Assembly: GCA_028714495.1 (NCBI GenBank) | Contig: JAQTMH010000002.1 | Location: 7,219-71,218, forward strand | Length of the DNA stretch: 64,000 nucleotides | Direction: 5' to 3' | DNA from: Patescibacteria group bacterium | GTDB taxonomy: Bacteria; Patescibacteriota; Patescibacteriia; JAHIZJ01 | Position numbers and translations under genes: made by a program | Shown here: one piece after another, positions 1 to 64,000 of the stretch | Position numbering within the stretch: position 1 is the stretch's first letter | Layout of the letters: each line of letters begins with the position of its first letter | Notes under the pieces: model-generated | What the model was told of the DNA's origin: nothing | Databases searched by the model: none | Seen by the model: the letters and a program-made list of their open reading frames with translations, nothing else

Positions 1-399
1 ATCTCTTCATCGTCTGCACCGCAACCATTGTCACCGTTCAGCATGGCGGCTTTATTGCCAAAATAATTCTCAACAGTTACACCATAATGCTGTGACCAAG
101 GATCGGTAATTAAATGACCAGCCGTATAACTTTGAAAATCGTCAGCATAAGGAATTCCCACGGTAGTAGTTGCTAATACGGGGGGCGTATTGTCTGGACT
201 GCAAAATTGTACTTCATTTTTAACGCCTTCATCTTCAAGGCTCGCCTCTCCCTTATAAACCTCCGTGGCTGTTTTATAAACAGCTTCTTCAGACGCGCTG
301 TGAGCGACTTGGGGTAAAATAAAGATGCTTAGACCGGAAAAATAAAATATCATTGCCAGCTGGGCCGTGATGTTAATTCCCTTGATCAATGTTCTTTTC
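1..399 (-). CDS. Partial CDS, N-terminal part of a secreted protein; start codon at 399-397, gene continues beyond the window start
   Basis: My own translation of the minus strand gives MKRTLIKGINITAQLAMIFYFSGLSIFILPQVAHSASEEA..., a signal-peptide-like N-terminus. The reading frame stays open to position 1. It is absent from the ORF track because there is no stop in the window. Confidence 0.4.
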
Positions 400-575
400 A
401 TAAGATTTATTACTAATTTTATAAGATTAATATACTAAAAACTAACCACGCAATGGTTAGCTAATACTAGCCTAATTTGTTGGTAATGAATATTTTTCAA
501 ATCTCTCGGCATTTATATATCAAATTTGTACTGATATAGCTTAACGAATGTCCACCATTTTGTCAAGTAAAAATG

Positions 576-1124
576 CTATTTGTTCTCGGAAGGTGTTTCT
601 TCCTGATTATTTTTGTGGTCAGATTTTTTTGGCCGGAAAAGCAGCCAAACTCCGAACACAATCAAAAATACCGGCCAGACTGTCCAATCGGCGATGGTGG
701 CGAAAAATATTATCAAGCTGACAGCCAATAAAATCCAAGCCGGCACAAGATACCCACGGTTTCTCTCACCCAACAGATAGGGAGCGAAAAAGGCCAGTGA
801 AATAATCAGGGTGTAAACGAAGCCAGTGTCTCCTTCATATTTCCAATCAGTAAACGACTGGAAAAAGAAAAACGCGCCCAGGCCCAAAAGAATCGTTCCC
901 GGTATTAATACTCCTTCAATTCCCCGCTGGTGACGCTTCGAAAAATACAACAGCCAAAATCCCAGACCCGGCACTGCCAAAAATATCGGCCAAAAATCAC
1001 CCAGATTGATATTTACTCCCAGTTCGTTTAACAGTAATACAACGCCGATTAGAATAATAATTACCCCCCAGACTGGGCGCATATCAAATCGTTTTTTCAA
1101 CATGTCGTTGTCCATGGTTTTCAT
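576..1124 (-). CDS. Integral membrane protein, hypothetical (multiple TM helices)
   Basis: ORF track 182 aa with several long hydrophobic segments (VWGVIIILIGVVLLL, FWPIFLAVPGLGFWLLYF, AWILLAVSLIIFFATI). Confidence 0.5.
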   Translation of the reverse strand: MKTMDNDMLKKRFDMRPVWGVIIILIGVVLLLNELGVNINLGDFWPIFLAVPGLGFWLLYFSKRHQRGIEGVLIPGTILLGLGAFFFFQSFTDWKYEGDTGFVYTLIISLAFFAPYLLGERNRGYLVPAWILLAVSLIIFFATIADWTVWPVFLIVFGVWLLFRPKKSDHKNNQEETPSENK

Positions 1125-1217
1125 GATAAATGATTATACCTATATCATAGCGCATTAAACGTTTGATGAAAAGAAAAAGGGGCTCGCCGGAATTTGATTC
1201 CATTGAGCCCCACGCGC

Positions 1218-2189
1218 TTACTCGGTGAAGGGATTACTGATGATTCGATCGCGGACGATTCCGCTGAATACCTCGCGGAACAGTCCATTTGGATCAACCA
1301 CCAGCCGCGACAGATTACGTATGTCTGTGCCGCTCTGAACCTGGATCAGCTTGGAAGCGTCTCCGGTTGCCCAGACTGGCGTGGCCGGACTGGCAGTCAA
1401 CTCTCCGCCATTCTTGGTCATCACCAGACGCGCCTGGCGATTCACGCGCCGAAACACATTCGGATCATTCCGGTGGCTCCATATGCCCCCGGCTTCGCTC
1501 ATTCGCTCTAGGCGATAACGTGCAGACTTGAGCGGCGGTTTGACCGCGCTGAACCACGCGACTTCCCAGGGAACATCCGCTACTTGGGTATTCGGCGTGT
1601 AGATCATTCTTCCGGTCCGAGGACGATTCGGATCATAGGGCCGGATACCGTGTCCGCCTGCCTGGACGTGGAAGGTTGGCCGCTGGGTAGTCGGATCAAT
1701 CCAGAGAGGCCGCACATTGTAAGCCATCCGACTTCTGGTTTGGACCCTCGCTTCCTCACGCGCTCCGAAATACCACCAGGCATGGAATACTGATGCTCCG
1801 GCCACCACCTGATCCTTCTGAGAGTCATACACCACCATGATCCATTCCAGATCCTGGGGATGCGATCCCATGCTGAAGGGCAGGTAGTACTTCTGGTCAA
1901 TCGGGTGATACAGTTGATAGACTACATACCAGTACCGATTTCCCTGGATTACTTCATAGTAGATCCAGGCCGGCATTTGCGGGATTTTCAGGGCGACTGC
2001 TGGATTCTGCGCCACGTGACTCCAATCTCCTTGAAAATCAACGCGGGTTAGTGCGTCAACTCGCTGTACCTTCTGACTTGTCCCCCCTGTATCATGATAG
2101 ATCAGGGGCGAGCAGGTCCGGTACACGATGCTCCAAAGCGTCCTTTGCGTCAGTGCCATGGAACTCACCCCTTTCAGGTAAGGCGCCAA
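1218..2189 (-). CDS. Hypothetical protein, Trp/Tyr-rich, in a locally G+C-rich segment
   Basis: ORF track 323 aa with protein-like composition (YWYVVYQLYHPIDQKYYLPF, WWYFGAREE). No family recognised. Overlapping plus-strand ORFs are likely antisense artefacts of the G+C-rich DNA. Confidence 0.4.
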   Translation of the reverse strand: MAPYLKGVSSMALTQRTLWSIVYRTCSPLIYHDTGGTSQKVQRVDALTRVDFQGDWSHVAQNPAVALKIPQMPAWIYYEVIQGNRYWYVVYQLYHPIDQKYYLPFSMGSHPQDLEWIMVVYDSQKDQVVAGASVFHAWWYFGAREEARVQTRSRMAYNVRPLWIDPTTQRPTFHVQAGGHGIRPYDPNRPRTGRMIYTPNTQVADVPWEVAWFSAVKPPLKSARYRLERMSEAGGIWSHRNDPNVFRRVNRQARLVMTKNGGELTASPATPVWATGDASKLIQVQSGTDIRNLSRLVVDPNGLFREVFSGIVRDRIISNPFTE

Positions 2190-2361
2190 AAACTCGACTT
2201 CTCACGTTGAGAAGCTTGTATACTTGTCAAGGTTCAATCGAATAACAGAGCATATTATCACCTTTTGGATTGTTTGTCAATATCAGCCGATTAGACATCA
2301 GTACTCGAACCCAATACTCACTGAACCGGGTAAAAGACGATATGCTATAATTACCATATCT

Positions 2362-3807
2362 ATGGATCCAACGGAAAAAACAATTAAAGGGGAATCGCGG
2401 GAAAAATGGTATACCCAGGGTTTTAACGCGGTGCCGGCCTTTATTGTACCGAGCGCCTGGAGTGGTTTTACCATGAAATCAACACTTGGATTTGGCTATT
2501 CCAAGTTTCTTTTTCATTTCAAAAATGATTATTGCGAAATGCGTTACTTAAAATCTGATATGCGCCGTAACTGGCTGAAGATACAAAAAATATTGAAAGT
2601 AAAGCCCGACTATTTTATCAAAATGAGGCGACTTTATAAATCAAGATTTCAGGAATATCTGACGGCTTTTTCATCTATCGATCGTCAGAATTTGGCTTCA
2701 TTGTCCGATCGTGAACTTTTTAACATGCTTAAACGTTGCGTAGAAGCCCAGATTGAATCGGTTGGTACAAGCCATCTGATTGAATCAGCGGGTTCTGCCC
2801 TGGAAGCTGAATTTGCCAAACATCTTACCGAAATAGTTCGTGATAAAAAAAAGTTTAATCTATGCTTTAGTATCTTAACCACTCCCACGGCTCTTTCGTT
2901 TGTCAGCCGGGAAGAACGCGACTTGCTGAAAATTAAAAAACTTAAGTATGGACGAAGGAACGCGGCCCTGAAGAGACACTATTTTCAATATCATTGGATT
3001 CGCAACAGCTACGTTGAAGAAAAAAAACTGTCAGTGGAATATTTTTCACGCCGGCTAGACAAGCTTCAACCCGCATCAACCAATCTAGCGGCACCCCGGC
3101 GAAAAAAGGCAAAGCTGATAAAAAAACTTAGCTTAAACCGCTCCGCCGTCCAGCTGATCAAATGGATTGATACTTGCACGATCTGGCAGGACGAAAGAAA
3201 AGAAAACGTCTTACGCTCTATCACCTATCTGGGGCGCGTATTAAATGAGATTAGCCGCCGCTCAGGCCTTCCTCGTAATTATCTGCACAATCTTAGTTCA
3301 CTGGAAATGCTGAAATTAAGCTCGGTCCGTGAGATTATATCGCTAAAAAATATTTTAGCAAAACGTTCACGAGGCTGTTTTATCCTGGCTAAACCAACCA
3401 GTGAAATATTTTTCTACGGGAAGAATTACAATGCCTTAGGCCAAGTCAAGAAGATTTCCTCCCAATCTCTAGTCGCCTCCAGCGATGAACTTCATGCTAC
3501 CACCGCCAACGTGGGCACGGCGATTGGTCGAGTCATTGTCTGTAAAGGCCTTGAATCCCTGAAAAAAGTAAAGCCTGGAGATATAATAGTCACCTCTATG
3601 ACGCGACCGGAATTCGCTCCGGCATTAAAAAGAGCCGCCGCCATCATTACGGACGAAGGCGGAATTACCTGCCATGCCGCTATTGTTGCTCGTGAGCTGG
3701 GCATACCCTGCGTCATCGGCGCAAAAATTGCCACAAAATTATTTAGAGACGGTATGATTGTTGAGGTCAGGGCAAACCACGGAATAGTAAAAATACTGAA
3801 GTACTAA
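2362..3807 (+). CDS. PEP-utilising enzyme mobile-domain protein (phosphoenolpyruvate synthase / rifampicin phosphotransferase-like C-terminus)
   Basis: C-terminus GDIIVTSMTRPEFAPALKRAAAIITDEGGITCHAAIVARELGIPCVIG is the PEP-utilising enzyme mobile (phospho-His) domain. I place the start at the internal ATG 2362 (MDPTEK...), not the upstream 2224. Confidence 0.6.
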   Translation: MDPTEKTIKGESREKWYTQGFNAVPAFIVPSAWSGFTMKSTLGFGYSKFLFHFKNDYCEMRYLKSDMRRNWLKIQKILKVKPDYFIKMRRLYKSRFQEYLTAFSSIDRQNLASLSDRELFNMLKRCVEAQIESVGTSHLIESAGSALEAEFAKHLTEIVRDKKKFNLCFSILTTPTALSFVSREERDLLKIKKLKYGRRNAALKRHYFQYHWIRNSYVEEKKLSVEYFSRRLDKLQPASTNLAAPRRKKAKLIKKLSLNRSAVQLIKWIDTCTIWQDERKENVLRSITYLGRVLNEISRRSGLPRNYLHNLSSLEMLKLSSVREIISLKNILAKRSRGCFILAKPTSEIFFYGKNYNALGQVKKISSQSLVASSDELHATTANVGTAIGRVIVCKGLESLKKVKPGDIIVTSMTRPEFAPALKRAAAIITDEGGITCHAAIVARELGIPCVIGAKIATKLFRDGMIVEVRANHGIVKILKY

Positions 3808-3875
3808 ATCCCATCACAAAAACGGGCGGCTCGTAACCACCCGTTTAAATATGTTTTTATTTGGTTTTTCTAAAT

Positions 3876-5309
3876 TTATATTACGATAACCGGCGTGCCT
3901 ACATCCACCCGGTCATAGACGATTTTCGATGCTGGCACTGGCAAGCGCACGCAACCGTGTGAAACCTTGCGACCGAGATGGTTCTCGCCTTCGTAATAAA
4001 CACCGCCGCCTTTTAATCTCCAGAAAGGCAATCCGTGAATCCCGTGTCCTTTGCTGGTGAACGCCATCCAGTTCGGCATATAAAGCTGGTAGGGTTTTGA
4101 GTAGGCCAGAGGCGCCTTGCTTAAAACCTTGTAAGTTCCGTGGGGCGTGTCCATACCGGGTTTGCCCGTGGAAACGGGATACTCGGCTATTTTAATTCCA
4201 TTTTCGTAATAATATAGCATCTGTTTTTCAGTATTGATCTCGATGTATTTTGCCAGGTCAATCCTGCCTTCGGCGATCCGGCGTCCAGGCAAGGTAAGTA
4301 TTTCGGCTTTTGAATCGCCCTGGATATCAGCCGCGGCGACTGAAACACCGCCTCGAAAATTCGTTTCATAGGCAAAGAAGTTTAGACCGAGCGCCTTGCC
4401 GTCGCCCTCAAAAGCCCTCACTTGCGGCCCACCCCCGGCGTTGGCTCCGGCTAGAACTTCATCTAAGCCATCGCCGTCAATGTCACCGCTGGCAACATTC
4501 ACTCCGCCAAGAAAATTTTCCGGGAAAGCCAAAAAGTCCCCCAGGATGGTTTTTTGTTCATTGGTTTTATATACCCTCACCCAAGCTTTGCCGTAAGCGT
4601 GGATTCCCATTACTATTTCTTCCTCTGTTCCGCCGTCAACATTGGCGCAGGCAACCGATACTCCGCCCTGATCAGTCGTATTAAACGGCCGGAAATCTAA
4701 GCCGGTATATTTGCCGTAGCGATCAAAGACCCTTACGTGCGGCTGGCTATTTACCCCTGAACCTACGACAATCTCCTTCTTGCCGTTTCCATCCACATCG
4801 CAGGCAGCTACTTGAATGCCTCCGTTATAATCAGTGGCAAAAGCGAAAAAGCCGGGAGTGAACTTCTCTTTGCCGGCGCCATCAAATATCCTGACCTGAG
4901 CGCCACCGCGAAAACGTGGCGCCGTGATTATTTCTTCCTGGCCATCGCCATCAAGATCTCCGGTTGCTATCTCAATCCCGCCTTGAAAACTTTCCGGGTA
5001 GGCGTAAAAGTTTGTTATCGGCGATCCGTCCAAGCGAAAAGTTCTAACTTGAGGTCCGCCGTATGGGCCAGCGCCGACAATAATCTCTTTAACGCCATCA
5101 CCGCCTAGATCGCCTACGGCCATCGAACCGCCCCCTTTAAATGTTTTTTCAAAGGCATAAAACTCTTTAACATTCTTCAGGGTCGAGCTGTCTGTTATTT
5201 TTAACAGAGGCTCCCGGGTAGTCGAAGCCAGCGCCGGCTCGGCAAACAAAAAAGCCGTACCGGCAAAGGCACCGCCTAAAATAAAAAGGGTTACTAAAAA
5301 TCTTTTCAT
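3876..5309 (-). CDS. Secreted FG-GAP/VCBS-repeat protein with C-terminal L,D-transpeptidase (YkuD) catalytic domain
   Basis: N-terminal signal peptide MKRFLVTLFILGGAFAGTAFLFA. Repeated GDLDGDG..EI..G..GGGPQVR units. C-terminal HGIHG...GRKVSHGCVRLP motif (His/Cys catalytic pair of L,D-transpeptidases). Confidence 0.7.
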   Translation of the reverse strand: MKRFLVTLFILGGAFAGTAFLFAEPALASTTREPLLKITDSSTLKNVKEFYAFEKTFKGGGSMAVGDLGGDGVKEIIVGAGPYGGPQVRTFRLDGSPITNFYAYPESFQGGIEIATGDLDGDGQEEIITAPRFRGGAQVRIFDGAGKEKFTPGFFAFATDYNGGIQVAACDVDGNGKKEIVVGSGVNSQPHVRVFDRYGKYTGLDFRPFNTTDQGGVSVACANVDGGTEEEIVMGIHAYGKAWVRVYKTNEQKTILGDFLAFPENFLGGVNVASGDIDGDGLDEVLAGANAGGGPQVRAFEGDGKALGLNFFAYETNFRGGVSVAAADIQGDSKAEILTLPGRRIAEGRIDLAKYIEINTEKQMLYYYENGIKIAEYPVSTGKPGMDTPHGTYKVLSKAPLAYSKPYQLYMPNWMAFTSKGHGIHGLPFWRLKGGGVYYEGENHLGRKVSHGCVRLPVPASKIVYDRVDVGTPVIVI

Positions 5310-5473
5310 TGTTTTTTTGTTTTTGTTTTATGTCCTCTTAACCATATGAGGCTGCGTGAGGGAAATCGGGGAAAGTGAGGCTAGGCATCGCAGTCTCTGG
5401 CGGACCCTTTGTGGGTCCTGAGGCTAGTATGACACCTAGCCTCTTTTTGTGTTTGTTTTGATTTCCCTCTGCT

Positions 5474-5502
5474 ATAATATTAGCAGATATTTGGAGTTTT
5501 GT
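5474..5502 (-). promoter_or_regulatory. Sigma70-like promoter (TTGACA-N17-TAATAT on minus strand) upstream of the FG-GAP/LDT gene; 5' UTR contains GAGGCTAG...CTAGCCTC hairpins
   Basis: Reverse complement reads TTGACAaaactccaaatatctgcTAATAT. It lies about 160 nt upstream of the start at 5309. Confidence 0.35.
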
Positions 5503-5537
5503 CAATCCCCCGCTCGCGGGCGGCTGGGTTGACCAAG

Positions 5538-6278
5538 CTATCCCCCATTTACATTTTTCAGCATAATAAATGAAATCATCGTCTCCAGTAATTTTGGTTT
5601 ATCTCGCCGGTTTGAAAAATATATTTTATCCAGGCAAAAGGTGCATTGTTTTGATAATCCAATGTTCTCTTTTTTAATTCCAGCAAATAAAAGCTGCTGG
5701 ACAATTATCCCTTCAAGATCAATAAAAATCTTTTCGCCTTTTTGTTCAATGCATTCTGAATAGGCCAGGTAGTGCGGTAAGGTTTCTGGTTTGATTTCGA
5801 AATGGCATTTACCAATACCCGGGCCAATCCCTACCAAAATATCTTTCTTCAAACTTTGGCAATAAATCGTGAGGGTTTTAATCAGATTGGGAACGACTCC
5901 GCCAACCACGCCTTTCCAACCGGCGTGCGCTAATCCGATGACTTTCTGAACCGGATCGTAAGCGTACACCGAAAAACAATCTGCGCTGGTAATCGCTAGC
6001 ACAACTCCGGTTAATTTTGTCACGACACCGTCAGCAACCGGCTGAGATTTTAATTCGTTTTGTTTATTTATAACCACAATGATGTTTCCATGCTCCATAT
6101 TTGGAAAAAATACCTGGTCAGAGTTAATCCCTTGCTTGCGAAAATAAACCTTCCGATTATTAAAATGCTCCGGTTTTGAGTAACCGGGCGTGGTATATCC
6201 CATTGAACCATCCGCTTGTTCAGTGATGCCGTAGACGATTTCTGGGTGCTTATTAAATAGATTAAATTTTAGGGGCAT
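5538..6278 (-). CDS. pgeF: Peptidoglycan editing factor PgeF / YfiH (DUF152, multicopper polyphenol oxidoreductase-laccase family)
   Basis: ITSADCFSVYAYDP...GLAHAGWKGVVGGVV matches the conserved Cys/His region of YfiH/PgeF. Confidence 0.7.
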   Translation of the reverse strand: MPLKFNLFNKHPEIVYGITEQADGSMGYTTPGYSKPEHFNNRKVYFRKQGINSDQVFFPNMEHGNIIVVINKQNELKSQPVADGVVTKLTGVVLAITSADCFSVYAYDPVQKVIGLAHAGWKGVVGGVVPNLIKTLTIYCQSLKKDILVGIGPGIGKCHFEIKPETLPHYLAYSECIEQKGEKIFIDLEGIIVQQLLFAGIKKENIGLSKQCTFCLDKIYFSNRRDKPKLLETMISFIMLKNVNGG

Positions 6279-6434
6279 ACCAGGGTAGATTAATCAGACA
6301 ACCTATTAACCTTTTAACTAAAAGGTTTTAATGATAAAATGTTTTACTGGCTTGCAATATTTATCCGAGTTTTGATATAATACACATGTTCTGGAGGGGC
6401 CTAGCCGTCCCTTCCAACCTCCGCCAGGGGTGTT

Positions 6435-6569
6435 CTTTCTCTCGGCTGCCGCCAGTTTTGGTGTGAGTAGTTGACCCTAGTCGCACGAGATTCCCGAAAT
6501 GGGAACCGCGCTAGTCGGTACCAAGCTCTGGGCACTCAGTACCCAACACCATTCTGGCGGCTCTTTTTT
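6435..6569. ncRNA. Candidate structured RNA / long hairpin (closing stem GCCGCCAG...CUGGCGGC, internal GGUUCCCAUUUCGGGAAUC hairpin, U-run on plus strand)
   Basis: Roughly 200-nt non-coding, G+C-rich stretch between pgeF and a NUDIX gene with extensive self-complementarity. I could not assign a family or strand. Confidence 0.2.
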
Positions 6570-7036
6570 TATTTTCCTGCTTCAAGGTAAATCGCTTGGC
6601 CCTTTTGAAGCGCTTCAAGACATTTTGGCAATCTCGTCTTAAAATTTTCGCTTAAGAGCCGTGAAGCTTCGTTTATCTCAACAAAGCGATATTCGCTTAT
6701 TTCATCTTTTGGAATTTTAATATTCTCAATTTGCCCGGGTTGTAGAATACCGCCGGAAAATATGAAATGTAGCGCTTCACTTTTTTCTTCTTTCGGATAA
6801 AAATAATCAACGCAGATAAATTCCAGCCGACCAAGCGACAATCCGGTTTCTTCTTTTACCTCTCTCAAACAGGCTTGCCTAGGAGATTCGTTTTCATCGG
6901 CTACGCCGCCAGGCAGCGACCAGTGATCTTTATATGTTGGCTTAACAATCAAAAGTCTCCCCTGCTCATCAAATATCAAAGCTCCGGCGCTGATTCTTTT
7001 TTTTGGTAAATTTTGATAGTAGTTTTTTATATCCAC
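6569..7036 (-). CDS. NUDIX hydrolase
   Basis: Nudix box GGVADENESPRQACLREVKEETGL (GX5EX7REVXEETG). Confidence 0.75.
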   Translation of the reverse strand: MDIKNYYQNLPKKRISAGALIFDEQGRLLIVKPTYKDHWSLPGGVADENESPRQACLREVKEETGLSLGRLEFICVDYFYPKEEKSEALHFIFSGGILQPGQIENIKIPKDEISEYRFVEINEASRLLSENFKTRLPKCLEALQKGQAIYLEAGK

Positions 7037-7105
7037 AGAGGATTCATCCCTTCCAAAGCATCCCCGAAAATTGAATTTTCGGGGACGTCATATAGTCTGC
7101 TAGTA

Positions 7106-7624
7106 CTAATTATTTCCACTAAATAATTTTATTGTTTTCTCGATTTCTTCTGGAATGCCCTTTATGCACTCGTACTTTTTTACTTCCTCCGCATTAACCC
7201 AGGCGTAATCTGAAAAAGCGCCATCTTCAGGTTTTGCTTCCCCGCTTTTATATTTCGCGGCGAATTTGACCAGAACCACTGGGATTTCATCAGGTCTGAC
7301 AAAGGCGACGCTGTTTATGTATTTTAAATCCCTTTCGATATCAACACCGCCCTCCTCTTTAACCTCTCTAACTAATAACTCTTCAACCGCGTTTTCATAA
7401 TCCAAAACATCGCCATTCAACCTTGTCGGTTTAGTGATATCCATCTGCCCCCATTCTAATTTACCGCCAGGCACGCAATATATGCCTGGATGCACTTTTT
7501 CCTGATTGCTCCGCTTGAGAATCAGGCATCTTTTATCGCTTTCTCGGTAAACCACAACATTCGCCACAAAGTAGAATAGTTTGTTTTCCTTGGCTTTTTG
7601 TAGACTTATTTTAGTTGCTGGCAT
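7106..7624 (-). CDS. NUDIX hydrolase (second of three tandem copies)
   Basis: GGKLEWGQ...ENAVEELLVREVKEEGGV Nudix box. I prefer the internal start MPATKISLQ at 7624 over 7708 because it avoids overlap with the upstream gene. Confidence 0.6.
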   Translation of the reverse strand: MPATKISLQKAKENKLFYFVANVVVYRESDKRCLILKRSNQEKVHPGIYCVPGGKLEWGQMDITKPTRLNGDVLDYENAVEELLVREVKEEGGVDIERDLKYINSVAFVRPDEIPVVLVKFAAKYKSGEAKPEDGAFSDYAWVNAEEVKKYECIKGIPEEIEKTIKLFSGNN

Positions 7625-7667
7625 ATAGTGTTTAATTGCCCTCTTTATTCTATGACGCTTTTTACTT

Positions 7668-8216
7668 TTATTTCCGCGTCCCGGAGAATTTGAATAGATT
7701 CTTAACAATCATTATTCCAAAAGCCGCGATTGTCGGGCTGTCTTTAATTAAACCCTTGATAATCATGTTCTGAAATTCTTTAAGCGTGGCTCTTTTCAAT
7801 TTCATCCCCTTTTCGCTTTCTTGCAATTCCCGCTTGCCCTGGGATAGCTTTGTAGCCAGAAAAACATGGCAAATTTGGGAAGCTAAGCCGGGGGCCAGGA
7901 ATAAGCGGCTTATTTCTCTTATCTTATGGGCGGTTAATCCGGTTTCTTCTCTTAACTCTTCCTTGGCGGTCTCGTTGATTGATTTATGCTCAAAGTGTCC
8001 CTGGGGAAATTCCCACGAGAATTTATCAACCGGATAGCGGTATTGCCCGACCAAAAATAAATGGCGTCCGTTCCAAGGGATAATCAGGGCGAATGGTTTT
8101 TTACGCACTACTCCAAAGGTAAATTTCTTTCCAAACTCCGTAACCACCCGATCTTCCGCAACCTCCATCCAGTTATTTCTATAGATTGTTTTTGATGAAA
8201 GTTTTTTCCATTTCAT
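7668..8216 (-). CDS. NUDIX hydrolase (ADP-ribose pyrophosphatase-like)
   Basis: PQGHFEHKSINETAKEELREETGL Nudix box. Confidence 0.7.
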   Translation of the reverse strand: MKWKKLSSKTIYRNNWMEVAEDRVVTEFGKKFTFGVVRKKPFALIIPWNGRHLFLVGQYRYPVDKFSWEFPQGHFEHKSINETAKEELREETGLTAHKIREISRLFLAPGLASQICHVFLATKLSQGKRELQESEKGMKLKRATLKEFQNMIIKGLIKDSPTIAAFGIMIVKNLFKFSGTRK

Positions 8217-8219
8217 GAA

Positions 8220-9122
8220 CTAATAAATTAAATTAATTGGATCGCCCTTGATATAAGCTTCAATATTATCAATCATCATTTTGTTCCCCACCCGGTCAGT
8301 AACATCAGTGTTGTGAGCAATATGCGGAGTGGCTAGCACTTTCGAGTGTTTGGCATATTTTATGTATGATTCGTTATGGACATCACCGAACTGAATTGAA
8401 CCGCAGTCGCTGGCAATACCGGCCAGTTTTCCTTTATCTAGGGCTCCAAACATCGCTTTTTCATCATATATTTCCGAGCTTGTTACTGTGATAAAATACG
8501 AACCCTTTTTGAATGAATTGAAAAAATTCCTATCTAGCAGCCCTTTTGTACTTTCGTTTAAACTTAAAGCGTCAACCACAATATCAGCATCTTCTATTGA
8601 ATTGATTAAATCATCACCCCGAAGAAAAAATTTAACGTTCATATCGAATGATTCGCATATTTTACCAACTCTCGAACCAACATTTCCTTTACCTAAAATC
8701 GTGATATTCTTCCCGGTTAATCCTTTTGATGCCTCCGGTCGCCTAGTCTTCAAATTAAGAACATTGAGATAATTAGGCAATTCCCTAAACAAATTTAAAA
8801 TCATCGCAACTATCCACTCGCTAACAGCATCTTTATTACAGCCCGGACATCTGGATACTTTAATATTTCGAGCTTTTAATCTTTCGAGATCAAAAAATCC
8901 AACTCCTACAAAAGGTAAAGAAATAAAAATATCTTTTAGCTCATATACCTTTTGCTTTAAACCAAATTTTCCCGTACAAATAATATCAGCATTTTTACAT
9001 CTTTCTAGCCACTCGTCTGGTGTTTCGGCTAAGTCCTCATAATATTCAACTGTCCCTAATTTATTTAGTCTTTCCCTCTCCTCATTATTTAAATTTAAAT
9101 TTTGGGCGATTACGATTTTCAT
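8220..9122 (-). CDS. D-isomer-specific 2-hydroxyacid dehydrogenase family protein (NAD-binding)
   Basis: Rossmann motif ITILGKGNVGSRVG and catalytic-region ATPHIAHNT typical of D-2-hydroxyacid dehydrogenases. Confidence 0.7.
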   Translation of the reverse strand: MKIVIAQNLNLNNEERERLNKLGTVEYYEDLAETPDEWLERCKNADIICTGKFGLKQKVYELKDIFISLPFVGVGFFDLERLKARNIKVSRCPGCNKDAVSEWIVAMILNLFRELPNYLNVLNLKTRRPEASKGLTGKNITILGKGNVGSRVGKICESFDMNVKFFLRGDDLINSIEDADIVVDALSLNESTKGLLDRNFFNSFKKGSYFITVTSSEIYDEKAMFGALDKGKLAGIASDCGSIQFGDVHNESYIKYAKHSKVLATPHIAHNTDVTDRVGNKMMIDNIEAYIKGDPINLIY

Positions 9123-9227
9123 ATCATTTTATAAACGCTATTATTTCCCATGACACCCCGCATAACTCCACTGTACCGATGGCTTAGCACTCTGGTACAG
9201 GGTCGTTTGTGGGACAAGCTTTTTAGT

Positions 9228-11987
9228 TTATTTCCCATGACACTTTTTAAACTTCTTGCCGGAGCCACAAGGGCAGGGGTCGTTGCGGCCGATTTTTGAG
9301 CCGTCTTTGAGTCGCAACCTGCCTCCCTTAATTACCGTTCCGTCAATCGGTCCAGGCTTGGTCACGGTAGCGTCTTCTCCCGACGACACTTCATTATTTT
9401 TCTCAACCGGCGCCTGGGTCTGAATTTGCTGGAATTGTCCCCGGCCCTCCTGCATGGTCTTTGACGGGCCTGATTCGACTACTGGCCGCTGTTTTAAATC
9501 TTCCGGAGCCGCGTCCTTGGCTAGGCCAATCTTATAAATGCTGTAAACGACCTGGCTCTGGACGCTGGCGATCAGGCGCGAGAACATGTCAAAAGCCTCT
9601 TTTTTGTACTCAATCAGGGGGTCGCGCTGGCCATAACCGCGCAGGCCGATTCCCCTGCGCAAATAGTCGATCTCCTCGAGATGCTCCATCCAAAGAACAT
9701 CAATCGCCCGGAGCATGATCGCTCCTTCAATCTGATGCATGAGTTCGGGGTTATTGATTTTCTTCAACAACTGGTCATAGGCCTGATGAGCCAGCTCAGC
9801 GCAATAATTGTTCAGCTCGGTGCGAAGCTGGGCGACTTGCAACTTATTGCCCATGGCTGAAACCATCTGCTGCATTTTTTGCGGAACTTCGGAAGAAACG
9901 GGGAAGATTGTTGCCAGAACTTCGCATATTTCTTTAATATTCCAGTTCTCCCCTTTTTCATCCGAGGTATGGAAAAGAATTACCTGTTCAATCTCGTTTC
10001 CGACCATTTCCAGGATTTTTTCCCGAAGCTGCCCCTCATGTTCAGCCGCGTCCAAAATATCATTACGCTTTCGGTAAATTACTTCGCGATGCTTGTTAAT
10101 CACGTCATCGTATTCGACCAAGCGCTTTCGAATATCGAAATTGTAACCCTCAACCTTCCGCTGGGCCGACTCGATTGATTTTGAAATCATCCGGTTTTCA
10201 ATCGGCATGTCGTCCGGCACGCCCAGGCGCTCCATTATTTTCTTCAAACGCTCCGAGCCGAAAATCCTCATTAAATCATCGTCCAGCGAAACGTAAAAAC
10301 GCGACGCCCCGGGATCGCCCTGACGGCCAGACCGGCCGCGCAATTGATTGTCTATGCGACGGGCTTCGTGCCGCTCCGTGCCGATGACATAGAGTCCGCC
10401 CTCCTCAATCACTTTTTTGGCGTCGGCTTCGTCAAACGGCGTTCCGCCGAGCTTAATGTCCACGCCGCGGCCAGCCATGTTCGTAGCAATCGTAACCGCT
10501 CCGGGCTGGCCAGCCTGGGATATAATATTGGCCTCTTTTTCATGCTGCTTGGCGTTTAATATCTGGTGCGGGATTCCCTCGCGCTCCAGCGCTTCGCTCA
10601 AGCGCTCGTTTTTTTCTATGGAAATCGTGCCGACTAATACCGGCCGGCCCTTTTCGTGATTGCGCCTGATGTCTTCGATCACCGCTTGGAATTTGGCGGC
10701 CTCGGTTTTATATATATAATCACTGTTGTCTTTGCGAATCATCGGCTTGTGGGTCGGGATGATAACCACATCGAGACTGTAAATTTTCGAGAATTCCTCG
10801 GCCTCGGTCGCGGCCGTACCAGTCATGCCGGCTAATTTACTGTATATTCGAAAAAGGTTCTGGAAGGTGATCGTAGCCATGGTCCGGCTTTCCTGCCTGA
10901 TCGTTACTCCCTCCTTCGCCTCAATCGCCTGATGGAGTCCTTCGGAATACCGCCGGCCCGGCATCATTCGGCCGGTAAATTCATCAACGATAATCACCTC
11001 GCCCTCGCGCACCACGTAATCCTTGTCGCGTTTGTACAGGGCATAGGCCCGGAGCGCCTGTTCGATATGATGGACGTATTCTATGCCGCCGGTTACGTAG
11101 ATATTGCCGACTCCCAGCCACTTTTCCATTTTTTCAATGCCCGCTTCAGTTAAAGTGGCGGTCCGCATTTTTTCGTCAATGTTGTAATCTTCATTTTCCT
11201 TGAGCCGCGGGATCAGCTGGGCGAATTTGTAATACAGCTCATTTGACTCTTCGGCCGGGGAAGAGATAATCAAGGGCGTCCGGGCTTCGTCTATTAATAT
11301 GCTGTCCACCTCGTCAACGATGGCGTAATTGAGTTCGCGCTGGACCTTCTGCCTTTTGGAACTCACCATGTTGTCGCGCAAATAGTCAAAGCCAAATTCG
11401 TTGTTAGTGCCATAGGTAATATCAGCCAGGTAGGCTTCGGCGCGGCTGACCGGCCGCAGATACTTCATCGACTCTTCCCCTTCGGTATATTCGGGATCAA
11501 AAAGAAAAGCGGTTTCGTGCTGGATGCAGCCGATTGACAAGCCAAGTTTGTAATAAATCGGGCCCATCCAAACCGTATCGCGCCTGGCTAAATAATCATT
11601 TACGGTAATCAAATGCGCGCCTTTACCCGCGAGAGCGTTCAAAAAAAGCGGCAAGGTGGCGACCAGGGTTTTTCCTTCACCCGTCCGCATCTCCGTAATT
11701 TTGCCACGATGCAACACGATACCGCCCAATATTTGAACATCAAAAGGCCTCATGCTGACAAACCTTTTAGCTGATTCGCGCGCCAACGCAAAAGCCTCTG
11801 GCATTATATCGTCCAGAGACTTCCCCTGCTTCAATTGTTGCTTTAGCTCCTCGGTTTTTCTCCTTAGTCCCTCGTCATTCAAGCGTTTTATGCCAGGCTC
11901 AAAGGCATTGACTTTTAGAACCTCCTGCTCGAATTTAGCTACGATTCGCTTATTCGCGTCGCCGAAAAGCTTAGAAAGAAACGGCAT
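9228..11987 (-). CDS. secA: Preprotein translocase ATPase SecA
   Basis: 919 aa with DEAD-like motor motifs and a C-terminal zinc-binding tail CPCGSGKKFKKCHGK. Typical SecA N-terminus LSKLFGDANKR. Confidence 0.95.
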   Translation of the reverse strand: MPFLSKLFGDANKRIVAKFEQEVLKVNAFEPGIKRLNDEGLRRKTEELKQQLKQGKSLDDIMPEAFALARESAKRFVSMRPFDVQILGGIVLHRGKITEMRTGEGKTLVATLPLFLNALAGKGAHLITVNDYLARRDTVWMGPIYYKLGLSIGCIQHETAFLFDPEYTEGEESMKYLRPVSRAEAYLADITYGTNNEFGFDYLRDNMVSSKRQKVQRELNYAIVDEVDSILIDEARTPLIISSPAEESNELYYKFAQLIPRLKENEDYNIDEKMRTATLTEAGIEKMEKWLGVGNIYVTGGIEYVHHIEQALRAYALYKRDKDYVVREGEVIIVDEFTGRMMPGRRYSEGLHQAIEAKEGVTIRQESRTMATITFQNLFRIYSKLAGMTGTAATEAEEFSKIYSLDVVIIPTHKPMIRKDNSDYIYKTEAAKFQAVIEDIRRNHEKGRPVLVGTISIEKNERLSEALEREGIPHQILNAKQHEKEANIISQAGQPGAVTIATNMAGRGVDIKLGGTPFDEADAKKVIEEGGLYVIGTERHEARRIDNQLRGRSGRQGDPGASRFYVSLDDDLMRIFGSERLKKIMERLGVPDDMPIENRMISKSIESAQRKVEGYNFDIRKRLVEYDDVINKHREVIYRKRNDILDAAEHEGQLREKILEMVGNEIEQVILFHTSDEKGENWNIKEICEVLATIFPVSSEVPQKMQQMVSAMGNKLQVAQLRTELNNYCAELAHQAYDQLLKKINNPELMHQIEGAIMLRAIDVLWMEHLEEIDYLRRGIGLRGYGQRDPLIEYKKEAFDMFSRLIASVQSQVVYSIYKIGLAKDAAPEDLKQRPVVESGPSKTMQEGRGQFQQIQTQAPVEKNNEVSSGEDATVTKPGPIDGTVIKGGRLRLKDGSKIGRNDPCPCGSGKKFKKCHGK

Positions 11988-12396
11988 AATTGCGTTTTAC
12001 TAGTTTAATGAACCCGTCCGCCGTATCAGCGTCCAAAGACAGTCGCTCCATGGGGCATAAATCCCGAAGATTCTTATCCAATATTCGGTCAACTTTTTTA
12101 AGGTAATTGACAGGTATCCGGCTGGACCTCAGAATTTCTATGGCGGGCCGGCTGATAATCGGAGTATTAACCTTACGAAATTTGACTGAAATAATCAAGA
12201 AGGCCGCCGCCCGGCCGACGACTTTATCGTAGATTTCCGCGCCAGCCACCTCTTCTTTTGACAATTGATGAATTGCCTGCCATAACGGACTTATTCCGCC
12301 CATATTTGAACGGAATAAGACTTTGTTTCTCTGGGTAATAACAATTGACCAGGGTCCGGCATTAAACCGTTCCAGGTCAGATTTAGTTTTGGTCAT
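11971..12396 (-). CDS. Hypothetical protein
   Basis: ORF track 141 aa. No family recognised. Confidence 0.4.
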   Translation of the reverse strand: MTKTKSDLERFNAGPWSIVITQRNKVLFRSNMGGISPLWQAIHQLSKEEVAGAEIYDKVVGRAAAFLIISVKFRKVNTPIISRPAIEILRSSRIPVNYLKKVDRILDKNLRDLCPMERLSLDADTADGFIKLVKRNYAVSF

Positions 12397-12941
12397 TTAT
12401 TATCCTTTTCCAGATAATGAAACAGCCATTTAACCAGTATGACGACTAGAGCGAATTGGATCAATATTCCAGGCCAGCCGACCTTTACCACGTTGACAAT
12501 GATATCCATGAATCCGATTTTTGAGCCGAGAAACAGCGCGGCCACAGCCAGAGCTAACCGACCGATCACCATCGCGCCAATTAATGAAACCCAGGTATTC
12601 ATCTTCAATGGACCTCTTAATACCCCCGCTGATAAACCGTAGGCGGCGATTTCGACTGTAATTTGGGGCAGTACCGGAAGCAGGGGCATGCCCGAAACTA
12701 AATAACTGACCAGGGGCGTAATAATCCCGACAGCCAGACCGACTCGCCAGCCGGCTAACAAGGCAGCCACTAACACAAAAAAGTGCATGGGCAGATAGAC
12801 CGAGCCGGCCAGATTGAATTGATGGGCTACCCAGGGCAATCCGACTGACAAGGCCGTGAAAATAGTTGAGAATAAGGCCCATTTAAGCGTGGATAGTTTT
12901 ACGGTTGTTCTGGAATAGATTTGGGCAGGCGAATTAAACAT
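12393..12941 (-). CDS. Membrane protein, ECF-transporter S-component-like (substrate unknown)
   Basis: 182 aa, about 5-6 TM helices, Gly/Pro-rich helices (GIITPLVSYLVSGMPLLP) resembling ECF substrate-capture components. It sits downstream of the polyamine operon. Confidence 0.4.
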   Translation of the reverse strand: MFNSPAQIYSRTTVKLSTLKWALFSTIFTALSVGLPWVAHQFNLAGSVYLPMHFFVLVAALLAGWRVGLAVGIITPLVSYLVSGMPLLPVLPQITVEIAAYGLSAGVLRGPLKMNTWVSLIGAMVIGRLALAVAALFLGSKIGFMDIIVNVVKVGWPGILIQFALVVILVKWLFHYLEKDNK

Positions 12942-12951
12942 ATATTTTCTC

Positions 12952-13842
12952 CTATTTATTACGCAGTAGATTTATTATTATATGATAGGTTAATTTTGCC
13001 GCTAAAAAATTCGGGGCGTCGAGACCGGGAATCGGCTTTAATTCCACGACATCAGCGCCGACTAGATTGACCTTGGCCGCGACTTTATTGATAATCTCCA
13101 AAACCTGATACCAGCCCAAGCCGCCTGGTTCGGGCGTGCCAACTGACGGCATAATCGACGGATCCAGGCAATCAAGGTCAAAGGTTAAATAAACGTTTTT
13201 GGTTAATCCTTTTAAAATCTTTTCAAGTGGCGGAATCTCCGGCGCAAAATAGATATTCTTTAATTTCTTCGCCTTGATATATTCCCGCACCTCTGGATTC
13301 ATGTTCCGAATGCCGATCGAGACAAAAGGTATTTTCAACTCACTGATCCGCCGCATAGTACAGGCATGGGAATATTTTGTTCCATCAAGCGAATTCATCA
13401 AATCAGTATGGGCGTCTAAGTGGAGAATTGAGATATCTCTGTATTTCTTCCTGAGCGCCCTGACCGCGCCGATGGTAATCGTATGCTCGCCACCAAGCAT
13501 TAATGGAATTTTATTGTGCCTGATTACTTCATTATTAACCGCCTGTTCAATTCCTGCTATCGCTTCCAGCGCTGAATTTTTCGAAACATTCACTTCATCT
13601 AGCGTAAATATATCAGTCGCGTGTAAACCTATGACTTCCCCGGTTTCTTTCGGATCATCCAGCTCGTCCAGTTCCCGCGAACTCTCAATGATCGCCTGCG
13701 GTCCGGCGCTCGTCCCGGTTCCGGATGAAACGGTTGCTTCATAGGGAATGGGTAAAACAACGACTTTAGCGGCGCTGAAATCCTGCCTTTTAATCGTGCC
13801 GAAATTAAACGGCCAAAGATCGTAAAGTTTTTTCATTATCAA
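12952..13842 (-). CDS. speB: Agmatinase / ureohydrolase (arginase family)
   Basis: Arginase-family Mn-binding motifs GGEHTITIG, LHLDAHTDL and TFDLDCLDPS. Confidence 0.75.
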   Translation of the reverse strand: MIMKKLYDLWPFNFGTIKRQDFSAAKVVVLPIPYEATVSSGTGTSAGPQAIIESSRELDELDDPKETGEVIGLHATDIFTLDEVNVSKNSALEAIAGIEQAVNNEVIRHNKIPLMLGGEHTITIGAVRALRKKYRDISILHLDAHTDLMNSLDGTKYSHACTMRRISELKIPFVSIGIRNMNPEVREYIKAKKLKNIYFAPEIPPLEKILKGLTKNVYLTFDLDCLDPSIMPSVGTPEPGGLGWYQVLEIINKVAAKVNLVGADVVELKPIPGLDAPNFLAAKLTYHIIINLLRNK

Positions 13843-14965
13843 AATTCTTCTTAATCTTCTTTTTAGCCTTATCTAATCTTTCAATCGCGCCCTTAATCAA
13901 TAGCGGCCAGACCATGGTGGCGTCGCTTAAAACCTCCGCTTGCTGGCCACCGTTTTTTTGGTCAACAAACTTCCCCCATGATACTCCCTCGGAATAGGTA
14001 CAACCGGATAAACCGCCCCAATTAACCGGCTCGGGACAAATTCTTACTCCGTATTTGTATGGTTTCCAATAAGGACTCTTTTCATCAAAATATTTTTCCT
14101 TTTTTGATTTATCCACGATACGGTAGCGTATCAAATCCAGATACGGCGCGACTTGCTGAGCCCAATTGCGCGGCACGCCTCCGCCGATGGTAAAAATCCC
14201 GGTAGTTTTTTGGCGGAAAATCAATTCGGTAAAGTGCTCCAGGTCGGCGAAAGGATTGTAATTAAGCGGTTTTTTATTGGCTAGTTTTCGCCTTCTGTTA
14301 TAAAGAGCGAAATCGAGACCCAGCTCTGAATCAGTAAGCGCCGGGATATAAACCGGGATGTTGTTCTCAAAAGCGCTTTTTAATATGCCCCGTCCCTGAC
14401 TTTGCTTATGTAGATATTCACCAATACTCTGAGACAATAGGCGCGAGCAAATCGTATCCTCAGGAGTGAATTCCACGAATACTTTGTCCACAATTTCATT
14501 AAGGTCGTCTAGGTTTTTCTCGACCTCCAAAGTGTCGTAAACCCGATCAAAACCCTCCTTGTATAATACCTTATCCGACACGTCAAAATCATACTTGAAG
14601 TGAGTCATGCCGGTATTTTCGACCAGTCCGTGGGTAATTAGCGCTCCAGTAGAAACAATCGCCTGAACCATTCCTCTTTCGATCATCTCACAGATAATCA
14701 AGCCCATCTTGGCCACCGTCATGGCTCCAGATAAAGTCATAACCACGAAACAGTCCGGATCGGTAACCATATTATAAAATACGTCAGCCGCCTCGCCCAG
14801 TTTCCTCCCGCCAAAGGACGTCTTCGACATAGCCTGAAGCAACTCATCGGCATTATGAATCTTATTTAAATCCAACGATTCAACCGGCGTGAAATTAAGG
14901 TGCTTTGCTGAATTTGCCCCTCCAGGCGATTGTGCGCGTTTCCTCATAGTTTTATTACCAACCAA
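13805..14965 (-). CDS. Deoxyhypusine synthase-like protein (DHS / homospermidine synthase-like, NAD-dependent)
   Basis: MVTDPDCFVVMTLSGAMTVAKMGLIICEMIERGMVQAIVSTGALITHGLVE matches the DHS family core. Confidence 0.7.
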   Translation of the reverse strand: MVGNKTMRKRAQSPGGANSAKHLNFTPVESLDLNKIHNADELLQAMSKTSFGGRKLGEAADVFYNMVTDPDCFVVMTLSGAMTVAKMGLIICEMIERGMVQAIVSTGALITHGLVENTGMTHFKYDFDVSDKVLYKEGFDRVYDTLEVEKNLDDLNEIVDKVFVEFTPEDTICSRLLSQSIGEYLHKQSQGRGILKSAFENNIPVYIPALTDSELGLDFALYNRRRKLANKKPLNYNPFADLEHFTELIFRQKTTGIFTIGGGVPRNWAQQVAPYLDLIRYRIVDKSKKEKYFDEKSPYWKPYKYGVRICPEPVNWGGLSGCTYSEGVSWGKFVDQKNGGQQAEVLSDATMVWPLLIKGAIERLDKAKKKIKKNFDNEKTLRSLAV

Positions 14966-16481
14966 ATAATTTTGTTATATCATCTGGTGTTTGCCGCCTG
15001 ACCGCCACTTTTATTTCTCCATTCCGGGCCACGATTTTTGCCGGCGAGGACAGCAGGCAGTGGTTACAGGCTAATGAATCCTGATAAGCGCCAGTGCTTA
15101 GAAAGGCGATGTATTGAGCTTCACCTTCGGGCAGGTATTCCAAATTTGGCAATAATACGTAAGTTCCATTGGCCGTATATTTATCATCCGAGTCGCAGCT
15201 CGATCCGGCCACCCAGCTTCGGATTAACTTCCTTCCCGAATAATTCAAATGGTTTACCGGTACGACGTGCCACCTCTGATGAATCGTCCAAGTGTCCGGT
15301 AAATCATTCATGAAACTGCCGTTGATCACCTGCCATTTTTTGGCATTGCCATGGATAATTTTTTTTTCGCCGATAACCTTATAAATGGTCACCTGGGCGG
15401 GCGACACCATGAATCTGCCCCATTCACAGACAATATTGGGATGAGGGATGTCGTATTTATCAGCCTTAGATTGGAGAAAGCGGATTATCTTTCTGGCTAG
15501 GCCTTCAAAGCCGTAACGCTTTTGCAAGTCATAAGGAATCGGCATGCCTCCGCCGATATCAATCGTATCAAGCGAGGGATTGTGCTTTTTCAGCTCGGCG
15601 TATATCTTAAAACATTTTTTCAAAGGGGTCATCAGATCGTGCATATGCTCGACTTGCGAACCCACGTGATAGTGAATCAGGCAAAGGTTTCTTATTTTTT
15701 TCATTTTCAATACTTCATCAGTGGTCAAACCATAACGGTTTATCTTTTTATCCCAGTGCGAGGTAACCTTCACATCTAAATCAACCCGGACGCCGAGCTC
15801 CCCTTTATACTTCGAAAAAAATTCCAGTTCGTTGGTATCTTCGATAACCGGTATTATCTTTAAATTTTTGCCTTGCAGCTCTTCGATTAATTCCAGATAT
15901 TCGCGGGTCTTTGGTCCGTTGCAAATAACTCTAATGCTCGGCAAAAAGCTGTTTTGTTCCCAGAGTTTTTTTACCAGGTACAGTTCATTATAGGAAGCCG
16001 TCTCTAGATTCGCGCCCTCGGAAACCATCGATAGGATCACTTCCTTGTTCTGGTTCACTTTCATCGGGTAGTGATAGAAAAATTTTCCGTGGTAACGATG
16101 GTATTTTATTAACAGATTAAAAAGGTCAATTAAATTTTGCAGACGATCTTTTACGATAAACGGAAAAAATATCTCAACCGGCGTTCCATATTTTTCGACG
16201 ATATCCTTTACTGTGTATTGATAATTCCCTTCCTTGACAACCAGATTGCCGTCACGACTGACGTCAAAATAATCCGTATGAAAATCCTTTTGACCGAGAC
16301 GCCAAAAATTTCTCAGACGCTTGAGCTGAATTTGTTTTATCAGGGTTTCTGTCTCGGCAATTTCTTCGCGGCCGTTCTTCGCTGCGACTGGTGGCTCAGA
16401 CGGTTTATCCGTTTTAATCGGCCGACCATTTTTTTCTGGCGACTTTATCTCAACTTCAGTCGCTATCTTTGTTTGATTAAT
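14955..16481 (-). CDS. speA: SpeA-type biosynthetic arginine decarboxylase (PLP fold-III Orn/DAP/Arg decarboxylase). The ATG-initiated ORF (start 16064) is N-terminally truncated; the frame is open upstream to 16508
   Basis: The track ORF begins inside the PLP-lysine motif (YHYPMKVNQNKEV, equivalent to YPIKVNQ). The in-frame upstream translation has no stop for about 148 codons. It reads RNFWRLGQKDFHTDYFDVSRDGNLVVKEGNYQYTVKDIVEKYGTPVEIFFPFIVKDRLQNL, which matches the SpeA N-terminal region. GGG motif DIGGGMPI and EPGR-like CEWGRFMV are further downstream. There is no in-frame ATG/GTG/TTG upstream. Candidate AUU start at 16481-16479 is preceded by AAGGAG. The end coordinate is uncertain. Confidence 0.65.
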   Translation of the reverse strand: MNQTKIATEVEIKSPEKNGRPIKTDKPSEPPVAAKNGREEIAETETLIKQIQLKRLRNFWRLGQKDFHTDYFDVSRDGNLVVKEGNYQYTVKDIVEKYGTPVEIFFPFIVKDRLQNLIDLFNLLIKYHRYHGKFFYHYPMKVNQNKEVILSMVSEGANLETASYNELYLVKKLWEQNSFLPSIRVICNGPKTREYLELIEELQGKNLKIIPVIEDTNELEFFSKYKGELGVRVDLDVKVTSHWDKKINRYGLTTDEVLKMKKIRNLCLIHYHVGSQVEHMHDLMTPLKKCFKIYAELKKHNPSLDTIDIGGGMPIPYDLQKRYGFEGLARKIIRFLQSKADKYDIPHPNIVCEWGRFMVSPAQVTIYKVIGEKKIIHGNAKKWQVINGSFMNDLPDTWTIHQRWHVVPVNHLNYSGRKLIRSWVAGSSCDSDDKYTANGTYVLLPNLEYLPEGEAQYIAFLSTGAYQDSLACNHCLLSSPAKIVARNGEIKVAVRRQTPDDITKLFGW

Positions 16482-16537
16482 TTCCTTAGCTCCTTTTTTG
16501 GTAAATAATTATTTTAACAACTTTAATAACATTGATT

Positions 16538-16906
16538 CTATTTACTCGCTTGTGGATAACTTTTATCAAAATTTTTATCTGAAGACTTCCTCAATTTTCG
16601 CATCCGACGCGAATATTTTTTTTCTTTGTAACGAATTAGTTGGTTGGCTATTTTTTCATAAGCCAAGTCTATCGCCTCATGCATTTCCGAAGCCTTGATT
16701 CCGGTTTCCAGCGTTTTTTCCGGTAAATATAGCCAAATTTCAACGCGATTGATATCTCCAGATTTTTGATTCCGGTCAAAGTCAAGCTCTACCTTCGCTT
16801 TCAAAATTTCCCGATAATATTTTTCCAGATGAGAAATTTTATCAGTCACGTAACTTTTTAGCGAAGGCGTTAATTTAAAATTTTTTCCTGTTAAAATTAT
16901 TTTCAT
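16538..16906 (-). CDS. hpf: Ribosome hibernation promoting factor / RaiA (sigma-54 modulation protein family)
   Basis: MKIILTGKNFKLTPSLKSYVTDKISHLEKYY...VELDF is typical of HPF/YfiA. Confidence 0.8.
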   Translation of the reverse strand: MKIILTGKNFKLTPSLKSYVTDKISHLEKYYREILKAKVELDFDRNQKSGDINRVEIWLYLPEKTLETGIKASEMHEAIDLAYEKIANQLIRYKEKKYSRRMRKLRKSSDKNFDKSYPQASK

Positions 16907-16981
16907 ATAATAACTATTTCAACTTCCCTAGTATAAAATTTTATTCCAAAAAAAGCAAGGCCTCAAACTAACCGGCCTTGA

Positions 16982-17449
16982 TCAAATTACGGCTCCGGAT
17001 TTCATTTTATTTATTTTTTTCGGCTTGGTAATATTCGGAGGATGGTTGTATATGGGTTTTACAAATTCTGTTTTACTGATTTTTCCCAGTCGCATCCTAT
17101 CAAAAACATTTTTAATCATGAAATCACCTGTTTTGGCAACGGCATATAACGGCATCTGAAGAGAAAAATGCAACGCGTTGGCTATGGCCACGCTGACTCG
17201 CACTGCCGTGAATGGTCCCGGCCCCTTCACCACGACCAGTCCTGTTAAGTCTCTAAGCTTGATATTCTTGCGATGAAGAAAGCGCTTCAAGGTGACCAGA
17301 AGCTCGTCCCTATTTTGATAATCTGTGGCTGATTTAAACGCGTAATATCTCTGGCCCAAGATTAGCCCAAATTCAACTTTGTCTTGACCCGTAGCATCAA
17401 TTATCAATATTTTATTGCTTCGTTTTTTTGGTCTATTCTCATTTGCCAT
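16982..17449 (-). CDS. tsaB: tRNA threonylcarbamoyladenosine biosynthesis protein TsaB-like (YeaZ N-terminal domain, short form)
   Basis: ILIIDATGQDKVEFGLIL...LTGLVVVKGPGPFTAVRVSVAIANAL resembles the TsaB/YeaZ N-lobe. Confidence 0.55.
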   Translation of the reverse strand: MANENRPKKRSNKILIIDATGQDKVEFGLILGQRYYAFKSATDYQNRDELLVTLKRFLHRKNIKLRDLTGLVVVKGPGPFTAVRVSVAIANALHFSLQMPLYAVAKTGDFMIKNVFDRMRLGKISKTEFVKPIYNHPPNITKPKKINKMKSGAVI

Positions 17450-17538
17450 AATAACCGGCCTGATAAGCTAAATAAAATTATTCAAGCCTAAGCGGCCCAA
17501 ATTATATTTGCTAATTAATGACTGTGATCGAAATACCT

Positions 17539-18111
17539 TCAGGGCTTTTTAGATTTTCTAAGTTTATCAACGACCACTATTTTTTTATTTTCCAAAACTT
17601 GAAAAAGGAATCTGTCGGTTAACTGCCGCCGGTATTCGAATTCCTTTACAGTCATAATCGTGTAATTGATGTCGTGGTCAAAATATTCCTGAAATTTTTT
17701 CATCAGCCGACTGAGTTTTTGGCGATTTACCTGGCCCACGAGCAAGAGATCGGTGGCAATATCTTTCCGGCCGACAAATTGTCCGGTTAAAACTAAAAAG
17801 CTGATTTTGCCTAATTGACTGATCGCCCGCGTAAAATTTTTCTCCAGCATGACCTGGGCCTTCAGCATCAATGATTTAAGCTCGGGATAGAGCGGGAAAT
17901 CTTTTTTTAAAGTGTAATATTTCTTGCGCTTACTTTCACGCGTTTCAACTATCCCCATTTCTTCAAGGTTGTTTAGTTCCTGGCGGACGCTGTTGATGCG
18001 CTGGTTTATTTTTCGCGTAAGTTCACGGACAAAATATGGTTGATCGGGATTAGAAAAAAATAGTCTAAATAGCTTTACCCGCGTTACTGAACCAAATAAT
18101 TGTTCAAGCAT
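17539..18111 (-). CDS. Winged-helix (HTH) transcriptional regulator, hypothetical
   Basis: N-terminal VTRVKLFRLFFSNPDQPYFVRELTRKINQRINSVRQELNNLEEMGIV winged-helix pattern. Divergently arranged with the PP2C-like gene. Confidence 0.45.
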   Translation of the reverse strand: MLEQLFGSVTRVKLFRLFFSNPDQPYFVRELTRKINQRINSVRQELNNLEEMGIVETRESKRKKYYTLKKDFPLYPELKSLMLKAQVMLEKNFTRAISQLGKISFLVLTGQFVGRKDIATDLLLVGQVNRQKLSRLMKKFQEYFDHDINYTIMTVKEFEYRRQLTDRFLFQVLENKKIVVVDKLRKSKKP

Positions 18112-18209
18112 TTTATTCTAAACTATTATATTAATTTACACAGTCAGTATAGGCCATTGTTGCCTGGCTGTAAAGAAAATATATTATCCTTGCCTTTATC
18201 CAAAATATA

Positions 18210-20543
18210 TTGTATAAATATAGAAGAAGTTGCATCATTCCACCCTATTTTATGCCCAGCGTTAGAACAGACATCAGTCCCTTTTTACTGCACAATCCTC
18301 AATCTAGCAATGAGGAAATTTCGCTTTTAGTCAGCCACCCGAGCCCCCAGGAGCTCCAGTCCCTGGGTCGCCTTTTTATGCTTCTGAAATTGTCGCCGGC
18401 CAATGAACAGACCAAGAAAATCATCGGCACCATTGAGCAGGAGGGGAAGCTTTTCTACTATCAACAGCTCGAGTCCAACGTTGAACTGGCATTTGAAACC
18501 ACGCTGAAAAAAATTAACGAGCTTCTGAGCAATTACCTCGAGCACGTCTCGGCTGAATGGCTGAATGACTTCAACGCGATTATCGGAGTAATCCGCGGCA
18601 GCGACATGTACTTCGCTCAAGTCGGCAATTTTCAGGCCTTTCTCATCCACCGCATGCGGGTGGTCAATATTCTCGAAAAAACCAAGGGCGCGGAAACCAG
18701 AATCAACCCTCTCAAAATATTTTCTCAGACTATTTCCGGCCAGCTAAACCCTGATGATGCCCTGGTTTTTTGCACCTCAACCGTGCTCGATTATCTTTCC
18801 TTGGAACGCCTCCGCACAATCATCCAGTCCTCCCCCACTTCCCAGGCAGCTCTGACTCTGGAAAACCTGCTCATGTCAAACAGCGATACCAGCGGTTTCG
18901 CGGCTTTGCTTATCAAATTAGTGCCGGAAACCATTGCCGTACCCTCGTTGGCCAGGACCAGCCAGCCCGGCTACAGCCGAGGAGCGCCCCAGGAGTCGAT
19001 GGAACAGCTTCGGAGCCGCGAATCTTCGACTACCGAGCTTCTGGCCCCTTCGAGCGCGCTGTTTTTCAAGAATCTATTTCGCCGAGCCGGAGACCGCATC
19101 GGAAAAATCTCTGAAAATATCGGCCTTAAGCCAAAGATTTCCCAGCGCCACCGCCCGACAGAAGTTCAGTACTATGCCCCAGTCCGGGAAAGCTATAAAC
19201 AGTCGCGGCGGCCGCGATATTCCTCACGCTTCGTTTACGTGTTGGGACGGATTCTGACCGGACTCCAGTTGACCGCGAATTTCTTGAAAAGAATGTTCCT
19301 GGGATTATTCGGCGTAATCAGCGGCCGAAAAAATATCACCCAAAAACTTCAGCATCTTCCAACCAACGCCTCGACCTCGGTTTCCAAGCAGATTGTCTTC
19401 TTCCAAAAACTCACTCGGCGCAGGAAAGTTCTGCTGCTGGTCTTTGTCCTGATAATTTTCATCTTCGCTCAAAGTGTGATTATTATAAACCGGAATAAGG
19501 AAACTAAAAAACAATTAGCCACTTACCAAGACTCTCTCAACCAGGCTACGACCAAGGAGCAGGACGCCGAGGCGGCCATGCTTTATGGCGACGAAAATAA
19601 TACCCGCACGCTTCTGAAACAGGCCACGGATCTGATAGCCAGCATACCGGAAAAGGAACGAGAGCACCGCTATCAGGCCGAGATCGCCGGGCTGATGACA
19701 AAAATTGACTCGCTCGCCCTCAAAACTAAGCATATCAACACCATCGCCGAGCCGACGCTGCTGGCTGATTTAGCGACGGCCGGCACCGAAGTTGCCGCTG
19801 GCGGCCTGGCCGGAATATTCGGCAGCGACATCGTCGCTTATTCAACAAATAAATCAGAACTTTACCAGGTGAATGTCGACGAGAAAAAGCCGGCCAGCAT
19901 CGCCTTCACCGAAGCCAAGGATCAAACTGTCCGCTTTTCCGCTCCCCTTTCGAATAATACGGCTCTGCTGTATTTATCCAACGACACTTTGCTCCAATAC
20001 AAATCAACTGACGATTCCTTCACTGCCCTGACTATCGATTTCGAAAACCAGGACCGGACCCTGGCGGGTATGGCAAGTTACCTTGACCGAATCTACACTC
20101 TCGACACGAAGAATAACCAGATCTTCCGCCATCAAAAATCCGGCAATCAATACCAAAAAGGCGCGAGCTGGCTGACCCAGGCTGAGGCGGATGTGAAAAA
20201 CGGGGTTGACCTCGCAATTGACGGCTCAGTCTTTGTCCTGAGATCAGACGGCCAGCTGACTAAATTCGTCCAGGGCGCGACTGATACGTCATTTTCCTTG
20301 AATGCGATTGATCCGGCCATCTCCAGCCCGACCAAGCTCTGGCTCGATGTAGACACTACCTATCTCTATATCCTCGAACCCAGCCAAAAACGCCTGCTCG
20401 TCTTCACCAAAACCGGCAAACTGAAAAACCAGTACGCTTCCAATGCTTTTGATAATCTTCTGGATATGGCAATAAACGAAAAGGACAAGAAGGCCTATTT
20501 GCTCAATGGGACAAAGATTTTCGGGGTGGATTTGCTGGAGTAG
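18210..20543 (+). CDS. PP2C-type (SpoIIE-like) serine phosphatase domain, one TM helix and a C-terminal beta-propeller-like repeat domain
   Basis: PP2C-like core IIGVIRGSDMYFAQVGNFQAFLIHRMRV...DALVFCTS. TM segment VLLLVFVLIIFIFAQSVIII. C-terminal repeated beta-strand motifs (DRIYTLDTKNNQIF, GSVFVLRSDGQLTKF, YLYILEPSQKRLLVF). Exact start uncertain. Confidence 0.55.
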   Translation: MYKYRRSCIIPPYFMPSVRTDISPFLLHNPQSSNEEISLLVSHPSPQELQSLGRLFMLLKLSPANEQTKKIIGTIEQEGKLFYYQQLESNVELAFETTLKKINELLSNYLEHVSAEWLNDFNAIIGVIRGSDMYFAQVGNFQAFLIHRMRVVNILEKTKGAETRINPLKIFSQTISGQLNPDDALVFCTSTVLDYLSLERLRTIIQSSPTSQAALTLENLLMSNSDTSGFAALLIKLVPETIAVPSLARTSQPGYSRGAPQESMEQLRSRESSTTELLAPSSALFFKNLFRRAGDRIGKISENIGLKPKISQRHRPTEVQYYAPVRESYKQSRRPRYSSRFVYVLGRILTGLQLTANFLKRMFLGLFGVISGRKNITQKLQHLPTNASTSVSKQIVFFQKLTRRRKVLLLVFVLIIFIFAQSVIIINRNKETKKQLATYQDSLNQATTKEQDAEAAMLYGDENNTRTLLKQATDLIASIPEKEREHRYQAEIAGLMTKIDSLALKTKHINTIAEPTLLADLATAGTEVAAGGLAGIFGSDIVAYSTNKSELYQVNVDEKKPASIAFTEAKDQTVRFSAPLSNNTALLYLSNDTLLQYKSTDDSFTALTIDFENQDRTLAGMASYLDRIYTLDTKNNQIFRHQKSGNQYQKGASWLTQAEADVKNGVDLAIDGSVFVLRSDGQLTKFVQGATDTSFSLNAIDPAISSPTKLWLDVDTTYLYILEPSQKRLLVFTKTGKLKNQYASNAFDNLLDMAINEKDKKAYLLNGTKIFGVDLLE

Positions 20544-20579
20544 GTAAAAAAGTTATTTTAGGCAAAAGTATTAACCAAT

Positions 20580-20606
20580 CCCTCCCTCCATTAAAGAGGG
20601 CTTTTT
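20580..20606 (+). terminator. Intrinsic terminator (CCCTCC-loop-GAGGG followed by CTTTTT)
   Basis: Hairpin plus T-run immediately after the stop of the 777-aa gene. Confidence 0.4.
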
Positions 20607-20746
20607 GGTTAGTGGAATATCTGGCATTATTTCGCGAAACATGCAATAATAGGGGTGTTATAAGCCTTTAGTTCGCATAATAACTAGTTATGGTGCGCCT
20701 GCTTTCGAAAATCTGGAAGCCGCCCACTTTACTATATTAAACATCC

Positions 20747-21436
20747 ATGGACTGGAGAGTTTTCCTAAAAAAGGATGATGTCGAATATCGCGCCTTTAAA
20801 ATCGTACAAGGTGCAAGTTTGGATATTACATTTATTCCAAAGACTTCCCTCTGGATATCAAAAGAACATCTTATTGGGTATAATATAGGGGATCAATTAC
20901 TACTTCAGGTTGAAAGCGATCAAGGCTTTGTAAATCACTACAGCGCGCATTCTCGAACTGGACAGAGACATATTAAGATCTCCGATCAACCCTACGCCAT
21001 CGAACCGTTTCACGGTCAACCCTTTAGAAAAATAGACCAGGTCATTCCTCTTTTGACCTACATTGCCGTTACTACTCCATCCACCAAGGAAGCCCCCTCA
21101 AAAGGTAAATGGTACGGATACACAATCCCTGAGAACGTCAATTACTGTATTTTTGACCTAATTGCATTTCCCAAAGGCTCGAACCTTAATATTAACTTTC
21201 AGCTCGGTACAGTCGTAAATACGAAGAAGTCGATAGAGACTTTTGGCCAAAAGATCCTCGAATTTCGCAACTGCAATATTTGTGTCCTGCTTCGGACTAG
21301 CACTCATGACAAATCAACGTTAAAACAGAATGTGCTCATACAACAGAACGAGGGTATAACCACCTCGATAGTGAGAGTTATGGACAATCAGGTTCTTCTC
21401 ACCGTTGCTGAGACTCAAATTGGGAACGTTAGTTAG
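20747..21436 (+). CDS. Hypothetical protein
   Basis: ORF track 229 aa. No family recognised. First gene of a plus-strand cluster of small hypothetical genes. Confidence 0.45.
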   Translation: MDWRVFLKKDDVEYRAFKIVQGASLDITFIPKTSLWISKEHLIGYNIGDQLLLQVESDQGFVNHYSAHSRTGQRHIKISDQPYAIEPFHGQPFRKIDQVIPLLTYIAVTTPSTKEAPSKGKWYGYTIPENVNYCIFDLIAFPKGSNLNINFQLGTVVNTKKSIETFGQKILEFRNCNICVLLRTSTHDKSTLKQNVLIQQNEGITTSIVRVMDNQVLLTVAETQIGNVS

Positions 21437-21569
21437 CTACTTAGGTCAAAACCCGGCGCGCCACTTCATCTAACAGCGTGTATACGACATACGAGTACGG
21501 TCGCATGACACGCAAACGTTAGACGAAATTCAAAAATCAAGCCTACCAGAAGTATAATAATATATTTAT

Positions 21570-21950
21570 ATGAAAACCACTAAAAATTATCAAATTCTGA
21601 TTGGATTAATCTTTTTTGTTTTGCTATTATCGGGATGTTCATACAAAAAAAGTGAGCAACAACCCCTTCCATCTGAGCAAGATAAATTATCCTCACTGAG
21701 TGGCATCTTTAGAAGCGTTAAAGGAGTTATGGATCCTTTAAGTTGTTATTGTTTAAACAGTGGATACTTGATTACAAAAGATAATAAAGAAGTACCGGTC
21801 TGTTTTGAAGACAATGATAAAGATATTCAGTGCAATCAAATAACGATTATGGGAGATTATGAAACAAAAAAAATTAATCCAGAATCAACAAATCCTTGTC
21901 CTGCTGGAGAAATGACTTATTTTAATGCTTTATCTTATTCATGCAACTAA
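21570..21950 (+). CDS. Cys-rich lipoprotein (possibly DUF333 putative-hemolysin-like)
   Basis: Signal peptide with lipobox LLSGC. 8 Cys in the mature part (SCYCLNSGYL...CFEDNDKDIQCNQ...CPAGE). Confidence 0.45.
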   Translation: MKTTKNYQILIGLIFFVLLLSGCSYKKSEQQPLPSEQDKLSSLSGIFRSVKGVMDPLSCYCLNSGYLITKDNKEVPVCFEDNDKDIQCNQITIMGDYETKKINPESTNPCPAGEMTYFNALSYSCN

Positions 21951-22021
21951 ACGATTTTTAATTCTTGAACATCGTCTAGTACGGGCTAGCCGGTTCGCGA
22001 GCTAAATACTAACAAATACTC

Positions 22022-22372
22022 ATGAACGAAAGATTTCAAGAAGAAAGGCTGGGAGAAACCCCAAAATCAATTGATGCTTACATCAGTCGCCATCATCGGG
22101 CTGATGAGGCTCGGGACATAGAAGAGCGTAGTTATAGCGAGCTAGGTTTATCGACTGTTCGTCCTCAAGATGTAGCGGTTGGAGATGTAATATATCTCAA
22201 ACGTGGCAGTAAATATTTTCCGTGCAGAGCCGTCGATCGGGGCGGTTCCTTGGGTCTTGAGACGATTGAGCAAATGCCAAGCAGTATCGGCGGCACGCAA
22301 CTCCCTGCTGGTGATTTTCTCCCAATGCAAATGTTTGACCCAGATAGTGAAGAGTTCTACGTAAAATCCTGA
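22022..22372 (+). CDS. Hypothetical protein
   Basis: ORF track 116 aa. No family recognised. Confidence 0.4.
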   Translation: MNERFQEERLGETPKSIDAYISRHHRADEARDIEERSYSELGLSTVRPQDVAVGDVIYLKRGSKYFPCRAVDRGGSLGLETIEQMPSSIGGTQLPAGDFLPMQMFDPDSEEFYVKS

Positions 22373-22382
22373 AAATTATATT

Positions 22383-22910
22383 ATGATAAAAATTGAAGAA
22401 ATCTTACAACTAAAAATAAAACCAAAGGAAAAGCAAACGAAGCTAGTCGAAACCGTTGTTTCAAAGAAAATATCGGCAAAAGAATTTATTGCGTTTTTTG
22501 AGTCTGCTTCTGATGTTGATAAAGGCACTTGCGCTGATGTGATGAAGCATGTTTCGGCGAAAAGCCCCGCAATACTTATGCCGTATATTGATGTTCTCGT
22601 GAAATACATCAATTACAAAGCTCCGCGGGTCAAATGGGGCGTGCCGGAGGCGATTGGCAATATGGCAAAAGATTATCCTGATAAAACAGCAAAGGCTATC
22701 CCCCATCTTCTTGAAAATACCACTGATGACATAATAAATACCACGGTGATAAAATGGTGCGCCGCTTTTGCTTTTTCGGAAATCGCTAAACATAATCCCA
22801 AAACCAGAAAACAGCTGAGGCCGATTTTTGAAAAGATAATAAAAGGAGAGAAGAATAACGGGGTTAAGAATGTTTATGTTAAAGCAATAAAAACAATTGA
22901 AAAACAGTGA
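22383..22910 (+). CDS. Hypothetical alpha-helical repeat (HEAT-like) protein
   Basis: 175 aa, helical repeats. Possible but unproven resemblance to DNA-alkylation-repair HEAT-like proteins. Confidence 0.4.
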   Translation: MIKIEEILQLKIKPKEKQTKLVETVVSKKISAKEFIAFFESASDVDKGTCADVMKHVSAKSPAILMPYIDVLVKYINYKAPRVKWGVPEAIGNMAKDYPDKTAKAIPHLLENTTDDIINTTVIKWCAAFAFSEIAKHNPKTRKQLRPIFEKIIKGEKNNGVKNVYVKAIKTIEKQ

Positions 22911-23020
22911 TGCGATTATTCAATAATAAAAAGGACTTGGGAAAAACAGCACATAACAGCGCATAAGACAGGACTCGTTGAGTGAAATCACCAAGCCGAA
23001 TATTTTAAAAAACATTCTTC

Positions 23021-23440
23021 ATGGATTCATTTGGACAAAAATATGGAATAAAAGAAGATGATAAGGTAAAAGACTACCATCGAAGCCGAAGAATGTTTTG
23101 TATTTATCAAGGCAAGCTTTATATCGCGGATCAAAATTTGTCGTATTCCCATGCCACCTGGTTTGAAAAGGAGGGCTGGACAGCAAATGAAAGAGATGGA
23201 TTGATGGATAAAATAACCAGGGGCATAATTGATGATCAGGGCGATATATATTTTTACGCCGGTTTTGATTTCAGGGTAAATGATGAAATCGAATCTATCT
23301 TTTTCGCCCACCTTAAAGAGCTGGTTGAGAAATTAAAACTAGACGCCCGCGCTCGGATATTTGGAGGCACAATAAAATCGGAACCCGGAAAAAAATGGCC
23401 GCCAGCTAAAGAATACGGCACAATAAAAGATTATCTATGA
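23021..23440 (+). CDS. Hypothetical protein
   Basis: ORF track 139 aa. Confidence 0.4.
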   Translation: MDSFGQKYGIKEDDKVKDYHRSRRMFCIYQGKLYIADQNLSYSHATWFEKEGWTANERDGLMDKITRGIIDDQGDIYFYAGFDFRVNDEIESIFFAHLKELVEKLKLDARARIFGGTIKSEPGKKWPPAKEYGTIKDYL

Positions 23441-23526
23441 ATTGATGCGTGGCCACTGCTTAAGTGAAATAACCGTAATTATCTGTCATTAACATTAAAC
23501 GATAAGTTCTTACTTACCATCATAAT

Positions 23527-23877
23527 ATGGGAGAAATACTAAAATTTAATCCAAATAGACAAACAGGTGGTGAAAATGGTCAACCGGAGAGCGAGCTAAT
23601 AATGCCTGACGCTGATCGGGTTGATTTTTTTACGAAATTCCTGTCAGACGGAAGCGCTGGAAAATTAATGAGCCTGGATGCTTCAACATCATCATCACGA
23701 CAATCTCGTGAAATAGTAACAAGCTACACGTTTGATGAACTATTTGACTGGCTGGAAAAGTCTAGTGAAAACGACTGGAAAATAAGACCCGCATTTTACC
23801 AAGCTGTTTTTGAAGAATTAAAATCTAGATTAGACCATATACTGAAAAAATTTCATCTGGAAAATAAAAAGGAGTAA
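23527..23877 (+). CDS. Hypothetical protein
   Basis: ORF track 116 aa. Confidence 0.4.
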   Translation: MGEILKFNPNRQTGGENGQPESELIMPDADRVDFFTKFLSDGSAGKLMSLDASTSSSRQSREIVTSYTFDELFDWLEKSSENDWKIRPAFYQAVFEELKSRLDHILKKFHLENKKE

Positions 23878-23887
23878 TTTCTGCTAA

Positions 23888-24484
23888 ATGCATAATTTTG
23901 CTCGTATGGATGCAAAAATTGAAAAACGTATTCAAGAATTAGTAAAAGAAGAGATATCTATCGTCCCCTACAATCCGAATTGGCCCCGAATGTTTGAAGA
24001 TGAGGCGGATTTTTTACGCGCGAAACTGCCGAAGAATCTAGTCAAAAGAATCGAACATTTCGGGAGCACGGCCGTACCGGGATTATCAGCTAAGCCGATT
24101 ATTGATATTTTGGTTGAGACCACAAGTCTGGAAGAAACTAAAAAGCAAATCGTGCCTATTTTAATTGCCGAGGGGTATGAATACTTTTGGCGGCCGGCAA
24201 TCGGCGATCAGCCGCCGTACTATGCCTGGTTTATTAAACGGGGCGCCCAAGGCCAGCGCACCCACCACATCCACATGGTTGAGTCGGATTCAGAGCTGTG
24301 GGATCGGCTGTATTTCCGGGATTATCTCCGGCAATTTCCCGAGGAGGCCCGGCGCTATGACGAACTCAAGCGTGACCTGTCAAATAAATATTCCCACGAC
24401 CGAGTCAAATACACCGTGGCCAAAAGCGATTATATCCAGACGGTGACGGAAAAGGCGAAGAAGTATTACCAAAATTTAAATTAA
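23888..24484 (+). CDS. GrpB family protein (UPF0157, nucleotidyltransferase-fold)
   Basis: IEHFGSTAVPGLSAKPIIDILVE and the C-terminal FRDYLRQFPEEARRYDELKRDL are characteristic of GrpB. Confidence 0.7.
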   Translation: MHNFARMDAKIEKRIQELVKEEISIVPYNPNWPRMFEDEADFLRAKLPKNLVKRIEHFGSTAVPGLSAKPIIDILVETTSLEETKKQIVPILIAEGYEYFWRPAIGDQPPYYAWFIKRGAQGQRTHHIHMVESDSELWDRLYFRDYLRQFPEEARRYDELKRDLSNKYSHDRVKYTVAKSDYIQTVTEKAKKYYQNLN

Positions 24485-24507
24485 CATTCGCTTAATCAAT
24501 AAACATT

Positions 24508-24535
24508 CACCTTTTAGCTAAAAGGTGTTTTTTAT
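24508..24535 (+). terminator. Intrinsic terminator, member of a recurring palindrome family CACCTTTTAGCTAAAAGGTG plus T-run
   Basis: Perfect 9-bp stem, 2-nt loop, followed by TTTTTTA. Related copies at 6308-6327, 34667-34688 and 35036-35055. Confidence 0.6.
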
Positions 24536-24544
24536 TCCAAAAGA

Positions 24545-25100
24545 AAAAGGACTGTCCAGGAGACAGTCCTTGTGAAAAAAATGGGGGCTGGGTAGCCAGC
24601 TGGCCTGACGAAGAAATCCGACCTTGCTCGGAACGCACCCCTAGGGTTCTGACCCTGCCAGATTCAGGCTTCTGTCGTCAGCCAATGCCGCCCGCCTGCT
24701 GTCTGGCGCGCTCCCAGCCACCCACAACGAGCGAATTTATAAAAATATATTAAACTATTCTGTTTTTAGTGTCAAGAAAAGTTATCAACACACAAATATT
24801 GAACCATTGGATTACCAGGCTGAAAAAGAAAAACCCCCGACGCGCGCATCGGGGGCACCCTACATTCCGGCACGGCAACTTCGGCCGTGACCGGTTGTCA
24901 GCGAGAAATCGGGTGGGTTTTCCTCGCTACCCGCCGGACAAAACATCCTGGAAAGGCGGCAGGCCAGCCTAGAACTCCAGGAACCCAGTATGAGGACATT
25001 GGTTGCCTTAGAAGGTTGTTGCCCATGACGAGCCACTGGGAAGCTCCGGGCAATCCGGCAACCGTCTCTCCGCAAGGTATAGCCAGTGTTGCTGGTTAGC
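24545..25100. other. G+C-rich non-coding, highly structured segment (candidate structured RNA(s)), with a minus-strand intrinsic terminator at about 24810-24842
   Basis: Only short ORFs on both strands. Hairpins GGACTGTCC...GGACAGTCC. Nested stems GGCUGGG...CCCAGCC and CUGACGA...UCGUCAG. CCCCCGAcgcgcgcaTCGGGGG is followed by an A-run on plus, which is a U-run on minus. I could not match tmRNA, RNase P or SRP consensus. Confidence 0.2.
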
Positions 25101-25456
25101 TATGGTGCTCTTGCCACGACACGCTCACGACGAACTGTAAAATCCCCGCCGCAGTTGTAACAATGGCATGTTACGTCGCGAGTCTGGTAGATGTCACCAC
25201 AAGACGTCTTTTTGTAGTTTCCCTCAGCGCTTCTCATGCCTAAAGCCGCCGCTATGCTGTAGCCCGCGCAGATGCAGCGCGCGTCCTCAACGTGTTCAGG
25301 ATTCACAACAGCCCACCTCTTGAGTTTCACGTTGTACGAATTGCATTCGGGACAGGCTGTACCTCTGAAAAAAGCAACCATGATTCTAAAGAGCTTGGAC
25401 ACATCAGCCTCCTTCAATTTGGTTCCTGCATAGGCCCCTGGGAAGACTTCAGTCAA
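25100..25456 (-). CDS. Hypothetical Cys-rich (zinc-ribbon-like) protein in a G+C-rich segment
   Basis: 118 aa with CPEC...C.C...CHCYNCG cysteine pattern. Protein-like composition. Uncertain. Confidence 0.35.
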   Translation of the reverse strand: MTEVFPGAYAGTKLKEADVSKLFRIMVAFFRGTACPECNSYNVKLKRWAVVNPEHVEDARCICAGYSIAAALGMRSAEGNYKKTSCGDIYQTRDVTCHCYNCGGDFTVRRERVVARAP

Positions 25457-25551
25457 TACGGTAATTTAAGGTATCATACAAAAATAATTATGTCAAGTAT
25501 ATAAAAGCAGGCGGGCAAACGTTTGCCCGCCTACATCTATTTTTTTCTTAA

Positions 25552-25962
25552 TTATTTCAGAGTCACTGTCGCGCCTGCCTCTTCCAGTTTCTTTTTCAAT
25601 TCCTCAGCCTGTTCCTTGGGCACGTCTTCTTTTACTACCACCGGCGCTGACTCGACCAGCTTTTTCGAATCCTGGAGACCTTTTTCAGTAATCTCCTTGA
25701 CGACCTTGATGACCGAAATCTTGTTTGATCCGGCGCTGGTCAGCTCAACGTTGAAAGCGCTCTTTTCTTCGGCTTCAGCGGCTCCGGCGCCCGCTGCCGG
25801 ACCAGCCGCCATCATCATCGGAGCGGAGGCGGATACGCCGAATTTGTCCTCGAGAATTTTTACGAGTTCAGCCAGCTCTAGCACGCTCATTTTTTCGATT
25901 TGCTCAATGAGCGGCTTGAACTTTTCCGGAACTACGATGTCTTTTTTTGCTTCGTCTGCCAT
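25552..25962 (-). CDS. rplL: 50S ribosomal protein L7/L12
   Basis: MADEAKK..., an Ala/Gly-rich hinge, and a C-terminal EAGATVTLK typical of bL12. I take the internal Met at 25962 as the start. Confidence 0.9.
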
Positions 25963-26000
25963 AGAGTTCAATTTAAAATTAATAATTTATAATTAAAAAT

Positions 26001-26528
26001 TTAGGAAGCTGGTTTTTTATTGGCGATCGCTTTCAAGGCATAGACCAATCCTCGGAGATTACCGCCTAAAACGTTCACAAAGCCCGTAATCGGCGCTTTA
26101 ATCGTAGCCACAGTCTTAGCAATGAGTTCCAGCCTGGTTGGCAAGCTGGCCAAAGCCTGAATTCTTTCTTGATCCAAGCTCTTGCCCTCAAGAAAGCCGG
26201 CGATCAGCTGAATCTGGGGATTCTCCTTTGAAAAAGTTTTTAAAACCTTCGCGGCTGTCACCTCGTCATGGCTGAAAGCCAATCCAGTCAAGCCCTTGAT
26301 AGCCTCGATATCCGCGCCTTCATACTTTAATTCAGCCAGCGCCCGGCGGAGCAGGGTTTTCTTGACCATGACCAGTTCGGCGTCCTGGCCGCGAAGCTCT
26401 TTTCTCAAGGCCTCGGCTTTTTTGACAGTCAATCCCTCAAGCGAAGCTAAAACAGTCAGGAGGTTTTCTTTAGCCTTTTTCACTATTGCCGTCACGTCTT
26501 TTTCCTTTTTTTGTCGTGTTTTGGCCAT
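26001..26528 (-). CDS. rplJ: 50S ribosomal protein L10
   Basis: 175 aa uL10-like sequence immediately upstream of rplL, which is the canonical rplJL operon. Confidence 0.9.
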   Translation of the reverse strand: MAKTRQKKEKDVTAIVKKAKENLLTVLASLEGLTVKKAEALRKELRGQDAELVMVKKTLLRRALAELKYEGADIEAIKGLTGLAFSHDEVTAAKVLKTFSKENPQIQLIAGFLEGKSLDQERIQALASLPTRLELIAKTVATIKAPITGFVNVLGGNLRGLVYALKAIANKKPAS

Positions 26529-26700
26529 AAATGTATTTAAAAAATCTGCTTTCCCGCAGACATAAAAAGGTTATTATTTACCTCGGAAGGCTTATTTTTA
26601 ACCCCGTACCGGAGCGTTAGCGACTGGTATAGGGACCCTCTGTCTGCGGTATTTATCCTATTATATCAAATGAGCAATTTGTGTCAAATATTAAGAAATA
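26529..26700 (-). promoter_or_regulatory. rplJ leader region (possible L10(L12)4 autoregulatory structure) plus promoter
   Basis: Roughly 170-nt untranslated leader with complementary CUGCGG/CCGCAG and repeated UGUCUGCGG segments. Assigned by position only. Confidence 0.25.
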
Positions 26701-26705
26701 GGCCC

Positions 26706-27404
26706 TTATTTATCTCTTTTTATTAGCGTACCTCGGAATGGCTGGTCAGCCAAATGGCGGATGAACTGACCGAGTTTCCGGCCATTTATTATGGCAACAT
26801 TGAGACGATTCTTCTGGGCCAGACGCGAAGCAATCGGATCAAACGGGGTATTGAGCCGCGGACTCCAGCGGCTGGGGATCATTTTCAAATATTTTGACCA
26901 AGTGGTTTCAAGCACTCGCTTGGCCTCGGGAAATTTTCGGGGATCTTTGGTATAGACGAAATCAATGTTAGTCAGATTTATAATCTCCGAACAGCCAAAG
27001 GTACTGGCCAGCAAGACCGCGTCTTTATCCGTCGAGCAACCCGGCTTCCACCCGCAGGCGCAGATAATCGGCTGTTTCGCTTTTATCCGACGGGTTGGAT
27101 TAGTCAATACTTCCGGATGAGCGAATCCACCAAAAATTATCCTGATTAACTCCGCGTGAAATCTGGTCGCCGCAATACCTAGTCGATCAAGCTCAATCGG
27201 CTTTGGCTGAATTACCTTTTTAACCGCCTGATTGTACTGCTTGTTTAGTTGGCCGCCGCCGGTAACGATAATCGCCTGCCGTTTTTTCGCCACGATGTGT
27301 TTTAATACTATCTGCCGAAATTTTTTTAAAAAATTTATGTCTAGATAGCCGGGCCGCGGCGACATGATTGACCCGCCCAACGAAATGATAATCCGATTGT
27401 TCAT
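26706..27404 (-). CDS. pyrH: Uridylate kinase, archaeal-type (amino-acid kinase family)
   Basis: IIISLGGSIM ... AIIVTGGGQL ... GWKPGCSTDKDAVLLAS ... DFVYTKDP matches the archaeal-type UMP kinase pattern. Confidence 0.65.
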   Translation of the reverse strand: MNNRIIISLGGSIMSPRPGYLDINFLKKFRQIVLKHIVAKKRQAIIVTGGGQLNKQYNQAVKKVIQPKPIELDRLGIAATRFHAELIRIIFGGFAHPEVLTNPTRRIKAKQPIICACGWKPGCSTDKDAVLLASTFGCSEIINLTNIDFVYTKDPRKFPEAKRVLETTWSKYLKMIPSRWSPRLNTPFDPIASRLAQKNRLNVAIINGRKLGQFIRHLADQPFRGTLIKRDK

Positions 27405-28462
27405 TAATTTAAATATTTGGCTTTGTTTAGTTTATGCTCCTCAAAGGTCTTACTGAAAATAGTCTGGCCGTCCGGGGCGTTGAGATAATATACATAATCA
27501 TTCGGCTCCGGGTTCACGGCCGCGTTGATGCTGTCCAGCGAGGGATTGCAGATCGGTCCAGGAGGCAATCCCTTGTAGAGATAGGTGTTGTAGGGGGAAT
27601 CTACCTTGGTATCGTCAATTGAAGGTTGCAGCTCGCTTTTACCCGTGACATAATTCACTGTGGCGTCGGATTGAAGCGGCATGCCGTTTTGAATCCGCCG
27701 CCAGAAAATGTCAGCCACCATCTTTCGGTCTTGGTCAGTGCGGGCTTCTTTTTCCACAATGGAGGCCATAGTTACGATTTCAAAAATCGTGTGCCCGCCG
27801 GCTGATATTTTTTGGCGTATTTCGCTATCCAGCTTTTGATCGAAATTATCCAGCATTTTTTGGATAATTTGGGCCGGTGTCGCGTCCTTATAAACACGGT
27901 AGGTATCGGGGAAAAGATAGCCTTCGAGTCCGGCGGTTTTTGGTTTATCCACCAAAAAGCCAAAAGTATCGCCGGGAATTATATTTCGTGAATCAGTCGT
28001 ATCGGCAGCCTGAATAAATTCCTGCGCTAGAGTGGCCTCGTCTTTATTTCTATCCGAGGAAAATTTTTCTCCGTAATAGCTGGCAATTTTCTCTAAAGAC
28101 CAGCCCTCGAGTACTTGGAATTCAGTCTCCCTCGAAAGCGCCTGTCCGGCTGTAATGATATCCAAAATCGTGGCCATCTTCTGGCTGGTGTTCAATTGAT
28201 AGGTGCCGGCCTGGATTTTCGCAGTTACACCCTCGAGCCAGACATACCATTCAAAAGCCGAAGCACTTCGAATTACGCCGGCTTTTTCCAGATTCGCGCC
28301 TATTTCCTTCACACCCTGGCCGGACGTTATTTCAAAATTTACTTCTTTTGCCTTAGACGCGGAATCTGGCGGGTTCAATAGCGTGGTGAAATACCAGAAA
28401 CCCAAACCCGCGAATAACAGTCCTACCACCAGAAAAATTATTATTATGTTTAGAATTTTCAT
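27404..28462 (-). CDS. mltG: Endolytic murein transglycosylase MltG (YceG family)
   Basis: N-terminal TM anchor, AGTYQL motif and catalytic-region TMASIVEKEA. Confidence 0.8.
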   Translation of the reverse strand: MKILNIIIIFLVVGLLFAGLGFWYFTTLLNPPDSASKAKEVNFEITSGQGVKEIGANLEKAGVIRSASAFEWYVWLEGVTAKIQAGTYQLNTSQKMATILDIITAGQALSRETEFQVLEGWSLEKIASYYGEKFSSDRNKDEATLAQEFIQAADTTDSRNIIPGDTFGFLVDKPKTAGLEGYLFPDTYRVYKDATPAQIIQKMLDNFDQKLDSEIRQKISAGGHTIFEIVTMASIVEKEARTDQDRKMVADIFWRRIQNGMPLQSDATVNYVTGKSELQPSIDDTKVDSPYNTYLYKGLPPGPICNPSLDSINAAVNPEPNDYVYYLNAPDGQTIFSKTFEEHKLNKAKYLN

Positions 28463-28465
28463 GGA

Positions 28466-29551
28466 TTAGAGCCAGCGTTCAAACTTATGTTCTTTGAGCC
28501 GCTCAACCAGTGTTTTCACGTCGCCCGATTTGTCCTTTGAGCAAACCAACAGGGCGTCGCCAGTATCAACAATAATCACGTTCTTCACCCCGACTACGCC
28601 AGTCAACTTGCCCTTGGCGCTGTAAATCAGCGAGTCCTCGACTCCCACCGTAACCACCCGGCCCCGGGTGACATTGTGCTTTCCTGGAATTTGCAAATCC
28701 TTAATCAAATACCATTTTCCAGTATCGCTCCAGCCGAAATCTCCGGCGGCCACAGCTATGTTTTTGGCTTTTTTCGCCACGGCTTCTTCAATGCTCTGAC
28801 TAGGCATCTGCTTGAAGTGGGCTTCCAGCTCTTTATGAAAACTGGCTGATCCATAAGCTTGCTGGATTTTTCTGGCTAGTTCAAAAACTTTCGGCTCATG
28901 CTTTTCAAAAAGCGATAAGACCGTCGAAGCCTTCCAGACATATATTCCGGTATGAGCGAAAACCCTTGGGTTCTTGTGCAGCCGGGTCAGGGCTCCGCCG
29001 CTCGGCTTCTCAATCCAGCGGAGAGAGCGATTAAAGGCTTGGCTGCCGTATCGGGTGATCTGGCGGCCAATTTCGACATAGCTTAGACCCGGATCCGGTT
29101 GAGCCACGCTCGAGGCAATCGCCACAATCCACAAGGGATGATGCTTCAAAAAATGTTCGCTTTCCCGCAGGGCCTTGCGAAATCCGCCCGCCTCCTTAAA
29201 AACGTCATCCACGGTCAGGCTGGCGATCACCGGATCGTCTTTGCCTTGGCTGGCTGCTTCAATGATTACCGTTTCCAGGGCAATCGCCGGGCCGGTATTG
29301 CGACCGCAAGGCTCGGCGATTATATTCTTGGCAGGCAATCGCGGCACCATGCGACGAACCAGGGCCACAAAAGGCTGGGACACTGAGATATACAAATCAC
29401 TCCAATGCCTAAGCAGAGGCTTTAATTCTTCCACCTTTTCCTCCAGCAACGAACGCTGTCCGAGAAGAGGAAGAAAGTGCTTGGGTTTTTTCTGTCGCGA
29501 GACCGGCCAGAGTCGCGTACCACTGCCGCCGGCGCGAATGACAATTTTCAT
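28466..29551 (-). CDS. Mannose-1-phosphate guanylyltransferase-like nucleotidyltransferase
   Basis: MKIVIRAGGSGTRLWPVSRQKKPKHFLPL is the N-terminal sugar-nucleotidyltransferase signature. I place the start at the internal Met at 29551. Confidence 0.6.
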   Translation of the reverse strand: MKIVIRAGGSGTRLWPVSRQKKPKHFLPLLGQRSLLEEKVEELKPLLRHWSDLYISVSQPFVALVRRMVPRLPAKNIIAEPCGRNTGPAIALETVIIEAASQGKDDPVIASLTVDDVFKEAGGFRKALRESEHFLKHHPLWIVAIASSVAQPDPGLSYVEIGRQITRYGSQAFNRSLRWIEKPSGGALTRLHKNPRVFAHTGIYVWKASTVLSLFEKHEPKVFELARKIQQAYGSASFHKELEAHFKQMPSQSIEEAVAKKAKNIAVAAGDFGWSDTGKWYLIKDLQIPGKHNVTRGRVVTVGVEDSLIYSAKGKLTGVVGVKNVIIVDTGDALLVCSKDKSGDVKTLVERLKEHKFERWL

Positions 29552-29636
29552 ATTATCTAAGATATTTAACTTAAACAAATAGGTGATATCCACCCATATT
29601 CAGTTTATCAAATTTTTGAAGTTTTGTCCCAAAGGT

Positions 29637-30278
29637 CTACTCTTTTGACTCAACCAGCGGTACAAAAACAAACCCGGGGAAGCGTTTTTCCGTAATCGTA
29701 CCATCCGGCGATTTGCTTATTTGCACCATATCCTGAAGACCGACCCCGACTGGGATTACCATCTTGCCACTTTTAGCCAATTGATCAATTAAAAATTGAG
29801 GAATGCTCTTGGCCGCGGCCGCCACGTGGATTTTATCATAAGGCGCTTCAGCGGGATAACCCCTTGCGCCATCACCATGAATAAACTTTAGGTTGTGAAA
29901 AATATACTTTCGGGCATTGGCCTCGCCGAACTTTTTAAGCTTCAAAATTCTTTCCAATGCGATCACCCGACCAGCTGAACCGGCCAACTTCGCTAAAAGG
30001 CAGGCTACCCAGCCAGAGCCTGAGCCTACGTCCAGCACCCTATCCCCTGTCCGAACCTGCAACAGCTCCAGCATAAAAGCCACGGTCAGCGGCTGGGAAA
30101 TTGTCTGACCTTCGTCAATCGGCAATGGCGCGTTGATTTCCGACTCCGCCTCAAGCTCCTCTTGGCTGCGCTCGCCTGGCAATAAAAAATCCGTCCGGTT
30201 AACCTGACGAAAAGCCTGAATAATCGCTGGCGTTTTCAGATAGCCTTCTGATATCAAATTGTCAATGAGTTTTTTCAT
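29637..30278 (-). CDS. pcm: Protein-L-isoaspartate O-methyltransferase
   Basis: SAM motif RVLDVGSGSGWVACLLAKL, post-I GRVIALE, YDKIHVAAAA, and GKMVIPVG. I place the start at the internal Met at 30278. Confidence 0.8.
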   Translation of the reverse strand: MKKLIDNLISEGYLKTPAIIQAFRQVNRTDFLLPGERSQEELEAESEINAPLPIDEGQTISQPLTVAFMLELLQVRTGDRVLDVGSGSGWVACLLAKLAGSAGRVIALERILKLKKFGEANARKYIFHNLKFIHGDGARGYPAEAPYDKIHVAAAAKSIPQFLIDQLAKSGKMVIPVGVGLQDMVQISKSPDGTITEKRFPGFVFVPLVESKE

Positions 30279-30340
30279 GGGGTTGATTTTTTCGTGAAAA
30301 TATGATATACTTATTACAGTAAAACAAAAATCAAAAACAA

Positions 30341-31162
30341 ATGGTAACAATGGTCAAACGTCATATTGGATTTGGAGTAAAATCTATCCTGGTTGGGGTA
30401 GGCGCTTTGAGCCTGCTTTTTTATTTCCCCAACCTGGCCTCGGCTGAAGTGATCCACCCCGTCCTCGACGTCGTCTATCTGACCAACCAGGAACGCGCAA
30501 AAAACAATTTAGCGCCCCTGGCCTTAAACGCGCGACTTACCGCTGCCGCCCACCAAAAAGCCCGCGACATGCTGGCCCAGGGCTATTTCGATCACACCAG
30601 TCCGGACGGCCGAGAACCTTGGGATTTCATATCGGCCGCTGACTATCCCTATACCTTCGCCGGAGAAAACCTGGCCATCAATTTTATAAATCCCCTAACC
30701 ACATTCCAAGCCTGGATGAACAGCCCTTCACATCGCGATAACATTCTTTTTCCCCAGTACCAAGAAATCGGAGTAGCCACGCACAGCGCTGAGTTTAAAG
30801 GAAAAATGACTACCGTAACGGTTCAGCTCTTTGGCAGCCGCGAAGACTTCACTCCCTATGCTTCCTATCTCGGCGACAGCCAGTCTATGCCTCAAAAAAC
30901 CGAAGCCTTCATGGATGCTTCAACTACAGATAATAAGGGTCTAACCGGCTATGTCGCTTCTTCGATTTCAATCAATCGCAACCGGTCGAATAGCCAAGTC
31001 AGCCAGCCTTCTCCCCTCTTCCTCTGGGTAATGCTTGGAGTTTACCTCGTTTTGGTGGTCGGATTGCTCTGCTTCTTTACTCAAAAGCGGCTTTTTTACA
31101 GTTTTGTTAAAAGAACGGCTGTTTTTTTCTGGAGTATCGCGATTTTTATCCTGTTAATTTAA
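30341..31162 (+). CDS. CAP/SCP/PR-1 domain protein (YkwD-like), secreted with C-terminal TM anchor
   Basis: Signal peptide, YLTNQERAKNNLAPL, GYFDHTSPDG, GENLA, W..SP.HR.NIL motifs of the CAP superfamily. C-terminal hydrophobic helix. Confidence 0.7.
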   Translation: MVTMVKRHIGFGVKSILVGVGALSLLFYFPNLASAEVIHPVLDVVYLTNQERAKNNLAPLALNARLTAAAHQKARDMLAQGYFDHTSPDGREPWDFISAADYPYTFAGENLAINFINPLTTFQAWMNSPSHRDNILFPQYQEIGVATHSAEFKGKMTTVTVQLFGSREDFTPYASYLGDSQSMPQKTEAFMDASTTDNKGLTGYVASSISINRNRSNSQVSQPSPLFLWVMLGVYLVLVVGLLCFFTQKRLFYSFVKRTAVFFWSIAIFILLI

Positions 31163-31978
31163 GACCTGGGTTAAAAGCAATACTACCAAGACTAGACCCA
31201 GAATTAGGCGGTAATAAGCAAAAGGGGCCAGCGAACGGCTCTTTAAATAGCGCAGGAAATATTTAACGCAGAAATAACCACTCGAAAGGCTGGCCAAAAA
31301 ACCTACCAGGTATATTAACCAATCCTGGGTTAGAGCGCCTCCTTGCCATAAATCGATGGTTTTTTTTAATCCCGCGCCGCCAATTACCGGAATTGACAGA
31401 AGAAAAGCGAACCGGGCGGCTGCCTCTCTCTTCAACCCCACGAATAAACCTGTTATAATGGTAATGCCTGAACGCGACACTCCGGGAATCAAGGCCAGCG
31501 ACTGGCTTAGGCCGATAGTCAAAGCTTTTCCGGCATTCACTGATTCAATCGGTTTGTCCTTCCGGCTTAATCGCTCTGCCAAAAAAATAAGTCCCGCCCC
31601 AGCCGCTAACGCGACCACCACCACCCAGAGCGAGCGTAGTTGATTCTCAATCTCACTTTCAAAGAAATAGCCGATGATAGTTGCCGGTATTGTGCCAATA
31701 ATTATCAGCCAGGACAGACGCTGATCTAGATCATTTTGCCAATTCCAATGTTTAAAGCTCCTGAAAAATCCCTTGAGATATTTCACAATATCAGCATAGA
31801 AAAAGAAAAAGAGGGCAAAAAACGTACCCGCGTGCAAAATAACATCAAAACCCAAATCCGAGGCTAAATCCATTGGCCAAACCTCGTGAAAAATAACCAG
31901 ATGACCGGTGCTTGAAACCGGTAAAAACTCCGTTAAGCCCTGGATGATCCCAAAAATTATTGAATAAATTACCAGCAT
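31154..31978 (-). CDS. uppP: Undecaprenyl-diphosphatase
   Basis: N-terminal IIQGLTEFLPVSSTGHLVI and GVSRSGITI motifs of BacA/UppP. Confidence 0.85.
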   Translation of the reverse strand: MLVIYSIIFGIIQGLTEFLPVSSTGHLVIFHEVWPMDLASDLGFDVILHAGTFFALFFFFYADIVKYLKGFFRSFKHWNWQNDLDQRLSWLIIIGTIPATIIGYFFESEIENQLRSLWVVVVALAAGAGLIFLAERLSRKDKPIESVNAGKALTIGLSQSLALIPGVSRSGITIITGLFVGLKREAAARFAFLLSIPVIGGAGLKKTIDLWQGGALTQDWLIYLVGFLASLSSGYFCVKYFLRYLKSRSLAPFAYYRLILGLVLVVLLLTQVLN

Positions 31979-31985
31979 ACTTTAA

Positions 31986-32423
31986 ATGGAACTTCCTAAA
32001 ATATTAATCGCTTCTTTAAGCGCCGGAATCCTCACTCAGCTTTTTAAATTTTTCCGTGAAGTTTTTTATGGCCGCGTTCAGTGGTCGCTGCTAAACAGCT
32101 ACGGGGGCATGCCGTCCGCCCACACCGCCTTTGTCTCCGCCTTGACTGCCTCGGTTTGCTTTAGTGAAGGCATTGATTCTCCGGCTTTTGCGATTTCCTT
32201 CATTCTTTCCGCCATCATCGCCCGCGACGCCATAGGCTTCCGGCGTTATTTAGGAACGCACGGGCGAGTAATCAACATGCTGATGCGCGAATTGCCCGAC
32301 GGCGAAGCGCTGAAATATCCGCCTCAGCTCCGCGAACGCGTCGGCCATACACCGCTCGAAGCCTTGGTTGGTATGATCATCGGTATCAGTATTGCCACTA
32401 TCTTCTACCTCTTAATTTATTAA
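31986..32423 (+). CDS. Divergent PAP2 family membrane protein (DUF212)
   Basis: SYGGMPSAHTAFVSALTASV signature of the divergent PAP2 / acid phosphatase-related family. Confidence 0.7.
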   Translation: MELPKILIASLSAGILTQLFKFFREVFYGRVQWSLLNSYGGMPSAHTAFVSALTASVCFSEGIDSPAFAISFILSAIIARDAIGFRRYLGTHGRVINMLMRELPDGEALKYPPQLRERVGHTPLEALVGMIIGISIATIFYLLIY

Positions 32424-32428
32424 GACTC

Positions 32429-33301
32429 TCATTTCTGGCAATTCGGGCAAAAATGGCTAGACCGGCTACCCAGCCGGATCTTTTTTATTTTAGCTTTTCT
32501 GCAACGAAGACACAACTTTCCTGACCGGCCATAAACCATAAGATGTTTTAACATTCCGCCCGGCTGGCCCAAGCCACCTCGATAATTCCTTATGGTCGTG
32601 CCGCGCTGGCTGATGGCTTTTTTTAATACCCGGCGGCTATTCTTGACAATCAGTTGCAATTCAGAGTTCTTTAATGTCTTGACTCGTCGCATCGGTTTAA
32701 TCTTTGATTGGAAAAGCGCCTCGTCAGTATAAATATTCCCCAAACCGGCAACGATTGACTGGTCAAGCAAAGCGGCTTTAATCGTCGACTTCTTTTTACT
32801 CCTGAGCGCCTGGCTTAGGTATTCAAAGGTAAATGATTTGGCAAACGGCTCAATGCCTAGTTTTTTCTCCTGAAAAAATTTCTCCAGATTATCTGTCGGC
32901 CAAAGCAGCAAATAGCCAAACTGACGCAAATCATTGAAATAAAGATAATTCGAACCCCTTAGCTTAAAAATCACGTGGGTGTATTTATTCGGCAAATTCT
33001 TATCGCCATTGGCTATGTCATGACCGCCTTTTTGTTTATACCCGTTTTTCGATACATAAATCAGCTGGCCGGTCATTTTTAAATGAATCACTAAAGTTTG
33101 GCCATTGGCTAGCTTGATTAGGATCATTTTCCCACGACGTTCAACCGCCACGATCTTTTTACCTCTGACCAACCTTTGAAATCGTCTGAGTGACATCTTC
33201 ACCATTTTTGGCAACCGAACATCCACTCTGGAAATCACCTTACCTTTTAAATAGGGTCTCAAATCGCGAACTACTGTTTCGACTTCTGGAAGCTCGGGCA
33301 T
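32429..33301 (-). CDS. mutM: Formamidopyrimidine-DNA glycosylase (Fpg/Nei family)
   Basis: N-terminal MPELPEVE (catalytic Pro2, Glu3) and C-terminal zinc finger CLRCRKAKIKKIRLGSRSSHFCPNCQ. Confidence 0.85.
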   Translation of the reverse strand: MPELPEVETVVRDLRPYLKGKVISRVDVRLPKMVKMSLRRFQRLVRGKKIVAVERRGKMILIKLANGQTLVIHLKMTGQLIYVSKNGYKQKGGHDIANGDKNLPNKYTHVIFKLRGSNYLYFNDLRQFGYLLLWPTDNLEKFFQEKKLGIEPFAKSFTFEYLSQALRSKKKSTIKAALLDQSIVAGLGNIYTDEALFQSKIKPMRRVKTLKNSELQLIVKNSRRVLKKAISQRGTTIRNYRGGLGQPGGMLKHLMVYGRSGKLCLRCRKAKIKKIRLGSRSSHFCPNCQK

Positions 33302-33307
33302 GATAAT

Positions 33308-33934
33308 TTATATCTTTAATTGTTTCCTGGCTTCGCCATAAACAGTTCGAGCCGGGTCTTTCAGGCTATCGTGAAGAAGGGGCCTGGCTTTGTCTCTAAA
33401 ATCAGGATTAACTTTGCAAAAATCCCCCATAATTTTTATGGCTCGACAGCGTACCGTGGGTTCTCGATCGCGTAAGCCAATGGTGATGGCATGAAAAGAC
33501 AGATCTCGAAACGAGGCGTCTGACTGACCCAGATTACTTATTCCGGTAATTGCCGCTTCCCGGACAACCGGGCTTTGGCTCGTTAAAAGCTCAGTCAGCT
33601 GTTCTATCGTTTCATGTTTTTCAGCCTCGTTAATCCCGGGAATGACGCCTCCTAAAAATTTTCGCGTCTGCCGGTAACTCGTAAAAACATAATCAAAAAG
33701 TTTCAGAGCCAGCCGCCGGCTAAAACCGTAAAGTAGCCTGGGATTAAGCTTGGCTGCGGTGGTAATTGCGTAAATCGCCCTTTGCCTGATTATTTCCCGC
33801 CGATCCTGAAGCAGTTCCAAAACCACCCTTAAAACCTGCTGGCTTTTTAAAATCCACTGGGCGACTTCGTTTGCGCCGCTGTTTCCCTTTTTCTGCCTGG
33901 CTAATTTTTTTACTATCTTATCTTGAAGCTTCAT
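33308..33934 (-). CDS. HEAT-repeat (PBS-lyase-like) protein, hypothetical
   Basis: Repeated E.VR..A..AL/G-type helical repeats. Co-oriented immediately upstream of mutM. Confidence 0.4.
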   Translation of the reverse strand: MKLQDKIVKKLARQKKGNSGANEVAQWILKSQQVLRVVLELLQDRREIIRQRAIYAITTAAKLNPRLLYGFSRRLALKLFDYVFTSYRQTRKFLGGVIPGINEAEKHETIEQLTELLTSQSPVVREAAITGISNLGQSDASFRDLSFHAITIGLRDREPTVRCRAIKIMGDFCKVNPDFRDKARPLLHDSLKDPARTVYGEARKQLKI

Positions 33935-34257
33935 GCTTGGCCAAAAACGTACAGGCTGACAAAAAATAAGCAGAAGATTACTAAAATTGTCGCCAGTGTT
34001 ATAACCGACATCAATACTGCCTCGCGAAATTGTTTTTTAGTAACCAGGTAAACCGGATAGCCGAAGACGATCAGGCCCGAGAGGCCGGCGCTGAAGACGA
34101 ATAAAGTAATCATGACTGCGAATGACAGTATCGGCGTGCCGTCTGAATCAAAAAGATTATTAGCGCTCATGATAAACAAGCCCACCAAAAGAATATAAAG
34201 TCCCTGAGTTACGCCGGCCAAAATTCCTAATTTAAAAATTCTGTTTTCAATTTTCAT
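33931..34257 (-). CDS. Small membrane protein, hypothetical
   Basis: 108 aa, 3 hydrophobic helices. Confidence 0.4.
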   Translation of the reverse strand: MKIENRIFKLGILAGVTQGLYILLVGLFIMSANNLFDSDGTPILSFAVMITLFVFSAGLSGLIVFGYPVYLVTKKQFREAVLMSVITLATILVIFCLFFVSLYVFGQA

Positions 34258-34267
34258 ATTTTATTGT

Positions 34268-34600
34268 TTATTCAGATTTAAAACTATCGCCTGGCTCAAT
34301 CTCAACCCACAGGCTGGAATCTTCATCATACTTGTAAGCCTTGAGCGCGTGAACCATCTCTTCGCTTGAATACTCTTTCTGGATTGTCTTGCTTGAGCCA
34401 ATCCGGCGCGAACCAATCGCCCGTTCGCCTAAAACTACCGGCCTGGAAATTCTCTCCAGTTTCATCTTGCCCAAGGGCCCTTTAAAAATTATAATCTCGA
34501 CATTTCCTGGCTCATCCAGCAGATCTTCATTCTTTTCTTCCAAAACCTCAAACGAGTCTTTTATCTGGCCTTTGGTTTCCTGCCATTTTTCGTCGGTCAT
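34268..34600 (-). CDS. Hypothetical protein
   Basis: ORF track 110 aa, acidic. No family recognised. Confidence 0.4.
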   Translation of the reverse strand: MTDEKWQETKGQIKDSFEVLEEKNEDLLDEPGNVEIIIFKGPLGKMKLERISRPVVLGERAIGSRRIGSSKTIQKEYSSEEMVHALKAYKYDEDSSLWVEIEPGDSFKSE

Positions 34601-34666
34601 AGTATTACAATAATAACAAAAAGGACTTAAAATGTAAATTCTGCGTGTTTTGGTTTATTGAGCCGA

Positions 34667-34688
34667 ACACCTTTTAGTTAAAAGGTGT
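34667..34688. terminator. Palindromic hairpin ACACCTTTTAGTTAAAAGGTGT overlapping the stop of the ArsR-like gene (terminator family)
   Basis: Same palindrome family as 24508 and 35036. Confidence 0.4.
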
Positions 34689-34953
34689 CTTGATTTATAT
34701 GATCATTTACAGCAAAACTCTTTGAGATGTGAAAATTAACTTTTTGCCCATCGCGTTTTCCCTCAATGATGTGGCAGCGTAAAAGCAAATGTAGATGCTT
34801 CGACACCGCCGATGGCCTGATACCAAGTTTTTCCACCAACTCTTTTCCGGTATGGCCTCGCTGAGAGAGCAAATGCAGGACCCAAAGACGCCGTTCATTC
34901 CCAAGTGCGCGATAAAACAAGGCTGTTTTTCGCAATTGTGGATGTGTGTGCAT
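34678..34953 (-). CDS. ArsR/SmtB family transcriptional regulator
   Basis: LGNERRLWVLHLLSQRGHTGKELVEKLGIRPSAVSKHLHLL is the ArsR HTH. Confidence 0.75.
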   Translation of the reverse strand: MHTHPQLRKTALFYRALGNERRLWVLHLLSQRGHTGKELVEKLGIRPSAVSKHLHLLLRCHIIEGKRDGQKVNFHISKSFAVNDHINQDTF

Positions 34954-35035
34954 AAATAAACAAAAAACGGGTTAGATTCCCGTCAACATCAATGATAGCA
35001 TGACGTGATTTTATGTCAAATGTAAATCATATAAT

Positions 35036-35055
35036 TCACCTTTTAGTTAAAAGGT
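35036..35055 (-). terminator. Intrinsic terminator hairpin CACCTTTTAGTTAAAAGGTG downstream of the EamA gene
   Basis: Perfect palindrome 26 nt past the stop at 35081, U-rich tail on the minus strand. Confidence 0.5.
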
Positions 35056-35080
35056 GTTATTGCTAATATTGCTAATTATA

Positions 35081-35968
35081 TCAAGTAATTAAAAATATCC
35101 CGCCGATAATAAATATAATCGCCACAATCTTCTGGAAAGCGATTTTTCTATTGATTTCCTCGTTAATCAAACCAGGTTTTAGCTTCGCCAGTAAAAGCGT
35201 CCAGAGAAAAACGAAAAGATACTGGATCGTGGACGCGGCTGAAACTAAAGAAATATACCAAAAAGACATGGCGGTAATATAGGCGAAATTTGCCAGGCCC
35301 GAATTGCCTTCAGAAACTATCATCAGCCAGAAACCCCGCCGATCACTCTCGTGTCTTAAAATGATATATTCTTTTATGCTCCGATAGAAAACCACTAAAC
35401 CGAGTAAACCAGCCATCAGATATATCCAGCCGAAAACCGACCAGTAGTTGTAATAATTCGATAGATATTTCTCGATAATCGCCGTACCAGCCGCTCCTGT
35501 AGCTGAGACGATCATCAGGCCCAGTACGCGACTCTTGAAAATCTGCTTCAAATTTCCCCTTGATAAAATTAATATCGAACCGACAAGGATAATTATTATC
35601 CCCAGATATATCTTAAGTGAAAATATTTCGTTTAAAAATATTCCGCTGAATATTAGAATAAGTACCGGAGTCAGGGCGAAAAGCGGAGCGACCCGCGATA
35701 TTTCCTCGAGTTGGGCTGATCTAAAATAAACGTAGCCCATGATAATCCATAATATCGCGGCAATAACGATTAATAATAAATGTCCAATCTTTGGGATCTG
35801 GCCATCATAAATTAAAGCCACACCGCCCATTAATAATGATACCAGGCTTAGCGGCAAGTAAATCTGGCTGACTTTTCTTATATATTTCGTAACGACTGTC
35901 TTATCAAGTAAATTCGTAACCGACCAAAGGAAACCGGCGGCAATAGCGAATATTATTCCTAAATTCAT
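35081..35968 (-). CDS. EamA/DMT-family transporter
   Basis: 295 aa, about 10 TM helices with the two-repeat DMT architecture. Confidence 0.7.
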   Translation of the reverse strand: MNLGIIFAIAAGFLWSVTNLLDKTVVTKYIRKVSQIYLPLSLVSLLMGGVALIYDGQIPKIGHLLLIVIAAILWIIMGYVYFRSAQLEEISRVAPLFALTPVLILIFSGIFLNEIFSLKIYLGIIIILVGSILILSRGNLKQIFKSRVLGLMIVSATGAAGTAIIEKYLSNYYNYWSVFGWIYLMAGLLGLVVFYRSIKEYIILRHESDRRGFWLMIVSEGNSGLANFAYITAMSFWYISLVSAASTIQYLFVFLWTLLLAKLKPGLINEEINRKIAFQKIVAIIFIIGGIFLIT

Positions 35969-36132
35969 TTGGTTAAATTAATAAATATTCCCAGCTTATA
36001 ATATTTATAAGTTCATTATCAGTCGTTGTGCCGTGAACGAAATAGGTTATTTTAATGCTCATAATAGTGTTTTTCTCGTAGCCAGGGTCTTTAGACCCGC
36101 AGCCACACGGAATAATAAATGGTTCTATGTGC

Positions 36133-36156
36133 AGGCGAACAAGCGCTTGTTCGCCT
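36133..36156. terminator. Perfect 24-nt palindrome AGGCGAACAAGCGCTTGTTCGCCT with flanking T/A runs; bidirectional terminator downstream of rarA
   Basis: Seen directly. Followed by GGGGTTATTTTTTATT on plus. Confidence 0.5.
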
Positions 36157-36162
36157 ACGGGG

Positions 36163-37431
36163 TTATTTTTTATTATAATACTTCCTCCCCTTCAACTCCT
36201 CCGGCAAATACTCCTGCTTGCCTTCTTCTGGTGTATAATCGTGCGAATACTTGTAATCCTGGCCATAGCCGATATCCTTCATCAAATCAGTCACGGCATT
36301 GCGCAGATGAAGCGGAACTGAGGTGTTTAAAGTTTTTTTCACGTCTGCCTTGGCTTCCATCAATGCCTTGTAGGAAGCATTTGATTTGGGGGCGAGCGCG
36401 AGATAAATAACGGCTTGAGCCAAATTAAGCTGGGCTTCTGGAAAACCTACGTATTCAACAGCGTGAGCGGCGGCATTGGCTACCAATAGTGCCATCGGAT
36501 CAGCATTGCCAATATCCTCGGAGGCGAGTATCACCATGCGCCGGGCGATAAACCGCGGGTCCTCCCCTGCCTCAATCATCCGGGCCAGCCAATAAATCGC
36601 GCCGTCCGGGTTTGAGCCACGCATCGACTTGATAAAAGCCGAGATGACATTGTAATGCTCTTCCCCTCCTTTATCATAGAGCAGGGATTTGTGCTGAAGC
36701 GCGTCTTCGATTGTCTGCTTCTGGATATGGCGAAACCCCTGCTTGTCAGACCGGGTGCTTTTAACGGCGATTTCGATCGCGTTCAGGGCGGTCCTGGCGT
36801 CGCCGTTTGAACCCTTGATTATCAAATCAAGCGCGGTTTTGCCGATTTTGACCTTGTATTTTCCCAAGCCGACTTTTTTATCTTGCAGGGCTTTTTTCAA
36901 AATCCGGCCGATATGCTCCGGATCCAGCCGCTTCAATACATAGACTCGGCTGCGCGACAATAAAGGCGAGATTACTTCAAATGAAGGATTTTCCGTGGTC
37001 GCGCCAATCAGCACAATCGTGCCATTTTCCACATACGGCAAAAAAGAATCCTGCTGGGCTTTGTTCCAGCGGTGGATTTCATCAACAAATAGAATCGTCC
37101 GCTGGCTCTGGTATTTTCTCAAATCCTGAGCCTCTTTTACCACCTTGCGTAATTCGGCAACCCCGGCGGCAACAGCGGAAATCTGGACGAATTTTGATTT
37201 TGTCAGCCGGGCGATTATTCTGGCCAGGGTGGTTTTCCCTGAACCTGGCGGCCCCCAGAGAATCATCGAAAAAAGCTCGTCGTTCTCAATCGCCTGGCGC
37301 AGTACTTTCCCCTGGCCTACAATCTCATCCTGCCCCAAAAAGCCCTCTAATTCTAGCGGCCTGATCCGGTCAGCCAGCGGCGCCTCGCGGGCCATTTCTT
37401 TCTCCATTTTTTGGTCAAATAAATCGGACAT
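36163..37431 (-). CDS. rarA: Replication-associated recombination protein A (AAA+ ATPase)
   Basis: Walker A ILWGPPGSGKTTLARIIA, Walker B LFVDEIHRWNKAQQD, and the MgsA C-terminal region. Confidence 0.85.
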   Translation of the reverse strand: MSDLFDQKMEKEMAREAPLADRIRPLELEGFLGQDEIVGQGKVLRQAIENDELFSMILWGPPGSGKTTLARIIARLTKSKFVQISAVAAGVAELRKVVKEAQDLRKYQSQRTILFVDEIHRWNKAQQDSFLPYVENGTIVLIGATTENPSFEVISPLLSRSRVYVLKRLDPEHIGRILKKALQDKKVGLGKYKVKIGKTALDLIIKGSNGDARTALNAIEIAVKSTRSDKQGFRHIQKQTIEDALQHKSLLYDKGGEEHYNVISAFIKSMRGSNPDGAIYWLARMIEAGEDPRFIARRMVILASEDIGNADPMALLVANAAAHAVEYVGFPEAQLNLAQAVIYLALAPKSNASYKALMEAKADVKKTLNTSVPLHLRNAVTDLMKDIGYGQDYKYSHDYTPEEGKQEYLPEELKGRKYYNKK

Positions 37432-37595
37432 ATAACAATAATAACATATACCTGTTTCGCGGGCGAATAAGACCTGTCCCGTCGTAGCATGGTATCTTGT
37501 CCACCTACGTAATTTGCTAATTCATTCAGACTGGTGACTTTCTGTAAATAAAAAAGTCCCACTTTTGGGACTTGCGCACATTTCCTCTGAAGGTG

Positions 37596-38066
37596 CTAGG
37601 CGTGTCTCTCGGCGAACCGACCACGGCCATATCCGGGAAACCGCCGGAAAACCCTTGGCTTGAATGGACAAACAACTGTCACCGATGGGAGCATCGAACA
37701 CGCACCGTCATGAATCACCGGATAGGTAGCACTGATCAGAACGTCATCACCAGGCGAATCGCCAAGTACAATCACCGCCGCCTCGTCAGCAATGGGCTGA
37801 CCGAGTTCCATCTTACGCCATCGCTCCGGATTCACGCCGGCGGGCGGTTCCGGAGTCGGATCCAGGATATCCGGCTCGCCGCTTCCCTCCCTGACCATCA
37901 CCGCCAAAACACTGCTCCGGTCCACATCCGCGATGCACACCATGCCAAGCAAACTCTTTACTTCAGGTAACCGCTCTAATCCCGTAGAAGCCACCACCGG
38001 TCCCTCCTTTGCCAATTTACGCAGCTCGACAGGCTGCAACATGGCGTTGGTATTATATATCACCAT
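37596..38066 (-). CDS. Hypothetical protein in a short G+C-rich segment (coding strand ambiguous)
   Basis: 156 aa minus ORF overlaps a 132 aa plus ORF. Local G+C is clearly above the flanks. No family recognised. Confidence 0.3.
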   Translation of the reverse strand: MVIYNTNAMLQPVELRKLAKEGPVVASTGLERLPEVKSLLGMVCIADVDRSSVLAVMVREGSGEPDILDPTPEPPAGVNPERWRKMELGQPIADEAAVIVLGDSPGDDVLISATYPVIHDGACSMLPSVTVVCPFKPRVFRRFPGYGRGRFAERHA

Positions 38067-38207
38067 TGAAAAGCGTCAAGTCGTTTTTAGTAAATTTAGC
38101 AAATATAATCATCATTACCATTTAACCGTAGCACCTTACTTCATGATTTTTAACTTTTAGTAATACAAAAAAACGGGCTAGACCGTTTTACCTTTGATTA
38201 TTCAATA

Positions 38208-38930
38208 TTACTTCCCGAAGCGCCTTTGCCTGGATTGAAAATCCTTAATCAGTTGATCGATATCGCTTTCATTAAAATCCGGCCAGTGCTTTTTAATAAA
38301 CGCGTATTCGGCGTATTCCAATTGCCAGGGCAGAAAACCCGAGGTACGCTGTTCACCAGATGTTCTGACAATCAAATCAGGATCAGGCAGCCCGGGAGTA
38401 TAGAGGTGGCTGTTAATTGTCTTTTTATTAATCCGATCGGGTGATACTTTTTCTTTGATTATCTTTTTCACCATATCAATGATTTCCGATCGACCGCCGT
38501 AATTTAGGCAAAGATGGACAATGCCTCGGGTATTATTCTTAGTTCTGGCAACCGCCCGTTTTATATAGTATTGAAGTTTACTGGGAAATTCATCAGTCCG
38601 TCCCGAAACCAGGAGTTTAATGTTCTCCTTATCAAACTTCTCTAAGCGGTTTTTAAAAACATCCTCGAACAATTTGAACAGATAATTCACCTCACGTTTA
38701 GCGCGTTTCCAATTCTCGGTTGAAAAAGCCCAGAAGGTCAGAACCTTTACTCCCCGATCAAGCGCGGCATAGCAAGTCTTTTCCATTACATCAACACCCC
38801 GCTTGTGTCCAAAAAAAGCAGGTAGATGTTTTGCTTTCGCCCACCGCCGATTGCCGTCCGGGATTATGGCTATATGAAGAGGGATCGCTGGTGTTTCCAT
38901 GGTTAAATAAAAATTAACGGTTTCGCGCAA
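38208..38930 (-). CDS. uppS: Undecaprenyl diphosphate synthase (cis-prenyltransferase)
   Basis: HIAIIPDGNRRWAK and the C-terminal RFGK typical of UppS. Confidence 0.85.
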   Translation of the reverse strand: MRETVNFYLTMETPAIPLHIAIIPDGNRRWAKAKHLPAFFGHKRGVDVMEKTCYAALDRGVKVLTFWAFSTENWKRAKREVNYLFKLFEDVFKNRLEKFDKENIKLLVSGRTDEFPSKLQYYIKRAVARTKNNTRGIVHLCLNYGGRSEIIDMVKKIIKEKVSPDRINKKTINSHLYTPGLPDPDLIVRTSGEQRTSGFLPWQLEYAEYAFIKKHWPDFNESDIDQLIKDFQSRQRRFGK

Positions 38931-39993
38931 CCAAATAATCTGTCAATATCATTAACATCCTAGCACTTTTCGCCGATATTTGTCTAGCCCCCTTTAGCGA
39001 CTTTTTGGCTAAAGATACGTATTTTCGCGCTAATTTCCGCGATTTTTCAAGTGAACCAGATTTAATCATCAACTGGCGTATCCGGCTGATATCTCGCTGG
39101 TTTAAATTCGTTTTTCCGTAATGATTTTTCAGCCATAATCTGTCTTGGCGATTTGAACCGCTCAGCGCTTCAAAATACAAAAGTGTTTGCTTGCCTTCTT
39201 TGATATCAGAATCGACCGGTTTGCCCAGTTCCTTTTTACTGCCGAATACCCCCAGAATATCGTCGCGAATTTGAAAAGCCAGGCCAGCTGGAATGGCGAA
39301 TCGACTTAGCCGTCGTATTTGATCTTTCTTAGCACCGGCTAAAATCGCTCCCATAACCAACGGCGCTTCGAATGAGTATCGGGCCGTCTTTAGTTTATAA
39401 ACTCGCAAGATACCTTTTTTCGAAACTAACACCCGTGCTTCGTTATTAATATCCAGAAGCTGACCATAGTTTGTCTCCAGCAAGATCTGCCCCAAATAGT
39501 TAATAACCTTCATTCTTCGTGCTGGCGGAAACTTCGCCCGCGCGACCAAGTTGTTAGCCAGGTAATTTCCGACTACCCCGATTAAAATCGCGGTTGATAA
39601 ACCGAAATGCCTTGAATCGCCTAGAGCCAGATTTTTTCGGTGGTATTTTTCAAAATATTTGTGGACGGTGATTCCCTGCCGGCGCCAATCGTCACGGTCA
39701 ATAACATCATCGTGAATTAAAAGATAGCTGTGGATTATTTCAACAGCCGCTGAAATATCTATTATCCCTATCGGCGCTTTCTTACCAACGGCTTCATACC
39801 CGATTTTCACCAAACTGGCCCTGATTCTTTTGCTGGATCCGCGCAGCGTGAATTCAGCCAACCGGCTTATCGTTTGGACTAAGAACGGCGAAATGCCGGC
39901 TGTCTTATTTTTTTCAGTTTTAAAAAAAGTTTTGAGCCTTCGCTCAACCTGACTTTTGTACGATGAAATTTCGCGTTCAAACTCGTTTATCAT
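38914..39993 (-). CDS. trans-Polyprenyl diphosphate synthase (FPP/GGPP/long-chain type)
   Basis: First DDxxD LLIHDDVIDRDD and second FQIRDDILG aspartate-rich motifs. I place the start at the internal Met at 39993. Confidence 0.8.
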   Translation of the reverse strand: MINEFEREISSYKSQVERRLKTFFKTEKNKTAGISPFLVQTISRLAEFTLRGSSKRIRASLVKIGYEAVGKKAPIGIIDISAAVEIIHSYLLIHDDVIDRDDWRRQGITVHKYFEKYHRKNLALGDSRHFGLSTAILIGVVGNYLANNLVARAKFPPARRMKVINYLGQILLETNYGQLLDINNEARVLVSKKGILRVYKLKTARYSFEAPLVMGAILAGAKKDQIRRLSRFAIPAGLAFQIRDDILGVFGSKKELGKPVDSDIKEGKQTLLYFEALSGSNRQDRLWLKNHYGKTNLNQRDISRIRQLMIKSGSLEKSRKLARKYVSLAKKSLKGARQISAKSARMLMILTDYLVARNR

Positions 39994-40834
39994 TGTACTT
40001 GAGCAATAGCTCAGCCTCACGCTCCAGCTGGCCGAACTGATTGCGTTCTGATTTCGTAAACTTATCCCAGTCTTTGAACGAAACAACGTCTTCAACTGTC
40101 ACTACATTAAGTCCAAAAAGTTTCCGTTTCAAATGCGCACTAAGAGTTAACAATACCGTAATCGGATAAAGTTTGGTTTTGGCGATTAACTGTTCCAAGC
40201 CCCCGCCCTCAGGGTGTCCCCAGCTGATGATCTTTATCCCGGCGCAGGCCGCGTATTTTTCAGCTTCGGTGGTGTGCTTAGTGTTGGTAACCAGCCAAGC
40301 CTGATGCATTTTTTCGGTCGGAGCCAGACGCCTGGGATCAGTTTTTTCCTTAAGCGCCTCGGCAATATCATCGAAACGTGCCTTAACATACAGCACGGTT
40401 TTTACATTTGTCCGATTGCCCTTAAACTGGTGAAATTTACATTCGAATAAATGAGTCAGATTATCCTTGTGCGCCAAGATGTCTACTTCATGAGAGACGC
40501 AATACCCGCGTACAAAAACATTGGTTTGAACCTCGTAGCCCAGTTTTTTCAGAATTCTGGCAACATATTGCTCAAACGGATAACCCGTAGGTCCGAACTC
40601 GAATAAGGCTTTTTTCAGGCTGTAGCGCATGGCCGATCCCTTATCCTCCCGGGAAAGCTCCCGGTGGGCATAGTCAAAAAGGTGTTCAGTCGATTTGAGC
40701 TTGGCCTCTAATTTCTCCGCCTGTTTGCTCAAATTCCAGACGAATTTTTCGCTCGCTCCAGATTTCAAAAGTGACCGGTGGAACTTATCTCGGTCAAAAG
40801 GCTGATATTCGCCGGTGGATTTTTTCAGCTGCAT
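39977..40834 (-). CDS. ATP-cone domain fused to Mrr-cat-like (PD-(D/E)xK) restriction-endonuclease domain
   Basis: N-terminal IKKSTGEYQPFDRDKFHRSLLKSGA resembles an ATP-cone. The central GYPFEQYVARILKKLGYEVQTNVFVRG...HEVDILAHKDNLTHLFECKFH resembles the Mrr catalytic core (E...D..EcK). Confidence 0.55.
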   Translation of the reverse strand: MQLKKSTGEYQPFDRDKFHRSLLKSGASEKFVWNLSKQAEKLEAKLKSTEHLFDYAHRELSREDKGSAMRYSLKKALFEFGPTGYPFEQYVARILKKLGYEVQTNVFVRGYCVSHEVDILAHKDNLTHLFECKFHQFKGNRTNVKTVLYVKARFDDIAEALKEKTDPRRLAPTEKMHQAWLVTNTKHTTEAEKYAACAGIKIISWGHPEGGGLEQLIAKTKLYPITVLLTLSAHLKRKLFGLNVVTVEDVVSFKDWDKFTKSERNQFGQLEREAELLLKYNDKRV

Positions 40835-41138
40835 ATTTTAAGCATACGCCTTCTATTGTCAAAAAACAAGGGTAAATTTTTCAGTCTCGACGAATCAATT
40901 GTTCTGCTCTTGTCTTCGACAGTAAGCCAAACTCCCCAAACCTCCATGCTCCATTCTTATTCTTTCGACCGAACTTTAGTTCGGGTTGAGAAAGCTTCAG
41001 CTTGAATGAAGATTCCTCGCCTTTGGCTCCGCTTACATATTTGGTGAAATCATCGTATTGCAACTCTACAATTGTTGTCGTGAAGGCAAAGAAAAAGACG
41101 GTTCTTTTTCAGAACCGTCGTGCGACGCGTCATGCCTG

Positions 41139-41660
41139 CTATCCAGGCAACTGAGTCGGGACTCTTTCAGCCTCGAAACCTTGGAGTCGCAAACGACTAA
41201 ACATCACCCGCAGGAAATCATGCGCCCAAATCAGCAGATTACGGGCTTCACTACGCTGGGCTCGTTTCCCCTCATGGACAGAATCCTTGATGGTCTTTCC
41301 GTCCCGCATATGACCGAGATGCGCTGAGGGTAATCTATCAGCCGGGACAACCGAGTCAATGAACCAGTGTCTCAACCCGACTTCCAGGGACCACAAGTTA
41401 GTGTTCCGAAACCCGCGCAAGCCCAAAGCGACTTTGGCGCAATGCAGCATGGAGAAATAGGCCTGCTCAACCGTGTCATCGAAGTCGCCCGAGAGAAAAC
41501 TCCGGCGAGCCCGAGCCAGCTCGCTGAGAGCAGTCTCCAGTTCTCCTGCCGCGGCTTGAGGGTTTGATTCGATCTTGACCAATTTGCGCCCTGCTACCGC
41601 ACCGTCAAACTGACTCATAGCACTCACCTCCTGGTTTGGCGAACTTGAACCGCTGCCCAT
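41139..41660 (-). CDS. HEPN-like hypothetical protein (G+C-rich segment)
   Basis: 173 aa. All-helical with AYFSMLHCAKVALGL and R....H-like positions suggestive of HEPN. Weak. Confidence 0.35.
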   Translation of the reverse strand: MGSGSSSPNQEVSAMSQFDGAVAGRKLVKIESNPQAAAGELETALSELARARRSFLSGDFDDTVEQAYFSMLHCAKVALGLRGFRNTNLWSLEVGLRHWFIDSVVPADRLPSAHLGHMRDGKTIKDSVHEGKRAQRSEARNLLIWAHDFLRVMFSRLRLQGFEAERVPTQLPG

Positions 41661-41950
41661 TCCCTATCACCAGCACAGAAGTGCTGCTTCCCTGTACACT
41701 CCAATCTATATGAAAAGAGCTTGATTTTCACCGGACAGACAAAATTAGCACGGCTAATTGGCTGATGTCAAGAGCTGAGATTATAGCGGTTCTTGAATTG
41801 GTAATAAGCCATCCAACGCACAGCTCAAACGGAATTAGCTTCTTCTTAAATGCTTGACTTAGAATGAAATATGTAATATGCTTGCAGCCGGTACTTCACT
41901 TGTGTTCGTTACAGGTTATTTGACCAAATAACGCCAAAGGGGGTGGGCTC

Positions 41951-42397
41951 ATGAAAGCGTGGTTGCCGGTTCTGGCCCTTCTGTCTCTGGCTCTGGTTTC
42001 ATCCGTGTCAGCCCAGGAGATCATCATGCCTGATTCCAGTCAAATCGTCCAATGCGTCGTCCACCTGAAACAGGTCGTGACACTCGGTGATCTCTCCTTC
42101 GGTCTTGACGGCAACCAACCCGGGCTTCTCTATGTCAAATACCGCGGACGCTGGCAGCCGGATCCGACCTTCGCTTTTGACGGCATCTCAATCAATGCCC
42201 TGGCCGTCGATCCAAAGACCCAGGAGCTACTTCTGGCTGGCTGTTACTACGATGAAGGAATCCCAGTCTGGATTCGAGTGAGTTATGAAATGATACCAAC
42301 CGGTCAATTCATTGCCGAGGTCCAAACAAGCCCGGAAATGCTTCCGGACTTTGAGCAGTTGCGCGATCCAATCATTGAACCCTGCTATCAGCGCTGA
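41951..42397 (+). CDS. Secreted hypothetical protein (signal peptide), G+C-rich
   Basis: MKAWLPVLALLSLALVSSVSAQ signal peptide. 148 aa. No family recognised. Confidence 0.45.
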   Translation: MKAWLPVLALLSLALVSSVSAQEIIMPDSSQIVQCVVHLKQVVTLGDLSFGLDGNQPGLLYVKYRGRWQPDPTFAFDGISINALAVDPKTQELLLAGCYYDEGIPVWIRVSYEMIPTGQFIAEVQTSPEMLPDFEQLRDPIIEPCYQR

Positions 42398-42447
42398 GCC
42401 TTGTCCTTTTCCGACCCGACCAGAGGATGAAAACCCTGGTCGTTTTT

Positions 42448-43329
42448 TTATATTAATCTTTCGCAAGCCCGCCCATTCGTGTCGGCATCAATTAGGTGAA
42501 CGTCCCTGCCGGTTTTTGCCCGGCAACAGTCGTAAAGGCTTTGAGCCTCGGCCTGTGTTTTAAAATCGCGACAGTCGTAATAATTTTCATCACAAAAGCA
42601 TTCCGGCGCATCCTCGAGTATTTCAGTACTGGACGAATCGGATTGGTATTCAGCCGTTTCAGCCCTTTCCGGCGTAGTCCTTTCCCAGAGATTTAAACTT
42701 TTCGAATCGCAAGCGCCCCACAATCCCCGGCTGGCTTTTCTTGATTCATCTTCCAGATCGAGAAATTCCTCCTCATGAGCCACATCCGGAGGTACTGGGA
42801 AAGCCCTGGCATAGCCCAGGGCTACCAGCTCGCGGTTCACAAAAGTCTCCCCGATATAAACATACCGCAAAAGCCTGCCATAACGGTCTTTGTCGCGAAC
42901 ATCTTTGACGAGCCGAACCTGTTTGCCTTCAACCAGCTCGCGATTTTTTTCAGTTGCCACTTGAGCAAAACAGTCTGGTGGTTTATGATTGGTTTCCGGC
43001 GTATCAATGCCAATATAACGAACCTTATCGCCAGTTTCAATTTCGATAGTGTCGCCGTCAATTATCTTGCTAACTTTTACAACATCACCTGGGACGGGTA
43101 TTTCAGTTTGAGCAACCGATTCAATACTTGTCTCTACGTCTATCTGATTGGAATCATCCTGAATATCATTTTGGCGATCAATCTGAAACCAAGAAATAAA
43201 TAATCCAAAGACAATAACTATTACCAATTCCCTTTTAGACGCTCGCGCAAAAATATTTTTAATAAAAGATATGATTTTTGACATATATTTATTGTCTGTC
43301 ATCATATCATAAACAAATAGGAAGACCAA
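42448..43329 (-). CDS. Membrane-anchored extracellular thermonuclease (SNase-like) with C-terminal Excalibur Ca-binding domain
   Basis: TM anchor. SNase core VSKIIDGDTIEI...VRYIGIDTPE...RLLRYVY. C-terminal CDENYYDCRDF and DADTNGRACE Excalibur motif. Confidence 0.75.
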   Translation of the reverse strand: MVFLFVYDMMTDNKYMSKIISFIKNIFARASKRELVIVIVFGLFISWFQIDRQNDIQDDSNQIDVETSIESVAQTEIPVPGDVVKVSKIIDGDTIEIETGDKVRYIGIDTPETNHKPPDCFAQVATEKNRELVEGKQVRLVKDVRDKDRYGRLLRYVYIGETFVNRELVALGYARAFPVPPDVAHEEEFLDLEDESRKASRGLWGACDSKSLNLWERTTPERAETAEYQSDSSSTEILEDAPECFCDENYYDCRDFKTQAEAQSLYDCCRAKTGRDVHLIDADTNGRACERLI

Positions 43330-43389
43330 AGCCGCTTGCTGGCCCGGCTTCCCCGGGTCGAAAGCGGCAAGCGCGTAAGTCTAAAATTA

Positions 43390-44805
43390 CTATTGATGGA
43401 CTATCACCGGCACGCCTACGTAAGCCCAGTTGTATAGCCATTCAGAATTCTCGCGGTTGATGTTTATGCAGCCGTGGCTCATCTTGTGGCCAAAGTTATT
43501 ATGCCAGTAGGCATAGTGCAGGTAGTAGCCATTATTAAAACGCAGGTTAAAATCAACGTCTTTCAGGTCGTAGTTGTCCGGATGATTCGGCCCATAGGAC
43601 CATTCATAATCCTTTGTCGGTATTTTGGCCAAGACTTCGAAGTTTCCGGTCGGCGTGGGATATTTATTGATTCCGGTTGAAACCAAAAATGTCCGGTCGA
43701 GCATTCCGTTTTTGTACGCGTAAAGCCGCTGCTCTTTGATATTAACTTCAATGTATTTGTAATAGTCGGTCCGTCCCTGGATGGTTTTTCTTCCCGGAGC
43801 CGTGATAATTTCGTTTAGTCCGTCTTTATCAATATCGCCGATTGCCAGATGGACGCCTCCACGGAAATCGCTCTCGTAGGCAAAAAAGTTCTGGGGCATT
43901 ATTTTGCCACTGCCCTCAAAAGCCCTGACCTGCGGACCGCCGCCAGCCGCTACGGCAACCAGGATTTCATTAAAACCATCTCTATCCAAATCACCCGAGG
44001 CGATCTGAAATCCTGTCTGGACCGCTTCTGGCCAACCCTCAAACTCAGCTAGAATCGTCCGCTGGGCATTCGCTTTGTAAGTCTTTATCCTGGATCGGCC
44101 AAACCGGTAGATTGAAGTGATAATCTCGGATTCTTTCCCGCCATCGACATTTCCGACTGCCACATCCACTCCGCCTTGATCCCTCTCGGCATAGGGGTAA
44201 ATATCCAAATTCTTCGAAACCCCAAAACGGTCAAAAACCTTGACGTGCGGCCGGGCGCCCACTCCCACGCCTGTCACAATTTCCGAAAAGCTGTCACCGT
44301 CAACGTCCCCACAAGCCACATTTATTCCGCCGCGAAAATCCGGATGAAAGGCGTAAAAGCCCGGCGTGAAAATTGCCTCACCCAGATAAGTCAAAGTTCT
44401 GACATGCGGCCCGCCGCCTTCACCCGAGCCAGTGACGATTTCAGCGGTTCCATCATTGTTCAAATCACAAGCTGCCACCTTGATGCCACCCCGGAAAGAC
44501 TGCGGATAGACAAAAAAGGTTGAGATCTGCGAGCCATCGGCCCGCAATACCCTTATGTTCGGTCCGCCGCCCGGCCCAGCGCCGACAATGATCTCATTAT
44601 CGCCATCACCATCCACGTCACCGATAGCCACAGAAGCTCCGCCTTTAAAGCCTTCGGCGTAGGCCAGCCAGGAATTTTCGAGATTTACCTTGGCGCCATC
44701 GTAAATTCTGATTTCGGGGCTGCGATAGTCGCTGGCCTGGGCTTTTGGGATAATAAACAAAAATAACCCGAAAACCGGAAGACTGAAGTAAATAAACCGT
44801 TTCAT
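43390..44805 (-). CDS. Secreted FG-GAP/VCBS-repeat protein with C-terminal L,D-transpeptidase domain (paralog of 3876..5309)
   Basis: Signal peptide, repeated GDVDGDG..EI..G.G.GGGP.VR units, and C-terminal HNNFGHKMSHGCINI catalytic motif. Confidence 0.7.
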   Translation of the reverse strand: MKRFIYFSLPVFGLFLFIIPKAQASDYRSPEIRIYDGAKVNLENSWLAYAEGFKGGASVAIGDVDGDGDNEIIVGAGPGGGPNIRVLRADGSQISTFFVYPQSFRGGIKVAACDLNNDGTAEIVTGSGEGGGPHVRTLTYLGEAIFTPGFYAFHPDFRGGINVACGDVDGDSFSEIVTGVGVGARPHVKVFDRFGVSKNLDIYPYAERDQGGVDVAVGNVDGGKESEIITSIYRFGRSRIKTYKANAQRTILAEFEGWPEAVQTGFQIASGDLDRDGFNEILVAVAAGGGPQVRAFEGSGKIMPQNFFAYESDFRGGVHLAIGDIDKDGLNEIITAPGRKTIQGRTDYYKYIEVNIKEQRLYAYKNGMLDRTFLVSTGINKYPTPTGNFEVLAKIPTKDYEWSYGPNHPDNYDLKDVDFNLRFNNGYYLHYAYWHNNFGHKMSHGCININRENSEWLYNWAYVGVPVIVHQ

Positions 44806-44899
44806 AAATTGATAATAATATTGAAAAATATTCTATTTCAATGATAGCTTTATTCGCGGTTTTAGTAAAGAAAAAGTCCGGCCTTTTACAGCTGGACTT

Positions 44900-45973
44900 C
44901 TAGGTTTGTGCTATTTGGGAAGCCCGATCCGATTTGGCTCCTGTTCCGCTTTCATTTCGGCCGTTCAAGCCAAGCTCTTGTCTGATCCGGCTGGCCAGTT
45001 CGCCAAGCCGACCATCCATCGCTTCAGGAGTCACAATAAGTCTCTGCCAATCTGCTCCGTTACGATAGGTCACGATTACGCCAAGCTGGCCAGTTTCGAC
45101 TTCAGTCGGCTGCGAGGCGTCATTAAGTCCGTCATGTTCAGCCGCTCTCACAGAACTCACTCCCGGGATTTCACTGATCAAACGGGCGATCTCACGACAA
45201 CCGGTGATGAACCGGTCATCGCAAACGCGTCCTGCCTTGCCATCTCCCCTGGTCAGCGCCAATGCCTGGCTTCGACGAATCATGCTGTTCAGATCGAAAT
45301 GCCGCCGACTTAGAATCTCGGTTCTCAGGGCAGCTGGATTCATCGCGATCGTCGTCACGACTCGAATCGCTCTTTTGATGCTTCTTCCGTGGAACGTGAC
45401 CAAAAGTTCATAGCCGCGAATTTCGACTTCCTTACTGACTTCGCTGGCAATCCGGTCCCTGACTATAACCTCGCCCGGAATCACCTGGGCCACGCCGCGC
45501 CAACGACTTAGCTGTCCGCAGAAGATATCGCAGGCGATGGTTTCCTTGTCAACCAGTCTAACCAGACCCCGATTGGGCAATTTGTCATAACTGGCACCCA
45601 GACCAAAACCGCCTTCGAGAGCGATCCCACTTTCAGTCATGACCTGGCTGTATATGCCCTGAATGTCAATCCGCGAGCCAACCATCCGAATCAATTCCCA
45701 CATCAGCACTGAGCTGGTTACTCCGCTGATCGGTATGACATTAAACCGGCGGATTGTCTCGATCCCAATCATGGTTCCCTTAACCGAATACCCATCCTCC
45801 AGAAAACAGACGTTTGGGACTCTCAACTCCCCTTTTCTGGGTTTAACGGACTCAAGGAGTTCGACCGCCTGGACATGGGGCAACCCACTCAGAAATTCTA
45901 ACAGTTTCTCAACTGCCCTTTCGTCGATCATGGCGCCTTTAGGCTCCATTTCGTTCGTGGAAGCAGCGTCCAC
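44900..45973 (-). CDS. Hypothetical protein, G+C-rich segment
   Basis: 357 aa with protein-like composition. Overlapping plus-strand ORFs are probable antisense artefacts. Confidence 0.4.
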   Translation of the reverse strand: MDAASTNEMEPKGAMIDERAVEKLLEFLSGLPHVQAVELLESVKPRKGELRVPNVCFLEDGYSVKGTMIGIETIRRFNVIPISGVTSSVLMWELIRMVGSRIDIQGIYSQVMTESGIALEGGFGLGASYDKLPNRGLVRLVDKETIACDIFCGQLSRWRGVAQVIPGEVIVRDRIASEVSKEVEIRGYELLVTFHGRSIKRAIRVVTTIAMNPAALRTEILSRRHFDLNSMIRRSQALALTRGDGKAGRVCDDRFITGCREIARLISEIPGVSSVRAAEHDGLNDASQPTEVETGQLGVIVTYRNGADWQRLIVTPEAMDGRLGELASRIRQELGLNGRNESGTGAKSDRASQIAQT

Positions 45974-46111
45974 GCCTTTCCCCCCCTTTCTCTATGAAAA
46001 GAACTGTCTTTTTCAGTTATTCGCCTCTGCTGCAACACAATGTCAAAAGCTTATAGAATTTGTTAAGCCGTGTCAATGACTTTATTTTGGGGGTATGGGG
46101 CATGAGAGATA

Positions 46112-46432
46112 TTGACAAAACAAAAGCAATCATTTAATATCCCTAATTATCGCCGTTCTTTGACCCATACCAAGGAGGAGGGATTCGTGAAGCGAAAAGG
46201 AGTTCAAAATCCAAGAAGCGAACAAGTTCTATGGCAAGCCAGATGTACCAGGGGCAATGGAGTTCGTCCCCGGAGATATGTCATCACCGGCGGTTGCTGC
46301 GTCACAAGGTGGCCGACTGTCCGCATAATCAGGGAACCAAGAGGCATCTGTCTTATCAGCACGAAGGGGCGGCGTCTGGTCATGACTCCGAACCTCCGGG
46401 CAACTCCATCCCTTCCGCGTTTTCCGCGCTGA
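46112..46432 (+). CDS. Small Arg/Cys-rich hypothetical protein (uncertain), strong RBS and GTG/ATG start region
   Basis: AAGGAGGAGGG lies 5-8 nt upstream. It is followed by an intrinsic terminator at 46450-46480. The composition is Arg-rich, so it could be non-coding. Confidence 0.2.
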   Translation: MTKQKQSFNIPNYRRSLTHTKEEGFVKRKGVQNPRSEQVLWQARCTRGNGVRPRRYVITGGCCVTRWPTVRIIREPRGICLISTKGRRLVMTPNLRATPSLPRFPR

Positions 46433-46449
46433 GGCGTGGATCCAAAAAA

Positions 46450-46480
46450 GGCGTTTCGCTAGAGACGCCTTCTTATTTTT
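46450..46480. terminator. Intrinsic terminator GGCGTTTCGCTAGAGACGCC plus T-run, placed between convergent transcription units
   Basis: Seen directly. The minus-strand permease stop is at 46491. Confidence 0.45.
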
Positions 46481-46490
46481 GCTGAAGACA

Positions 46491-47723
46491 TTATTCCTTG
46501 AACAACACCCCTTCTTTCTGGTAAATCCGGCTGGCAATATACATCGTCACCAAAGCCGTGACAATCATCATGCCGACGGTCAGAAGTATGTGGCTGGTAT
46601 TATAAACGCCGATTAGTACTTCTTTGAACAAGAGCACGGTATTGACTATGGGTATGGCGAAAAATCCCAAGGTCGCCTGAAAGCTGGGAAGCATGTTAAC
46701 GAGCACGACTGGTAAAATGACTACGAGATACGACGGCCCGATATAGCTTTGGGCTTCTTTGTAACTTTTGGCGAAAATCGCCACCGAAAGATTTAGGGCG
46801 GAGAAAAGCATGACCAATAAAATGCTCACCCCGAACATTATGGCCACGGCTTGGGGTTCAAGCGAAAAATTTATGCTAGAAGTATTGGATTGAATAACTC
46901 CGCTGGCCTGCGAACTCGTAGCCGCCGTGAAAAAATCAGCTCCGCCAAAGGCAAATACCGCGTACATGCTTCCCAGCGCGACTATTTCCGAGGTTAAGGC
47001 GGCTGTCGCTACGGCTAGAAATTTGCCAAAGACGATCTGCAAACGGCTGACCGGCGTAAGAATCAAGGCCTCCAATGTTTTACGTTCTTTCTCGCCGGCT
47101 GATGTGTCAACCGCCGCGTTCTGCCCCCCGATTACGGCCCACATAATAATAAACAGAGGTAGAAGATAGCTCAGGCCAAAACCGCCCAATTCTTGCTCAG
47201 TCGCTACCTCTTTGGCTTGGAGAGACAGACCGTTTTGGATTTCCGGTGTGATGTTTTTACTTCCGAGCCGTCCCTGAAGAATCAGCTGATTGTACTGGGT
47301 TACCGCGGTCGTGAGCCTGGCTAAAGCGGTTGATGATTTCGAATTAAGAGAATTTCGGTAGACTTCAGCGACAACCGGTTCTTCGGCCTTTATGGCTGAC
47401 TGGAAATTATCCGGAAAAACCACGGCTGCGTCAACTTTCTTATTTTTAACTTCGGCTTGGAAATCGCCGGCCAGAGCTTTTACTTCAACTTTTGGTAATT
47501 GGCGTAGAATTGTTACAAAATCTTGGGCGACCGCTTCGTTCACGACGCCGATAATCACAGCCTGCTCTTGGGCGTTCTTGATTTGCGCCATAGTAAACTT
47601 ACCCATGCCAACTATTATCCCAGGCATCAGAACCATCGGTAAAATTATGGTCGACATCAAGGTCCGGCGATCGCGGATATTGTCTTTTAGCTCTTTTTTC
47701 CAAATGGTAAAAACATTCTTCAT
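46491..47723 (-). CDS. ABC-2 family transporter permease
   Basis: N-terminal TM, large extracytoplasmic domain, and five C-terminal TM helices. Start at internal Met MKNVFTIWKKELKDN, overlapping the ATPase stop (ATGA). Confidence 0.7.
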   Translation of the reverse strand: MKNVFTIWKKELKDNIRDRRTLMSTIILPMVLMPGIIVGMGKFTMAQIKNAQEQAVIIGVVNEAVAQDFVTILRQLPKVEVKALAGDFQAEVKNKKVDAAVVFPDNFQSAIKAEEPVVAEVYRNSLNSKSSTALARLTTAVTQYNQLILQGRLGSKNITPEIQNGLSLQAKEVATEQELGGFGLSYLLPLFIIMWAVIGGQNAAVDTSAGEKERKTLEALILTPVSRLQIVFGKFLAVATAALTSEIVALGSMYAVFAFGGADFFTAATSSQASGVIQSNTSSINFSLEPQAVAIMFGVSILLVMLFSALNLSVAIFAKSYKEAQSYIGPSYLVVILPVVLVNMLPSFQATLGFFAIPIVNTVLLFKEVLIGVYNTSHILLTVGMMIVTALVTMYIASRIYQKEGVLFKE

Positions 47724-48670
47724 AGATTTTTTACCTTTCTCTGGAACCTTTTTGCGATGAAAGATAAAATGATGCCTAGAGCTGCTAGCCCATATCCAAT
47801 AGTAACATTGTACCAACCCAGAAAATTTCCTAGAAAGCCGAAGACAATCAAAACAATCGCGGTGATTCTTAGAATTAGGATAGTTTGAAAAGAAGACAAC
47901 CTCTTGCCCTTAGTTTTCTTTTCGCCTTGATCAATTATCGCTGGCTGATCTCCGCGAATCATATTGACAAAGGCGCTTTCTAAATCCACCGCCCGAGTAT
48001 GCTGCTTGATCGCCGCGACTGTATCCACCGCGATAATCCTGCCTTTGTGCATTATCGCCACCCGGTCGCAGAGCTTTTCCGCGTCAGCCATTTCGTGGGT
48101 TGAAAGAATTACCAGCCTGCCTTCTCCCCTGACCCGCTGGATAAACCTCATGACTGTTTGCGAAGCTAAAACATCCAAACCGGCAGTCGGCTCATCGAAA
48201 ATTATCACTTTTGGGTCGTGAATCACTGATCGGGCAATGGCCAGTTTCTGCTTCATGCCGGTTGAATATTTGCCAGATCGTTTATCGGCAAAATCCCGCA
48301 TATCCAATAAATCAATCAATTCATTTATCCGGTTTTCCAGCTTTTCGCCCGCTAAGCCATAGAGTTCGCCGAAATACCTGAGATTCTCACGGCCGGTAAA
48401 ACGTTCATAGACTCCAATTTCAGTAGTTAATACGCCGACATTCTGCCTAACTTCTTTGGATTGTCTAGAAATATCAAAACCAGCTACCTCGGCTGTACCT
48501 GAGGTTGCCTGTAAAACCGTGGCAATGACTCGAATCGTCGTGGTCTTCCCCGCGCCGTTTGGCCCCAATAATCCAAATACTTCCCCGGATTTAGCCTGCA
48601 AACTTACATTATCAACGGCTGTAAAGGTATTAAATTTCTTGACTAAATTCTTGATATCGAGAAGTAACAT
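47720..48670 (-). CDS. ABC transporter ATP-binding protein with unusual C-terminal two-helix membrane extension
   Basis: Walker A GPNGAGKTT, signature YSTGMKQKLAIA, Walker B IIFDEPTAGLD. C-terminal ILILRITAIVLIVFGFLGNFLGWYNVTIGYGLAALGIILSFIA. Confidence 0.8.
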   Translation of the reverse strand: MLLLDIKNLVKKFNTFTAVDNVSLQAKSGEVFGLLGPNGAGKTTTIRVIATVLQATSGTAEVAGFDISRQSKEVRQNVGVLTTEIGVYERFTGRENLRYFGELYGLAGEKLENRINELIDLLDMRDFADKRSGKYSTGMKQKLAIARSVIHDPKVIIFDEPTAGLDVLASQTVMRFIQRVRGEGRLVILSTHEMADAEKLCDRVAIMHKGRIIAVDTVAAIKQHTRAVDLESAFVNMIRGDQPAIIDQGEKKTKGKRLSSFQTILILRITAIVLIVFGFLGNFLGWYNVTIGYGLAALGIILSFIAKRFQRKVKNL

Positions 48671-49249
48671 AGTCCTATAGCATATCAAATTTATACTTAT
48701 TGTTCAAACCAAGGTACCAAAAAAGAGGAACAACGGAGTGTTTCTTTCCTACCGTGGCGGTTCAACCGAAGCGGTTTTTTTCTACCCGGCTTAGCCGATT
48801 TTTTACTTCCGACTTCTACTCGGCTTTAGCCGAGGGTCTCAAAGGCTTTAGCCCTGATAGTCTATCATAATCTATCCAACCCTTACTATCCTCACCAGTA
48901 TCAATAACTGAATATACCAATTTCCGTGCGTATTCTTCACCAAATTTATCTTCAATCTGTCGATAACTAGAAAATGGATTTTCTCTCAATTCCTGAAAGG
49001 TATTTACCTCTTTTCACCACACTACCTTCTAACTGACTTTAGTCAGGTTGGTAATTTAGTAGCGATAACCCCGCCCCCATCCTAACATAGGCCGCAGATG
49101 ATAGACGCTAAACCGCTAGGCGGCTTCGCCTTATGACCATTATATACCAAGGCTGTGGTTGGGATGGAGACGGGGTTATTTGCGGTGACTTCGACGTCGG
49201 CCTGACTATGGTTATTTACTTTTACCCATTATTTTTGCTAGTTCTATGC

Positions 49250-49645
49250 AAATAAAAAATGGGGCACCGAGTATGATCCCCTTACTTACCTTAGCTCGGT
49301 CGCCCCATGCCCGGGTTTCGTAATGAACAATCGCACTCGCTTGCGCGCTATATCAGTCCCGATTTGCGGGACGACTCCCGGTTAAAGGAGGGAGGATTTA
49401 AACCTCCTGCGCACTAGGCAGCCAACCTGACGTGAAAGGGTGAAACACCTTTTCCTCGCCCGCGAGGCTAGCCAGTCACCTCCTTTTCTCTTTGCCGTCG
49501 CCAGCACGGCGAGGCAAACCACACGCGCTTGCTTGTGGACTCTCGGACCCTAGGGACCCGAGAATGAGCATGCCTAGAGCCGTTTCCAGCCTAGGCACTA
49601 CTATCATATATTAATATAAAAACTTGTCAACCTAGGGGGTCGGGA
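49250..49645 (-). ncRNA. Candidate structured non-coding RNA (unassigned family) with its own promoter-like element and intrinsic terminator, immediately downstream of tRNA-Pro
   Basis: Roughly 400 nt, G+C-rich, with no credible ORF. Many stems (GCCUAGGCUGGAAACGGCUCUAGGC, GGAGGUUUAAAUCCUCC, GCGAGG...CCUCGC). GUGAAAGGGUGAAACACC-like motif on the opposite strand. Terminator-like GGGGAUCAUACUCGGUGCCCC plus U-run near 49255. TTGACA-N16-TATGAT on the minus strand near 49600-49640. Confidence 0.25.
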
Positions 49646-49681
49646 CAAGTTTGAAAATATGGCATTCCCACCTTTCTCCAG

Positions 49682-49755
49682 TCGGGGTGGAGAGACTTGA
49701 ACTCTCGACCTCACGCACCCGAAGCGTGCGCTCTAGCCAACTGAGCTACACCCCG
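49682..49755 (-). tRNA. tRNA-Pro (anticodon CGG)
   Basis: Reverse complement CGGGGTG-TA-GCTC-AGTTGGCTA-GAGC-G-CACGC-TTCGGGT-GCGTG-AGGTC-GAGAG-TTCAAGT-CTCTC-CACCCCG-A folds as a canonical 74-nt cloverleaf. No encoded CCA. Followed by a hairpin/T-run terminator. Confidence 0.85.
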
Positions 49756-49907
49756 ACTGAAGAAACGTGTTGTACGTCTTACCCTATTTTATCAATAATG
49801 GTTAAAAAAATAAAGGCTGTTTGACGGCTGCTGGTAAATCGTATCCTAATATATTTTTTTAGCAAACCTTAGCAAAATTAAGTGCATAACTGGTGCAAAA
49901 GCCGGCA

Positions 49908-49936
49908 TTGACAGCGGTCTAATTCAGAACTATACT
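49908..49936 (+). promoter_or_regulatory. Sigma70-like promoter TTGACA-N17-TATACT
   Basis: Seen directly. About 80 nt upstream of the 50015 ORF. Confidence 0.45.
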
Positions 49937-50014
49937 TGATTGTTTCGGAAAGTGAAGGGTATGGTTCTTGACTGACCGGTCCTTTCAAAACCGAACACCA
50001 AAAGGGCTTGCATC

Positions 50015-50551
50015 ATGAAAGGGGTGGTCATTATGACTAGCCGCAACGGTCTAGCGAAAGGGCAGTCCGGCAGACTCCCGAATAGGAAAACAGTGGAGGA
50101 GATCAACCGAATCAATCGGGGGCTCCATTCCATGTACATCCTGTTCTCTGTCTTCACCGGCGTCTACGTAGCTCTGATGTGGTTCGAGGCGTTTCAGAAG
50201 GTAGGTTTCCTGGAGTGCGTTTACGCTGCACGCTGGACAGGGATCTCCTATCCAGCTTGCGTGGCCTACAACGCGTTCCTGGCTATCTACGTCTACAACA
50301 AAGAGCAAACACGCAAGTGCTTGCTCAAACGAACAACTCGGCGTGGTGGTCGCTGGGTTGCGATCTGGTGGCTGAGCCTAGGTACCATCTTGCTGCTGCA
50401 AGTCTTCGTCACTGGCGTATCGCTTCCTCACCTGCTCGTTCCGCAGTGCATCATTGTGCTATTCGTCTTCTTTGGCAGCGAGGCATTCAAGAAGCGATTC
50501 ATCAAGAAGATGGGCGGCCAAGCAGATGACATGATTGACACAACTTGCTAA
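50015..50551 (+). CDS. Membrane protein, hypothetical (G+C-rich segment)
   Basis: 178 aa, four hydrophobic helices. Promoter upstream. Confidence 0.5.
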   Translation: MKGVVIMTSRNGLAKGQSGRLPNRKTVEEINRINRGLHSMYILFSVFTGVYVALMWFEAFQKVGFLECVYAARWTGISYPACVAYNAFLAIYVYNKEQTRKCLLKRTTRRGGRWVAIWWLSLGTILLLQVFVTGVSLPHLLVPQCIIVLFVFFGSEAFKKRFIKKMGGQADDMIDTTC

Positions 50552-50654
50552 GCCCAAATGGTGTTTCGTGAAGGGGCATTCCGCGATCGGAGTGCCCCTT
50601 TTTCTAATAGAAAAGCCCGGCTGCTTCAAGCAAACCGGGCTAGACCAATAGGCG

Positions 50655-51833
50655 TTAGGACGCCATCGGCCATTCATCAGCGTCTGTCTGATCAGCCGGA
50701 TTATCCGTCTGACCAAATTCATTCGCTGACTGACCAAAGAGCATTTCACCGGCGATTTCCTTCAAGGTGGCCAGGACGCGATCATGGCCAATCCCTGATT
50801 CCTGGGTTCTTGTGTAATCAACCGCCCTGATTACCACCTCGAAATCACCAACCGAATTCCACTCCTTTAGGTGACAGGCAAGGCGATCCAGTTCAGCCGG
50901 ATCAGCCAGAGCGCTTTCAACCAGTATCTGATCCAGTACGCGCCAATCACCTACAACCGCTACCAGTTTGTCCGCCTGTCTCTCCCAGAAGCGGCGGCGA
51001 GCCTCCTGGACCATATGGTAGGCAATCCAGAAAAGCGTCGTGTACACCGGGTCGGGATCCCTGCGCCTGAGCCAGTCAAACATTATCTGCGTGATCTCAT
51101 GGGCCTTGACTAGGCGCTTGAGTGGAGGCTTTTTGCCCCAGCCACGCAGGATTTCGACCAAGCGGTGATGATCCTGCGGATCACCCGGCAAATCGCACGC
51201 GTAGGCGATGTCTGAAAGCACCCTCCAACCGCCCACATCAACCGCGATGTTATGCAGGCAGTCTCCCGGACTGACCGCGGCTGAAGCCAATTGATTCTGG
51301 AGGCGGCTTGTGAACAACGGCTGAGTAGTTTCAGCAGGGTTATGCCCCTTCCCGCCTAAATCAGGAAGTTCAGTCTGTCTGTCAGGTTCAGCGGTTTGGT
51401 CAATCGACGACCCTTTCAGCTCATGAGTTGGGCCTGACCGTTCCAGATTGCCCTGATTGTGACCGATGGCGCGGAACAACGCGGCATTCACAATCAGCCG
51501 GAACAGCGCTGGATTTACTGACCGAGGAATGAAACCGTCGGCTCCGCACTGTCTCGCTGCTTTACGGCACATCGCGTGGTTCTGACCGGCCGGGATATTA
51601 GCCATCAGATAAATCGGGGGCCGCAAAATCAGCCTAAGCTTCTTGCTTTCCTGGACCAGGCGCAGACCAGGCGATTCATCAGATTCGGCTAAGACTAGAT
51701 CGGGCTGAAAGCAAGAGATCATAGTCAGGGCTGAGGCCAAATCGGACGCGCCGCAGACCTCAACCCCAGCCAGCAGATCGGAGTAACTAGCCAAACGACC
51801 CAGATTGATGTCAAATACCAGGATTCGTTCCAT
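50655..51833 (-). CDS. Response-regulator receiver (REC-like) domain protein with large uncharacterised C-terminal domain
   Basis: N-terminal RILVFDIN...PDLVLAES...PIYLMANIP...GADGFIPRSV follows the CheY-like (beta-alpha)5 pattern. The phospho-acceptor position is atypical. G+C-rich. Confidence 0.45.
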   Translation of the reverse strand: MERILVFDINLGRLASYSDLLAGVEVCGASDLASALTMISCFQPDLVLAESDESPGLRLVQESKKLRLILRPPIYLMANIPAGQNHAMCRKAARQCGADGFIPRSVNPALFRLIVNAALFRAIGHNQGNLERSGPTHELKGSSIDQTAEPDRQTELPDLGGKGHNPAETTQPLFTSRLQNQLASAAVSPGDCLHNIAVDVGGWRVLSDIAYACDLPGDPQDHHRLVEILRGWGKKPPLKRLVKAHEITQIMFDWLRRRDPDPVYTTLFWIAYHMVQEARRRFWERQADKLVAVVGDWRVLDQILVESALADPAELDRLACHLKEWNSVGDFEVVIRAVDYTRTQESGIGHDRVLATLKEIAGEMLFGQSANEFGQTDNPADQTDADEWPMAS

Positions 51834-52118
51834 GACCCAACCTCCTCTTTGTGACTCATAATAAAAAGAGCCTCATTAGAGGAGGCGTCATTTCTAGGGA
51901 CTAATCCTTATTGTCCCTGAGCTTTGTAACTATAACCTTGATGCCGGTTACGCTACTGGCTCCCGATGAACTGTACCCCTTAGCTAAAGCTATGGGGTAA
52001 AGCGTCCAAATTCAGTTCATCGTTCGACGCCTCATCATTACTACCCTAGTGTTTCCAGGATAGTAAAAAAACATTAGCATATTGTTTTCAGAATGTCAAG
52101 CCCCTGCGGATACTGCCC

Positions 52119-52147
52119 TTGACTAATCAAATCTTTGCTGATATTAT
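52119..52147 (+). promoter_or_regulatory. Sigma70-like promoter TTGACT-N17-TATTAT driving a short plus-strand unit
   Basis: Seen directly. Downstream leader has a 9-bp hairpin CTCCAGCGG...CCGCTGGAG that partly sequesters a GGAGGG Shine-Dalgarno. Confidence 0.45.
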
Positions 52148-52232
52148 GGAATGCTCTTTTACAAATAGACATTCTCTCCAGCGGGGAGCGTAGAAACCAT
52201 ATTCCGCTTTCTCCGCTGGAGGGAATCGAAGG

Positions 52233-52298
52233 ATGATGGCCAAAATCATCGAATCACGAGTTCGTCGCGTGGTTCGCTCCTTCACTCTCCGGGCTTAA
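52233..52298 (+). CDS. Candidate 21-aa leader/micro-peptide MMAKIIESRVRRVVRSFTLRA
   Basis: GGAGGG lies 9 nt upstream of ATGATG. It sits in a promoter-to-terminator unit. Not in the ORF track (<60 aa). Confidence 0.25.
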   Translation: MMAKIIESRVRRVVRSFTLRA

Positions 52299-52317
52299 GC
52301 AACTAAACAGCAAAGCC

Positions 52318-52470
52318 ATGCGGTTTCTCTTCCTGCTCGTACTGACCATCATTCTTCTGAAGCTCTTTCTGCCTGAACTTGCCATCCCCGCCATTGAAAT
52401 CCTCCACCGACTGTTGACGATCCTTGGCGAGTTCCTTAAGCAGTTCACAAGTTCTATCCCCGGCATTTGA
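52318..52470 (+). CDS. Candidate 50-aa hydrophobic peptide MRFLFLLVLTIILLKLFLPELAIPAIEILHRLLTILGEFLKQFTSSIPGI
   Basis: Lies between the leader ORF and the terminator at 52493-52534. No obvious SD. Competing minus-strand ORFs (52303..52509, 52254..52502) overlap. Coding strand uncertain. Confidence 0.2.
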   Translation: MRFLFLLVLTIILLKLFLPELAIPAIEILHRLLTILGEFLKQFTSSIPGI

Positions 52471-52492
52471 TGCTGGAGATAGACACACCTCG

Positions 52493-52534
52493 AGCGCCCC
52501 AAAGACCATCTGGTCTAGGGCGCTCTTTTCTTTG
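52493..52534 (+). terminator. Intrinsic terminator GAGCGCCC-(nested loop)-GGGCGCTC plus TTTTCTTT
   Basis: 8-bp G+C stem with an inner AGACCATCTGGTCT hairpin in the loop, followed by a T-run. Confidence 0.5.
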
Positions 52535-52576
52535 CCATAGAACCAATAAAAGTGATGAGTAGAAGATAATCCTTTG

Positions 52577-52612
52577 GTAACTACATTATCGAAGCCTAGG
52601 GCAAAGACCCGC
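52577..52612. repeat. Direct repeat copy 1 (about 36 nt, GGTAACTACATTATCGAAGCCTAGGGCAAAGACC)
   Basis: Near-identical copy at 52745-52780 (GGTTATTACATTATCGGAGCCATAGGCAAAGAAC). Each is followed by a local hairpin. Confidence 0.5.
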
Positions 52613-52744
52613 CGAAGGCCGCTTTGAATAACCTATTTGATGGTGAAAAGAAATTACTGCTTAGTGAAGTAAGTGTAAATAACTGGTGACCGGAGGCGGG
52701 TAAACAATTTGCTACGCCAAAAGGTAAATAAATGCCATAATTTG

Positions 52745-52780
52745 GTTATTACATTATCGGAGCCATAGGCAAAGAACACC
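52745..52780. repeat. Direct repeat copy 2
   Basis: See copy 1. Spacing about 168 nt in a non-coding G+C-rich stretch. Confidence 0.5.
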
Positions 52781-52965
52781 CGTACCACTTCGGGTACGGG
52801 GCAGGCTGCCGAGCCCCGGCCTTAAGTGCCGAGGGGAGGCGGGTATGGTTAATTAATCACCCCCCGGTTGATATTGGAGATGCCGGATCAGGTCCGGCAT
52901 GACTACTGTGTGGTATCTTCAAGCCAAAGCAAATTCCGCCCAAGGTTCAAGCACTTAATAAAAAA

Positions 52966-52994
52966 CAACAGCCCCGTCTTCCAGGGCCGTTGTC
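52966..52994 (-). terminator. Intrinsic terminator (ACAACGGCCC-loop-GGGGCUGUUGU followed by UUUUUUAUU on the minus strand)
   Basis: Lies 10 nt downstream of the micropeptide A stop. Confidence 0.55.
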
Positions 52995-53003
52995 TCTAGT
53001 ACC

Positions 53004-53051
53004 TTAGCAAGTGCAAGGATCATTGCCACAGGTTGGGCATGGTTCTGTCAT
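53004..53051 (-). CDS. Cys-rich micropeptide, 15 aa: MTEPCPTCGNDPCTC (CPxCG knuckle)
   Basis: AAGGAGA lies 8 nt upstream of ATG. Possible -10 TATAAT with adjacent TG at 53087-53094 (minus strand); the putative -35 is poor. In-frame stop 7 codons upstream, so no longer ORF exists. Strong terminator immediately downstream. Not in the ORF track (<60 aa). Confidence 0.35.
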   Translation of the reverse strand: MTEPCPTCGNDPCTC

Positions 53052-53265
53052 GGTGGAAATCTCCTTATATTAATGACTTTAAGAATATTATACAGTATTT
53101 TCCTTTTTTAAAAAACAATATTTTTATGGCTAACATTAGTCAATTTTTAGATATTATACAATATAAATATTACCTATTTACCTAATAAATGCCTTGTTTT
53201 TATTGCTTATTTACATATTTCAGCTATAATTAGAGCATAATGTTAATAACTTATTAAGGAGACGT

Positions 53266-53550
53266 ATGTCGAAATCAATGAGTAAGTCTCAGCTACACGC
53301 GCTTCTGGCCGAGAAATCAGGACGCTCAAAAAAAGAGGTCAGTGATTTCCTGGACCTATTGGTGACCACCGCCTACAACGAAGCAAAAAATGGCGGCGAG
53401 TTTTCACTGCCAGGTCTTGGTAAACTGGTCAAGAAGCATCGCGCAGCTCGTCAAGGACGCAACCCTGCCACTGGAGCCACTATCCAGATCCCGGCGAAAA
53501 CGGTTTTGAAGTTCCGCGTGGCCAAAGCAGCCAAAGACGCGATTCTCTAG
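53266..53550 (+). CDS. hup: HU family DNA-binding protein
   Basis: GRNPATGATIQIPAKTVLKFRVAKAAKDAI matches the HU/IHF arm signature (GRNP.TG). Promoter TTGCTT-N16-TATAAT and AAGGAG RBS upstream. Confidence 0.9.
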   Translation: MSKSMSKSQLHALLAEKSGRSKKEVSDFLDLLVTTAYNEAKNGGEFSLPGLGKLVKKHRAARQGRNPATGATIQIPAKTVLKFRVAKAAKDAIL

Positions 53551-53562
53551 TTACTAGAAAGT

Positions 53563-53600
53563 CAAAACCAAAAAAGGTCTTCAATCGAAGGCCTTTTTGG
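53563..53600 (+). terminator. Intrinsic terminator after hup (AAGGTCTTCAATCGAAGGCCTT plus TTTTGG)
   Basis: Seen directly. Confidence 0.45.
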
Positions 53601-53622
53601 TTATCATTTTTTAATATGGTTT

Positions 53623-54060
53623 TTATCTTCTCCGATATAAACCCACCAATTCAGCTGAGTCAAGGCTGTGCTTATTAACTTCAGAAACGAAATTCTGACG
53701 GTTAAGATTTTCCAGTTTTTCGGTATCCAGAGCGTAAACCGTGAAGATATAGTGATGCACCCCCGAAGGCGGGCAAGGACTGCCATAAGATGTTTTGCCA
53801 TAGTCATTTTCAACCTCCGTAGCTCCGGCTGGACAACCGCAATTCTCTGGCAATTCCCTAGTGCTGACCGGGATGTTTGACACCAGCCAGTGAGCAAATT
53901 CACCGCCAGGCGCATCTGGATCAAGGCAGGTCAGGGCAAAGCTTTTTGTGCCATCAGGAAAACCTTCCCAAGCCAAATGCGGAGAAATTTCATCCCCATC
54001 GCAAGTGTAGGTTGGCGGGAGGTTTCCTTCGTGTTCAAAGTTTTTACTTTTTAGATTCAT
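53623..54060 (-). CDS. YbhB/YbcL family PEBP (Raf-kinase-inhibitor-like) protein
   Basis: FALTCLDPDAPGGEFAHWLVSNIP contains the DPDAP PEBP signature. Confidence 0.8.
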   Translation of the reverse strand: MNLKSKNFEHEGNLPPTYTCDGDEISPHLAWEGFPDGTKSFALTCLDPDAPGGEFAHWLVSNIPVSTRELPENCGCPAGATEVENDYGKTSYGSPCPPSGVHHYIFTVYALDTEKLENLNRQNFVSEVNKHSLDSAELVGLYRRR

Positions 54061-54140
54061 ATAGTCTAATGTTTCGTCTCATGCTGCGTTGTTTTGCTAT
54101 AACATATACACCATATTGTATGCCGTAATACGAGGAGTCA

Positions 54141-54785
54141 TTATTCCAAAATCAGTTTAGTATAAAGCTCAAAAAGCAGATGTTTCTCTCCTCGGTATGG
54201 AATAACGATATTTTTATTAAAATCTGCATGCTTCATATTTTTTATCACTATATTGTCTGCTCCTTCGATTGTTTTACGGCCAAATCCAAAATGTAATAAT
54301 TTACGACCTAGATTTAAAAACATATCTTCGTTTGAAAAAATATTCGTTATCTTGACCGGTTGCGGAAAATCCACGAAGCTTTTTTTATGAGGAGTCGCAA
54401 CATAGATAAGATGGATAATACCCCCTAGTTCTTTAGAGTATCTGAGTGAATCTTCTGCAACAATTCCCCCAAGGCTTTTGCCTAATAGTACTACTCGATC
54501 ATATCCAGGTCGTTTCTTTAAAAATTTAGAAAGTTTTTTAGCGGCTAGATTGATAAAAATAATATTGTAAAATCCCTTAATCCATTTGAAAACATGTATA
54601 TCAATTTCTGGGGTATGTTTTTCAATATGATCTTTTAAGACGTAAGCCCAGGCATCTCCTTGTCTATCTACGCCAAAGTAATTATAGAACTTGTGAAAAT
54701 ATTTTTTCAAAAATCGAGGGATTCCAGCTCCCGATCCAGGAATAATTATTAATAAGGTTCGCATGAAGTTATTATTTATAAACAA
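54141..54785 (-). CDS. Alpha/beta-hydrolase (lipase/esterase-like, GXSXG)
   Basis: N-terminal LLIIIPGSGAG oxyanion-hole-like region and nucleophile elbow LLGKSLGGIVA. Confidence 0.55.
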   Translation of the reverse strand: MFINNNFMRTLLIIIPGSGAGIPRFLKKYFHKFYNYFGVDRQGDAWAYVLKDHIEKHTPEIDIHVFKWIKGFYNIIFINLAAKKLSKFLKKRPGYDRVVLLGKSLGGIVAEDSLRYSKELGGIIHLIYVATPHKKSFVDFPQPVKITNIFSNEDMFLNLGRKLLHFGFGRKTIEGADNIVIKNMKHADFNKNIVIPYRGEKHLLFELYTKLILE

Positions 54786-54818
54786 GCTGCTCGTATTTTG
54801 TCATATAACTAATATTCA

Positions 54819-55541
54819 TTAATCAAACTCATTCCGGCTGTGGTTCCAGACGCAGTACTCGCAGGCTGTGTGGCTTTTTGGCAATGGCCCGCGCAGTACC
54901 TTCACCGCTTCTTCAAAAGTCTTTTTGGCAGAATCAAGGCTGGTCGTAACCTTAACAATATGAGTATTGAAATCGACTCGGCCGGCTGGCAATACTTCTT
55001 TGGGATAGTAATACAGAAGATAGGCGAAGTCTCGGGTTTTATAGTTATTGGCCGATAGTAAAAGACTGTATGACTCGAGCTGAGTCCGGTAATATCTTTC
55101 CGAATCGCCTTCTCTCGGACTGCTGCCCCGGGTCTTGTAATCCAGCGGGATGTAAAAACCATCGTCGTACAAACAATCGTCCAGCGCTCCGAACAGCACG
55201 GCGTTGATTTTCTTGTCCTCGTATTCCAAGCCCGTCCGCCAATTGCGCCATTTGTTCAAAACCTTCACATCCGGAAAAAGTCCTCCCTCAACCTGTCCAG
55301 CCAGCTCTGGCGGCATCTCGCCCTTTTTCCGAAATGTGTCCATGTAATCCTTGATCACCAAATCCATCCCGCCTGGCAGTGAAGGGAATATTCCCCGAGG
55401 CCGGTGGATATTTTTATTGTAGTGCAGCCAAAAACAGCGTGGGCATTCCTTGAACAAGCTTAAACCCGAACTGGGCGATAAACGTATCAAATTTGTAGTC
55501 ATAGGCTTCTTTATCTTATCAAATAGAGTGTTTTGTGTCAC
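54819..55541 (-). CDS. PD-(D/E)xK nuclease-fold protein with four-Cys cluster (Cas4/RecB-nuclease-domain-like), orphan
   Basis: N-terminal CPRCFW and C-terminal CEYCVWNH cysteine pairs (Fe-S-like arrangement seen in Cas4/AddB). Central GALDDCLYDDGFYIPLDYKT (D...D.K) motif. No CRISPR/cas nearby. Confidence 0.45.
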   Translation of the reverse strand: MTQNTLFDKIKKPMTTNLIRLSPSSGLSLFKECPRCFWLHYNKNIHRPRGIFPSLPGGMDLVIKDYMDTFRKKGEMPPELAGQVEGGLFPDVKVLNKWRNWRTGLEYEDKKINAVLFGALDDCLYDDGFYIPLDYKTRGSSPREGDSERYYRTQLESYSLLLSANNYKTRDFAYLLYYYPKEVLPAGRVDFNTHIVKVTTSLDSAKKTFEEAVKVLRGPLPKSHTACEYCVWNHSRNEFD

Positions 55542-55558
55542 CTTGAATATTTTAACCT

Positions 55559-56242
55559 TTAATGATTGTCTTTTTTAATTTGATCGAAATCTTTGGTAAA
55601 TTTATTCTCAAGCTCCCGCAGACTGATCGCCCCTTCCTTTCGGTACTCTCCAACCCTGATTCTCTCTAATTCCTTTAAATATCCGCCAGTACTAAGATTC
55701 TTACCAATATCGCGAGCCAGTGAACGGATATAAACACCGGGCCCAGTCACCACTTTTATTTTTAATTCAGGCCAGTTATAATCTAAAAGTTCGATTTTTT
55801 TTATCAAGACCGGCCTCGGCTCTAGACGCACTGCTTGTCCTTGGCGAGCGTATTTGTAGGCGGCACGACCTTTTATTTTAATCGCACTGTAAATCGGAGG
55901 GGTTTGAAGAATTTCACCTTGGAATTTTTCTAGGGCGGCCTGAACCTCTTCTTCATTAGGAAATCGGCTCGGCGCCATTTTTGTTCTTTCGCCTTCAGCA
56001 TCGTCGGTTGTACTCTCCTCGCCCAATTGAACAGTCGCCAGATATTCCTTTTCCTTGGTCACGATTTTCGCCAATTGCCTTGTCGCTTCCCGGCCTAAGC
56101 CGACAACTAAAACACCCTTGGCCAAAGGGTCGAGGGTACCGGCATGACCGACTTTTTTGATTCCGGTAATTCTTCTAATTTCATCAATGATATCGTGCGA
56201 GGTCGGACCAGCCGGTTTGTATATTCCAAAAATACTGTCCAT
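55559..56242 (-). CDS. truB: tRNA pseudouridine(55) synthase
   Basis: GIYKPAGPTSHDIIDEIRRITGIKKVGHAGTLDPLAKGVLVVGLG contains the catalytic Asp motif of TruB. Confidence 0.85.
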   Translation of the reverse strand: MDSIFGIYKPAGPTSHDIIDEIRRITGIKKVGHAGTLDPLAKGVLVVGLGREATRQLAKIVTKEKEYLATVQLGEESTTDDAEGERTKMAPSRFPNEEEVQAALEKFQGEILQTPPIYSAIKIKGRAAYKYARQGQAVRLEPRPVLIKKIELLDYNWPELKIKVVTGPGVYIRSLARDIGKNLSTGGYLKELERIRVGEYRKEGAISLRELENKFTKDFDQIKKDNH

Positions 56243-56291
56243 ATTTTCAGACTAACCTGGTTTGGTATCTAATGTCAAAGGCGGGCAAGCG

Positions 56292-58106
56292 TTAAATAGT
56301 CTTTCCTTCACGGGCCAGTTTTTTTGCCACGGCTTGATCAAGTGTTTTTTTCCTGATTCGGATAGATTTGGGGGTAACTTCAACCAATTCATCATCGTTG
56401 ATATATTCCAGCGCGTCATCTAAATCCATGATTTTCGGCTGGTTAAAATGTTCGGCCCCGCCATCGCCCTTTGAACGCATATTCGACAGCTGCTTGGTTT
56501 TACAGACATTCACGTGAATGTCTTCACTGCGGGAATTTTGGCCGACAACCTGTCCTTTGTAAACTTCGACGCCCGGACCGATAAAAAAGGTGCCCCGATT
56601 CTGAACATTCAGCAACCCGTAAAGATTGCTAACTCCGCTTTCATGAGCTACGAGTGAGCCTTGCTCCCGTTCGCGCCAATTGCCAGGATCCGGAAAATAA
56701 CCTTCAAACAATGTATTAATAATTCCCAGACCGCGGGTATCAGTCAGGAAATCGCCGCGGTAGCCAAAAAGACCGCGCGTCGGAATTACAAATTCAAGAA
56801 AAGTCGTACCTTCGCGCGACTCAAGATCGTGCATTTGCCCGCCCCGCGAACTAAGCTTTTGAATCACGATGCCGCTGAGTCCATCCGGAACCTCGACAAA
56901 TACCCGCTCAAACGGCGCGTGGATTTTTCCTCCGATTTCTTTCAAAATCACGTGGGGTTGCGAGATCTGAAGCTCATAGCCTTCGCGCCGCAGCCGTTCT
57001 ATAAAAATCGCGTGATGCAATTCGCCCCGGCCTGACACGATCCAGCCGCCTGACTTGTTTTCCTCAACGCGCAGAGCCAGATCAGTCTCTAGTTCTTTCA
57101 TTAGACGTTCGTGGATTTGGCGGGAGGTGCAATAAATTCCCTCGCGGCCGGCAAAGGGCGAATTATTTACGCTAAAAGTCATTTTTACAGTCGGCTCCTC
57201 AATGTCAATAAGCGGCAAGGCGATCGGCTGTTCAGCGTCAGCAATCGTTTCTCCGATTGTCGCTTCGGGGATGCCCGCGATGGCTACGATATCCCCAACC
57301 GACGCTTCAGGAACTTCCACGCGCTCTAAGCCTATGTAAGTCATGAGCGAAGCAATGCGGTACGGTTTTTTTTCACCGGAACGGTTGATGTAAATAATAT
57401 CCTGCCCAGACTTGATTAGGCCATTAGCAATTCGCCCAGTAGCCAGCCTGCCTTTGAAAGTATCCGGGCTGATCTGGGTAATCAACAATTGCAGTGGTTT
57501 TGCCGAATCGCCTTTTGGTTCGGGGATCTCGCTTAGGATCGTATCAAAGATCGGGGTAATATCAGCTGAACTCTTTAAATCGGCTGTGAGCCCGGCCTTG
57601 CCTTGCTTGGCCGAGGCGTAAATCACCGGGAAATCCAGGGTTTGATCATCCGCGCCCAGTTCGACGAAAAGGTCAAATGTCCGATTCAGCGCCTCCTCGG
57701 GCCGGGCGTCGGGTTTGTCTATCTTGTTTATCACGACAATAATGCGCAGTTTCATCGCCAGCGCCTTTTTTAAGACAAAGCGTGTTTGCGGCATCGGCCC
57801 TTCCTTCGCGTCAACCAGCAATAAGCAGCCATCAGCCATATTCAAAACGCGCTCCACTTCGCCGCCGAAATCAGCGTGCCCAGGCGTGTCAATAATGTTA
57901 ATTTTCACCCCCTGCCAGACCACTGAGGCATTTTTTGAAAAAATAGTAATGCCGCGTTCGCGCTCCAGATCGTTTGAATCCATAATCAACTCGACCCCGG
58001 CATACTCCTTATTTAACCGAGTTTTTGATTGACGCAAAAGCGCGTCCACCAGGGTGGTTTTTCCATGGTCAATATGGGCAATGATTGCTACGTTTCGAAT
58101 ATTCAT
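56292..58106 (-). CDS. typA: Translational GTPase TypA/BipA
   Basis: NIRNVAIIAHIDHGKTTLVDALL G1 motif, DTPGHADF, NKIDKP, and the BipA C-terminal domain. 604 aa. Confidence 0.9.
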   Translation of the reverse strand: MNIRNVAIIAHIDHGKTTLVDALLRQSKTRLNKEYAGVELIMDSNDLERERGITIFSKNASVVWQGVKINIIDTPGHADFGGEVERVLNMADGCLLLVDAKEGPMPQTRFVLKKALAMKLRIIVVINKIDKPDARPEEALNRTFDLFVELGADDQTLDFPVIYASAKQGKAGLTADLKSSADITPIFDTILSEIPEPKGDSAKPLQLLITQISPDTFKGRLATGRIANGLIKSGQDIIYINRSGEKKPYRIASLMTYIGLERVEVPEASVGDIVAIAGIPEATIGETIADAEQPIALPLIDIEEPTVKMTFSVNNSPFAGREGIYCTSRQIHERLMKELETDLALRVEENKSGGWIVSGRGELHHAIFIERLRREGYELQISQPHVILKEIGGKIHAPFERVFVEVPDGLSGIVIQKLSSRGGQMHDLESREGTTFLEFVIPTRGLFGYRGDFLTDTRGLGIINTLFEGYFPDPGNWREREQGSLVAHESGVSNLYGLLNVQNRGTFFIGPGVEVYKGQVVGQNSRSEDIHVNVCKTKQLSNMRSKGDGGAEHFNQPKIMDLDDALEYINDDELVEVTPKSIRIRKKTLDQAVAKKLAREGKTI

Positions 58107-58204
58107 TTAGTTTTGTGATGGTAAAAAAAATATCGGGCAGACCCGACCGGGACAATAATGATAATACCACAGTCGCAAACTTTGTCAAGCCCAATTAAGA
58201 GATA

Positions 58205-58237
58205 TCAAAAAAACACAAAAGCCGGATTACTCCGGCT
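58205..58237 (-). terminator. Intrinsic terminator (AGCCGGAGUAAUCCGGCU plus UUUGUGUUUUUUU) downstream of the metallothionein-like gene
   Basis: Seen directly. About 30 nt past the stop at 58270. Confidence 0.5.
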
Positions 58238-58269
58238 CTCGTGTTATATCTGCTTTCTGTTATTCTTTC

Positions 58270-58371
58270 GGCGCGCATTTGCAGGAACAATCTTTATCGC
58301 ATTTGCAATTTTCGACAGTCTCCCCGCACCCGCAAGGGCACATTTCTTTATCATTTTCCATATTTTTTCCG
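58270..58371 (-). CDS. Metallothionein-like Cys-rich peptide, 33 aa: MENDKEMCPCGCGETVENCKCDKDCSCKCAPKE
   Basis: 8 Cys in CxC/CKC/CSCKC arrangement. Promoter TTGAAA-N17-TATTAT at 58402-58430 (minus). Terminator downstream. The ORF-track plus ORF 58158..58382 is its antisense. Confidence 0.4.
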
Positions 58372-58401
58372 CTTACTTGTAAGGTAATTACATAATACAC
58401 C

Positions 58402-58430
58402 ATTTTGGCTTTTGTTTCAAGTCCCACTTC
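58402..58430 (-). promoter_or_regulatory. Sigma70-like promoter TTGAAA-N17-TATTAT for the metallothionein-like gene
   Basis: Seen directly on the reverse complement. Confidence 0.45.
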
Positions 58431-58502
58431 AAACCAAAGATTTTATTCATCAGAATATAAAACACCCGACTGCATGGAAATGGACTATGAATCTCTGTAT
58501 TT

Positions 58503-58619
58503 CTATTCCTTTTTCTTGTTCGCCTTGGCCAAAAGATAAATAAACGTACCCAGGAAAACTAGAAACAGTCCCGTTCCAATTGGCGAGCCCCAGCCTAAAA
58601 CTGAATAAATGTCGCTCAT
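58503..58619 (-). CDS. Small hydrophobic protein, 38 aa (MSDIYSVLGWGSPIGTGLFLVFLGTFIYLLAKANKKKE), co-transcribed downstream of the MacB-type ABC pair
   Basis: Strong RBS AGGAGG 8 nt upstream. One TM helix. Not in the ORF track (<60 aa). Confidence 0.4.
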   Translation of the reverse strand: MSDIYSVLGWGSPIGTGLFLVFLGTFIYLLAKANKKKE

Positions 58620-58671
58620 TTTTATTACCTCCTATGTTATTAATAATTCCCGACGAGATTTAACTCGCGCC

Positions 58672-59349
58672 TTAGGCTAGCTTCCCGTCGACGATTTTGA
58701 TCACCCGGTCGCAGAAGCGGGTTAAATCTTCATTATGCGTGACCATAACAATAGTTTTTTGCTTCTTTCTAACCAGGTCGCGGAGTAGCTCAACAATCGC
58801 TTCGGAATTTTTTGTGTCCAGCTCGCCGGTCGGCTCATCAGCCAGGATCAGCCGGCCGTCATTCATCAGCGACCGAGCAATGGCCACGCGCTGTTGTTCT
58901 CCGCCAGATAGTTCGGCTGGGGTATGGTCAAACCTCTCAGTTAATCCGACCTCAGTCAGTAATTCTCTTGCTCTGGTCGCGGTGATTTTGGCTGGCAAGC
59001 CAGCATAGTCTCCAGCCAGTATGACATTCTCCAGAGCAGTCAGAGTTGAGAGCAAATTAAATCCCTGGAAGATGAAACCCAGTTCTTTAGCCCGCAAATC
59101 AGCCTGACCATTGTCCTTTAGTTGGGACAATAGCTTTCCAGCGATTTCCACATCGCCCTTAGTCGGCCGATCGAGCGCGCCCAAGAGGTGCATAAAGGTT
59201 GATTTGCCGGAACCGGACGGTCCGATTACGGCCACAAATTCGCCGGCGCGGAACTCGGTGGTAACGCCTTTTAAGGCCTTCACCTCATTGTGCTGACCTG
59301 GTGAATAAACTTTTTCGAGATTAATTGTTCGAGCAATGATATTTTCCAT
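58672..59349 (-). CDS. ABC transporter ATP-binding protein (MacB/LolD-like)
   Basis: Walker A GPSGSGKST, signature LSGGEQQRVAIARSL, Walker B LILADEPTGELD. Confidence 0.85.
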   Translation of the reverse strand: MENIIARTINLEKVYSPGQHNEVKALKGVTTEFRAGEFVAVIGPSGSGKSTFMHLLGALDRPTKGDVEIAGKLLSQLKDNGQADLRAKELGFIFQGFNLLSTLTALENVILAGDYAGLPAKITATRARELLTEVGLTERFDHTPAELSGGEQQRVAIARSLMNDGRLILADEPTGELDTKNSEAIVELLRDLVRKKQKTIVMVTHNEDLTRFCDRVIKIVDGKLA

Positions 59350-59350
59350 A

Positions 59351-60514
59351 TTATTCGTATCTTAATGATTCAACCGGATTAAGCTTCGAGGCGCGCCGGG
59401 CTGGAAAAAACCCAGCCACTATGCTGATCACGATCGAGAAAATAAGTACGTAAATCAGTAGTCGCGGCGTCACTAAAAAGAGCAGTAGACCTTTGGATCG
59501 CGATGATTCATTGAGAATCCAGGTCATCAGCACGCCAAGGCCGATACCGGCTAACCCGCCGATCACGCCAATCACTCCAGCTTCAATCAAAAACTCTTTT
59601 AGGATGCGGCTGGACCGAGCACCAACCGCTTTTTTTATGCCGATCTCGCGAGTCCGCTCAATCACCGAAAAGGTCAGAGTATTCATAATTGAGAACCCTC
59701 CGACAATGATGGCAATCAGCGCGCCGGAAAGAATGATCATATTGAAAATTACCATGCTTTGGCCGATCTGGTCTTTGAAGTAAGACGGACCATAGGCTTT
59801 CACGCCCTCAACTTGCTCCTGAATCCTTTTGGCGACTTCCTCACCCTGGGCGACATCTTTCAGATACACATCAAATTCAGAGACAATGGTTTCGGGTTTG
59901 ATGCTTTGTTTAAAGGCCTCGGGCAAAGTCTCATAAGTAAGCTCCTGCGCGTCCCGGAGTGAGACAACGGCTGAATTGTCCGGCGCGGTCAAAGTCTTGT
60001 CATAGACGCCAATCACTTCAAAATCCTTGCCGCGCAACTTAACGGTTTTGCCTACATCTGTTTTCAAGTTCTTAACGAGATCAGAACCAAGCGCAACCTT
60101 ACCGCGGTCATCGGCGGTTAAATCCCGGCCCCTGGCGATTTTTATCTTAAATGTTTCATACTGAGTGGCTTCTGTGTCACCAGATACTATCATTGAGGGC
60201 ATGCCAAAAGAAACGTTCGTTTCTTCATCGAGCATTAAACTAACGACCGGCGAGGCGTAAACCACGCCTTCGACTTTCTGAATAGCCGCTTGTTTATCCA
60301 TGGTTAGCGGCGCGCCGCCCATCATCAATGAAGCGCGCGCGTCAACCACCATTACTTTCGTGCCGTAGTAGTCCACACCCCCCTTAACCAAAAGGCTTAA
60401 TTTTTCCGACATCGCGCCCATGACTGTCAGGGCAAATACGCCGATAACGATTCCGCCGACCGTCAGGACTGTCCGGAGCTTCCGGCGAAGAAGGTTCCTG
60501 AGAATTATACGCAT
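59351..60514 (-). CDS. ABC transporter permease, FtsX/MacB type (large periplasmic domain plus 4 TM)
   Basis: N-terminal TM, about 220-aa extracytoplasmic domain, C-terminal FtsX-like helices (GIKKAVGARS motif). Confidence 0.8.
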   Translation of the reverse strand: MRIILRNLLRRKLRTVLTVGGIVIGVFALTVMGAMSEKLSLLVKGGVDYYGTKVMVVDARASLMMGGAPLTMDKQAAIQKVEGVVYASPVVSLMLDEETNVSFGMPSMIVSGDTEATQYETFKIKIARGRDLTADDRGKVALGSDLVKNLKTDVGKTVKLRGKDFEVIGVYDKTLTAPDNSAVVSLRDAQELTYETLPEAFKQSIKPETIVSEFDVYLKDVAQGEEVAKRIQEQVEGVKAYGPSYFKDQIGQSMVIFNMIILSGALIAIIVGGFSIMNTLTFSVIERTREIGIKKAVGARSSRILKEFLIEAGVIGVIGGLAGIGLGVLMTWILNESSRSKGLLLFLVTPRLLIYVLIFSIVISIVAGFFPARRASKLNPVESLRYE

Positions 60515-60747
60515 AGCGAGTTGATTAGTTATAAAATATTAACATTTCAACACCAACGCGCGCCACCGGACACATACCGCTGGAGCGATTGTGCTAAAAG
60601 GCATTATTTGAATTATAAGTCATTAACTCATACTGTCAAGGCGACACCATATTAACTTGACTTTTTCTACTCCCAAAGGTAAGTTAAAAAGCTCAAAATA
60701 AAGCGAAAACCGGTCTTTCATAACCTATAGACCAAAGGAGGGGGCTT

Positions 60748-61923
60748 ATGCAAAGGACTAGCATGCAAGGAGTGGAGCGGGTGTACTGTGATGTCTGCAT
60801 CCACGCCCTAGTTGCGGCCTGGCGTGAACTGCTGGATTCACCAGCTAGCGAAACGCTCAGACATACCAAATACGGCAAGGGTGATACGCTGGGTCTGGAC
60901 GCAATCACCGAAATCATTATTCACGACCGGCTGTGTGACTTTGACCGCCATGCCATTCTGGTCACCGAGGAATTGGATGATGATGCCCGCGAGCGCTGGC
61001 CAACTGACGCTGAACCGATCCGGCAGCCGCTCATGTTCTTCTCTGACCCGACTGACCGATCCAGACAACTCAGAGAATACATCGAGACAATCAGCAGGGA
61101 AACGCCCATCAGAAGGCTCGGACTGCTCATGGGCCGGGACAAGGGCATCCAGGTCTGGGAAAGAATGTTCGAGAAACCGGCAATGATCACTGGAGCTACT
61201 TCTTCCATCACCTGCGTGCGCAAAGGCCAGATCATCTTCTCGGTCATTCTCAACATCGTCACCCAGACCATTTTCGTGGCGACTCCACTGGGCAATGTCG
61301 TGATGCGCCTGCCCCGGTTCGGTGATCCAGTCTGCGATCAAGTCGACCTGAACTATGTTCTGGGGCATGGCCGGCCACTGATTTTCCCGCCAGCTAAGAT
61401 CACCTGCCAACGGCCAGATGACTTCAAGCGTTTTGTTACCTTCCTCGGTAAAGAAGACTATGAGAAGAACTTTATTGACAGTATGGTCTTCGTTGAGAAT
61501 CCCGATGACTTTCTGCACCACACCCTACCTGGCGGACCGGCAAGAATCCTCTATCTCTCCGAGCTCCAGCGTGGCCATGGACCGATTGGCTTTATCATGG
61601 CCAATGGCGAAAAGATCGGCGAATGGATCCACTGGCTGGCCTTTGCCAAATTCGCCATGCGCGAGCACGGCGGCCACCAGCTCAGGATTTTCGAGATCGC
61701 CATTCCCCGACCCCATTACAAAGACGGCGTCCTGATGTCCACGGCTCCGGCTTACAGCATTTTCAGCCAGCTTGGTTCGACTGTCTATCTGGATGTCAGC
61801 CGGTTGCGGACCTTTGAGACACCGAGCCGCTTCCGCTCCATGCTCGTGGTAGCGCCGTTTGACAACGAACGGATCGCCCACATCATGCGGCAGCACTGCT
61901 ACCGCGAAATCGACCTGTCTTAG
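60748..61923 (+). CDS. Hypothetical protein, G+C-rich segment
   Basis: 391 aa. Strong RBS AAAGGAGGGGG 5 nt upstream of ATG. Minus-strand ORFs 60838..61521 and 60921..61295 are probable antisense artefacts. Confidence 0.5.
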   Translation: MQRTSMQGVERVYCDVCIHALVAAWRELLDSPASETLRHTKYGKGDTLGLDAITEIIIHDRLCDFDRHAILVTEELDDDARERWPTDAEPIRQPLMFFSDPTDRSRQLREYIETISRETPIRRLGLLMGRDKGIQVWERMFEKPAMITGATSSITCVRKGQIIFSVILNIVTQTIFVATPLGNVVMRLPRFGDPVCDQVDLNYVLGHGRPLIFPPAKITCQRPDDFKRFVTFLGKEDYEKNFIDSMVFVENPDDFLHHTLPGGPARILYLSELQRGHGPIGFIMANGEKIGEWIHWLAFAKFAMREHGGHQLRIFEIAIPRPHYKDGVLMSTAPAYSIFSQLGSTVYLDVSRLRTFETPSRFRSMLVVAPFDNERIAHIMRQHCYREIDLS

Positions 61924-62018
61924 TACAAACCTACCCTCGTTAGTAATAACGGGGGTGTTTTTATTTCGATAAATAGTATTAATTAGGCTGGAGTAATTAA
62001 CTAACCTATTATTTCGAT

Positions 62019-62576
62019 CTAATATTTATTGAAATTTGAAATCTCGCTGATGTCTTTCCGGTTTTTCTTATGGACTTCGTAACCATCTTTTGGATAGCCA
62101 AGGGTTATCAGCAAACCGATTTGTTGGCGCTTTGGTACGGCTAAAATCTTTTTCACCTTCTGTTCATCAAACCAGCCGACGATGCAGGTACCCAGGCCTA
62201 ACTCCGTAGCCTGCAGGCAAAAATGCTCGGTGGTAATGCCGATGTCAATCAGCGGTAATTCCCTATTATCCAGCCAGGAGATAATCTGGGCCGGCGTGGC
62301 GATTTTCGGCGGCTCGATCACCACCGCTATGATCACCGGCGCTTTGAATAAATGTTTATTCAGAACTGGCAGGAGCGGACTGGTGGCGGCTTTAGCGATT
62401 TTATTTTTCACCTCGGCATTATCAACCACGACAAATTTCCAGGGCTGGGCATTTCTGGCTGACGGCGCCAGCCTGGCGGCTTCGAGGCACTGCAAGATTT
62501 TATCCTTTTCCACCGGCTGATTTGAATATTTCCGTACGCTTTGACGTTGTTTTATTATGTCTAATAGGTCTTTCAT
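62019..62576 (-). CDS. Nitroreductase family protein
   Basis: RQSVRKYSNQPVEKDKILQCLEAARLAPSARNAQPWKFVVV is the nitroreductase N-terminal signature. Confidence 0.8.
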   Translation of the reverse strand: MKDLLDIIKQRQSVRKYSNQPVEKDKILQCLEAARLAPSARNAQPWKFVVVDNAEVKNKIAKAATSPLLPVLNKHLFKAPVIIAVVIEPPKIATPAQIISWLDNRELPLIDIGITTEHFCLQATELGLGTCIVGWFDEQKVKKILAVPKRQQIGLLITLGYPKDGYEVHKKNRKDISEISNFNKY

Positions 62577-62587
62577 GGTACTTGATT

Positions 62588-62612
62588 TATTGGCAGGGGT
62601 GGAGGGAATCGT
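62588..62612 (-). repeat. tRNA 3'-end-like fragment (copy 1; ...GGACGATTCCCTCCACCCCTGCCA)
   Basis: Resembles the T-arm/acceptor 3' end of the adjacent tRNA-Trp but cannot fold as a tRNA. Confidence 0.4.
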
Positions 62613-62671
62613 CCCGCATCAAAGAGCGCGATATTTTACGTTGCTACGGTTTTTACCCAACCTATCGTCAT

Positions 62672-62755
62672 GTGGCAGGGGCGGAAAGTGTCGCACTCTC
62701 GTTTCTGGTTTGGACCCAGCCGTTCGCGAACGGCTGGGTGGAGACCGTTAATCGT
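62672..62755 (-). repeat. tRNA 3'-end-like fragment (copy 2; ...GACACTTTCCGCCCCTGCCA) preceded by perfect palindrome CCCAGCCGTTCGCGAACGGCTGGG
   Basis: Shares the CCGCCCCTGCCA tail with tRNA-Trp. No cloverleaf possible. Confidence 0.4.
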
Positions 62756-62761
62756 ATAAGG

Positions 62762-62835
62762 TGGCAGGGGCGGAAGGGATCGAACCCTCGTCTGAGGTTT
62801 TGGAGACCTCCGTCCTACCACTGGACGACGCCCCC
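62762..62835 (-). tRNA. tRNA-Trp (anticodon CCA)
   Basis: Reverse complement GGGGGCG-T-C-GTCC-AGTGGTA-GGAC-G-GAGGT-CTCCAAA-ACCTC-AGAC-GAGGG-TTCGATC-CCTTC-CGCCCCT-G-CCA is a 74-nt cloverleaf with encoded CCA. Confidence 0.85.
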
Positions 62836-62861
62836 GTCATCTTATGCGATTAAACTAGAAT

Positions 62862-63107
62862 CTATTTTAAATGAAGTCTTGCTAGAAGTCCATGATATGC
62901 TGAACCATACATTTTCAATTTGCGCTCTCTTTCGGCTGCCGATTGTTGATCGTAATAGGCTTCAAAATATATCAATTTCAAAATACCCATTCTTCGAGTC
63001 GTGTATGTCGACCCTCTTTTATGCTCCGACATTCGCCTTTCAATATCATTTGTTGTACCGACATACTTCTTGCCTCTATTATCACACAGCAAATAAATAT
63101 AATACAT
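62862..63107 (-). CDS. GIY-YIG nuclease superfamily protein (UPF0213-like small endonuclease)
   Basis: MYYIYLLCDNRGKKYVGTTNDIERRMSEHK matches the GIY-YIG motif. I place the start at the internal Met at 63107. Confidence 0.7.
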   Translation of the reverse strand: MYYIYLLCDNRGKKYVGTTNDIERRMSEHKRGSTYTTRRMGILKLIYFEAYYDQQSAAERERKLKMYGSAYHGLLARLHLK

Positions 63108-63139
63108 ATTACCCTTCCAGCTCCCAGCCGATCTTCTTT

Positions 63140-63559
63140 TTATTTCTTCATTTTTAAGTACAGCCATTCCCGCGCCATTTCCGACTGCTCAAAGAATTTC
63201 AGCTTACCGGTCTCTTTCGTGGTTGCCAGCAATAGCTTGCGAATGGCCACCTGAAAGGTGTGGCCCGCTTTCAGCACGGCAGTTCTTAAGATTCTGTCGC
63301 TCTTTAACAGATCAGAGAACAGCTCATTCAGCGCTAGGGCTTCTTTCTGGCTGACCGCCACCTTGCTCATGTCCACCAGCGCCGACCAAAAGGCGTTTGG
63401 GAATTGCTCCTTAAGCTTGGCCAGCTCGCCCCGGAACCAAAGCAGTTCAGCTAGAGCGCTATCCTGGCTGTTTCTATCTGGACCCAGCTTCAATTCAATG
63501 ATATTCTGAGCTTCCAATCGCATCGTGCTTTGGGTCTCGGGACAAGTGCTTAAAGGCAT
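63140..63559 (-). CDS. Hypothetical protein (possible STAS-like fold, very tentative)
   Basis: 139 aa. C-terminal KLLLATTKETGKLKFFEQSEMAREWL loosely resembles the STAS-domain C-terminus. Immediately downstream of rpmG. Confidence 0.35.
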   Translation of the reverse strand: MPLSTCPETQSTMRLEAQNIIELKLGPDRNSQDSALAELLWFRGELAKLKEQFPNAFWSALVDMSKVAVSQKEALALNELFSDLLKSDRILRTAVLKAGHTFQVAIRKLLLATTKETGKLKFFEQSEMAREWLYLKMKK

Positions 63560-63564
63560 AAAAG

Positions 63565-63720
63565 CTATTTTGTTTCTTTATGCAAAGTGTGTTTCTTGCA
63601 TTGTTTGCAGTACTTCTTGAGCGACAGCCGGTTCTTTAAAACCTTTTTGTTCTTGCGCGAATTGTAATTTACTTTTTTACACTCGGTGCATTCGAGTTTG
63701 ATAAGATTATCCTGTGACAT
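63565..63720 (-). CDS. rpmG: 50S ribosomal protein L33 (zinc-binding type)
   Basis: My translation [51 protein letters not shown] matches the bL33 pattern (C.EC..NY...KNK....L.LKKYC..C.KHT.H.E.K). Not in the ORF track (<60 aa). Confidence 0.8.
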
Positions 63721-63783
63721 CGTTTTCTTTCATTTATATTATTAATTTATGTAATTGAATCGTTGCCCCGCCTGCCGATCGCC

Positions 63784-63859
63784 TGGAGCCGATGGTCGGA
63801 TTCGAACCGACGACCTACTGTTTACAAAACAGTTGCTCTACCAACTGAGCTACATCGGC
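63784..63859 (-). tRNA. tRNA-Thr (anticodon UGU)
   Basis: Reverse complement GCCGATG-TA-GCTC-AGTTGGTA-GAGC-A-ACTGT-TTTGTAA-ACAGT-AGGTC-GTCGG-TTCGAAT-CCGAC-CATCGGC-T-CCA is a 76-nt cloverleaf with encoded CCA. Confidence 0.85.
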
Positions 63860-63860
63860 G

Positions 63861-63905
63861 CTCGGCGACTGGCGGGCGGGTCTACCAACTGAGCTACTCC
63901 GGCAA
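63861..63905 (-). repeat. Partial tRNA 5' half (acceptor plus D-arm: GCCGGAGTAGCTCAGTTGGTAGA) duplicated immediately upstream of tRNA-Thr; tRNA fragment / pseudo-tRNA
   Basis: Near-identical to the first 24 nt of tRNA-Thr, then diverges (CCCGCCCGCCAGTCGCCGAGC). No anticodon or T arm. Confidence 0.3.
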
Positions 63906-64000
63906 ATGGCTTTTGTGAGACAAGCCACAACTAACCAATTAACCAATAAACTAATTAACTAATTAACAAATCATATTACTTCAAGTCTTGCCATTATGTC

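Follow-up and report, generated by a model that had tools for sequence, protein, structure and literature searches.

The window analysed here, a 64,000-nt stretch of a Patescibacteria MAG (locus tags PHI73_), carries a set of G+C-rich units that we interpret, with moderate confidence, as mostly old residents of differing ages whose G+C content is a standing property of the encoded products. The G+C peaks would correspond to small self-contained accessory units dispersed among core operons. Six units would be cassettes of one or two genes, in several cases with a promoter and terminator of their own. Their products would be fast-evolving, lineage-restricted proteins with little Lys and much Arg, Gly, Ala and Pro. 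The remaining G+C signal would come from RNA genes, namely tRNA-Pro, a riboswitch leader and a structured RNA candidate of ~340 nt. Amino-acid composition, third positions on the genome-wide GC3-GC12 trend and RNA structure may together cause the G+C excess, which would not be a fading trace of recent import. The mosaic would then be mostly ordinary, with most islands being long established in this lineage and not newly acquired from a high-G+C host.

The G+C content of the whole window is 0.460. The first-pass annotation of this DNA described a G+C mosaic, and this was borne out: the standard deviation of 1-kb windows is 0.044, against 0.016 in a binomial model, and within chunks of 21.8 kb it is 0.038–0.046, reaching or exceeding the 90th percentile among 32 comparison loci of about this length (median 0.026). 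The eight segments named as G+C-rich have G+C contents of 0.504–0.562 (pooled 0.526, versus 0.447 in the rest of the window), and the eight flagged protein genes take G+C ranks 1 to 8 among 66 genes (0.529–0.569). The segment limits held only in part, as the segments at 24.5–25.5 kb (0.504), 41.05–42.45 kb (0.513) and 50–53 kb (0.515, with 0.47 in its final kb) are weak or too widely drawn. The background had been described as AT-leaning, but it is not uniformly so. Core genes attain equal 1-kb values (0.51–0.52), several G+C-high core stretches had been missed, and low-G+C patches are equally strong, with per-gene G+C down to 0.31–0.35.

Table 1. Coordinates of the islands, their component features and additional G+C-high core stretches in the window
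Feature	Coordinates	Strand	G+C	Description
Island 1	1218..2189	-	0.558	Gene for 323-aa W/Y/R-rich protein, distantly NLP-like
Island 2	24586..25456	-		Small Cys-rich ORF, zinc-ribbon-like, and 240-nt G+C-rich 3' stretch
Island 2, second unit	promoter at 24775-24747			~150 nt, promoter to terminator
Island 3	37450..38207	-		758-bp strain-specific insert, single gene
Island 3 ORF	37596-38066		0.569	156 aa
Island 4	41139..42397	.		HEPN-like ORF and signal-peptide protein
Island 4, HEPN-like ORF	41139-41660	-	0.554	173 aa
Island 4, signal-peptide protein	41951-42397	+	0.535	148 aa
Island 5	44900..45973	-	0.534	Gene for 357-aa Arg-rich protein
Island 6	49255..49755	-		RNA genes
Island 6, tRNA-Pro(CGG)	49681-49755			
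Island 6, structured RNA candidate	49255-49600			~340 nt, unclassified, own promoter and terminator
Island 7a	50015..50551	+	0.529	Gene for 178-aa multi-pass membrane protein
Island 7b	50655..52100	-		Promoter, predicted riboswitch aptamer, RBS-sequestering hairpin, REC-like gene
Island 7b, predicted c-di-GMP-II riboswitch aptamer	51933-52043			
Island 7b, 392-aa protein	50655-51833			REC-like N-terminal domain
Island 8	60748..61923	+	0.554	391-aa divergent protein, predicted IMPase/FBPase fold
Core stretch, SecA	10.0-11.3 kb			Missed in first pass
Core stretch	18.3-19.9 kb			Missed in first pass
Core stretch	28.5-29.5 kb			Missed in first pass
Core stretch	43.7-44.8 kb			Missed in first pass
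Core stretch, TypA	56.8-57.8 kb			Missed in first pass

The island genes form a discrete class by G+C rank, K/(K+R) and dinucleotide distance to the core signature (delta*). Uniformity of the k-mer signature, which would have spoken against foreign islands, was not observed. Every island gene has a delta* of 177–237, compared with 32–151 for 32 core genes, and core genes matched to the islands in G+C retain the core signature. The tetranucleotide correlation between pooled islands and the other genes is 0.36, versus 0.66 +/- 0.05 for 300 random gene sets. The island proteins are Lys-poor and Arg-, Gly-, Ala- and Pro-rich, with a mean K/(K+R) of 0.33 versus 0.605 in the others. Dinucleotide signature, Lys/Arg ratio, Pfam absence and faster protein evolution are outlier measures independent of G+C.

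In 7 of 9 island ORFs, GC3 departs from the core GC3-GC12 regression by no more than 0.03, and that of islands 7a (0.676) and 8 (0.673) is 0.11–0.17 higher than the core trend. When the island proteins are back-translated with codon usage taken from the G+C-richer core genes, G+C comes to 0.50–0.58 and GC3 to ~0.60, matching the real values. The back-translated genes have a delta* of 105–148 against the real 177–237, and amino-acid composition explains no more than roughly half of the deviation in dinucleotides. The codon-usage comparison proposed in the first pass likewise separates the islands from G+C-matched core genes (TTC 0.64 vs 0.35, ATC 0.61 vs 0.43, GGC 0.35 vs 0.51). The RSCU values of the island halves correlate with each other at r = 0.73 and those of the islands with the core at 0.62, so a foreign or shared history is likely for at least some islands. 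Such distinct signatures in G+C, dinucleotides, tetranucleotides and codons are what the first-pass annotation would predict in proposing recent, unameliorated import from a higher-G+C donor, plausibly the host of this episymbiont. However, the island G+C is recovered with the codon usage of the genome itself, and we regard such an import as unlikely.

The islands had been described as containing hypothetical proteins, and indeed no island ORF matched Pfam, compared with 47 of the 58 other genes examined. One explanation is that the ORFs are spurious, since stop-poor, G+C-rich non-coding DNA yields long ORFs on both strands. Shadow ORFs of 100 aa or more are enriched ~2-fold in the islands (binomial p = 0.009), with five in island 8 alone, but the islands, which make up 16% of the window, hold 11 of the 32 and not nearly all of them as had been claimed. 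Gene by gene, the length of the longest open frame on the antisense strand is uncorrelated with G+C (Spearman rho 0.05). Spurious ORFs are very improbable given the pooled island dN/dS of 0.41 against the sister MAG PHH01 (core, 0.11), which is below 1 and indicates that the island ORFs are real genes. The 392-aa gene shows 27.5 synonymous and 42.5 non-synonymous differences, compared with a neutral ratio of ~1:3.2. In addition, the 391-aa protein belongs to a large family and its model is IMPase-like with a pLDDT of 95, a syntenic orthologue exists for the 323-aa protein, and RBS, promoter and terminator elements flank the ORFs.

As the sequence stems from a MAG and the islands look foreign in signature, chimeric joins of G+C-rich pieces from another organism during assembly or binning were also considered. 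This is extremely unlikely. Independent Logan contigs (SRR22315508 and SRR22315509) cross island-core junctions and cover 37.1–48.1, 49.7–52.6 and 52.5–63.8 kb at 100% identity, islands 4, 5 and 7 occupy the same places in a second MAG (GCA_028717285.1), and islands 1 and 5 are syntenic in relatives.

The comparison genomes were PHH01 and the only two syntenic relatives found beyond the sister MAGs, L094 (KKG41, Patescibacteria) and L097 (Patescibacteria-like). Between PHI73 and PHH01, dS is 0.098 in both islands and core, indicating vertical inheritance since the strain split and placing islands 4, 5 and 7 before it. Synonymous divergence of the window from both relatives has reached saturation (pS 0.75–0.91). 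Closest homologues within the lineage had been named as evidence against acquisition; where the comparison could be run, the closest homologue of the island 1 protein was found in a Patescibacterium, and a positional homologue of island 5 in the Patescibacteria-like relative. No homologues of islands 2, 3, 4 and 7 were found outside the two sister MAGs.

The best homologue of the island 1 protein (P0045; Patescibacteria KKG41_01775) shares 46% identity and, as does the window gene, has a PEP-utilizer gene on one side and a LiaF-TM gene on the other. The L094 orthologue has a G+C of 0.495 versus 0.33–0.41 in its neighbours (~10 points above background) and a GC3 of 0.465 versus 0.26–0.39 around it. 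Its synonymous sites are saturated (pS 0.79–0.91), and this persistence of high G+C argues against a fading donor imprint. The L094 L,D-transpeptidase has a similar GC12 and a GC3 of only 0.26, so GC12 leaves the GC3 of the orthologue unexplained. The island 5 gene, which like island 1 has a K/(K+R) of 0.24, has a fast-evolving positional homologue in relatives: a 581-aa ORF of L097 between the ABC-2 permease and L,D-transpeptidase genes shares 24% identity over 271 aa (E = 6e-7) and has the highest G+C among the genes of its locus. The PHH01 orthologue is 97% identical (dN/dS 0.22). Islands 1 and 5 would be older than splits so deep that synonymous sites have become saturated, and would remain G+C-rich in relatives with different background G+C. 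Such stability implies that composition alone misdates these units, and recency is already contradicted for islands 1, 4, 5 and 7. An ancient transfer from a very high-G+C donor into the common ancestor, with amelioration incomplete in all descendants, would agree with relatives' orthologues deviating in the direction of the window islands and with the residual signature beyond amino-acid composition. It is nonetheless improbable, as complete synonymous turnover should have brought third positions to equilibrium, fast protein evolution (dN/dS 0.41) should accelerate amelioration, and the GC3 of most islands lies on the core regression.

Island 3 alone is a demonstrable strain-specific, recent insertion. 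The RarA-UppS gap is 60 bp in PHH01 and 75 bp in L097, and the absence of island 3 from both indicates that it was inserted recently, in agreement with import. The ORF in the insert comes with an AT-rich upstream region and terminator hairpins of its own, both junctions are spanned by Logan contigs of two sequencing runs at 100% identity, and no homologues were found among viral contigs and plasmids. Both island 4 ORFs are present in PHH01, where the 173-aa protein is 80% identical (dN/dS 0.52); this protein matches Pfam HEPN at E = 0.14 only. At this position L097 encodes two 114-aa ORFs unrelated to island 4. In island 2, a putative promoter (TTGACA...TATGAT near 25495-25467) and an RBS (AAGGAGG) followed by GTG near 25405 can be read from the sequence, and terminators lie at 24856-24833 and 24571-24547. 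Its ORF has only below-threshold zinc-ribbon Pfam matches (E 0.02), and no credible Rfam match was found.

Structured RNAs had been noted in the islands, and tRNA-Pro and a c-di-GMP-II riboswitch were found. In the sequence of the ~340-nt RNA candidate, a TTGACA...TATGAT resembling a promoter can be read, along with a terminal hairpin that has a U-tract. Its MFE is -156.8 kcal/mol (z = -4.55; 0 of 100 shuffles equally stable), it has no Rfam match at E <= 10, and the region aligns to PHH01 inside a block of 95% identity. The island 7a protein shares 98% amino-acid identity with that in PHH01. In island 7b, a predicted c-di-GMP-II riboswitch precedes the REC-like gene. The aptamer scores 58.9 bits against RF01786 (gathering score 53.5; E = 1.6e-10) and is unchanged in PHH01 within a 95% identical block. 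In the MFE fold (z = -5.57), CCUCCUCU is paired with the RBS AGAGGAGG. The N-terminus of the 392-aa protein (dN/dS 0.47) matches response-regulator receiver domains in PDB (E = 6e-4), and among 5.8 billion clusters this protein was seen in PHI73 and PHH01 only.

The island 8 product is predicted to be a divergent protein of the IMPase/FBPase fold. Its family has more than 130 representatives (best identity 58%), with E74, E75, D100 and D103 invariant. The top Foldseek matches of the AF2 model (pLDDT 95) are SuhB, IMPase and FBPase (probability 1.0, TM to target 0.6–0.73), and the profile matches PDB IMPase at E = 1.6e-5. Family members occur in Parcubacteria, and one forms a low-G+C island within a 60% G+C genome, so the family does move between lineages. 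The PHI73 protein is far more Arg-rich than its closest homologues (K/(K+R) 0.26 vs 0.55), which, with the patchy family distribution, would fit import.

Lateral acquisition thus finds support in the island 3 insert, the mobility of the island 8 family and the k-mer signature, and recent insertion is contradicted for islands 1, 4, 5 and 7. A high-G+C host as donor was not supported, as searches for a donor taxon of the island genes identified neither a donor nor such a host. No integrase, transposase or phage family was found, no viral or plasmid matches, and no att-type repeats of tRNA-Pro or tRNA-Trp bounding the islands. The residual signature in codons and dinucleotides and the mobility of the island 8 family suggest that the units, which we prefer to see as old residents, probably stem ultimately from old exchange, either among Patescibacteria, inside their gene pool, or with partners as yet unknown.

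Compositionally atypical islands, islets and singly transferred genes are known in Patescibacteria (CPR) genomes, where inferred exchange is mostly intra-phylum (PMC12455944), and such precedents favour import. The window units resemble them as short atypical segments with accessory or hypothetical genes in streamlined MAGs, and islands 1 and 8 have Patescibacteria homologues. However, the window units are single-gene segments of 0.5–3 kb without mobility genes or att sites, are G+C-richer rather than AT-richer than the genome, and include two stable syntenic residents across saturating divergence. The island genes also resemble ORFan-like accessory genes in being Pfam-less, narrowly distributed, short, isolated transcription units with dN/dS of 0.41 vs 0.11. 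ORFans are usually AT-richer than their genomes, whereas the island genes are G+C- and Arg-rich and three can be tied to known folds (IMPase-like, NLP-like and REC-like).

The island 1 protein bears a distant likeness to Nep1-like (NLP) proteins. Its family profile matches NLP proteins in PDB (E about 1e-4), the top 15 Foldseek matches of its AF2 model (pLDDT 70) are all NLP structures, and an invariant motif, H-x-x-D-x-E, is reminiscent of the NLP heptapeptide GHRHDWE. Profile and fold matches are exclusively to structures of the NLP/NPP1 cytolysin fold. Unlike NLPs, it has an additional C-terminal half, no obvious signal peptide and no Pfam NPP1 match, and the TM-scores are low (0.3–0.48) at moderate model confidence. 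The island 7b aptamer matches RF01786 over its full length and lies in a 5' leader running from promoter to RBS-sequestering hairpin, identical in the sister. It differs in its predicted occurrence in a Patescibacterium, ahead of an otherwise unknown REC-like protein; a full-text literature search found no paper tying c-di-GMP riboswitches to Patescibacteria or CPR. The island 8 protein is longer than members of the IMPase superfamily (~390 vs ~260 aa), shares only 9–14% identity with solved members, and has no Pfam match. It shares with IMPase, FBPase and SuhB the predicted fold, and its conserved acidic motifs (xxEE and DPxDxS/T) fall at the metal-binding positions of the superfamily.

The mosaic composition proposed in the first-pass annotation is real in its core. 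By exact sequence match, the window belongs to a 258,610-bp contig of the Patescibacteria MAG PHI73 (locus tags PHI73_, proteins MDD53420xx). The G+C content of the whole window is 0.460, and the eight named G+C-rich segments (islands 1–8) range from 0.504 to 0.562, compared with 0.447 in the remainder. The standard deviation of 1-kb G+C is 0.044 against a binomial value of 0.016, and it reaches or exceeds the 90th percentile of the values from 32 comparison loci (approximately 21 kb each; median 0.026). When all 66 genes are ranked by G+C, the flagged protein genes take the first eight places. Of the 58 non-island genes examined, 47 have a Pfam assignment, including SecA, TypA, RarA, L10, L7/L12, UppS, Fpg, TruB, two FG-GAP/YkuD L,D-transpeptidases and ABC transporters; no island ORF is matched by Pfam. 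The background cannot be called plainly AT-leaning: the core genes SecA, TypA, RarA and a nucleotidyl (GMP-type) transferase also have G+C of 0.50–0.52, and five core stretches of comparable G+C had been left unflagged. Together with genes at 0.31–0.35, these stretches indicate that the mosaic runs in both directions. The island borders had been drawn loosely, around a sound observation. The low-G+C genes, also unflagged before, stray from the mean as far as the islands do, and retain the core dinucleotide signature where tested.

The earlier statement that nearly all long overlapping ORFs lie in the islands is overstated. Of 32 shadow ORFs with a length of 100 aa or more, 11 lie in the islands, which make up 16% of the window (enrichment p = 0.009), and the longest antisense open frame per gene shows no relation to gene G+C. 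Stop codons are scarce in the alternative frames of high-G+C coding sequence. Given this property and the modest enrichment, the interpretation of the antisense ORFs as overlapping genes was rejected. The islands themselves are neither artefacts nor non-genes. Logan contigs, which are independent assemblies (SRR22315508 and SRR22315509), match the window at 100% identity across the island-core junctions, and islands 4, 5 and 7 are in place in the sister MAG PHH01 (GCA_028717285.1).

The k-mer signature of the contig is not uniform, so the objection that a uniform signature would have raised against the first-pass proposal does not apply. Tetranucleotide z-scores of the pooled islands correlate with those of the other genes at r = 0.36, compared with 0.66 ± 0.05 for 300 size-matched random gene sets, none of which was as low. 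The per-gene dinucleotide relative-abundance distance to the core mean (delta*) is 177–237 for all eight islands and 32–151 for 32 core genes; the pooled delta* of 196 was set aside as inflated because it mixes genes of heterogeneous G+C. Core genes matched to the islands in G+C (0.50) carry the same dinucleotide signature as other core genes. For example, AA/TT is 1.36 and 1.32 in these two core sets and 1.05 in the islands, GC is 1.22 and 1.21 versus 1.01, and CG is 1.17 and 1.20 versus 0.97. Island proteins are Lys-poor and Arg-rich, with a mean Lys share of Lys plus Arg, K/(K+R), of 0.33 versus 0.605. Their synonymous codon choice is unlike that of G+C-matched core genes, and RSCU correlates better between island halves (r = 0.73) than between islands and core (0.62). 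The atypical composition classically sought in genomic islands is thus present in delta*, tetranucleotide correlation and codon choice, and the islands are a distinct class beyond G+C.

Much of this composition follows from the encoded proteins. Among the non-island genes (n = 57), GC3 rises with GC12 (r = 0.58), and seven of nine island ORFs fall within ±0.03 of this core line. When the island proteins are back-translated using codon frequencies taken from the G+C-richer core genes, G+C comes out at 0.50–0.58 and GC3 at approximately 0.60, close to the observed values except for the 178-aa (island 7) and 391-aa (island 8) genes. The simulated delta* is 105–148 for the islands, below their real values, and 63–88 for core controls. 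Amino-acid composition therefore explains the G+C together with roughly half of the signature. What is left reflects codon or context choice and, of the hints at a separate history, it is the best one still standing.

The first-pass annotation had suggested lateral acquisition, with a high-G+C host as a natural donor. No integrase, transposase, phage or conjugation gene was matched in the island ORFs by Pfam, PADLOC or PHROGs, and the 47 annotated neighbours include none. A tRNA-Pro lies near islands 6–7 and a tRNA-Trp near island 8; no att-type repeat, sought as a second tRNA-Pro or tRNA-Trp 3' end with at most three mismatches, bounds any island. The 391-, 323-, 357-, 156- and 392-aa proteins have no match in viral contigs, the 156-aa protein has none in PLSDB plasmids, and PHROGs returned nothing credible for the islands. 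PADLOC gave one weak match, of the 173-aa protein to PDC-M05B. A mobile-element origin was rejected on these searches. No closest homologue in a different lineage was found for island 1 (Patescibacteria) or island 8 (no definable donor clade). Nothing points to a high-G+C host as the source, and no donor was found.

A degenerate 40-nt copy (80%) of the 3' part of tRNA-Trp was also observed at 62672–62711, 89 nt from the tRNA-Trp itself (62762–62835, minus strand). It sits between this tRNA and the nitroreductase and island 8 genes and bounds no island. It may be the scar of an old integration.

Comparison with PHH01, whose DNA is 94–99% identical over aligning blocks, shows that most islands are not recent. 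The presence/absence comparison leaves out islands 2 and 8, for which PHH01 has no comparable contig. Pooled dS is 0.098 for both islands and core, indicating that islands 4, 5 and 7 were already in the common ancestor of the two MAGs. Island genes have a pooled dN/dS of 0.41, compared with 0.11 in the core, indicating that the island ORFs are under purifying selection yet fast-evolving. Island 3 has a different history. The RarA-UppS gap that holds it is 758 bp in the window, 60 bp in PHH01 and 75 bp in the metagenomic relative L097, and the short gap in both relatives identifies island 3 as an insertion in the line of the present MAG, PHI73. The cassette is self-contained, with an AT-rich upstream region, the 156-aa ORF and terminator hairpins; no target-site duplication is visible. 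Sporadic presence among close relatives is seen for island 3 and not for islands 4, 5 and 7, and islands 1 and 5 are syntenic in distant relatives.

The lineage is poorly sampled, as the nearest TypA among 185,579 GTDB species representatives, which did not include the MAG of the window, is only 70% identical. No synteny or island homologue was found in 80 loci of TypA-anchored GTDB genomes. Deep homologue searches covered the 323-, 357-, 391- and 392-aa proteins; in the exhaustive HMMER search the 323-, 391- and 357-aa proteins were joined as one query. The best match of the 323-aa protein (island 1) is a hypothetical protein of Patescibacterium KKG41 (43–46% identity), encoded on a contig syntenic with the window: SecA (74%), NUDIX genes, L,D-transpeptidase (67%), a PEP-utilizer gene (28%), the island 1 homologue and LiaF-TM (55%). 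This orthologue is again an island, with G+C of 0.495 versus 0.33–0.41 in its neighbours (locus 0.389), GC3 of 0.465 versus 0.26–0.39, and K/(K+R) of 0.33. Synonymous sites between the window and KKG41 are saturated (pS 0.79–0.91), so the raised GC3 of the KKG41 orthologue cannot be left-over donor sequence. The metagenomic relative L097 is syntenic with the window at 32–48 kb (L,D-transpeptidase 73%, RarA 83%, UppS 79%). At the position of island 5 it carries a 581-aa ORF that shares 24% identity over 271 aa with the 357-aa protein (E = 6e-7) and is the G+C-richest gene of its locus; the other matches of the 357-aa protein are remote and unnamed. A second metagenomic relative, L098, differs in gene content between permease and transpeptidase and is uninformative. 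Where the comparison could be run, the closest homologues are in the same lineage (KKG41 for island 1, L097 for island 5), which runs against the first-pass expectation of an outside donor. KKG41 has a second G+C- and Arg-rich outlier, a class-1 FBPase gene (L094 18630–19613; G+C 0.498, K/(K+R) 0.32; locus mean G+C 0.389), which makes it an island of the kind formed by the island 1 orthologue in that genome.

Small differences from PHH01 also occur outside the islands. The ArsR/HTH gene lies between two copies of the palindrome CACCTTTTAGTTAAAAGGTG, 369 bp apart. The unit is wholly missing from PHH01, making it a second single-gene presence/absence difference, and is not G+C-rich. The ACCTTTTARYTAAAAGGT palindromes score as bidirectional terminators and may also mark the sites at which the ArsR cassette recombines. 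A stretch of approximately 610 bp at 48641–49251 corresponds to 69 bp in PHH01; the additional DNA contains a low-G+C ORF of approximately 68 aa and a long inverted repeat. Conversely, a HAD-hydrolase gene that separates the ABC ATPase and permease genes in PHH01 (L082 5243–5895) is missing from the window. The window also encodes a polyamine-type cluster of arginase/agmatinase-, deoxyhypusine-synthase- and Orn/Arg decarboxylase-family genes, which includes a bacterial deoxyhypusine synthase homologue.

Coordinates of regulatory, repeat and gene features in the window
Feature	Position	Strand	Remarks
c-di-GMP-II aptamer	51933–52043, leader to 51833	-	RF01786 covariance model
Mobile-like repeat, ~40–90 nt, core ...TTTGCCYWRGGCTYCGATAATGTARTWACCAAA...	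52526–52613 and ~52741–52790		
Micro-ORF MTEPCPTCGNDPCTC	53004–53051	-	15 aa, 4 Cys
~340-nt G+C-rich RNA candidate	49255–49600	-	Downstream of tRNA-Pro; block conserved with PHH01
ArsR/HTH gene, 91 aa	34678–34953		Unit listed at 34688–35037
20-nt perfect palindrome (ACCTTTTARYTAAAAGGT core), 4 intergenic copies	6305, 24505, 34665, 35034		
Polyamine-type cluster, three genes	12952–16064	-	Family matches
Low-G+C genes	8220–9122, 16538–16906, 21570–21950, 54141–54785		G+C 0.31–0.35; GC3 down to 0.23

The 391-aa product of island 8 is predicted to be a divergent IMPase/FBPase-fold protein. Its AF2 model (pLDDT 95.1, pTM 0.94) gave 125 PDB matches at E ≤ 0.001 in Foldseek, the best with probability 1.0, and the top matches are all SuhB, IMPase, FBPase or histidinol-phosphate phosphatase (HPP). 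The predicted structure has the alpha-beta-alpha-beta-alpha sugar-phosphatase fold. Across 54 family sequences, E74, E75, D100, P101 and D103 are invariant and S105 is nearly so, and these residues align to the metal-binding acidic motifs of IMPase (EE, DPxDxT/S) in a profile match. Pfam Inositol_P/FBPase gave no match even at E ≤ 5, so the protein was assigned to no named family and was treated as a divergent branch of the superfamily that has not been described before. The 391-aa family has more than 130 representatives, including a Parcubacteria member and a copy beside SecY-Adk-Map-RuvX-RecO in a 44% G+C contig. Another homologue (46% identity) lies on a metabolically rich metagenomic contig of approximately 60% G+C (L088–L090 10001–11158), where it forms a low-G+C island (0.508). 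Copies in such different genomes indicate that the family crosses lineages. The PHI73 copy is far more Arg-rich than its closest homologues. On the 60% G+C contig, an adjoining 84-aa ORF shares the low G+C (0.475 versus 0.60–0.68 in the surroundings).

For the 323-aa protein of island 1, fold and profile matches are to Nep1-like proteins (NLPs) only, with moderate scores. The top 15 Foldseek matches are all NLPs (probability 0.99–1.0), followed by a sharp drop; their TM-scores are only 0.22–0.48, and the model has a pLDDT of 69.7. H110, D113 and E115 are invariant in nine family sequences, comparable to the NLP heptapeptide GHRHDWE, and the profile matches NLP structures over the H110–E115 region with E of 1e-4 to 6e-3. 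Pfam NPP1 did not match the protein. In island 2, a small ORF rich in Cys accompanies two short stretches of high G+C that look transcribed, and Rfam at permissive thresholds gave nothing credible over 24.48–25.56 kb. In island 4, a weakly HEPN-like 173-aa protein is paired with a signal-peptide protein. The Pfam HEPN match (E = 0.14, 12.8 bits) is below the cut-off of 22, and with only this and the weak PADLOC match the 173-aa protein was not accepted as a HEPN member. It contains an RLPSAH string, which alone is not diagnostic for the Rx4-6H motif.

Island 7 appears from its sequence to be a complete regulatory unit, arranged as promoter, aptamer, RBS-pairing hairpin and 392-aa gene. The c-di-GMP-II riboswitch aptamer scores 58.9 bits against RF01786 (gathering 53.5) and covers model positions 1–84 of 84. 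It is identical in PHH01, with the same score, in a block that is otherwise 95% identical. A promoter-like TTGACA...TAATGT was read upstream of the aptamer, which ends 100 nt before the ATG, and the MFE fold forms an anti-RBS/RBS hairpin in which CCUCCUCU is paired with the RBS. The 392-aa protein has a REC-like N-terminus and is found only in PHI73 and PHH01. Its translation is probably controlled by c-di-GMP, switched either on or off. The 64-kb window contains no GGDEF, EAL or HD-GYP gene for c-di-GMP turnover, and a full-text literature search returned no paper that connects c-di-GMP riboswitches to Patescibacteria or CPR. The TTTGCCYWRGGCTYCGATAATGTARTWACCAAA repeat occurs twice in the variable non-coding DNA upstream of this unit. 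A PHH01 copy is found at another locus (L087 5693–5783), beside the HEPN-like gene, and the repeat behaves like a small mobile repeat. The Cys-rich micro-ORF MTEPCPTCGNDPCTC has an RBS-like AAGGAG; an AT-rich promoter region precedes the micro-ORF, and a strong terminator hairpin follows it closely.

Island 6 is RNA only, comprising tRNA-Pro and a promoter-to-terminator unit of approximately 340 nt. This RNA folds far better than its shuffles (z = -4.55). Rfam gave no credible match over 49.23–49.69 kb at E ≤ 10, and no convincing RNase P, SRP or 6S motif was recognized by eye. It is a candidate for a new structured RNA.

Collectively, these results partly support the first-pass proposal of lateral acquisition. 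It survives for the non-core signature, the recent insertion of island 3 and the mobile family of island 8, and fails for most islands, which are old accessory genes passed on vertically and G+C-rich because of what they encode. It seems improbable that the islands are a coherent, actively maintained host-interaction toolkit and not random accessory genes. Such a toolkit would comprise the NLP-like putative cytolysin, the secreted protein, a membrane protein, the IMPase-like phosphatase and the riboswitch-controlled REC-like regulator. Selection, or repeated re-import from an outside gene pool that could be the host's, would keep its G+C- and Arg-rich state at an equilibrium specific to each gene, which would explain how G+C-richness survives saturating divergence. 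If this were true, the riboswitch would be the first evidence of c-di-GMP sensing by a Patescibacterium, conceivably of the host's own signal.

Compositional scans are routinely taken as evidence of recent horizontal transfer. Among the mostly old, vertically inherited islands described here, that reading would misdate the majority. Two are G+C-rich at the same chromosomal position in relatives with saturated synonymous sites, and back-translating the protein sequences with codon usage native to the genome recovers the G+C excess. This is a useful caution for island callers on Patescibacteria MAGs. For a poorly sampled lineage, the window also yields several candidates: a REC-like protein under riboswitch control, an NLP-like protein, a previously undescribed IMPase-fold branch and a structured RNA outside the known families. 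Hundreds of islands and transferred genes, mostly from within-phylum exchange, have been described in Patescibacteria (PMC12455944). The islands of this window are a fresh example of an already known feature type and leave the current understanding in place.

Follow-up and report, generated by a model that had tools for sequence, protein, structure and literature searches.

Three consecutive minus-strand genes in the window, the 64,000-nucleotide stretch of Patescibacteria DNA analysed here, probably encode all the enzymes needed to make homospermidine from arginine without putrescine as an intermediate. From the sequences and their comparison with known systems, we put the probability of this reading at roughly 0.8. 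In the first predicted step, L-arginine would be converted to agmatine by a short alanine-racemase-fold (AR-fold) arginine decarboxylase (ADC). A homologue of deoxyhypusine synthase (DHS) resembling SpeY and CdmS would then oxidize one agmatine with NAD, bind the resulting 4-guanidinobutyl group to Lys332 through an imine, and pass it to another agmatine at its primary amine. This would yield N1,N9-bis(guanidino)homospermidine, also termed G44G, caldomycin or diagmatine, from which an arginase-family enzyme would cut off two ureas to leave sym-homospermidine. All three proteins retain their catalytic and metal motifs, and we infer their substrates and products from the published biochemistry of homologues. 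Formation of G44G from two agmatines and its conversion to homospermidine by a partner ureohydrolase have been described, and putrescine is not an intermediate of that route (Kobayashi 2024, PMC10981699; Li 2026, PMC13625781). Agmatine homocoupling is proven for Thermus thermophilus CdmS (TTHA1570, caldomycin synthase), which uses neither putrescine nor spermidine (PMC10981699). The SpeY enzymes examined, drawn from seven bacteria of diverse phylogeny, without exception convert agmatine to G44G, and a ureohydrolase is required for homospermidine (PMC13625781). The operon is most likely an ordinary example of this known, recently published bacterial route. A preliminary description of the locus had offered homospermidine synthesis as one option, and it is now the best-supported function. 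The agmatine-then-putrescine order proposed at the same time is probably wrong, since CdmS and SpeY take agmatine directly to G44G, and the role then called unclear and potentially novel has been superseded by the two published studies (PMC10981699; PMC13625781).

The region from 12393 to 16510 holds four co-oriented minus-strand genes, all confirmed as real, and two other assemblies (SRR22315509 and SRR22315508) contain the DNA from 11901 to 17500 with 100% identity. Read along the minus strand, the gene order is ADC, DHS homologue, arginase-family ureohydrolase, ECF-S-like membrane protein, TM1506/DUF1893 protein and SecA. Pfam and NCBIfam matches bear out the original identification of the first three as an arginine decarboxylase, a DHS-like NAD enzyme and an arginase-family ureohydrolase. 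Both junctions between these genes had been given as overlaps, at 14955-14965 and 13805-13842, intervals that belong to the longest TTG-start open reading frames; independent gene calls on the identical contigs chose ATG starts instead. On these calls, the DHS homologue begins (14947) 7 nt beyond the end of the ADC (14955) and the two do not overlap, while the ureohydrolase start (13836) and the DHS-homologue stop (13805) still overlap by 32 nt. This second overlap is real, because the closest relatives conserve the DHS-homologue C-terminal tail that gives rise to it. The co-directional array extends beyond 12393, where the TM1506 gene overlaps the ECF-S-like gene and is itself overlapped by SecA. 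Genes are tightly packed throughout the region, and packing alone therefore does not mark an operon boundary.

The DHS homologue (13805..14947, minus strand; PF01916, E = 6e-77) is 380 residues long from the ATG at 14947 and 386 from the alternative TTG at 14965, from which its residues are numbered here. It is a predicted agmatine homocoupling (G44G/diagmatine) synthase of the SpeY/CdmS type. Its catalytic lysine (K332, codon 13972-13970) and NAD motifs are intact, with further landmarks at TGA 106-108, D212, GGG 261-263, E326 and DA 348-349. We aligned it with CdmS, CsSpeY, and human and plant DHS, and scored the signature residues in 84 family members. Human D243, H288, D316, E323 and K329 align with L217 (codon 14317-14315), N267 (14167-14165), L319 (14011-14009), E326 and K332 of the window protein. 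The same five positions read F/N/L/E/K in CdmS and M/N/L/E/K in cyanobacterial SpeY, and the genuine archaeal DHS 8put retains His288. The two changes from Asp to a hydrophobic residue are those that distinguish the CdmS active site from that of human DHS (Kobayashi 2024, PMC10981699). An insertion after the GGG motif is common to the window protein, CdmS and CsSpeY and is absent from eukaryotic DHS. The likeness to CdmS covers the DHS fold, the catalytic Lys, the guanidino-binding Glu, the hydrophobic residues at D243 and D316, Asn at H288 and the insertion, within a pathway that, as with Thermus CdmS and SpeB, is fed by an ADC and ends in a ureohydrolase (PMC10981699). The two proteins differ in that the window protein has Leu for Phe at position 204, Arg-Asn-Trp for Lys-Asn-Phe after GGG, and an insertion longer by about 17 residues. 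It also has Ala in place of CdmS Ser67, a proposed guanidino binder, as does CsSpeY. True DHS of eukaryotes and archaea (human 6XXJ; archaeal 8put and 7cmc) shares PF01916, the NAD-binding motifs and the catalytic lysine, and presumably works through the same enzyme-imine mechanism. In contrast to true DHS, the window protein has the spermidine-binding Asp243 and Asp316, as well as His288, replaced, and bacteria have no eIF5A or aIF5A substrate.

The ureohydrolase (12952..13836, minus strand) is a SpeB-like protein of 294 residues in the arginase family (PF00491, E = 5.7e-63) and is predicted to act on G44G (diagmatine). Its Mn-ligand motifs GGEH (115), DAHTD (141) and DLDCLD (220) are intact. 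We know of no sequence signature by which G44G ureohydrolases could be told apart from agmatinases. The protein scores 209.8 bits against the TIGR01230 'agmatinase' model, above the cut-off of 174.3, and its closest PDB relatives, 3lhl and 3pzl, are annotated as agmatinases. These matches would suit a classical route, in which a true agmatinase makes putrescine from the agmatine supplied by the ADC and the DHS-like enzyme, modelled on eukaryotic DHS or plant homospermidine synthase (HSS), forms homospermidine from putrescine with or without spermidine; eukaryotic DHS is able to form homospermidine from putrescine plus spermidine (PMC13625781). We consider this route very unlikely. The Asp pair that binds the amino groups of spermidine or putrescine in human DHS is Leu in the window protein, and Asn stands in for His288, just as in the enzymes that use agmatine. 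CdmS accepts neither putrescine nor spermidine (PMC10981699), and no tested bacterial SpeY enzyme gave homospermidine without a ureohydrolase (PMC13625781). SpeY-associated ureohydrolases named agmatinases hydrolyse G44G with undetectable activity on agmatine, and a canonical agmatinase would use up the agmatine that SpeY needs (PMC13625781). The window cluster also has no aminopropyltransferase or SpeD gene that could supply spermidine, and no HSS-like gene; the bacterial HSS of Blastochloris viridis (4TVB) yields the same end product, homospermidine, but is non-homologous and putrescine-dependent.

A neighbour-joining tree of 20 taxa, built with few reference sequences and a partial 8put, separates the window family, CdmS and CsSpeY from eukaryotic DHS and archaeal 8put in 100/100 bootstraps. 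CdmS is the nearest reference, grouping with the window family in 65/100 bootstraps. Identity of the window protein is 33% to CdmS, 25% to human DHS and 22% to CsSpeY, and among the tested SpeY proteins it was CdmS and CsSpeY that were compared with the window clade, marked by GGGVPRNW. Cyanobacterial SpeY (Anabaena/Cylindrospermum; NF001980), a DHS homologue needed for homospermidine, has the Asn and Leu signature and the catalytic Lys but lies in a clade of its own. With the curated NCBIfam equivalogs, the window protein stays below every cut-off: 198 bits for the G44G synthase model NF002699 (cut-off 500), which CdmS passes with 545, and 176 bits for NF001980 'homospermidine biosynthesis protein' (cut-off 450). 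Its best sub-threshold NCBIfam model is 'deoxyhypusine synthase', which is also the second-best model for CdmS and CsSpeY.

DPANN archaea have homologues of 55-63% identity with the same active-site signature, some of them stand-alone in typical archaeal contexts. One (L002) stands alone beside translation genes, and two others (L011 and L012) adjoin an arginase-family gene; the stand-alone proteins might act on aIF5A. These neighbourhoods bear on a protein-modification role, in which an agmatine-derived 4-guanidinobutyl group would be placed on a lysine in EF-P or some other protein, then trimmed by the ureohydrolase to a deoxyhypusine-like residue. To our knowledge, the usual EF-P modification enzymes are not known from Patescibacteria, which would also favour such a role. 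Such a role would parallel, in bacteria, the model proposed for Haloferax, where DHS moves agmatine to aIF5A before an agmatinase-like step (PMC5178350). We rate it as highly improbable: the window protein groups with the small-molecule-coupling SpeY and CdmS rather than with true DHS and shares their His288-to-Asn change, and none of the 91 loci examined has an EF-P or aIF5A gene closer than about 7 kb to the DHS homologue. According to a 2026 review, bacterial DHS orthologues have no experimental link to EF-P (PMC12856214).

Gene context in relatives is consistent with the homospermidine route. A decarboxylase, the DHS homologue and the ureohydrolase are consecutive at 9 of 12 distinct Patescibacteria loci, the ureohydrolase lying directly downstream of the DHS homologue in 9/12. 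The decarboxylase is the short AR-fold ADC in seven of the nine three-gene loci; in the other two (L003 and L022) a non-homologous pyruvoyl ADC (PF01862) occupies exactly the same slot. At a Saccharibacteria locus (L020), a SpeD-like and an ODC-like decarboxylase adjoin the DHS homologue, and acidobacterial family members adjoin a pyruvoyl ADC. The preliminary description had named grouping with ordinary homospermidine synthases together with a lack of this linkage, or loss of the catalytic Lys and NAD residues, as evidence against its proposal; because the linkage is kept across Patescibacteria and the residues are intact, neither objection applies. The published SpeY/diagmatine clusters likewise include alternative non-homologous ADCs (pyruvoyl PvlArgDC and SpeD-like), and in them the ureohydrolase adjoins speY as a 'speY + duh module' (Li 2026, PMC13625781). 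The closest parallel is Winogradskyella algicola, which has the same three-gene architecture of an ancestral AR-fold ADC lacking the four-helix bundle, SpeB and SpeY (PMC13625781). The window differs in its order of ADC, SpeY and ureohydrolase and in a non-canonical ADC start, and the phyla tested in that study did not include Patescibacteria.

The ADC (14955..16481, minus strand; 508 residues if initiated at ATT) matches Pfam Orn_Arg_deC_N (E = 8e-27) and scores 216-219 bits against speA models and 148 bits against lysA, all under the NCBIfam cut-offs. The motif PMKVNQ carries the PLP lysine, K141 (codon 16061-16059), and HVGSQ, GGGMP, CDSDD and GAYQ occur as well. The earlier assignment as SpeA-type holds for arginine decarboxylase but not for full-length SpeA, since the four-helix-bundle insertion of about 105 residues is missing: in alignment with Vibrio vulnificus SpeA (3n2o), only 11 ADC residues face SpeA residues 364-468. 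The Thermus ADC, by contrast, is the long SpeA form.

No ATG, GTG or TTG is present in the ADC frame upstream of the PLP-lysine motif, the first ATG being at 16064. The related genes at L001, L004, L090 and L091 all start with ATG, and gene callers give a truncated 369-residue ADC from 16064, with a conserved N-terminal block in frame upstream of it. The cluster might accordingly be decaying in this genome, with the ADC gene a pseudogene that has lost its start codon, leaving the pathway inactive or running on imported agmatine, a reading we hold to be very unlikely. The open frame runs from 16508 to 14958 (stop TAA 14957-14955), its 508 codons are uninterrupted, and the protein is 56-60% identical over its whole length to functional-looking Patescibacteria relatives. 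The same sequence recurs in the two other assemblies, and the downstream genes are intact. Initiation is most likely at ATT 16481-16479, 8 nt behind a strong Shine-Dalgarno sequence, AAGGAG (16490..16495, minus strand); a recognisable Shine-Dalgarno occurs in only 6 of 40 window genes, and AAGGAG has a frequency of about 3e-4 per position. A mini-ORF on the same strand (16509..16532; ATG-MLLKLLK-TAA) lies in the ADC frame directly after the HPF stop and may serve a putative termination-reinitiation into the ADC gene.

The ECF-S-like/5TM membrane protein (12393..12941, minus strand; 182 residues, own Shine-Dalgarno AGGAG) matches PF12822 with 33.9 bits (cut-off 30.7) and is 100% identical to an NCBI entry, 'ECF transporter S component [Patescibacteria group bacterium]'. 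It had been suggested as a cognate transporter; a polyamine-transport role is not supported, because the gene pairs with TM1506 elsewhere (L088 and L089) without polyamine genes. It is probably the partner of the TM1506/DUF1893 protein (11971..12396, minus strand; PF08973, E = 1.1e-26), which has a deaminase-like fold with predicted NAD/ADP-ribose binding and is outside the polyamine pathway. The two would form a separate two-gene module, placed beside the cluster through lineage synteny. Operons of TM1506 with a '5TM channel' have been described (Iyer 2011, PMC3239186), and here the TM1506 start overlaps the ECF-S-like stop by ATGA, coupling translation of the pair.

The minus strand of the window carries a head-to-tail gene array between 11971 and 16906. 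It begins with HPF (16538–16906) and continues with a PLP-dependent arginine decarboxylase (ADC; frame open from 16508 to 14958), a deoxyhypusine synthase (DHS) homologue (13805–14947, or to 14965 from a TTG start), an arginase-family ureohydrolase (12952–13836, or to 13842), an ECF-S-like membrane protein (12393–12941) and a TM1506/DUF1893 protein (11971–12396). SecA (9228–11987) follows on the same strand. Pfam matches are strong for all three enzymes (8e-27 for ADC; PF01916, E = 6e-77 for the DHS homologue; PF00491, E = 5.7e-63 for the ureohydrolase) and marginal for the membrane protein (33.9 bits against a cut-off of 30.7). Two further assemblies share the 5.6 kb segment 11901–17500 at 100% identity. 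A preliminary description had proposed that the enzyme genes and the membrane gene form a co-oriented array, and this is borne out by the coordinates, the Pfam matches and the identical segment in two assemblies. It had also placed overlaps at both enzyme junctions. The overlap between the ureohydrolase start and the end of the DHS homologue stands, at 32 nt with ATG starts, and it arises from a C-terminal tail of the DHS homologue that the closest relatives also have. The ADC and the DHS homologue, however, are 7 nt apart when the ATG starts of independent gene calls on the identical contigs are used; the positions originally quoted came from the longest TTG-start ORFs. Promoter and terminator counts across 9000–18300 were not above those of shuffled controls, with no internal terminator between the genes, and an Rfam scan of 11800–17600 found no riboswitch or leader, its one match being a chance one to sR52 that stayed below threshold (24.7 bits; gathering score 50).

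We compared the DHS homologue with CdmS of Thermus thermophilus, the cyanobacterial SpeY (CsSpeY), and human and plant DHS, using the reference sequences in the supplement of Kobayashi et al. 2024. Its identity is low: 33% with CdmS, 25% with human DHS and 22% with cyanobacterial SpeY. The catalytic lysine is present as K332 in the motif SWGK, equivalent to human K329 and CdmS K299, and GGG 261–263, D212, T106-G107-A108 and D348-A349 match the NAD-binding residues of the human enzyme. The catalytic lysine and NAD motifs, whose loss would have refuted the original proposal, are invariant in 22 relatives. Also kept is E326, the counterpart of CdmS Glu293, the residue proposed to bind the guanidino group. 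Human Asp243 and Asp316 correspond to Phe204 and Leu286 in CdmS and to Leu217 and Leu319 in the window protein; it is these two positions that Kobayashi et al. 2024 (PMC10981699) highlight as setting CdmS apart from the human enzyme. Human His288 is replaced by Asn in the window protein, CdmS and cyanobacterial SpeY, and is still His in the archaeal DHS 8put. The pattern of hydrophobic residues at the Asp243 and Asp316 positions together with the glutamate is found in all 84 family loci, and the SpeY-type insertion after the GGG motif is present in the window protein.

The phylogeny suggested as a check in the preliminary description places the DHS homologue with SpeY and CdmS as opposed to true DHS. 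In a neighbour-joining tree of 20 taxa, which holds only five reference sequences, one of them partial, the window clade, CdmS and CsSpeY stand apart from eukaryotic DHS and 8put in 100 of 100 bootstraps. Both NCBIfam SpeY equivalogs are nevertheless failed, NF002699 at 198 bits (cut-off 500) and NF001980 at 176 bits (cut-off 450), whereas the controls CdmS (545 bits) and CsSpeY (588 bits) each pass their own model. Window-clade members from Acidobacteria, Myxococcota, Woesearchaeota and Eubacteriales pass no curated NCBIfam model either. The two equivalogs are clade-specific, and failing them reflects the fact that the window clade is not curated. The top NCBIfam match, 'deoxyhypusine synthase' (NF002006), was rejected as evidence for a true DHS since it is also the second-best match of CdmS and CsSpeY. 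Judged by its sequence, the window protein belongs to a third, uncurated SpeY-like clade. This clade is marked by the signatures GGGVPRNW(A/G)QQ and Y(G/A)(V/L)RICPEP and is represented at least 597 times in species genomes.

The three enzymes would together convert arginine through agmatine and diagmatine (G44G, two agmatines joined) to homospermidine, a reading to which we give a probability of roughly 0.8. ADC would turn arginine into agmatine; two agmatines would then be joined to G44G in an NAD-dependent reaction via an imine on Lys332; and the ureohydrolase would turn G44G into homospermidine and two ureas. Direct observation covers the gene identities, the motifs, the membership in the clade and the linkage. 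The substrates and products are predicted from characterised homologues. Agmatine is the sole substrate of CdmS, which uses neither putrescine nor spermidine, and the product is the bis-guanidino precursor 'caldomycin', from which a ureohydrolase then gives homospermidine (PMC10981699). SpeY from seven phylogenetically diverse bacteria, with ADCs of three unrelated folds, performs the same agmatine chemistry, and the 'agmatinases' associated with SpeY cleave G44G, not agmatine (Li et al. 2026, PMC13625781). The same authors argue that putrescine is bypassed, since SpeY would be starved by a canonical agmatinase. Their Winogradskyella algicola cluster (ancestral AR-fold ADC, SpeB and SpeY) has the same architecture as the window.

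The ureohydrolase has an arginase fold with intact binuclear Mn-site motifs (GGEH, DAHTD and DLDCLD). It also passes the TIGR01230 'agmatinase' model, as would be expected of the classical route from agmatine to putrescine that the preliminary description favoured. That route is very improbable in view of the published biochemistry of the homologues (PMC10981699, PMC13625781), in which CdmS ignores putrescine and spermidine and SpeY-linked 'agmatinases' leave agmatine unhydrolysed. Solely from its adjacency to speY, as in Li et al. 2026, the window 'agmatinase' is probably a G44G ureohydrolase (predicted diagmatine ureohydrolase, DUH). The operon is real and well conserved, and systems of this kind were already published in 2024–2026.

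Gene context elsewhere was examined in 91 loci. The decarboxylase, DHS homologue and ureohydrolase are consecutive in 9 of 12 distinct Patescibacteria loci, confirming the linkage of the DHS homologue to its two partners, and a short AR-fold ADC is present in seven of these nine. At L003 (5358–5993) and L022 (555–1091) the exact same slot is taken by the pyruvoyl enzyme PvlArgDC (PF01862), which is not homologous to the AR-fold ADC. Many acidobacterial members are convergent to a pyruvoyl ADC, and in a Saccharibacteria locus (L020, 3566–5152) SpeD-like and ODC-like decarboxylases are divergent from the DHS homologue. Because non-homologous first enzymes swap in while the other two stay, context argues strongly that the first gene serves to supply agmatine. 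One of the Patescibacteria contigs, L087, has a 443-aa ATP-grasp protein (1268–2599; Pfam GARS_A/GARS_C, PurD-like) between ADC and the DHS homologue.

SpeA gives the best NCBIfam and PDB matches of the window ADC, which has K141 as its PLP lysine and contains the motifs HVGSQ, GGG and CDSDD. When aligned to Vibrio vulnificus SpeA (3n2o), residues 91–373 match SpeA 54–363 and residues 385–488 match SpeA 469–573, leaving residues 374–384 opposite SpeA 364–468. The ~105-residue four-helix bundle of long SpeA is therefore absent. A SpeA-related PLP decarboxylase without this ~100-aa insertion is what defines the short AR-fold ADC, and on these sequence features the window protein is identified as the 'ancestral AR-fold ADC' of the Michael laboratory. 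All of its NCBIfam equivalog scores are under cut-off, and specificity in the AR fold is not readable from homology alone (Li et al. 2026, PMC13625781). Specificity for L-arginine is supported by context, namely the pyruvoyl arginine decarboxylase found in the same slot of sister loci.

The start of the ADC gene is unusual. A mechanical ORF list gives only 369 aa from ATG 16064, whose Met is the residue just before the PLP lysine (motif P-M-K-V-N-Q). Upstream, 148 further codons stay open, and this stretch encodes an N-terminal block (LKRLRNFWRLG...YFD...EGNYQY...PVEIFFPF) conserved in related Patescibacteria ADCs. The 369-aa protein of the gene callers drops the N-terminal part of the barrel. 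No ATG, GTG or TTG occurs in the open frame upstream of 16064; relatives start with ATG. An in-frame ATT at 16481–16479 on the minus strand lies 8 nt after AAGGAG (16495–16490), a motif with a frequency of about 3e-4 per position, and a Shine-Dalgarno sequence is recognisable in only 6 of 40 window genes. Because of this spacing and the scarcity of such sequences in the window, ATT 16481 is most likely the start of ADC, giving a protein of 508 aa, and the annotation is likely truncated by gene callers owing to the ATT start. An in-frame mini-ORF of 7 codons just upstream (ATG 16532 to TAA 16509) could alternatively feed reinitiation into ADC. Sequencing or assembly error behind the missing start codon was rejected, since two other assemblies have the same sequence. 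We consider pseudogenisation of ADC, for which the missing start codon could speak, very improbable in view of the uninterrupted frame.

Bacteria are not known to have IF5A. A DHS homologue might still act in a hypusine-like protein modification, and DPANN archaea (Woesearchaeota and Micrarchaeota) do carry members of the same clade, 55–63% identical and with the same signature, which brings to mind the model of agmatine-based aIF5A modification put forward for Haloferax (PMC5178350). Some of these DPANN homologues stand alone beside eIF-1A, S8e and L37e genes, and two adjoin an arginase-family gene. Those on L002/L006, L007, L009–L014, L016 and L063 have Leu, Asn and Leu for Asp243, His288 and Asp316. 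The existence of agmatine-dependent DHS homologues in archaea is a question raised by Li et al. (PMC13625781), on which the DPANN members bear. Against protein modification, none of the 91 loci has an EF-P or aIF5A gene adjacent to the DHS homologue and the window itself gave no EF-P match, in searches with approximate queries that a very divergent homologue could escape; a 2026 review finds no evidence tying bacterial DHS orthologues to EF-P (PMC12856214). With Leu, Leu and Asn at Asp243, Asp316 and His288 and no cognate EF-P or aIF5A gene nearby, the window protein does not resemble a proper DHS, and we regard modification of this kind as extremely improbable. Equally improbable is a dual-purpose scheme in which the GGGVPRNW clade, spanning Patescibacteria, DPANN archaea and several further bacterial phyla, would be an agmatine-dependent transferase that serves as the sole DHS in DPANN, placing a deoxyhypusine made from agmatine on aIF5A, and modifies EF-P or another protein in Patescibacteria, besides or instead of making homospermidine. 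If true, this would be the first example in bacteria of a hypusine-like modification.

Genome-reduced Patescibacteria are generally described as being without most biosynthetic pathways. If the homospermidine assignment is right, such a genome retains a complete three-gene route from arginine. Since the route is retained and its first step is re-supplied by unrelated decarboxylases in related lineages, the polyamine would appear to be important to Patescibacteria. The agmatine/diagmatine pathway would then extend to Patescibacteria and to a large uncurated clade, the genes of which are currently labelled 'deoxyhypusine synthase family protein' and 'agmatinase' in databases; the DHS homologue should probably be annotated as a G44G synthase. 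New from the window are a predicted Patescibacteria member, a clade that is not curated and an ADC whose start is non-canonical. They raise no mechanistic question beyond those of Li et al. 2026.

The ECF-S-like gene has its own Shine-Dalgarno sequence and is joined to TM1506 by an ATGA overlap of stop and start. Its place in Patescibacteria is always between the ureohydrolase and SecA genes, and an FmdE-domain gene or an MFS fragment sometimes intervenes. Its position is read as lineage synteny, because SecA is equally conserved there. Outside Patescibacteria, an ECF_trnsprt and TM1506 pair with the same overlap occurs without polyamine genes (L088, 5001–6022; L089, 5001–5967). The sequence arrangement marks ECF-S-like/TM1506 (11971–12941) as a translationally coupled pair that recurs in unrelated contexts. 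Iyer et al. 2011 described operons of TM1506 with a '5TM channel' and predicted that TM1506 binds NAD or ADP-ribose (PMC3239186). The earlier suggestion that the membrane protein could be a cognate transporter is not supported: it has no association with polyamine genes beyond synteny, and a search of the window for an ECF module with Sporomusa EcfA and EcfT queries (EcfT partial) returned only generic ABC ATPases at 27% identity and no EcfT. The lineage synteny and the lack of polyamine genes beside the pair elsewhere are the reasons for which we do not count the protein in the pathway. It could conceivably still import a substrate.

A 'Patescibacteria group bacterium' MAG at NCBI encodes the ECF-S-like protein with 100% identity, but the best match of the DHS homologue in the protein database is at most 71% identical. 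A called 380-aa gene for the latter exists on the identical contigs, and the missing match is probably an index or clustering gap. L001 (8026–8406), L004 (~8953–9219) and L087 (4611–4991) encode a small FmdE-domain protein (PF02663, 126 aa) between their ureohydrolase and ECF-S-like genes; the window has none. Downstream of SecA and a 2-hydroxyacid dehydrogenase, the window has three consecutive NUDIX hydrolase genes (6569–8216, minus strand), then a YfiH-like gene (Cu-oxidase_4) and a YkuD L,D-transpeptidase that carries FG-GAP repeats. In L090 and L091, SecA is followed by NUDIX and NADAR genes. On the plus strand, 18210–20543 holds a 777-aa ORF with a TTG start and without a Pfam match; L084, L090 and L091 have a homologue of about 763 aa in the corresponding place.

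Follow-up and report, generated by a model that had tools for sequence, protein, structure and literature searches.

A decarboxylase gene in the 64,000-nucleotide stretch of DNA analysed here (the window), from an uncultured member of the Patescibacteria, very probably starts at an ATT codon, minus strand 16481-16479, behind the Shine-Dalgarno (SD) sequence AAGGAG. The predicted product has 508 aa, and the arrangement appears to have been kept throughout a small clade whose history is part of the same explanation. We infer ribosome initiation at the AUU codon from a coding extension of the called gene, the missing canonical start, and an SD plus ATT or ATC that is conserved among relatives. 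With an AUU start, standard gene callers would drop up to the first 139 residues. The features are as follows.

14955..16481, minus strand: corrected coding sequence of a SpeA-like fold-III PLP decarboxylase, 508 codons plus TAA stop, proposed ATT start; based on the continuous frame, Pfam and NCBIfam matches and homologue lengths
16509..16511, minus strand: in-frame TAA bounding the open frame upstream
16490..16495, minus strand: putative SD sequence AAGGAG, 8 nt upstream of the ATT; the organism's 16S rRNA gene lies outside the window
16479..16481, minus strand: ATT (AUU), the proposed start; no near-cognate codon lies between the in-frame stop and this one, and no other has an SD; the initiator Met of the sister clade aligns here
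16308..16478, minus strand: residues 2-58, the N-terminal linker, which is variable, charged and of low complexity and begins with a conserved NQxK
16065..16307, minus strand: residues 59-139, conserved N-terminal core (FWRLG...FFYHYP), missing from the 369-aa call
16107..16109, minus strand: internal ATA, start of the 384-aa NCBI protein MDD5342023.1, likewise a truncated call (P0127, MKYHRYHG, matches ATA AAA TAC CAT)
16062..16064, minus strand: internal Met140 ATG, mistaken as the start by callers that accept ATG, GTG and TTG only; P0002, the 369-aa call of the Logan assemblies, starts here
16059-16061, minus strand: PLP-binding lysine codon, directly after Met140
16538..16906, minus strand: hpf (PF02482), the upstream gene, for the ribosome hibernation factor, with its stop 56 nt before the ATT
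12952..14965, minus strand: downstream operon partners, deoxyhypusine-synthase-like (about 13805-14947, PF01916) and arginase-family (about 12952-13842, PF00491)

The open frame upstream of the called gene

The called minus-strand ORF (14955..16064) has 369 aa and an ATG start, and its first residue is the Met of YPMKVNQ. A preliminary description had considered this call N-terminally truncated, a view that homology, within-species synonymous variation and the conserved SD with ATT or ATC in five diverged lineages all uphold. In-frame reading confirms its count of about 148 upstream sense codons: 148 precede Met140, back to the TAA at 16511-16509, and none is ATG, GTG or TTG. These three codons make up 5.55% of in-frame codons in the long ORFs of the window, at which rate 148 codons without any have a probability of about 2e-4. 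The run is the longest in the window, the runner-up being 105 codons. The quoted peptide (RNFWRLGQKDFHTDYF...) is found in the translation of the extension, AAAGGAGCTAAGGAA precedes the ATT at 16481-16479 as had been reported, and the plus-strand ORF listed at 16137..16508 is, by its coordinates, antisense to the extension, again as described.

Alignment to SpeA homologues, which the preliminary description had proposed, places both family models and solved structures on the extension. In the 517-aa stop-to-stop translation, the alignment to NCBIfam SpeA models begins at residue ~75, and that to the SpeA structures 3n2o, 3nzq and 3nzp (PDB chains) at residue ~91-100. Homologues are 451-534 aa long. 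An N-terminal linker of the same kind is present in related clades and absent from the forms of ~455 aa; the window linker resembles those of relatives throughout, including the KPSE and KNG motifs, and the frame is continuous. In an 80-codon gap-free block of the core, pN between lineages is 0.12-0.15 with synonymous sites saturated. Within the extension, the strain variant L169 differs from the window by a cluster of nine synonymous and no nonsynonymous changes. By these comparisons, the extension is genuine coding sequence under purifying selection and the decarboxylase gene is intact.

The protein scores 94.6 bits against the PF02784 barrel (cut-off 23.4), carries the YPMKVNQ PLP-lysine motif, and reaches 22.0 bits, slightly under the cut-off of 23, for the PF00278 C-terminal sheet. 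These matches place it, by sequence, in the Orn/DAP/Arg group of fold-III (alanine-racemase-like) PLP decarboxylases. Scores against the SpeA equivalogs TIGR01273 and NF003763 are 218.9 (cut-off 369) and 215.5 bits (cut-off 624.1), both far under the curated cut-offs, and the earlier label "arginine decarboxylase" is therefore softened to "SpeA-like"; the likeness to SpeA stands, equivalence does not. Homology to SpeA (TIGR01273/PRK05354; 3n2o, 3nzq, 3nzp) covers the N-terminal region, the barrel that binds PLP and the sheet domain at the C-terminus, and the gene shares its operon with an arginase-family and a deoxyhypusine-synthase-like gene. Unlike SpeA, it has about 508 aa rather than 620-660 aa and a lineage-specific low-complexity N-terminal linker.

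The proposed start codon and its putative Shine-Dalgarno sequence

The near-cognate ATT lies 8 nt from the AAGGAG, within the functional distance of about 5-10 nt. SD sequences are uncommon at gene starts here (about 5-7 of the 65 ORFs of the window), and AAGGAG occurs in the window at chance frequency, 38 times against 34.8 expected. A conserved AAGGAG with optimal spacing is thus informative, but through its position and its conservation, as the hexamer is not enriched. Folding of the leader is no different from that of shuffled sequences (z = -0.24), and an Rfam search of the leader for known RNA elements gave a chance match only (E = 0.94). In the proposed mechanism, the AAGGAG, a perfect SD, would place the 30S subunit on this unstructured leader, and the AUU at 16481-16479 would be read as the start by initiator tRNA. 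The 508-aa product would then consist of a short conserved tag, (M)NQTK, a variable linker of ~55 residues and a complete fold-III barrel.

Nine ORFs of the window, most with at least 17 open codons before the first canonical start, were inspected for ATT starts, and no convincing SD with a near-cognate codon was found in a real gene. The only match in that inspection, AAGGAGG-5 nt-ATT at about 46183 on the plus strand, lies in an ORF-poor gap and would give an implausible protein sequence.

Conservation of the start region

The clade comprises five known lineages, to which a genome scan contributed L006 and L007. AAGGAG followed after 7-8 nt by ATT or ATC is present in all five, and the clade is monophyletic. 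Four lineages (the window, L003/L006, L004 and L005) have ATT, and one has ATC, represented by five assemblies (L007 and four others). A scan of metagenomes for further members turned up L086 alone, and this is the L005 contig again. Synonymous sites are saturated between lineages, the spacer between AAGGAG and the ATT or ATC differs among them, and the upstream in-frame stop of relatives lies 5, 8, 9 or 19 codons before that codon; the SD and the ATT or ATC have been kept despite this divergence. The residues that immediately follow the ATT, (I)NQxK..A, are also conserved, with synonymous variation (AAG/AAA, GCG/GCA), which argues that they are translated.

The sister clade has an ATG start and no SD. 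Its N-termini are MQNNQTK, MENQTK and MKNNSQK, compared with (I)NQTK in the window, and its initiator Met aligns to the ATT position. These features suggest that the ancestor of the clade swapped an SD-less ATG for a strong SD and a weak AUU or AUC, and that the arrangement has been kept since. Such a change would amount to a trade of start codon for SD, from ATG without SD to AAGGAG with AUU.

The start codons of relatives, a further check named in the preliminary description, agree with this in that ATT or ATC occupies the start position across the clade, but three relatives also have a canonical codon 5-7 codons later. L003 and L007 have a GTG 7 codons downstream of the ATT or ATC, and L005 has an ATG 5 codons downstream of its ATT, none with an SD of its own; these three could start there instead. 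L004 has a single canonical start, at codon 67 near the core.

Alternative starts

Initiation without an SD at another near-cognate codon of the extension (ATA 16466, ATA 16448, ATT 16418, ATT 16361, CTG 16343 and others) is unlikely, though the least unlikely of the alternatives. Most genes of the window lack an SD, so that SD-independent initiation is the norm here, and the stretch before the conserved core contains nine near-cognate codons. No candidate among them is conserved in position in the clade or preceded by an SD, however, and a weak codon without an SD would yield very little protein. The conserved and synonymously varying (I)NQxK..A, straight after the ATT, also argues against a start further downstream.

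The internal annotated starts, namely ATG 16064 (369 aa), GTG 16058 and NCBI's ATA 16109 (384 aa), are the output of automatic callers. That one of them is genuine and the upstream frame untranslated is very improbable. The product would begin at or beside the PLP lysine and would lose a conserved part of about 50-80 residues to which solved SpeA structures align. Moreover, the 80 codons upstream evolve like coding sequence, and no SD precedes these codons.

The preliminary description had left two explanations for the missing canonical start, initiation at AUU behind an SD, which the present results favor, and a frameshift, sequencing error or pseudogene, which they do not. The second would account for an extension devoid of canonical starts, and an A7 homopolymer (about 16426-16432) does adjoin an out-of-frame ATG, where an indel or base error in the assembly might have removed a start. 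The start region nevertheless agrees in four assemblies of the lineage, three of them independent of the window: two Logan assemblies, each from a different run, show 100% identity to the window across 16040-16560, and L169, a separate MAG, is identical at the SD and the ATT. The frame is continuous, the linker is like that of relatives, purifying selection is strong, the downstream operon genes are intact, and the ATT or ATC architecture recurs in four other lineages. Pseudogene and sequencing error were rejected on the identical independent assemblies and the synonymous-only variation, and we give this explanation hardly any weight.

Recoding from upstream, by readthrough of the TAA at 16511-16509 from a mini-ORF (MLLKLLK*) whose in-frame ATG (16532-16530) lies 7 codons before it, or by a frameshift from another frame, is scarcely credible, since the mini-ORF lacks an SD and is missing in relatives (L004 has no ATG there, and that of L003 is in another frame and corresponds to ATC in L007), a tRNA scan of the window gave tRNA-Pro, tRNA-Trp and tRNA-Thr only and no suppressor tRNA, and genes of the window terminate normally at TAA.

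Comparison with known non-canonical starts

With initiation at the ATT, the window gene almost certainly joins a known class of AUU/AUC-initiated bacterial genes as a clade-conserved member, and the mechanism is not new. AUU and AUC are decoded by fMet-tRNA and are used by infC (PMC5499595). The infC gene, which encodes IF3 in many bacteria including E. coli, resembles what is proposed for the window gene in having a phylogenetically conserved AUU or AUC start that follows an SD and is decoded by initiator tRNA (PMC5499595). It differs in that the window gene encodes a decarboxylase of the polyamine pathway and its start is conserved within one small Patescibacteria clade. The infC codon has a defined function, IF3-dependent autoregulation, whereas the window gene shows no evident feedback loop. 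The window gene would be a further case of a clade-conserved AUU/AUC start beyond infC, and it comes from a lineage in which most genes initiate without an SD.

In the Deinococcaceae, ATC starts of dnaA and CTG starts of rpsL were confirmed by N-terminal proteomics (PMC2830850). These too are clade-restricted, conserved non-canonical starts on ordinary housekeeping or metabolic genes that were overlooked by callers and recovered by comparison (PMC2830850), but they have proteomic evidence, while the window case is one of comparative genomics. In E. coli, polyamines stimulate fMet-tRNA binding at inefficient start codons (PMC7177335). Genes of that polyamine modulon (cya with UUG, cra with GUG, spoT, gshA and others) share with the window gene a weak start, a normally spaced SD and a polyamine-related setting (PMC7177335). 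There polyamines act on the genes with weak codons, whereas the window gene encodes a biosynthetic enzyme; if polyamines stimulated its AUU, the loop would be positive, not homeostatic.

Possible regulation and consequences for annotation

The AT(T/C) codon is one mutation from ATG and has been retained across saturated divergence, which is suggestive of a regulatory weak start. The weak codon may persist because it sets or regulates SpeA output. It is possible, though doubtful, that the weak AUU or AUC and the strong SD form a selected regulatory device, as opposed to a neutral relic, that ties SpeA synthesis to start-codon stringency so that polyamine output follows the translational state. 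IF3 activity and ppGpp or nutrient state are candidates for what sets the stringency, with polyamine or Mg2+ levels as a further possibility. Eukaryotic ODC and AZIN mRNAs are known for non-AUG start-codon control, and the window gene would be a bacterial counterpart if the regulatory reading is true. For CPR bacteria, it is a concrete candidate on which control of polyamine synthesis at the level of translation could be tested.

Public calls of the gene in the clade have 320, 369, 384, 457, 461, 500 and 511 aa, compared with about 507-520 aa for the predicted full proteins. Judged against the proposed start, all of them begin too far downstream. The shortest lose part of the catalytic barrel, and metabolic reconstructions of these reduced genomes could consequently score polyamine synthesis as broken.

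The ribosome-hibernation gene hpf immediately precedes the decarboxylase gene. A consensus scan of the gap between the two found no promoter-like or minus-strand terminator-like site. The adjacency of hpf and speA is common to L003, L004 and L005, and relatives keep the same gene order for the downstream partners.

The decarboxylase frame upstream of its called start

The decarboxylase ORF as called begins at a methionine within the YPMKVNQ motif, which carries the PLP lysine in fold-III decarboxylases, and its frame continues upstream for 148 sense codons. The elements of the locus are as follows.

14955..16064 (-), 369-aa ORF as called
16479-16481 (-), ATT codon
16490-16495 (-), AAGGAG, 8 nt ahead of the ATT
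16509-16511 (-), TAA that closes the frame upstream
16137..16508 (+), ORF merely antisense to the extension

The preliminary description of this locus was accurate in every detail, including the absence of ATG, GTG and TTG from all 148 codons. These three make up 5.55% of in-frame codons in the window's long ORFs, so a run of 148 codons without any has a probability of about 2e-4; no other run of this kind in the window is as long, and the runner-up has 105 codons.

On comparative sequence evidence, the extension is translated into protein. A PLP-binding barrel and a C-terminal sheet domain are recognised by Pfam in the translation. Its N-terminal region had been described as SpeA-type, and homologue alignment agrees: NCBIfam SpeA models match the 517-aa stop-to-stop translation from residue ~75 onwards, and alignments to the SpeA structures 3n2o, 3nzq and 3nzp cover the 508-aa protein from residue ~91-100, far ahead of the internal Met140. 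Homologues (451-534 aa) were found in Patescibacteria only and share the segment FW(K/R)LG...EGNYQY...FYHYPMKVNQ. Among the codons lost from the 369-aa call, 80 align without gaps; over these, nonsynonymous divergence between lineages is 0.12-0.15 and synonymous sites are saturated. In L169 (GCA_028717285.1), a variant at strain level recovered in another MAG, this region carries nine clustered substitutions relative to the window, all of them synonymous, and there is one additional change in the variable linker.

Conservation of the probable start site

Initiation at the AUU is strongly supported, and we consider it very probable that the SpeA-like decarboxylase gene starts there, since the SD and the ATT or ATC are kept across lineages. 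The comparison among lineages is the decisive sequence evidence for the start position.

Probable start sites of the decarboxylase gene in the window and in loci of relatives (L-handles)
Window: AAGGAG ctaaggaa ATT AAT CAA ACA AAG
L003/L006: AAGGAG tcatcacc ATT AAT CAA GTC AAA
L007: as L003, with ATC in place of ATT
L004: AAGGAG cctaaag ATT CAA ACT CAA AAG
L005/L086: AAGGAG tcgaata ATT AAT AAC CAA AAG

The ATC form recurs in four more independent assemblies. The spacer sequence varies freely among lineages, the upstream in-frame stop lies 5, 8, 9 or 19 codons ahead of the ATT/ATC, and the peptide that follows, (I)N-Q-x-K..A, is conserved while its codons vary synonymously. Judged by sequence, this is the pattern expected of a start codon with its own SD. 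Nine near-cognate codons precede the conserved core in the window, and only the first, ATT 16481, has an SD. The leader has no significant secondary structure, and no Rfam family was found in it.

An SD of at least 5 nt is rare in the window, being found at the likely start of about 5-7 of 65 long ORFs, and AAGGAG is not over-represented; a conserved AAGGAG at optimal spacing is meaningful for these reasons. Most gene starts in the window follow A/T-rich sequence. The SD-led genes include those for HU (53266-53550), an ECF S-component (12393-12941), DUF1893 (11971-12396) and two ~390-aa proteins of unknown identity.

The suggestion that the 5' end carries a frameshift or sequencing error, or that the gene is a pseudogene, is rejected: two Logan assemblies, L001 and L002, each built from its own sequencing run, show 100% identity to the window across 16040-16560, L169 matches it through the SD and ATT, the frame is unbroken, the linker motifs also occur in relatives, and the genes that follow in the operon are intact. 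The intact CDS has 508 codons (ATT 16481 to TAA 14955, minus strand), with a strong, properly spaced SD and a conserved architecture.

Origin and possible role of the probable AUU start

The lineages with SD and ATT/ATC group as one clade in a neighbour-joining tree built on the core. Whether relatives have a canonical start had been raised as a check; the sister clade has ATG where this clade carries ATT/ATC.

Homologous N-termini in the sister clade (all ATG)
L166: MQNNQTK
L167: MENQTK (second Met)
L008: MKNNSQK
L009: MNNSLEK

No SD precedes the ATG in any of the four, which means that the ancestor of the ATT/ATC clade exchanged an ATG without SD for AAGGAG plus ATT.

AUU and AUC are one base from AUG, and fMet-tRNA can decode both; discrimination by IF3 against these codons is the basis of infC autoregulation (PMC5499595). 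Nutrient limitation and ppGpp preferentially depress non-AUG starts (PMC5499595; bioRxiv 10.1101/520783). Ribosomes would here initiate at AUU 16481, the strong SD offsetting the weak codon. Throughout saturated divergence AT(T/C) has stayed one mutation from ATG, suggesting that selection has favoured a start that is weak or sensitive to conditions. Polyamines stimulate initiation at weak UUG/GUG codons in E. coli (PMC7177335); if this held here the loop would be feed-forward, not homeostatic, which is why we make no claim of polyamine sensing. A more natural guess is a link to IF3, ppGpp or growth state, with the hibernation factor gene hpf lying directly upstream; no promoter or terminator was detected between the two genes. 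Any regulatory role of the start is tentative and rather doubtful, and the gene is a reasonable candidate for translational control.

In Deinococcaceae, proteomics has proven clade-conserved starts at ATC (dnaA) and CTG (rpsL) (PMC2830850). At the sequence level the gene behaves like the infC-type and Deinococcus-type cases in every feature of the class. It is a new clade-conserved case in a known class of start-codon exceptions, and the mechanism is not new.

Annotation and operon

None of seven called proteins of this gene (P-handles) starts at the ATT/ATC, and the AUU start is useful for annotation.

Called starts
P0002 (Logan): 369 aa, ATG 16064
P0127 (NCBI MDD5342023.1): 384 aa, internal ATA 16109
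P0126: 320 aa, partial, GTG 16058
P0003 (L004): 457 aa, ATG, 62 codons past ATT
P0122 (L007 type): 461 aa, ATG, 46 codons past ATC
P0001 (L003): 500 aa, GTG, 7 codons past ATT
P0004 (L005): 511 aa, ATG, 5 codons past ATT

The label "arginine decarboxylase" holds as far as SpeA-like, with scores below the NCBIfam SpeA equivalog cut-offs. Arginine decarboxylase function is plausible, if unproven, and is supported by the deoxyhypusine-synthase-like and arginase-family genes of the operon. The operon (12952-16906, minus strand) comprises hpf, the SpeA-like decarboxylase, deoxyhypusine-synthase-like, arginase-family, ECF S-component and DUF1893 genes, in the same order in relatives. The deoxyhypusine-synthase-like protein has sub-cut-off NCBIfam matches to 1,9-bis(guanidino)-5-aza-nonane synthase and homospermidine biosynthesis protein, which hint at an agmatine-based homospermidine-type route.

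Other features

A perfect DnaA-box 9-mer, TTATCCACA, lies at 16551-16559 (-), ~70 nt upstream of the ATT; the box often takes the form GTTATCCACA. The 64-kb window, with 0.36 copies expected, has this one alone; the box also occurs in L003-L010, L013, L014, L016, L019, L022, L031, L034, L089, L090, L166, L168 and others. Across 134 distinct Patescibacteria loci, the 400 nt ahead of the decarboxylase core hold 25 boxes in either orientation, a density of 0.48 per kb versus 0.016 per kb in the rest of the loci. The 9-mer may serve the polyamine operon as a conserved operator or promoter element.

A seven-codon mini-ORF at 16509-16532 (-), ATG TTA TTA AAG TTG TTA AAA TAA (MLLKLLK*), shares the decarboxylase frame and ends 27 nt ahead of the ATT; it lacks an SD and is not conserved among relatives. 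The ~500 nt between two minus-strand genes at ~45974-46490 lack both a plausible ORF and any Rfam match at E <= 0.1; an AAGGAGG-5 nt-ATT there (plus strand) has an implausible translation. A c-di-GMP-II riboswitch match (51933-52043, minus strand; 58.9 bits, gathering score 53.5) lies directly upstream of a 392-aa ORF (50655-51833, minus strand) in which no Pfam domain was found and whose strong SD (AGGAGGT, 8 nt) is one of few such in the window. A borderline ribosomal protein L10 leader match (26529-26667, minus strand; 44.4 bits, gathering score 44) lies upstream of ORF 26001-26570.
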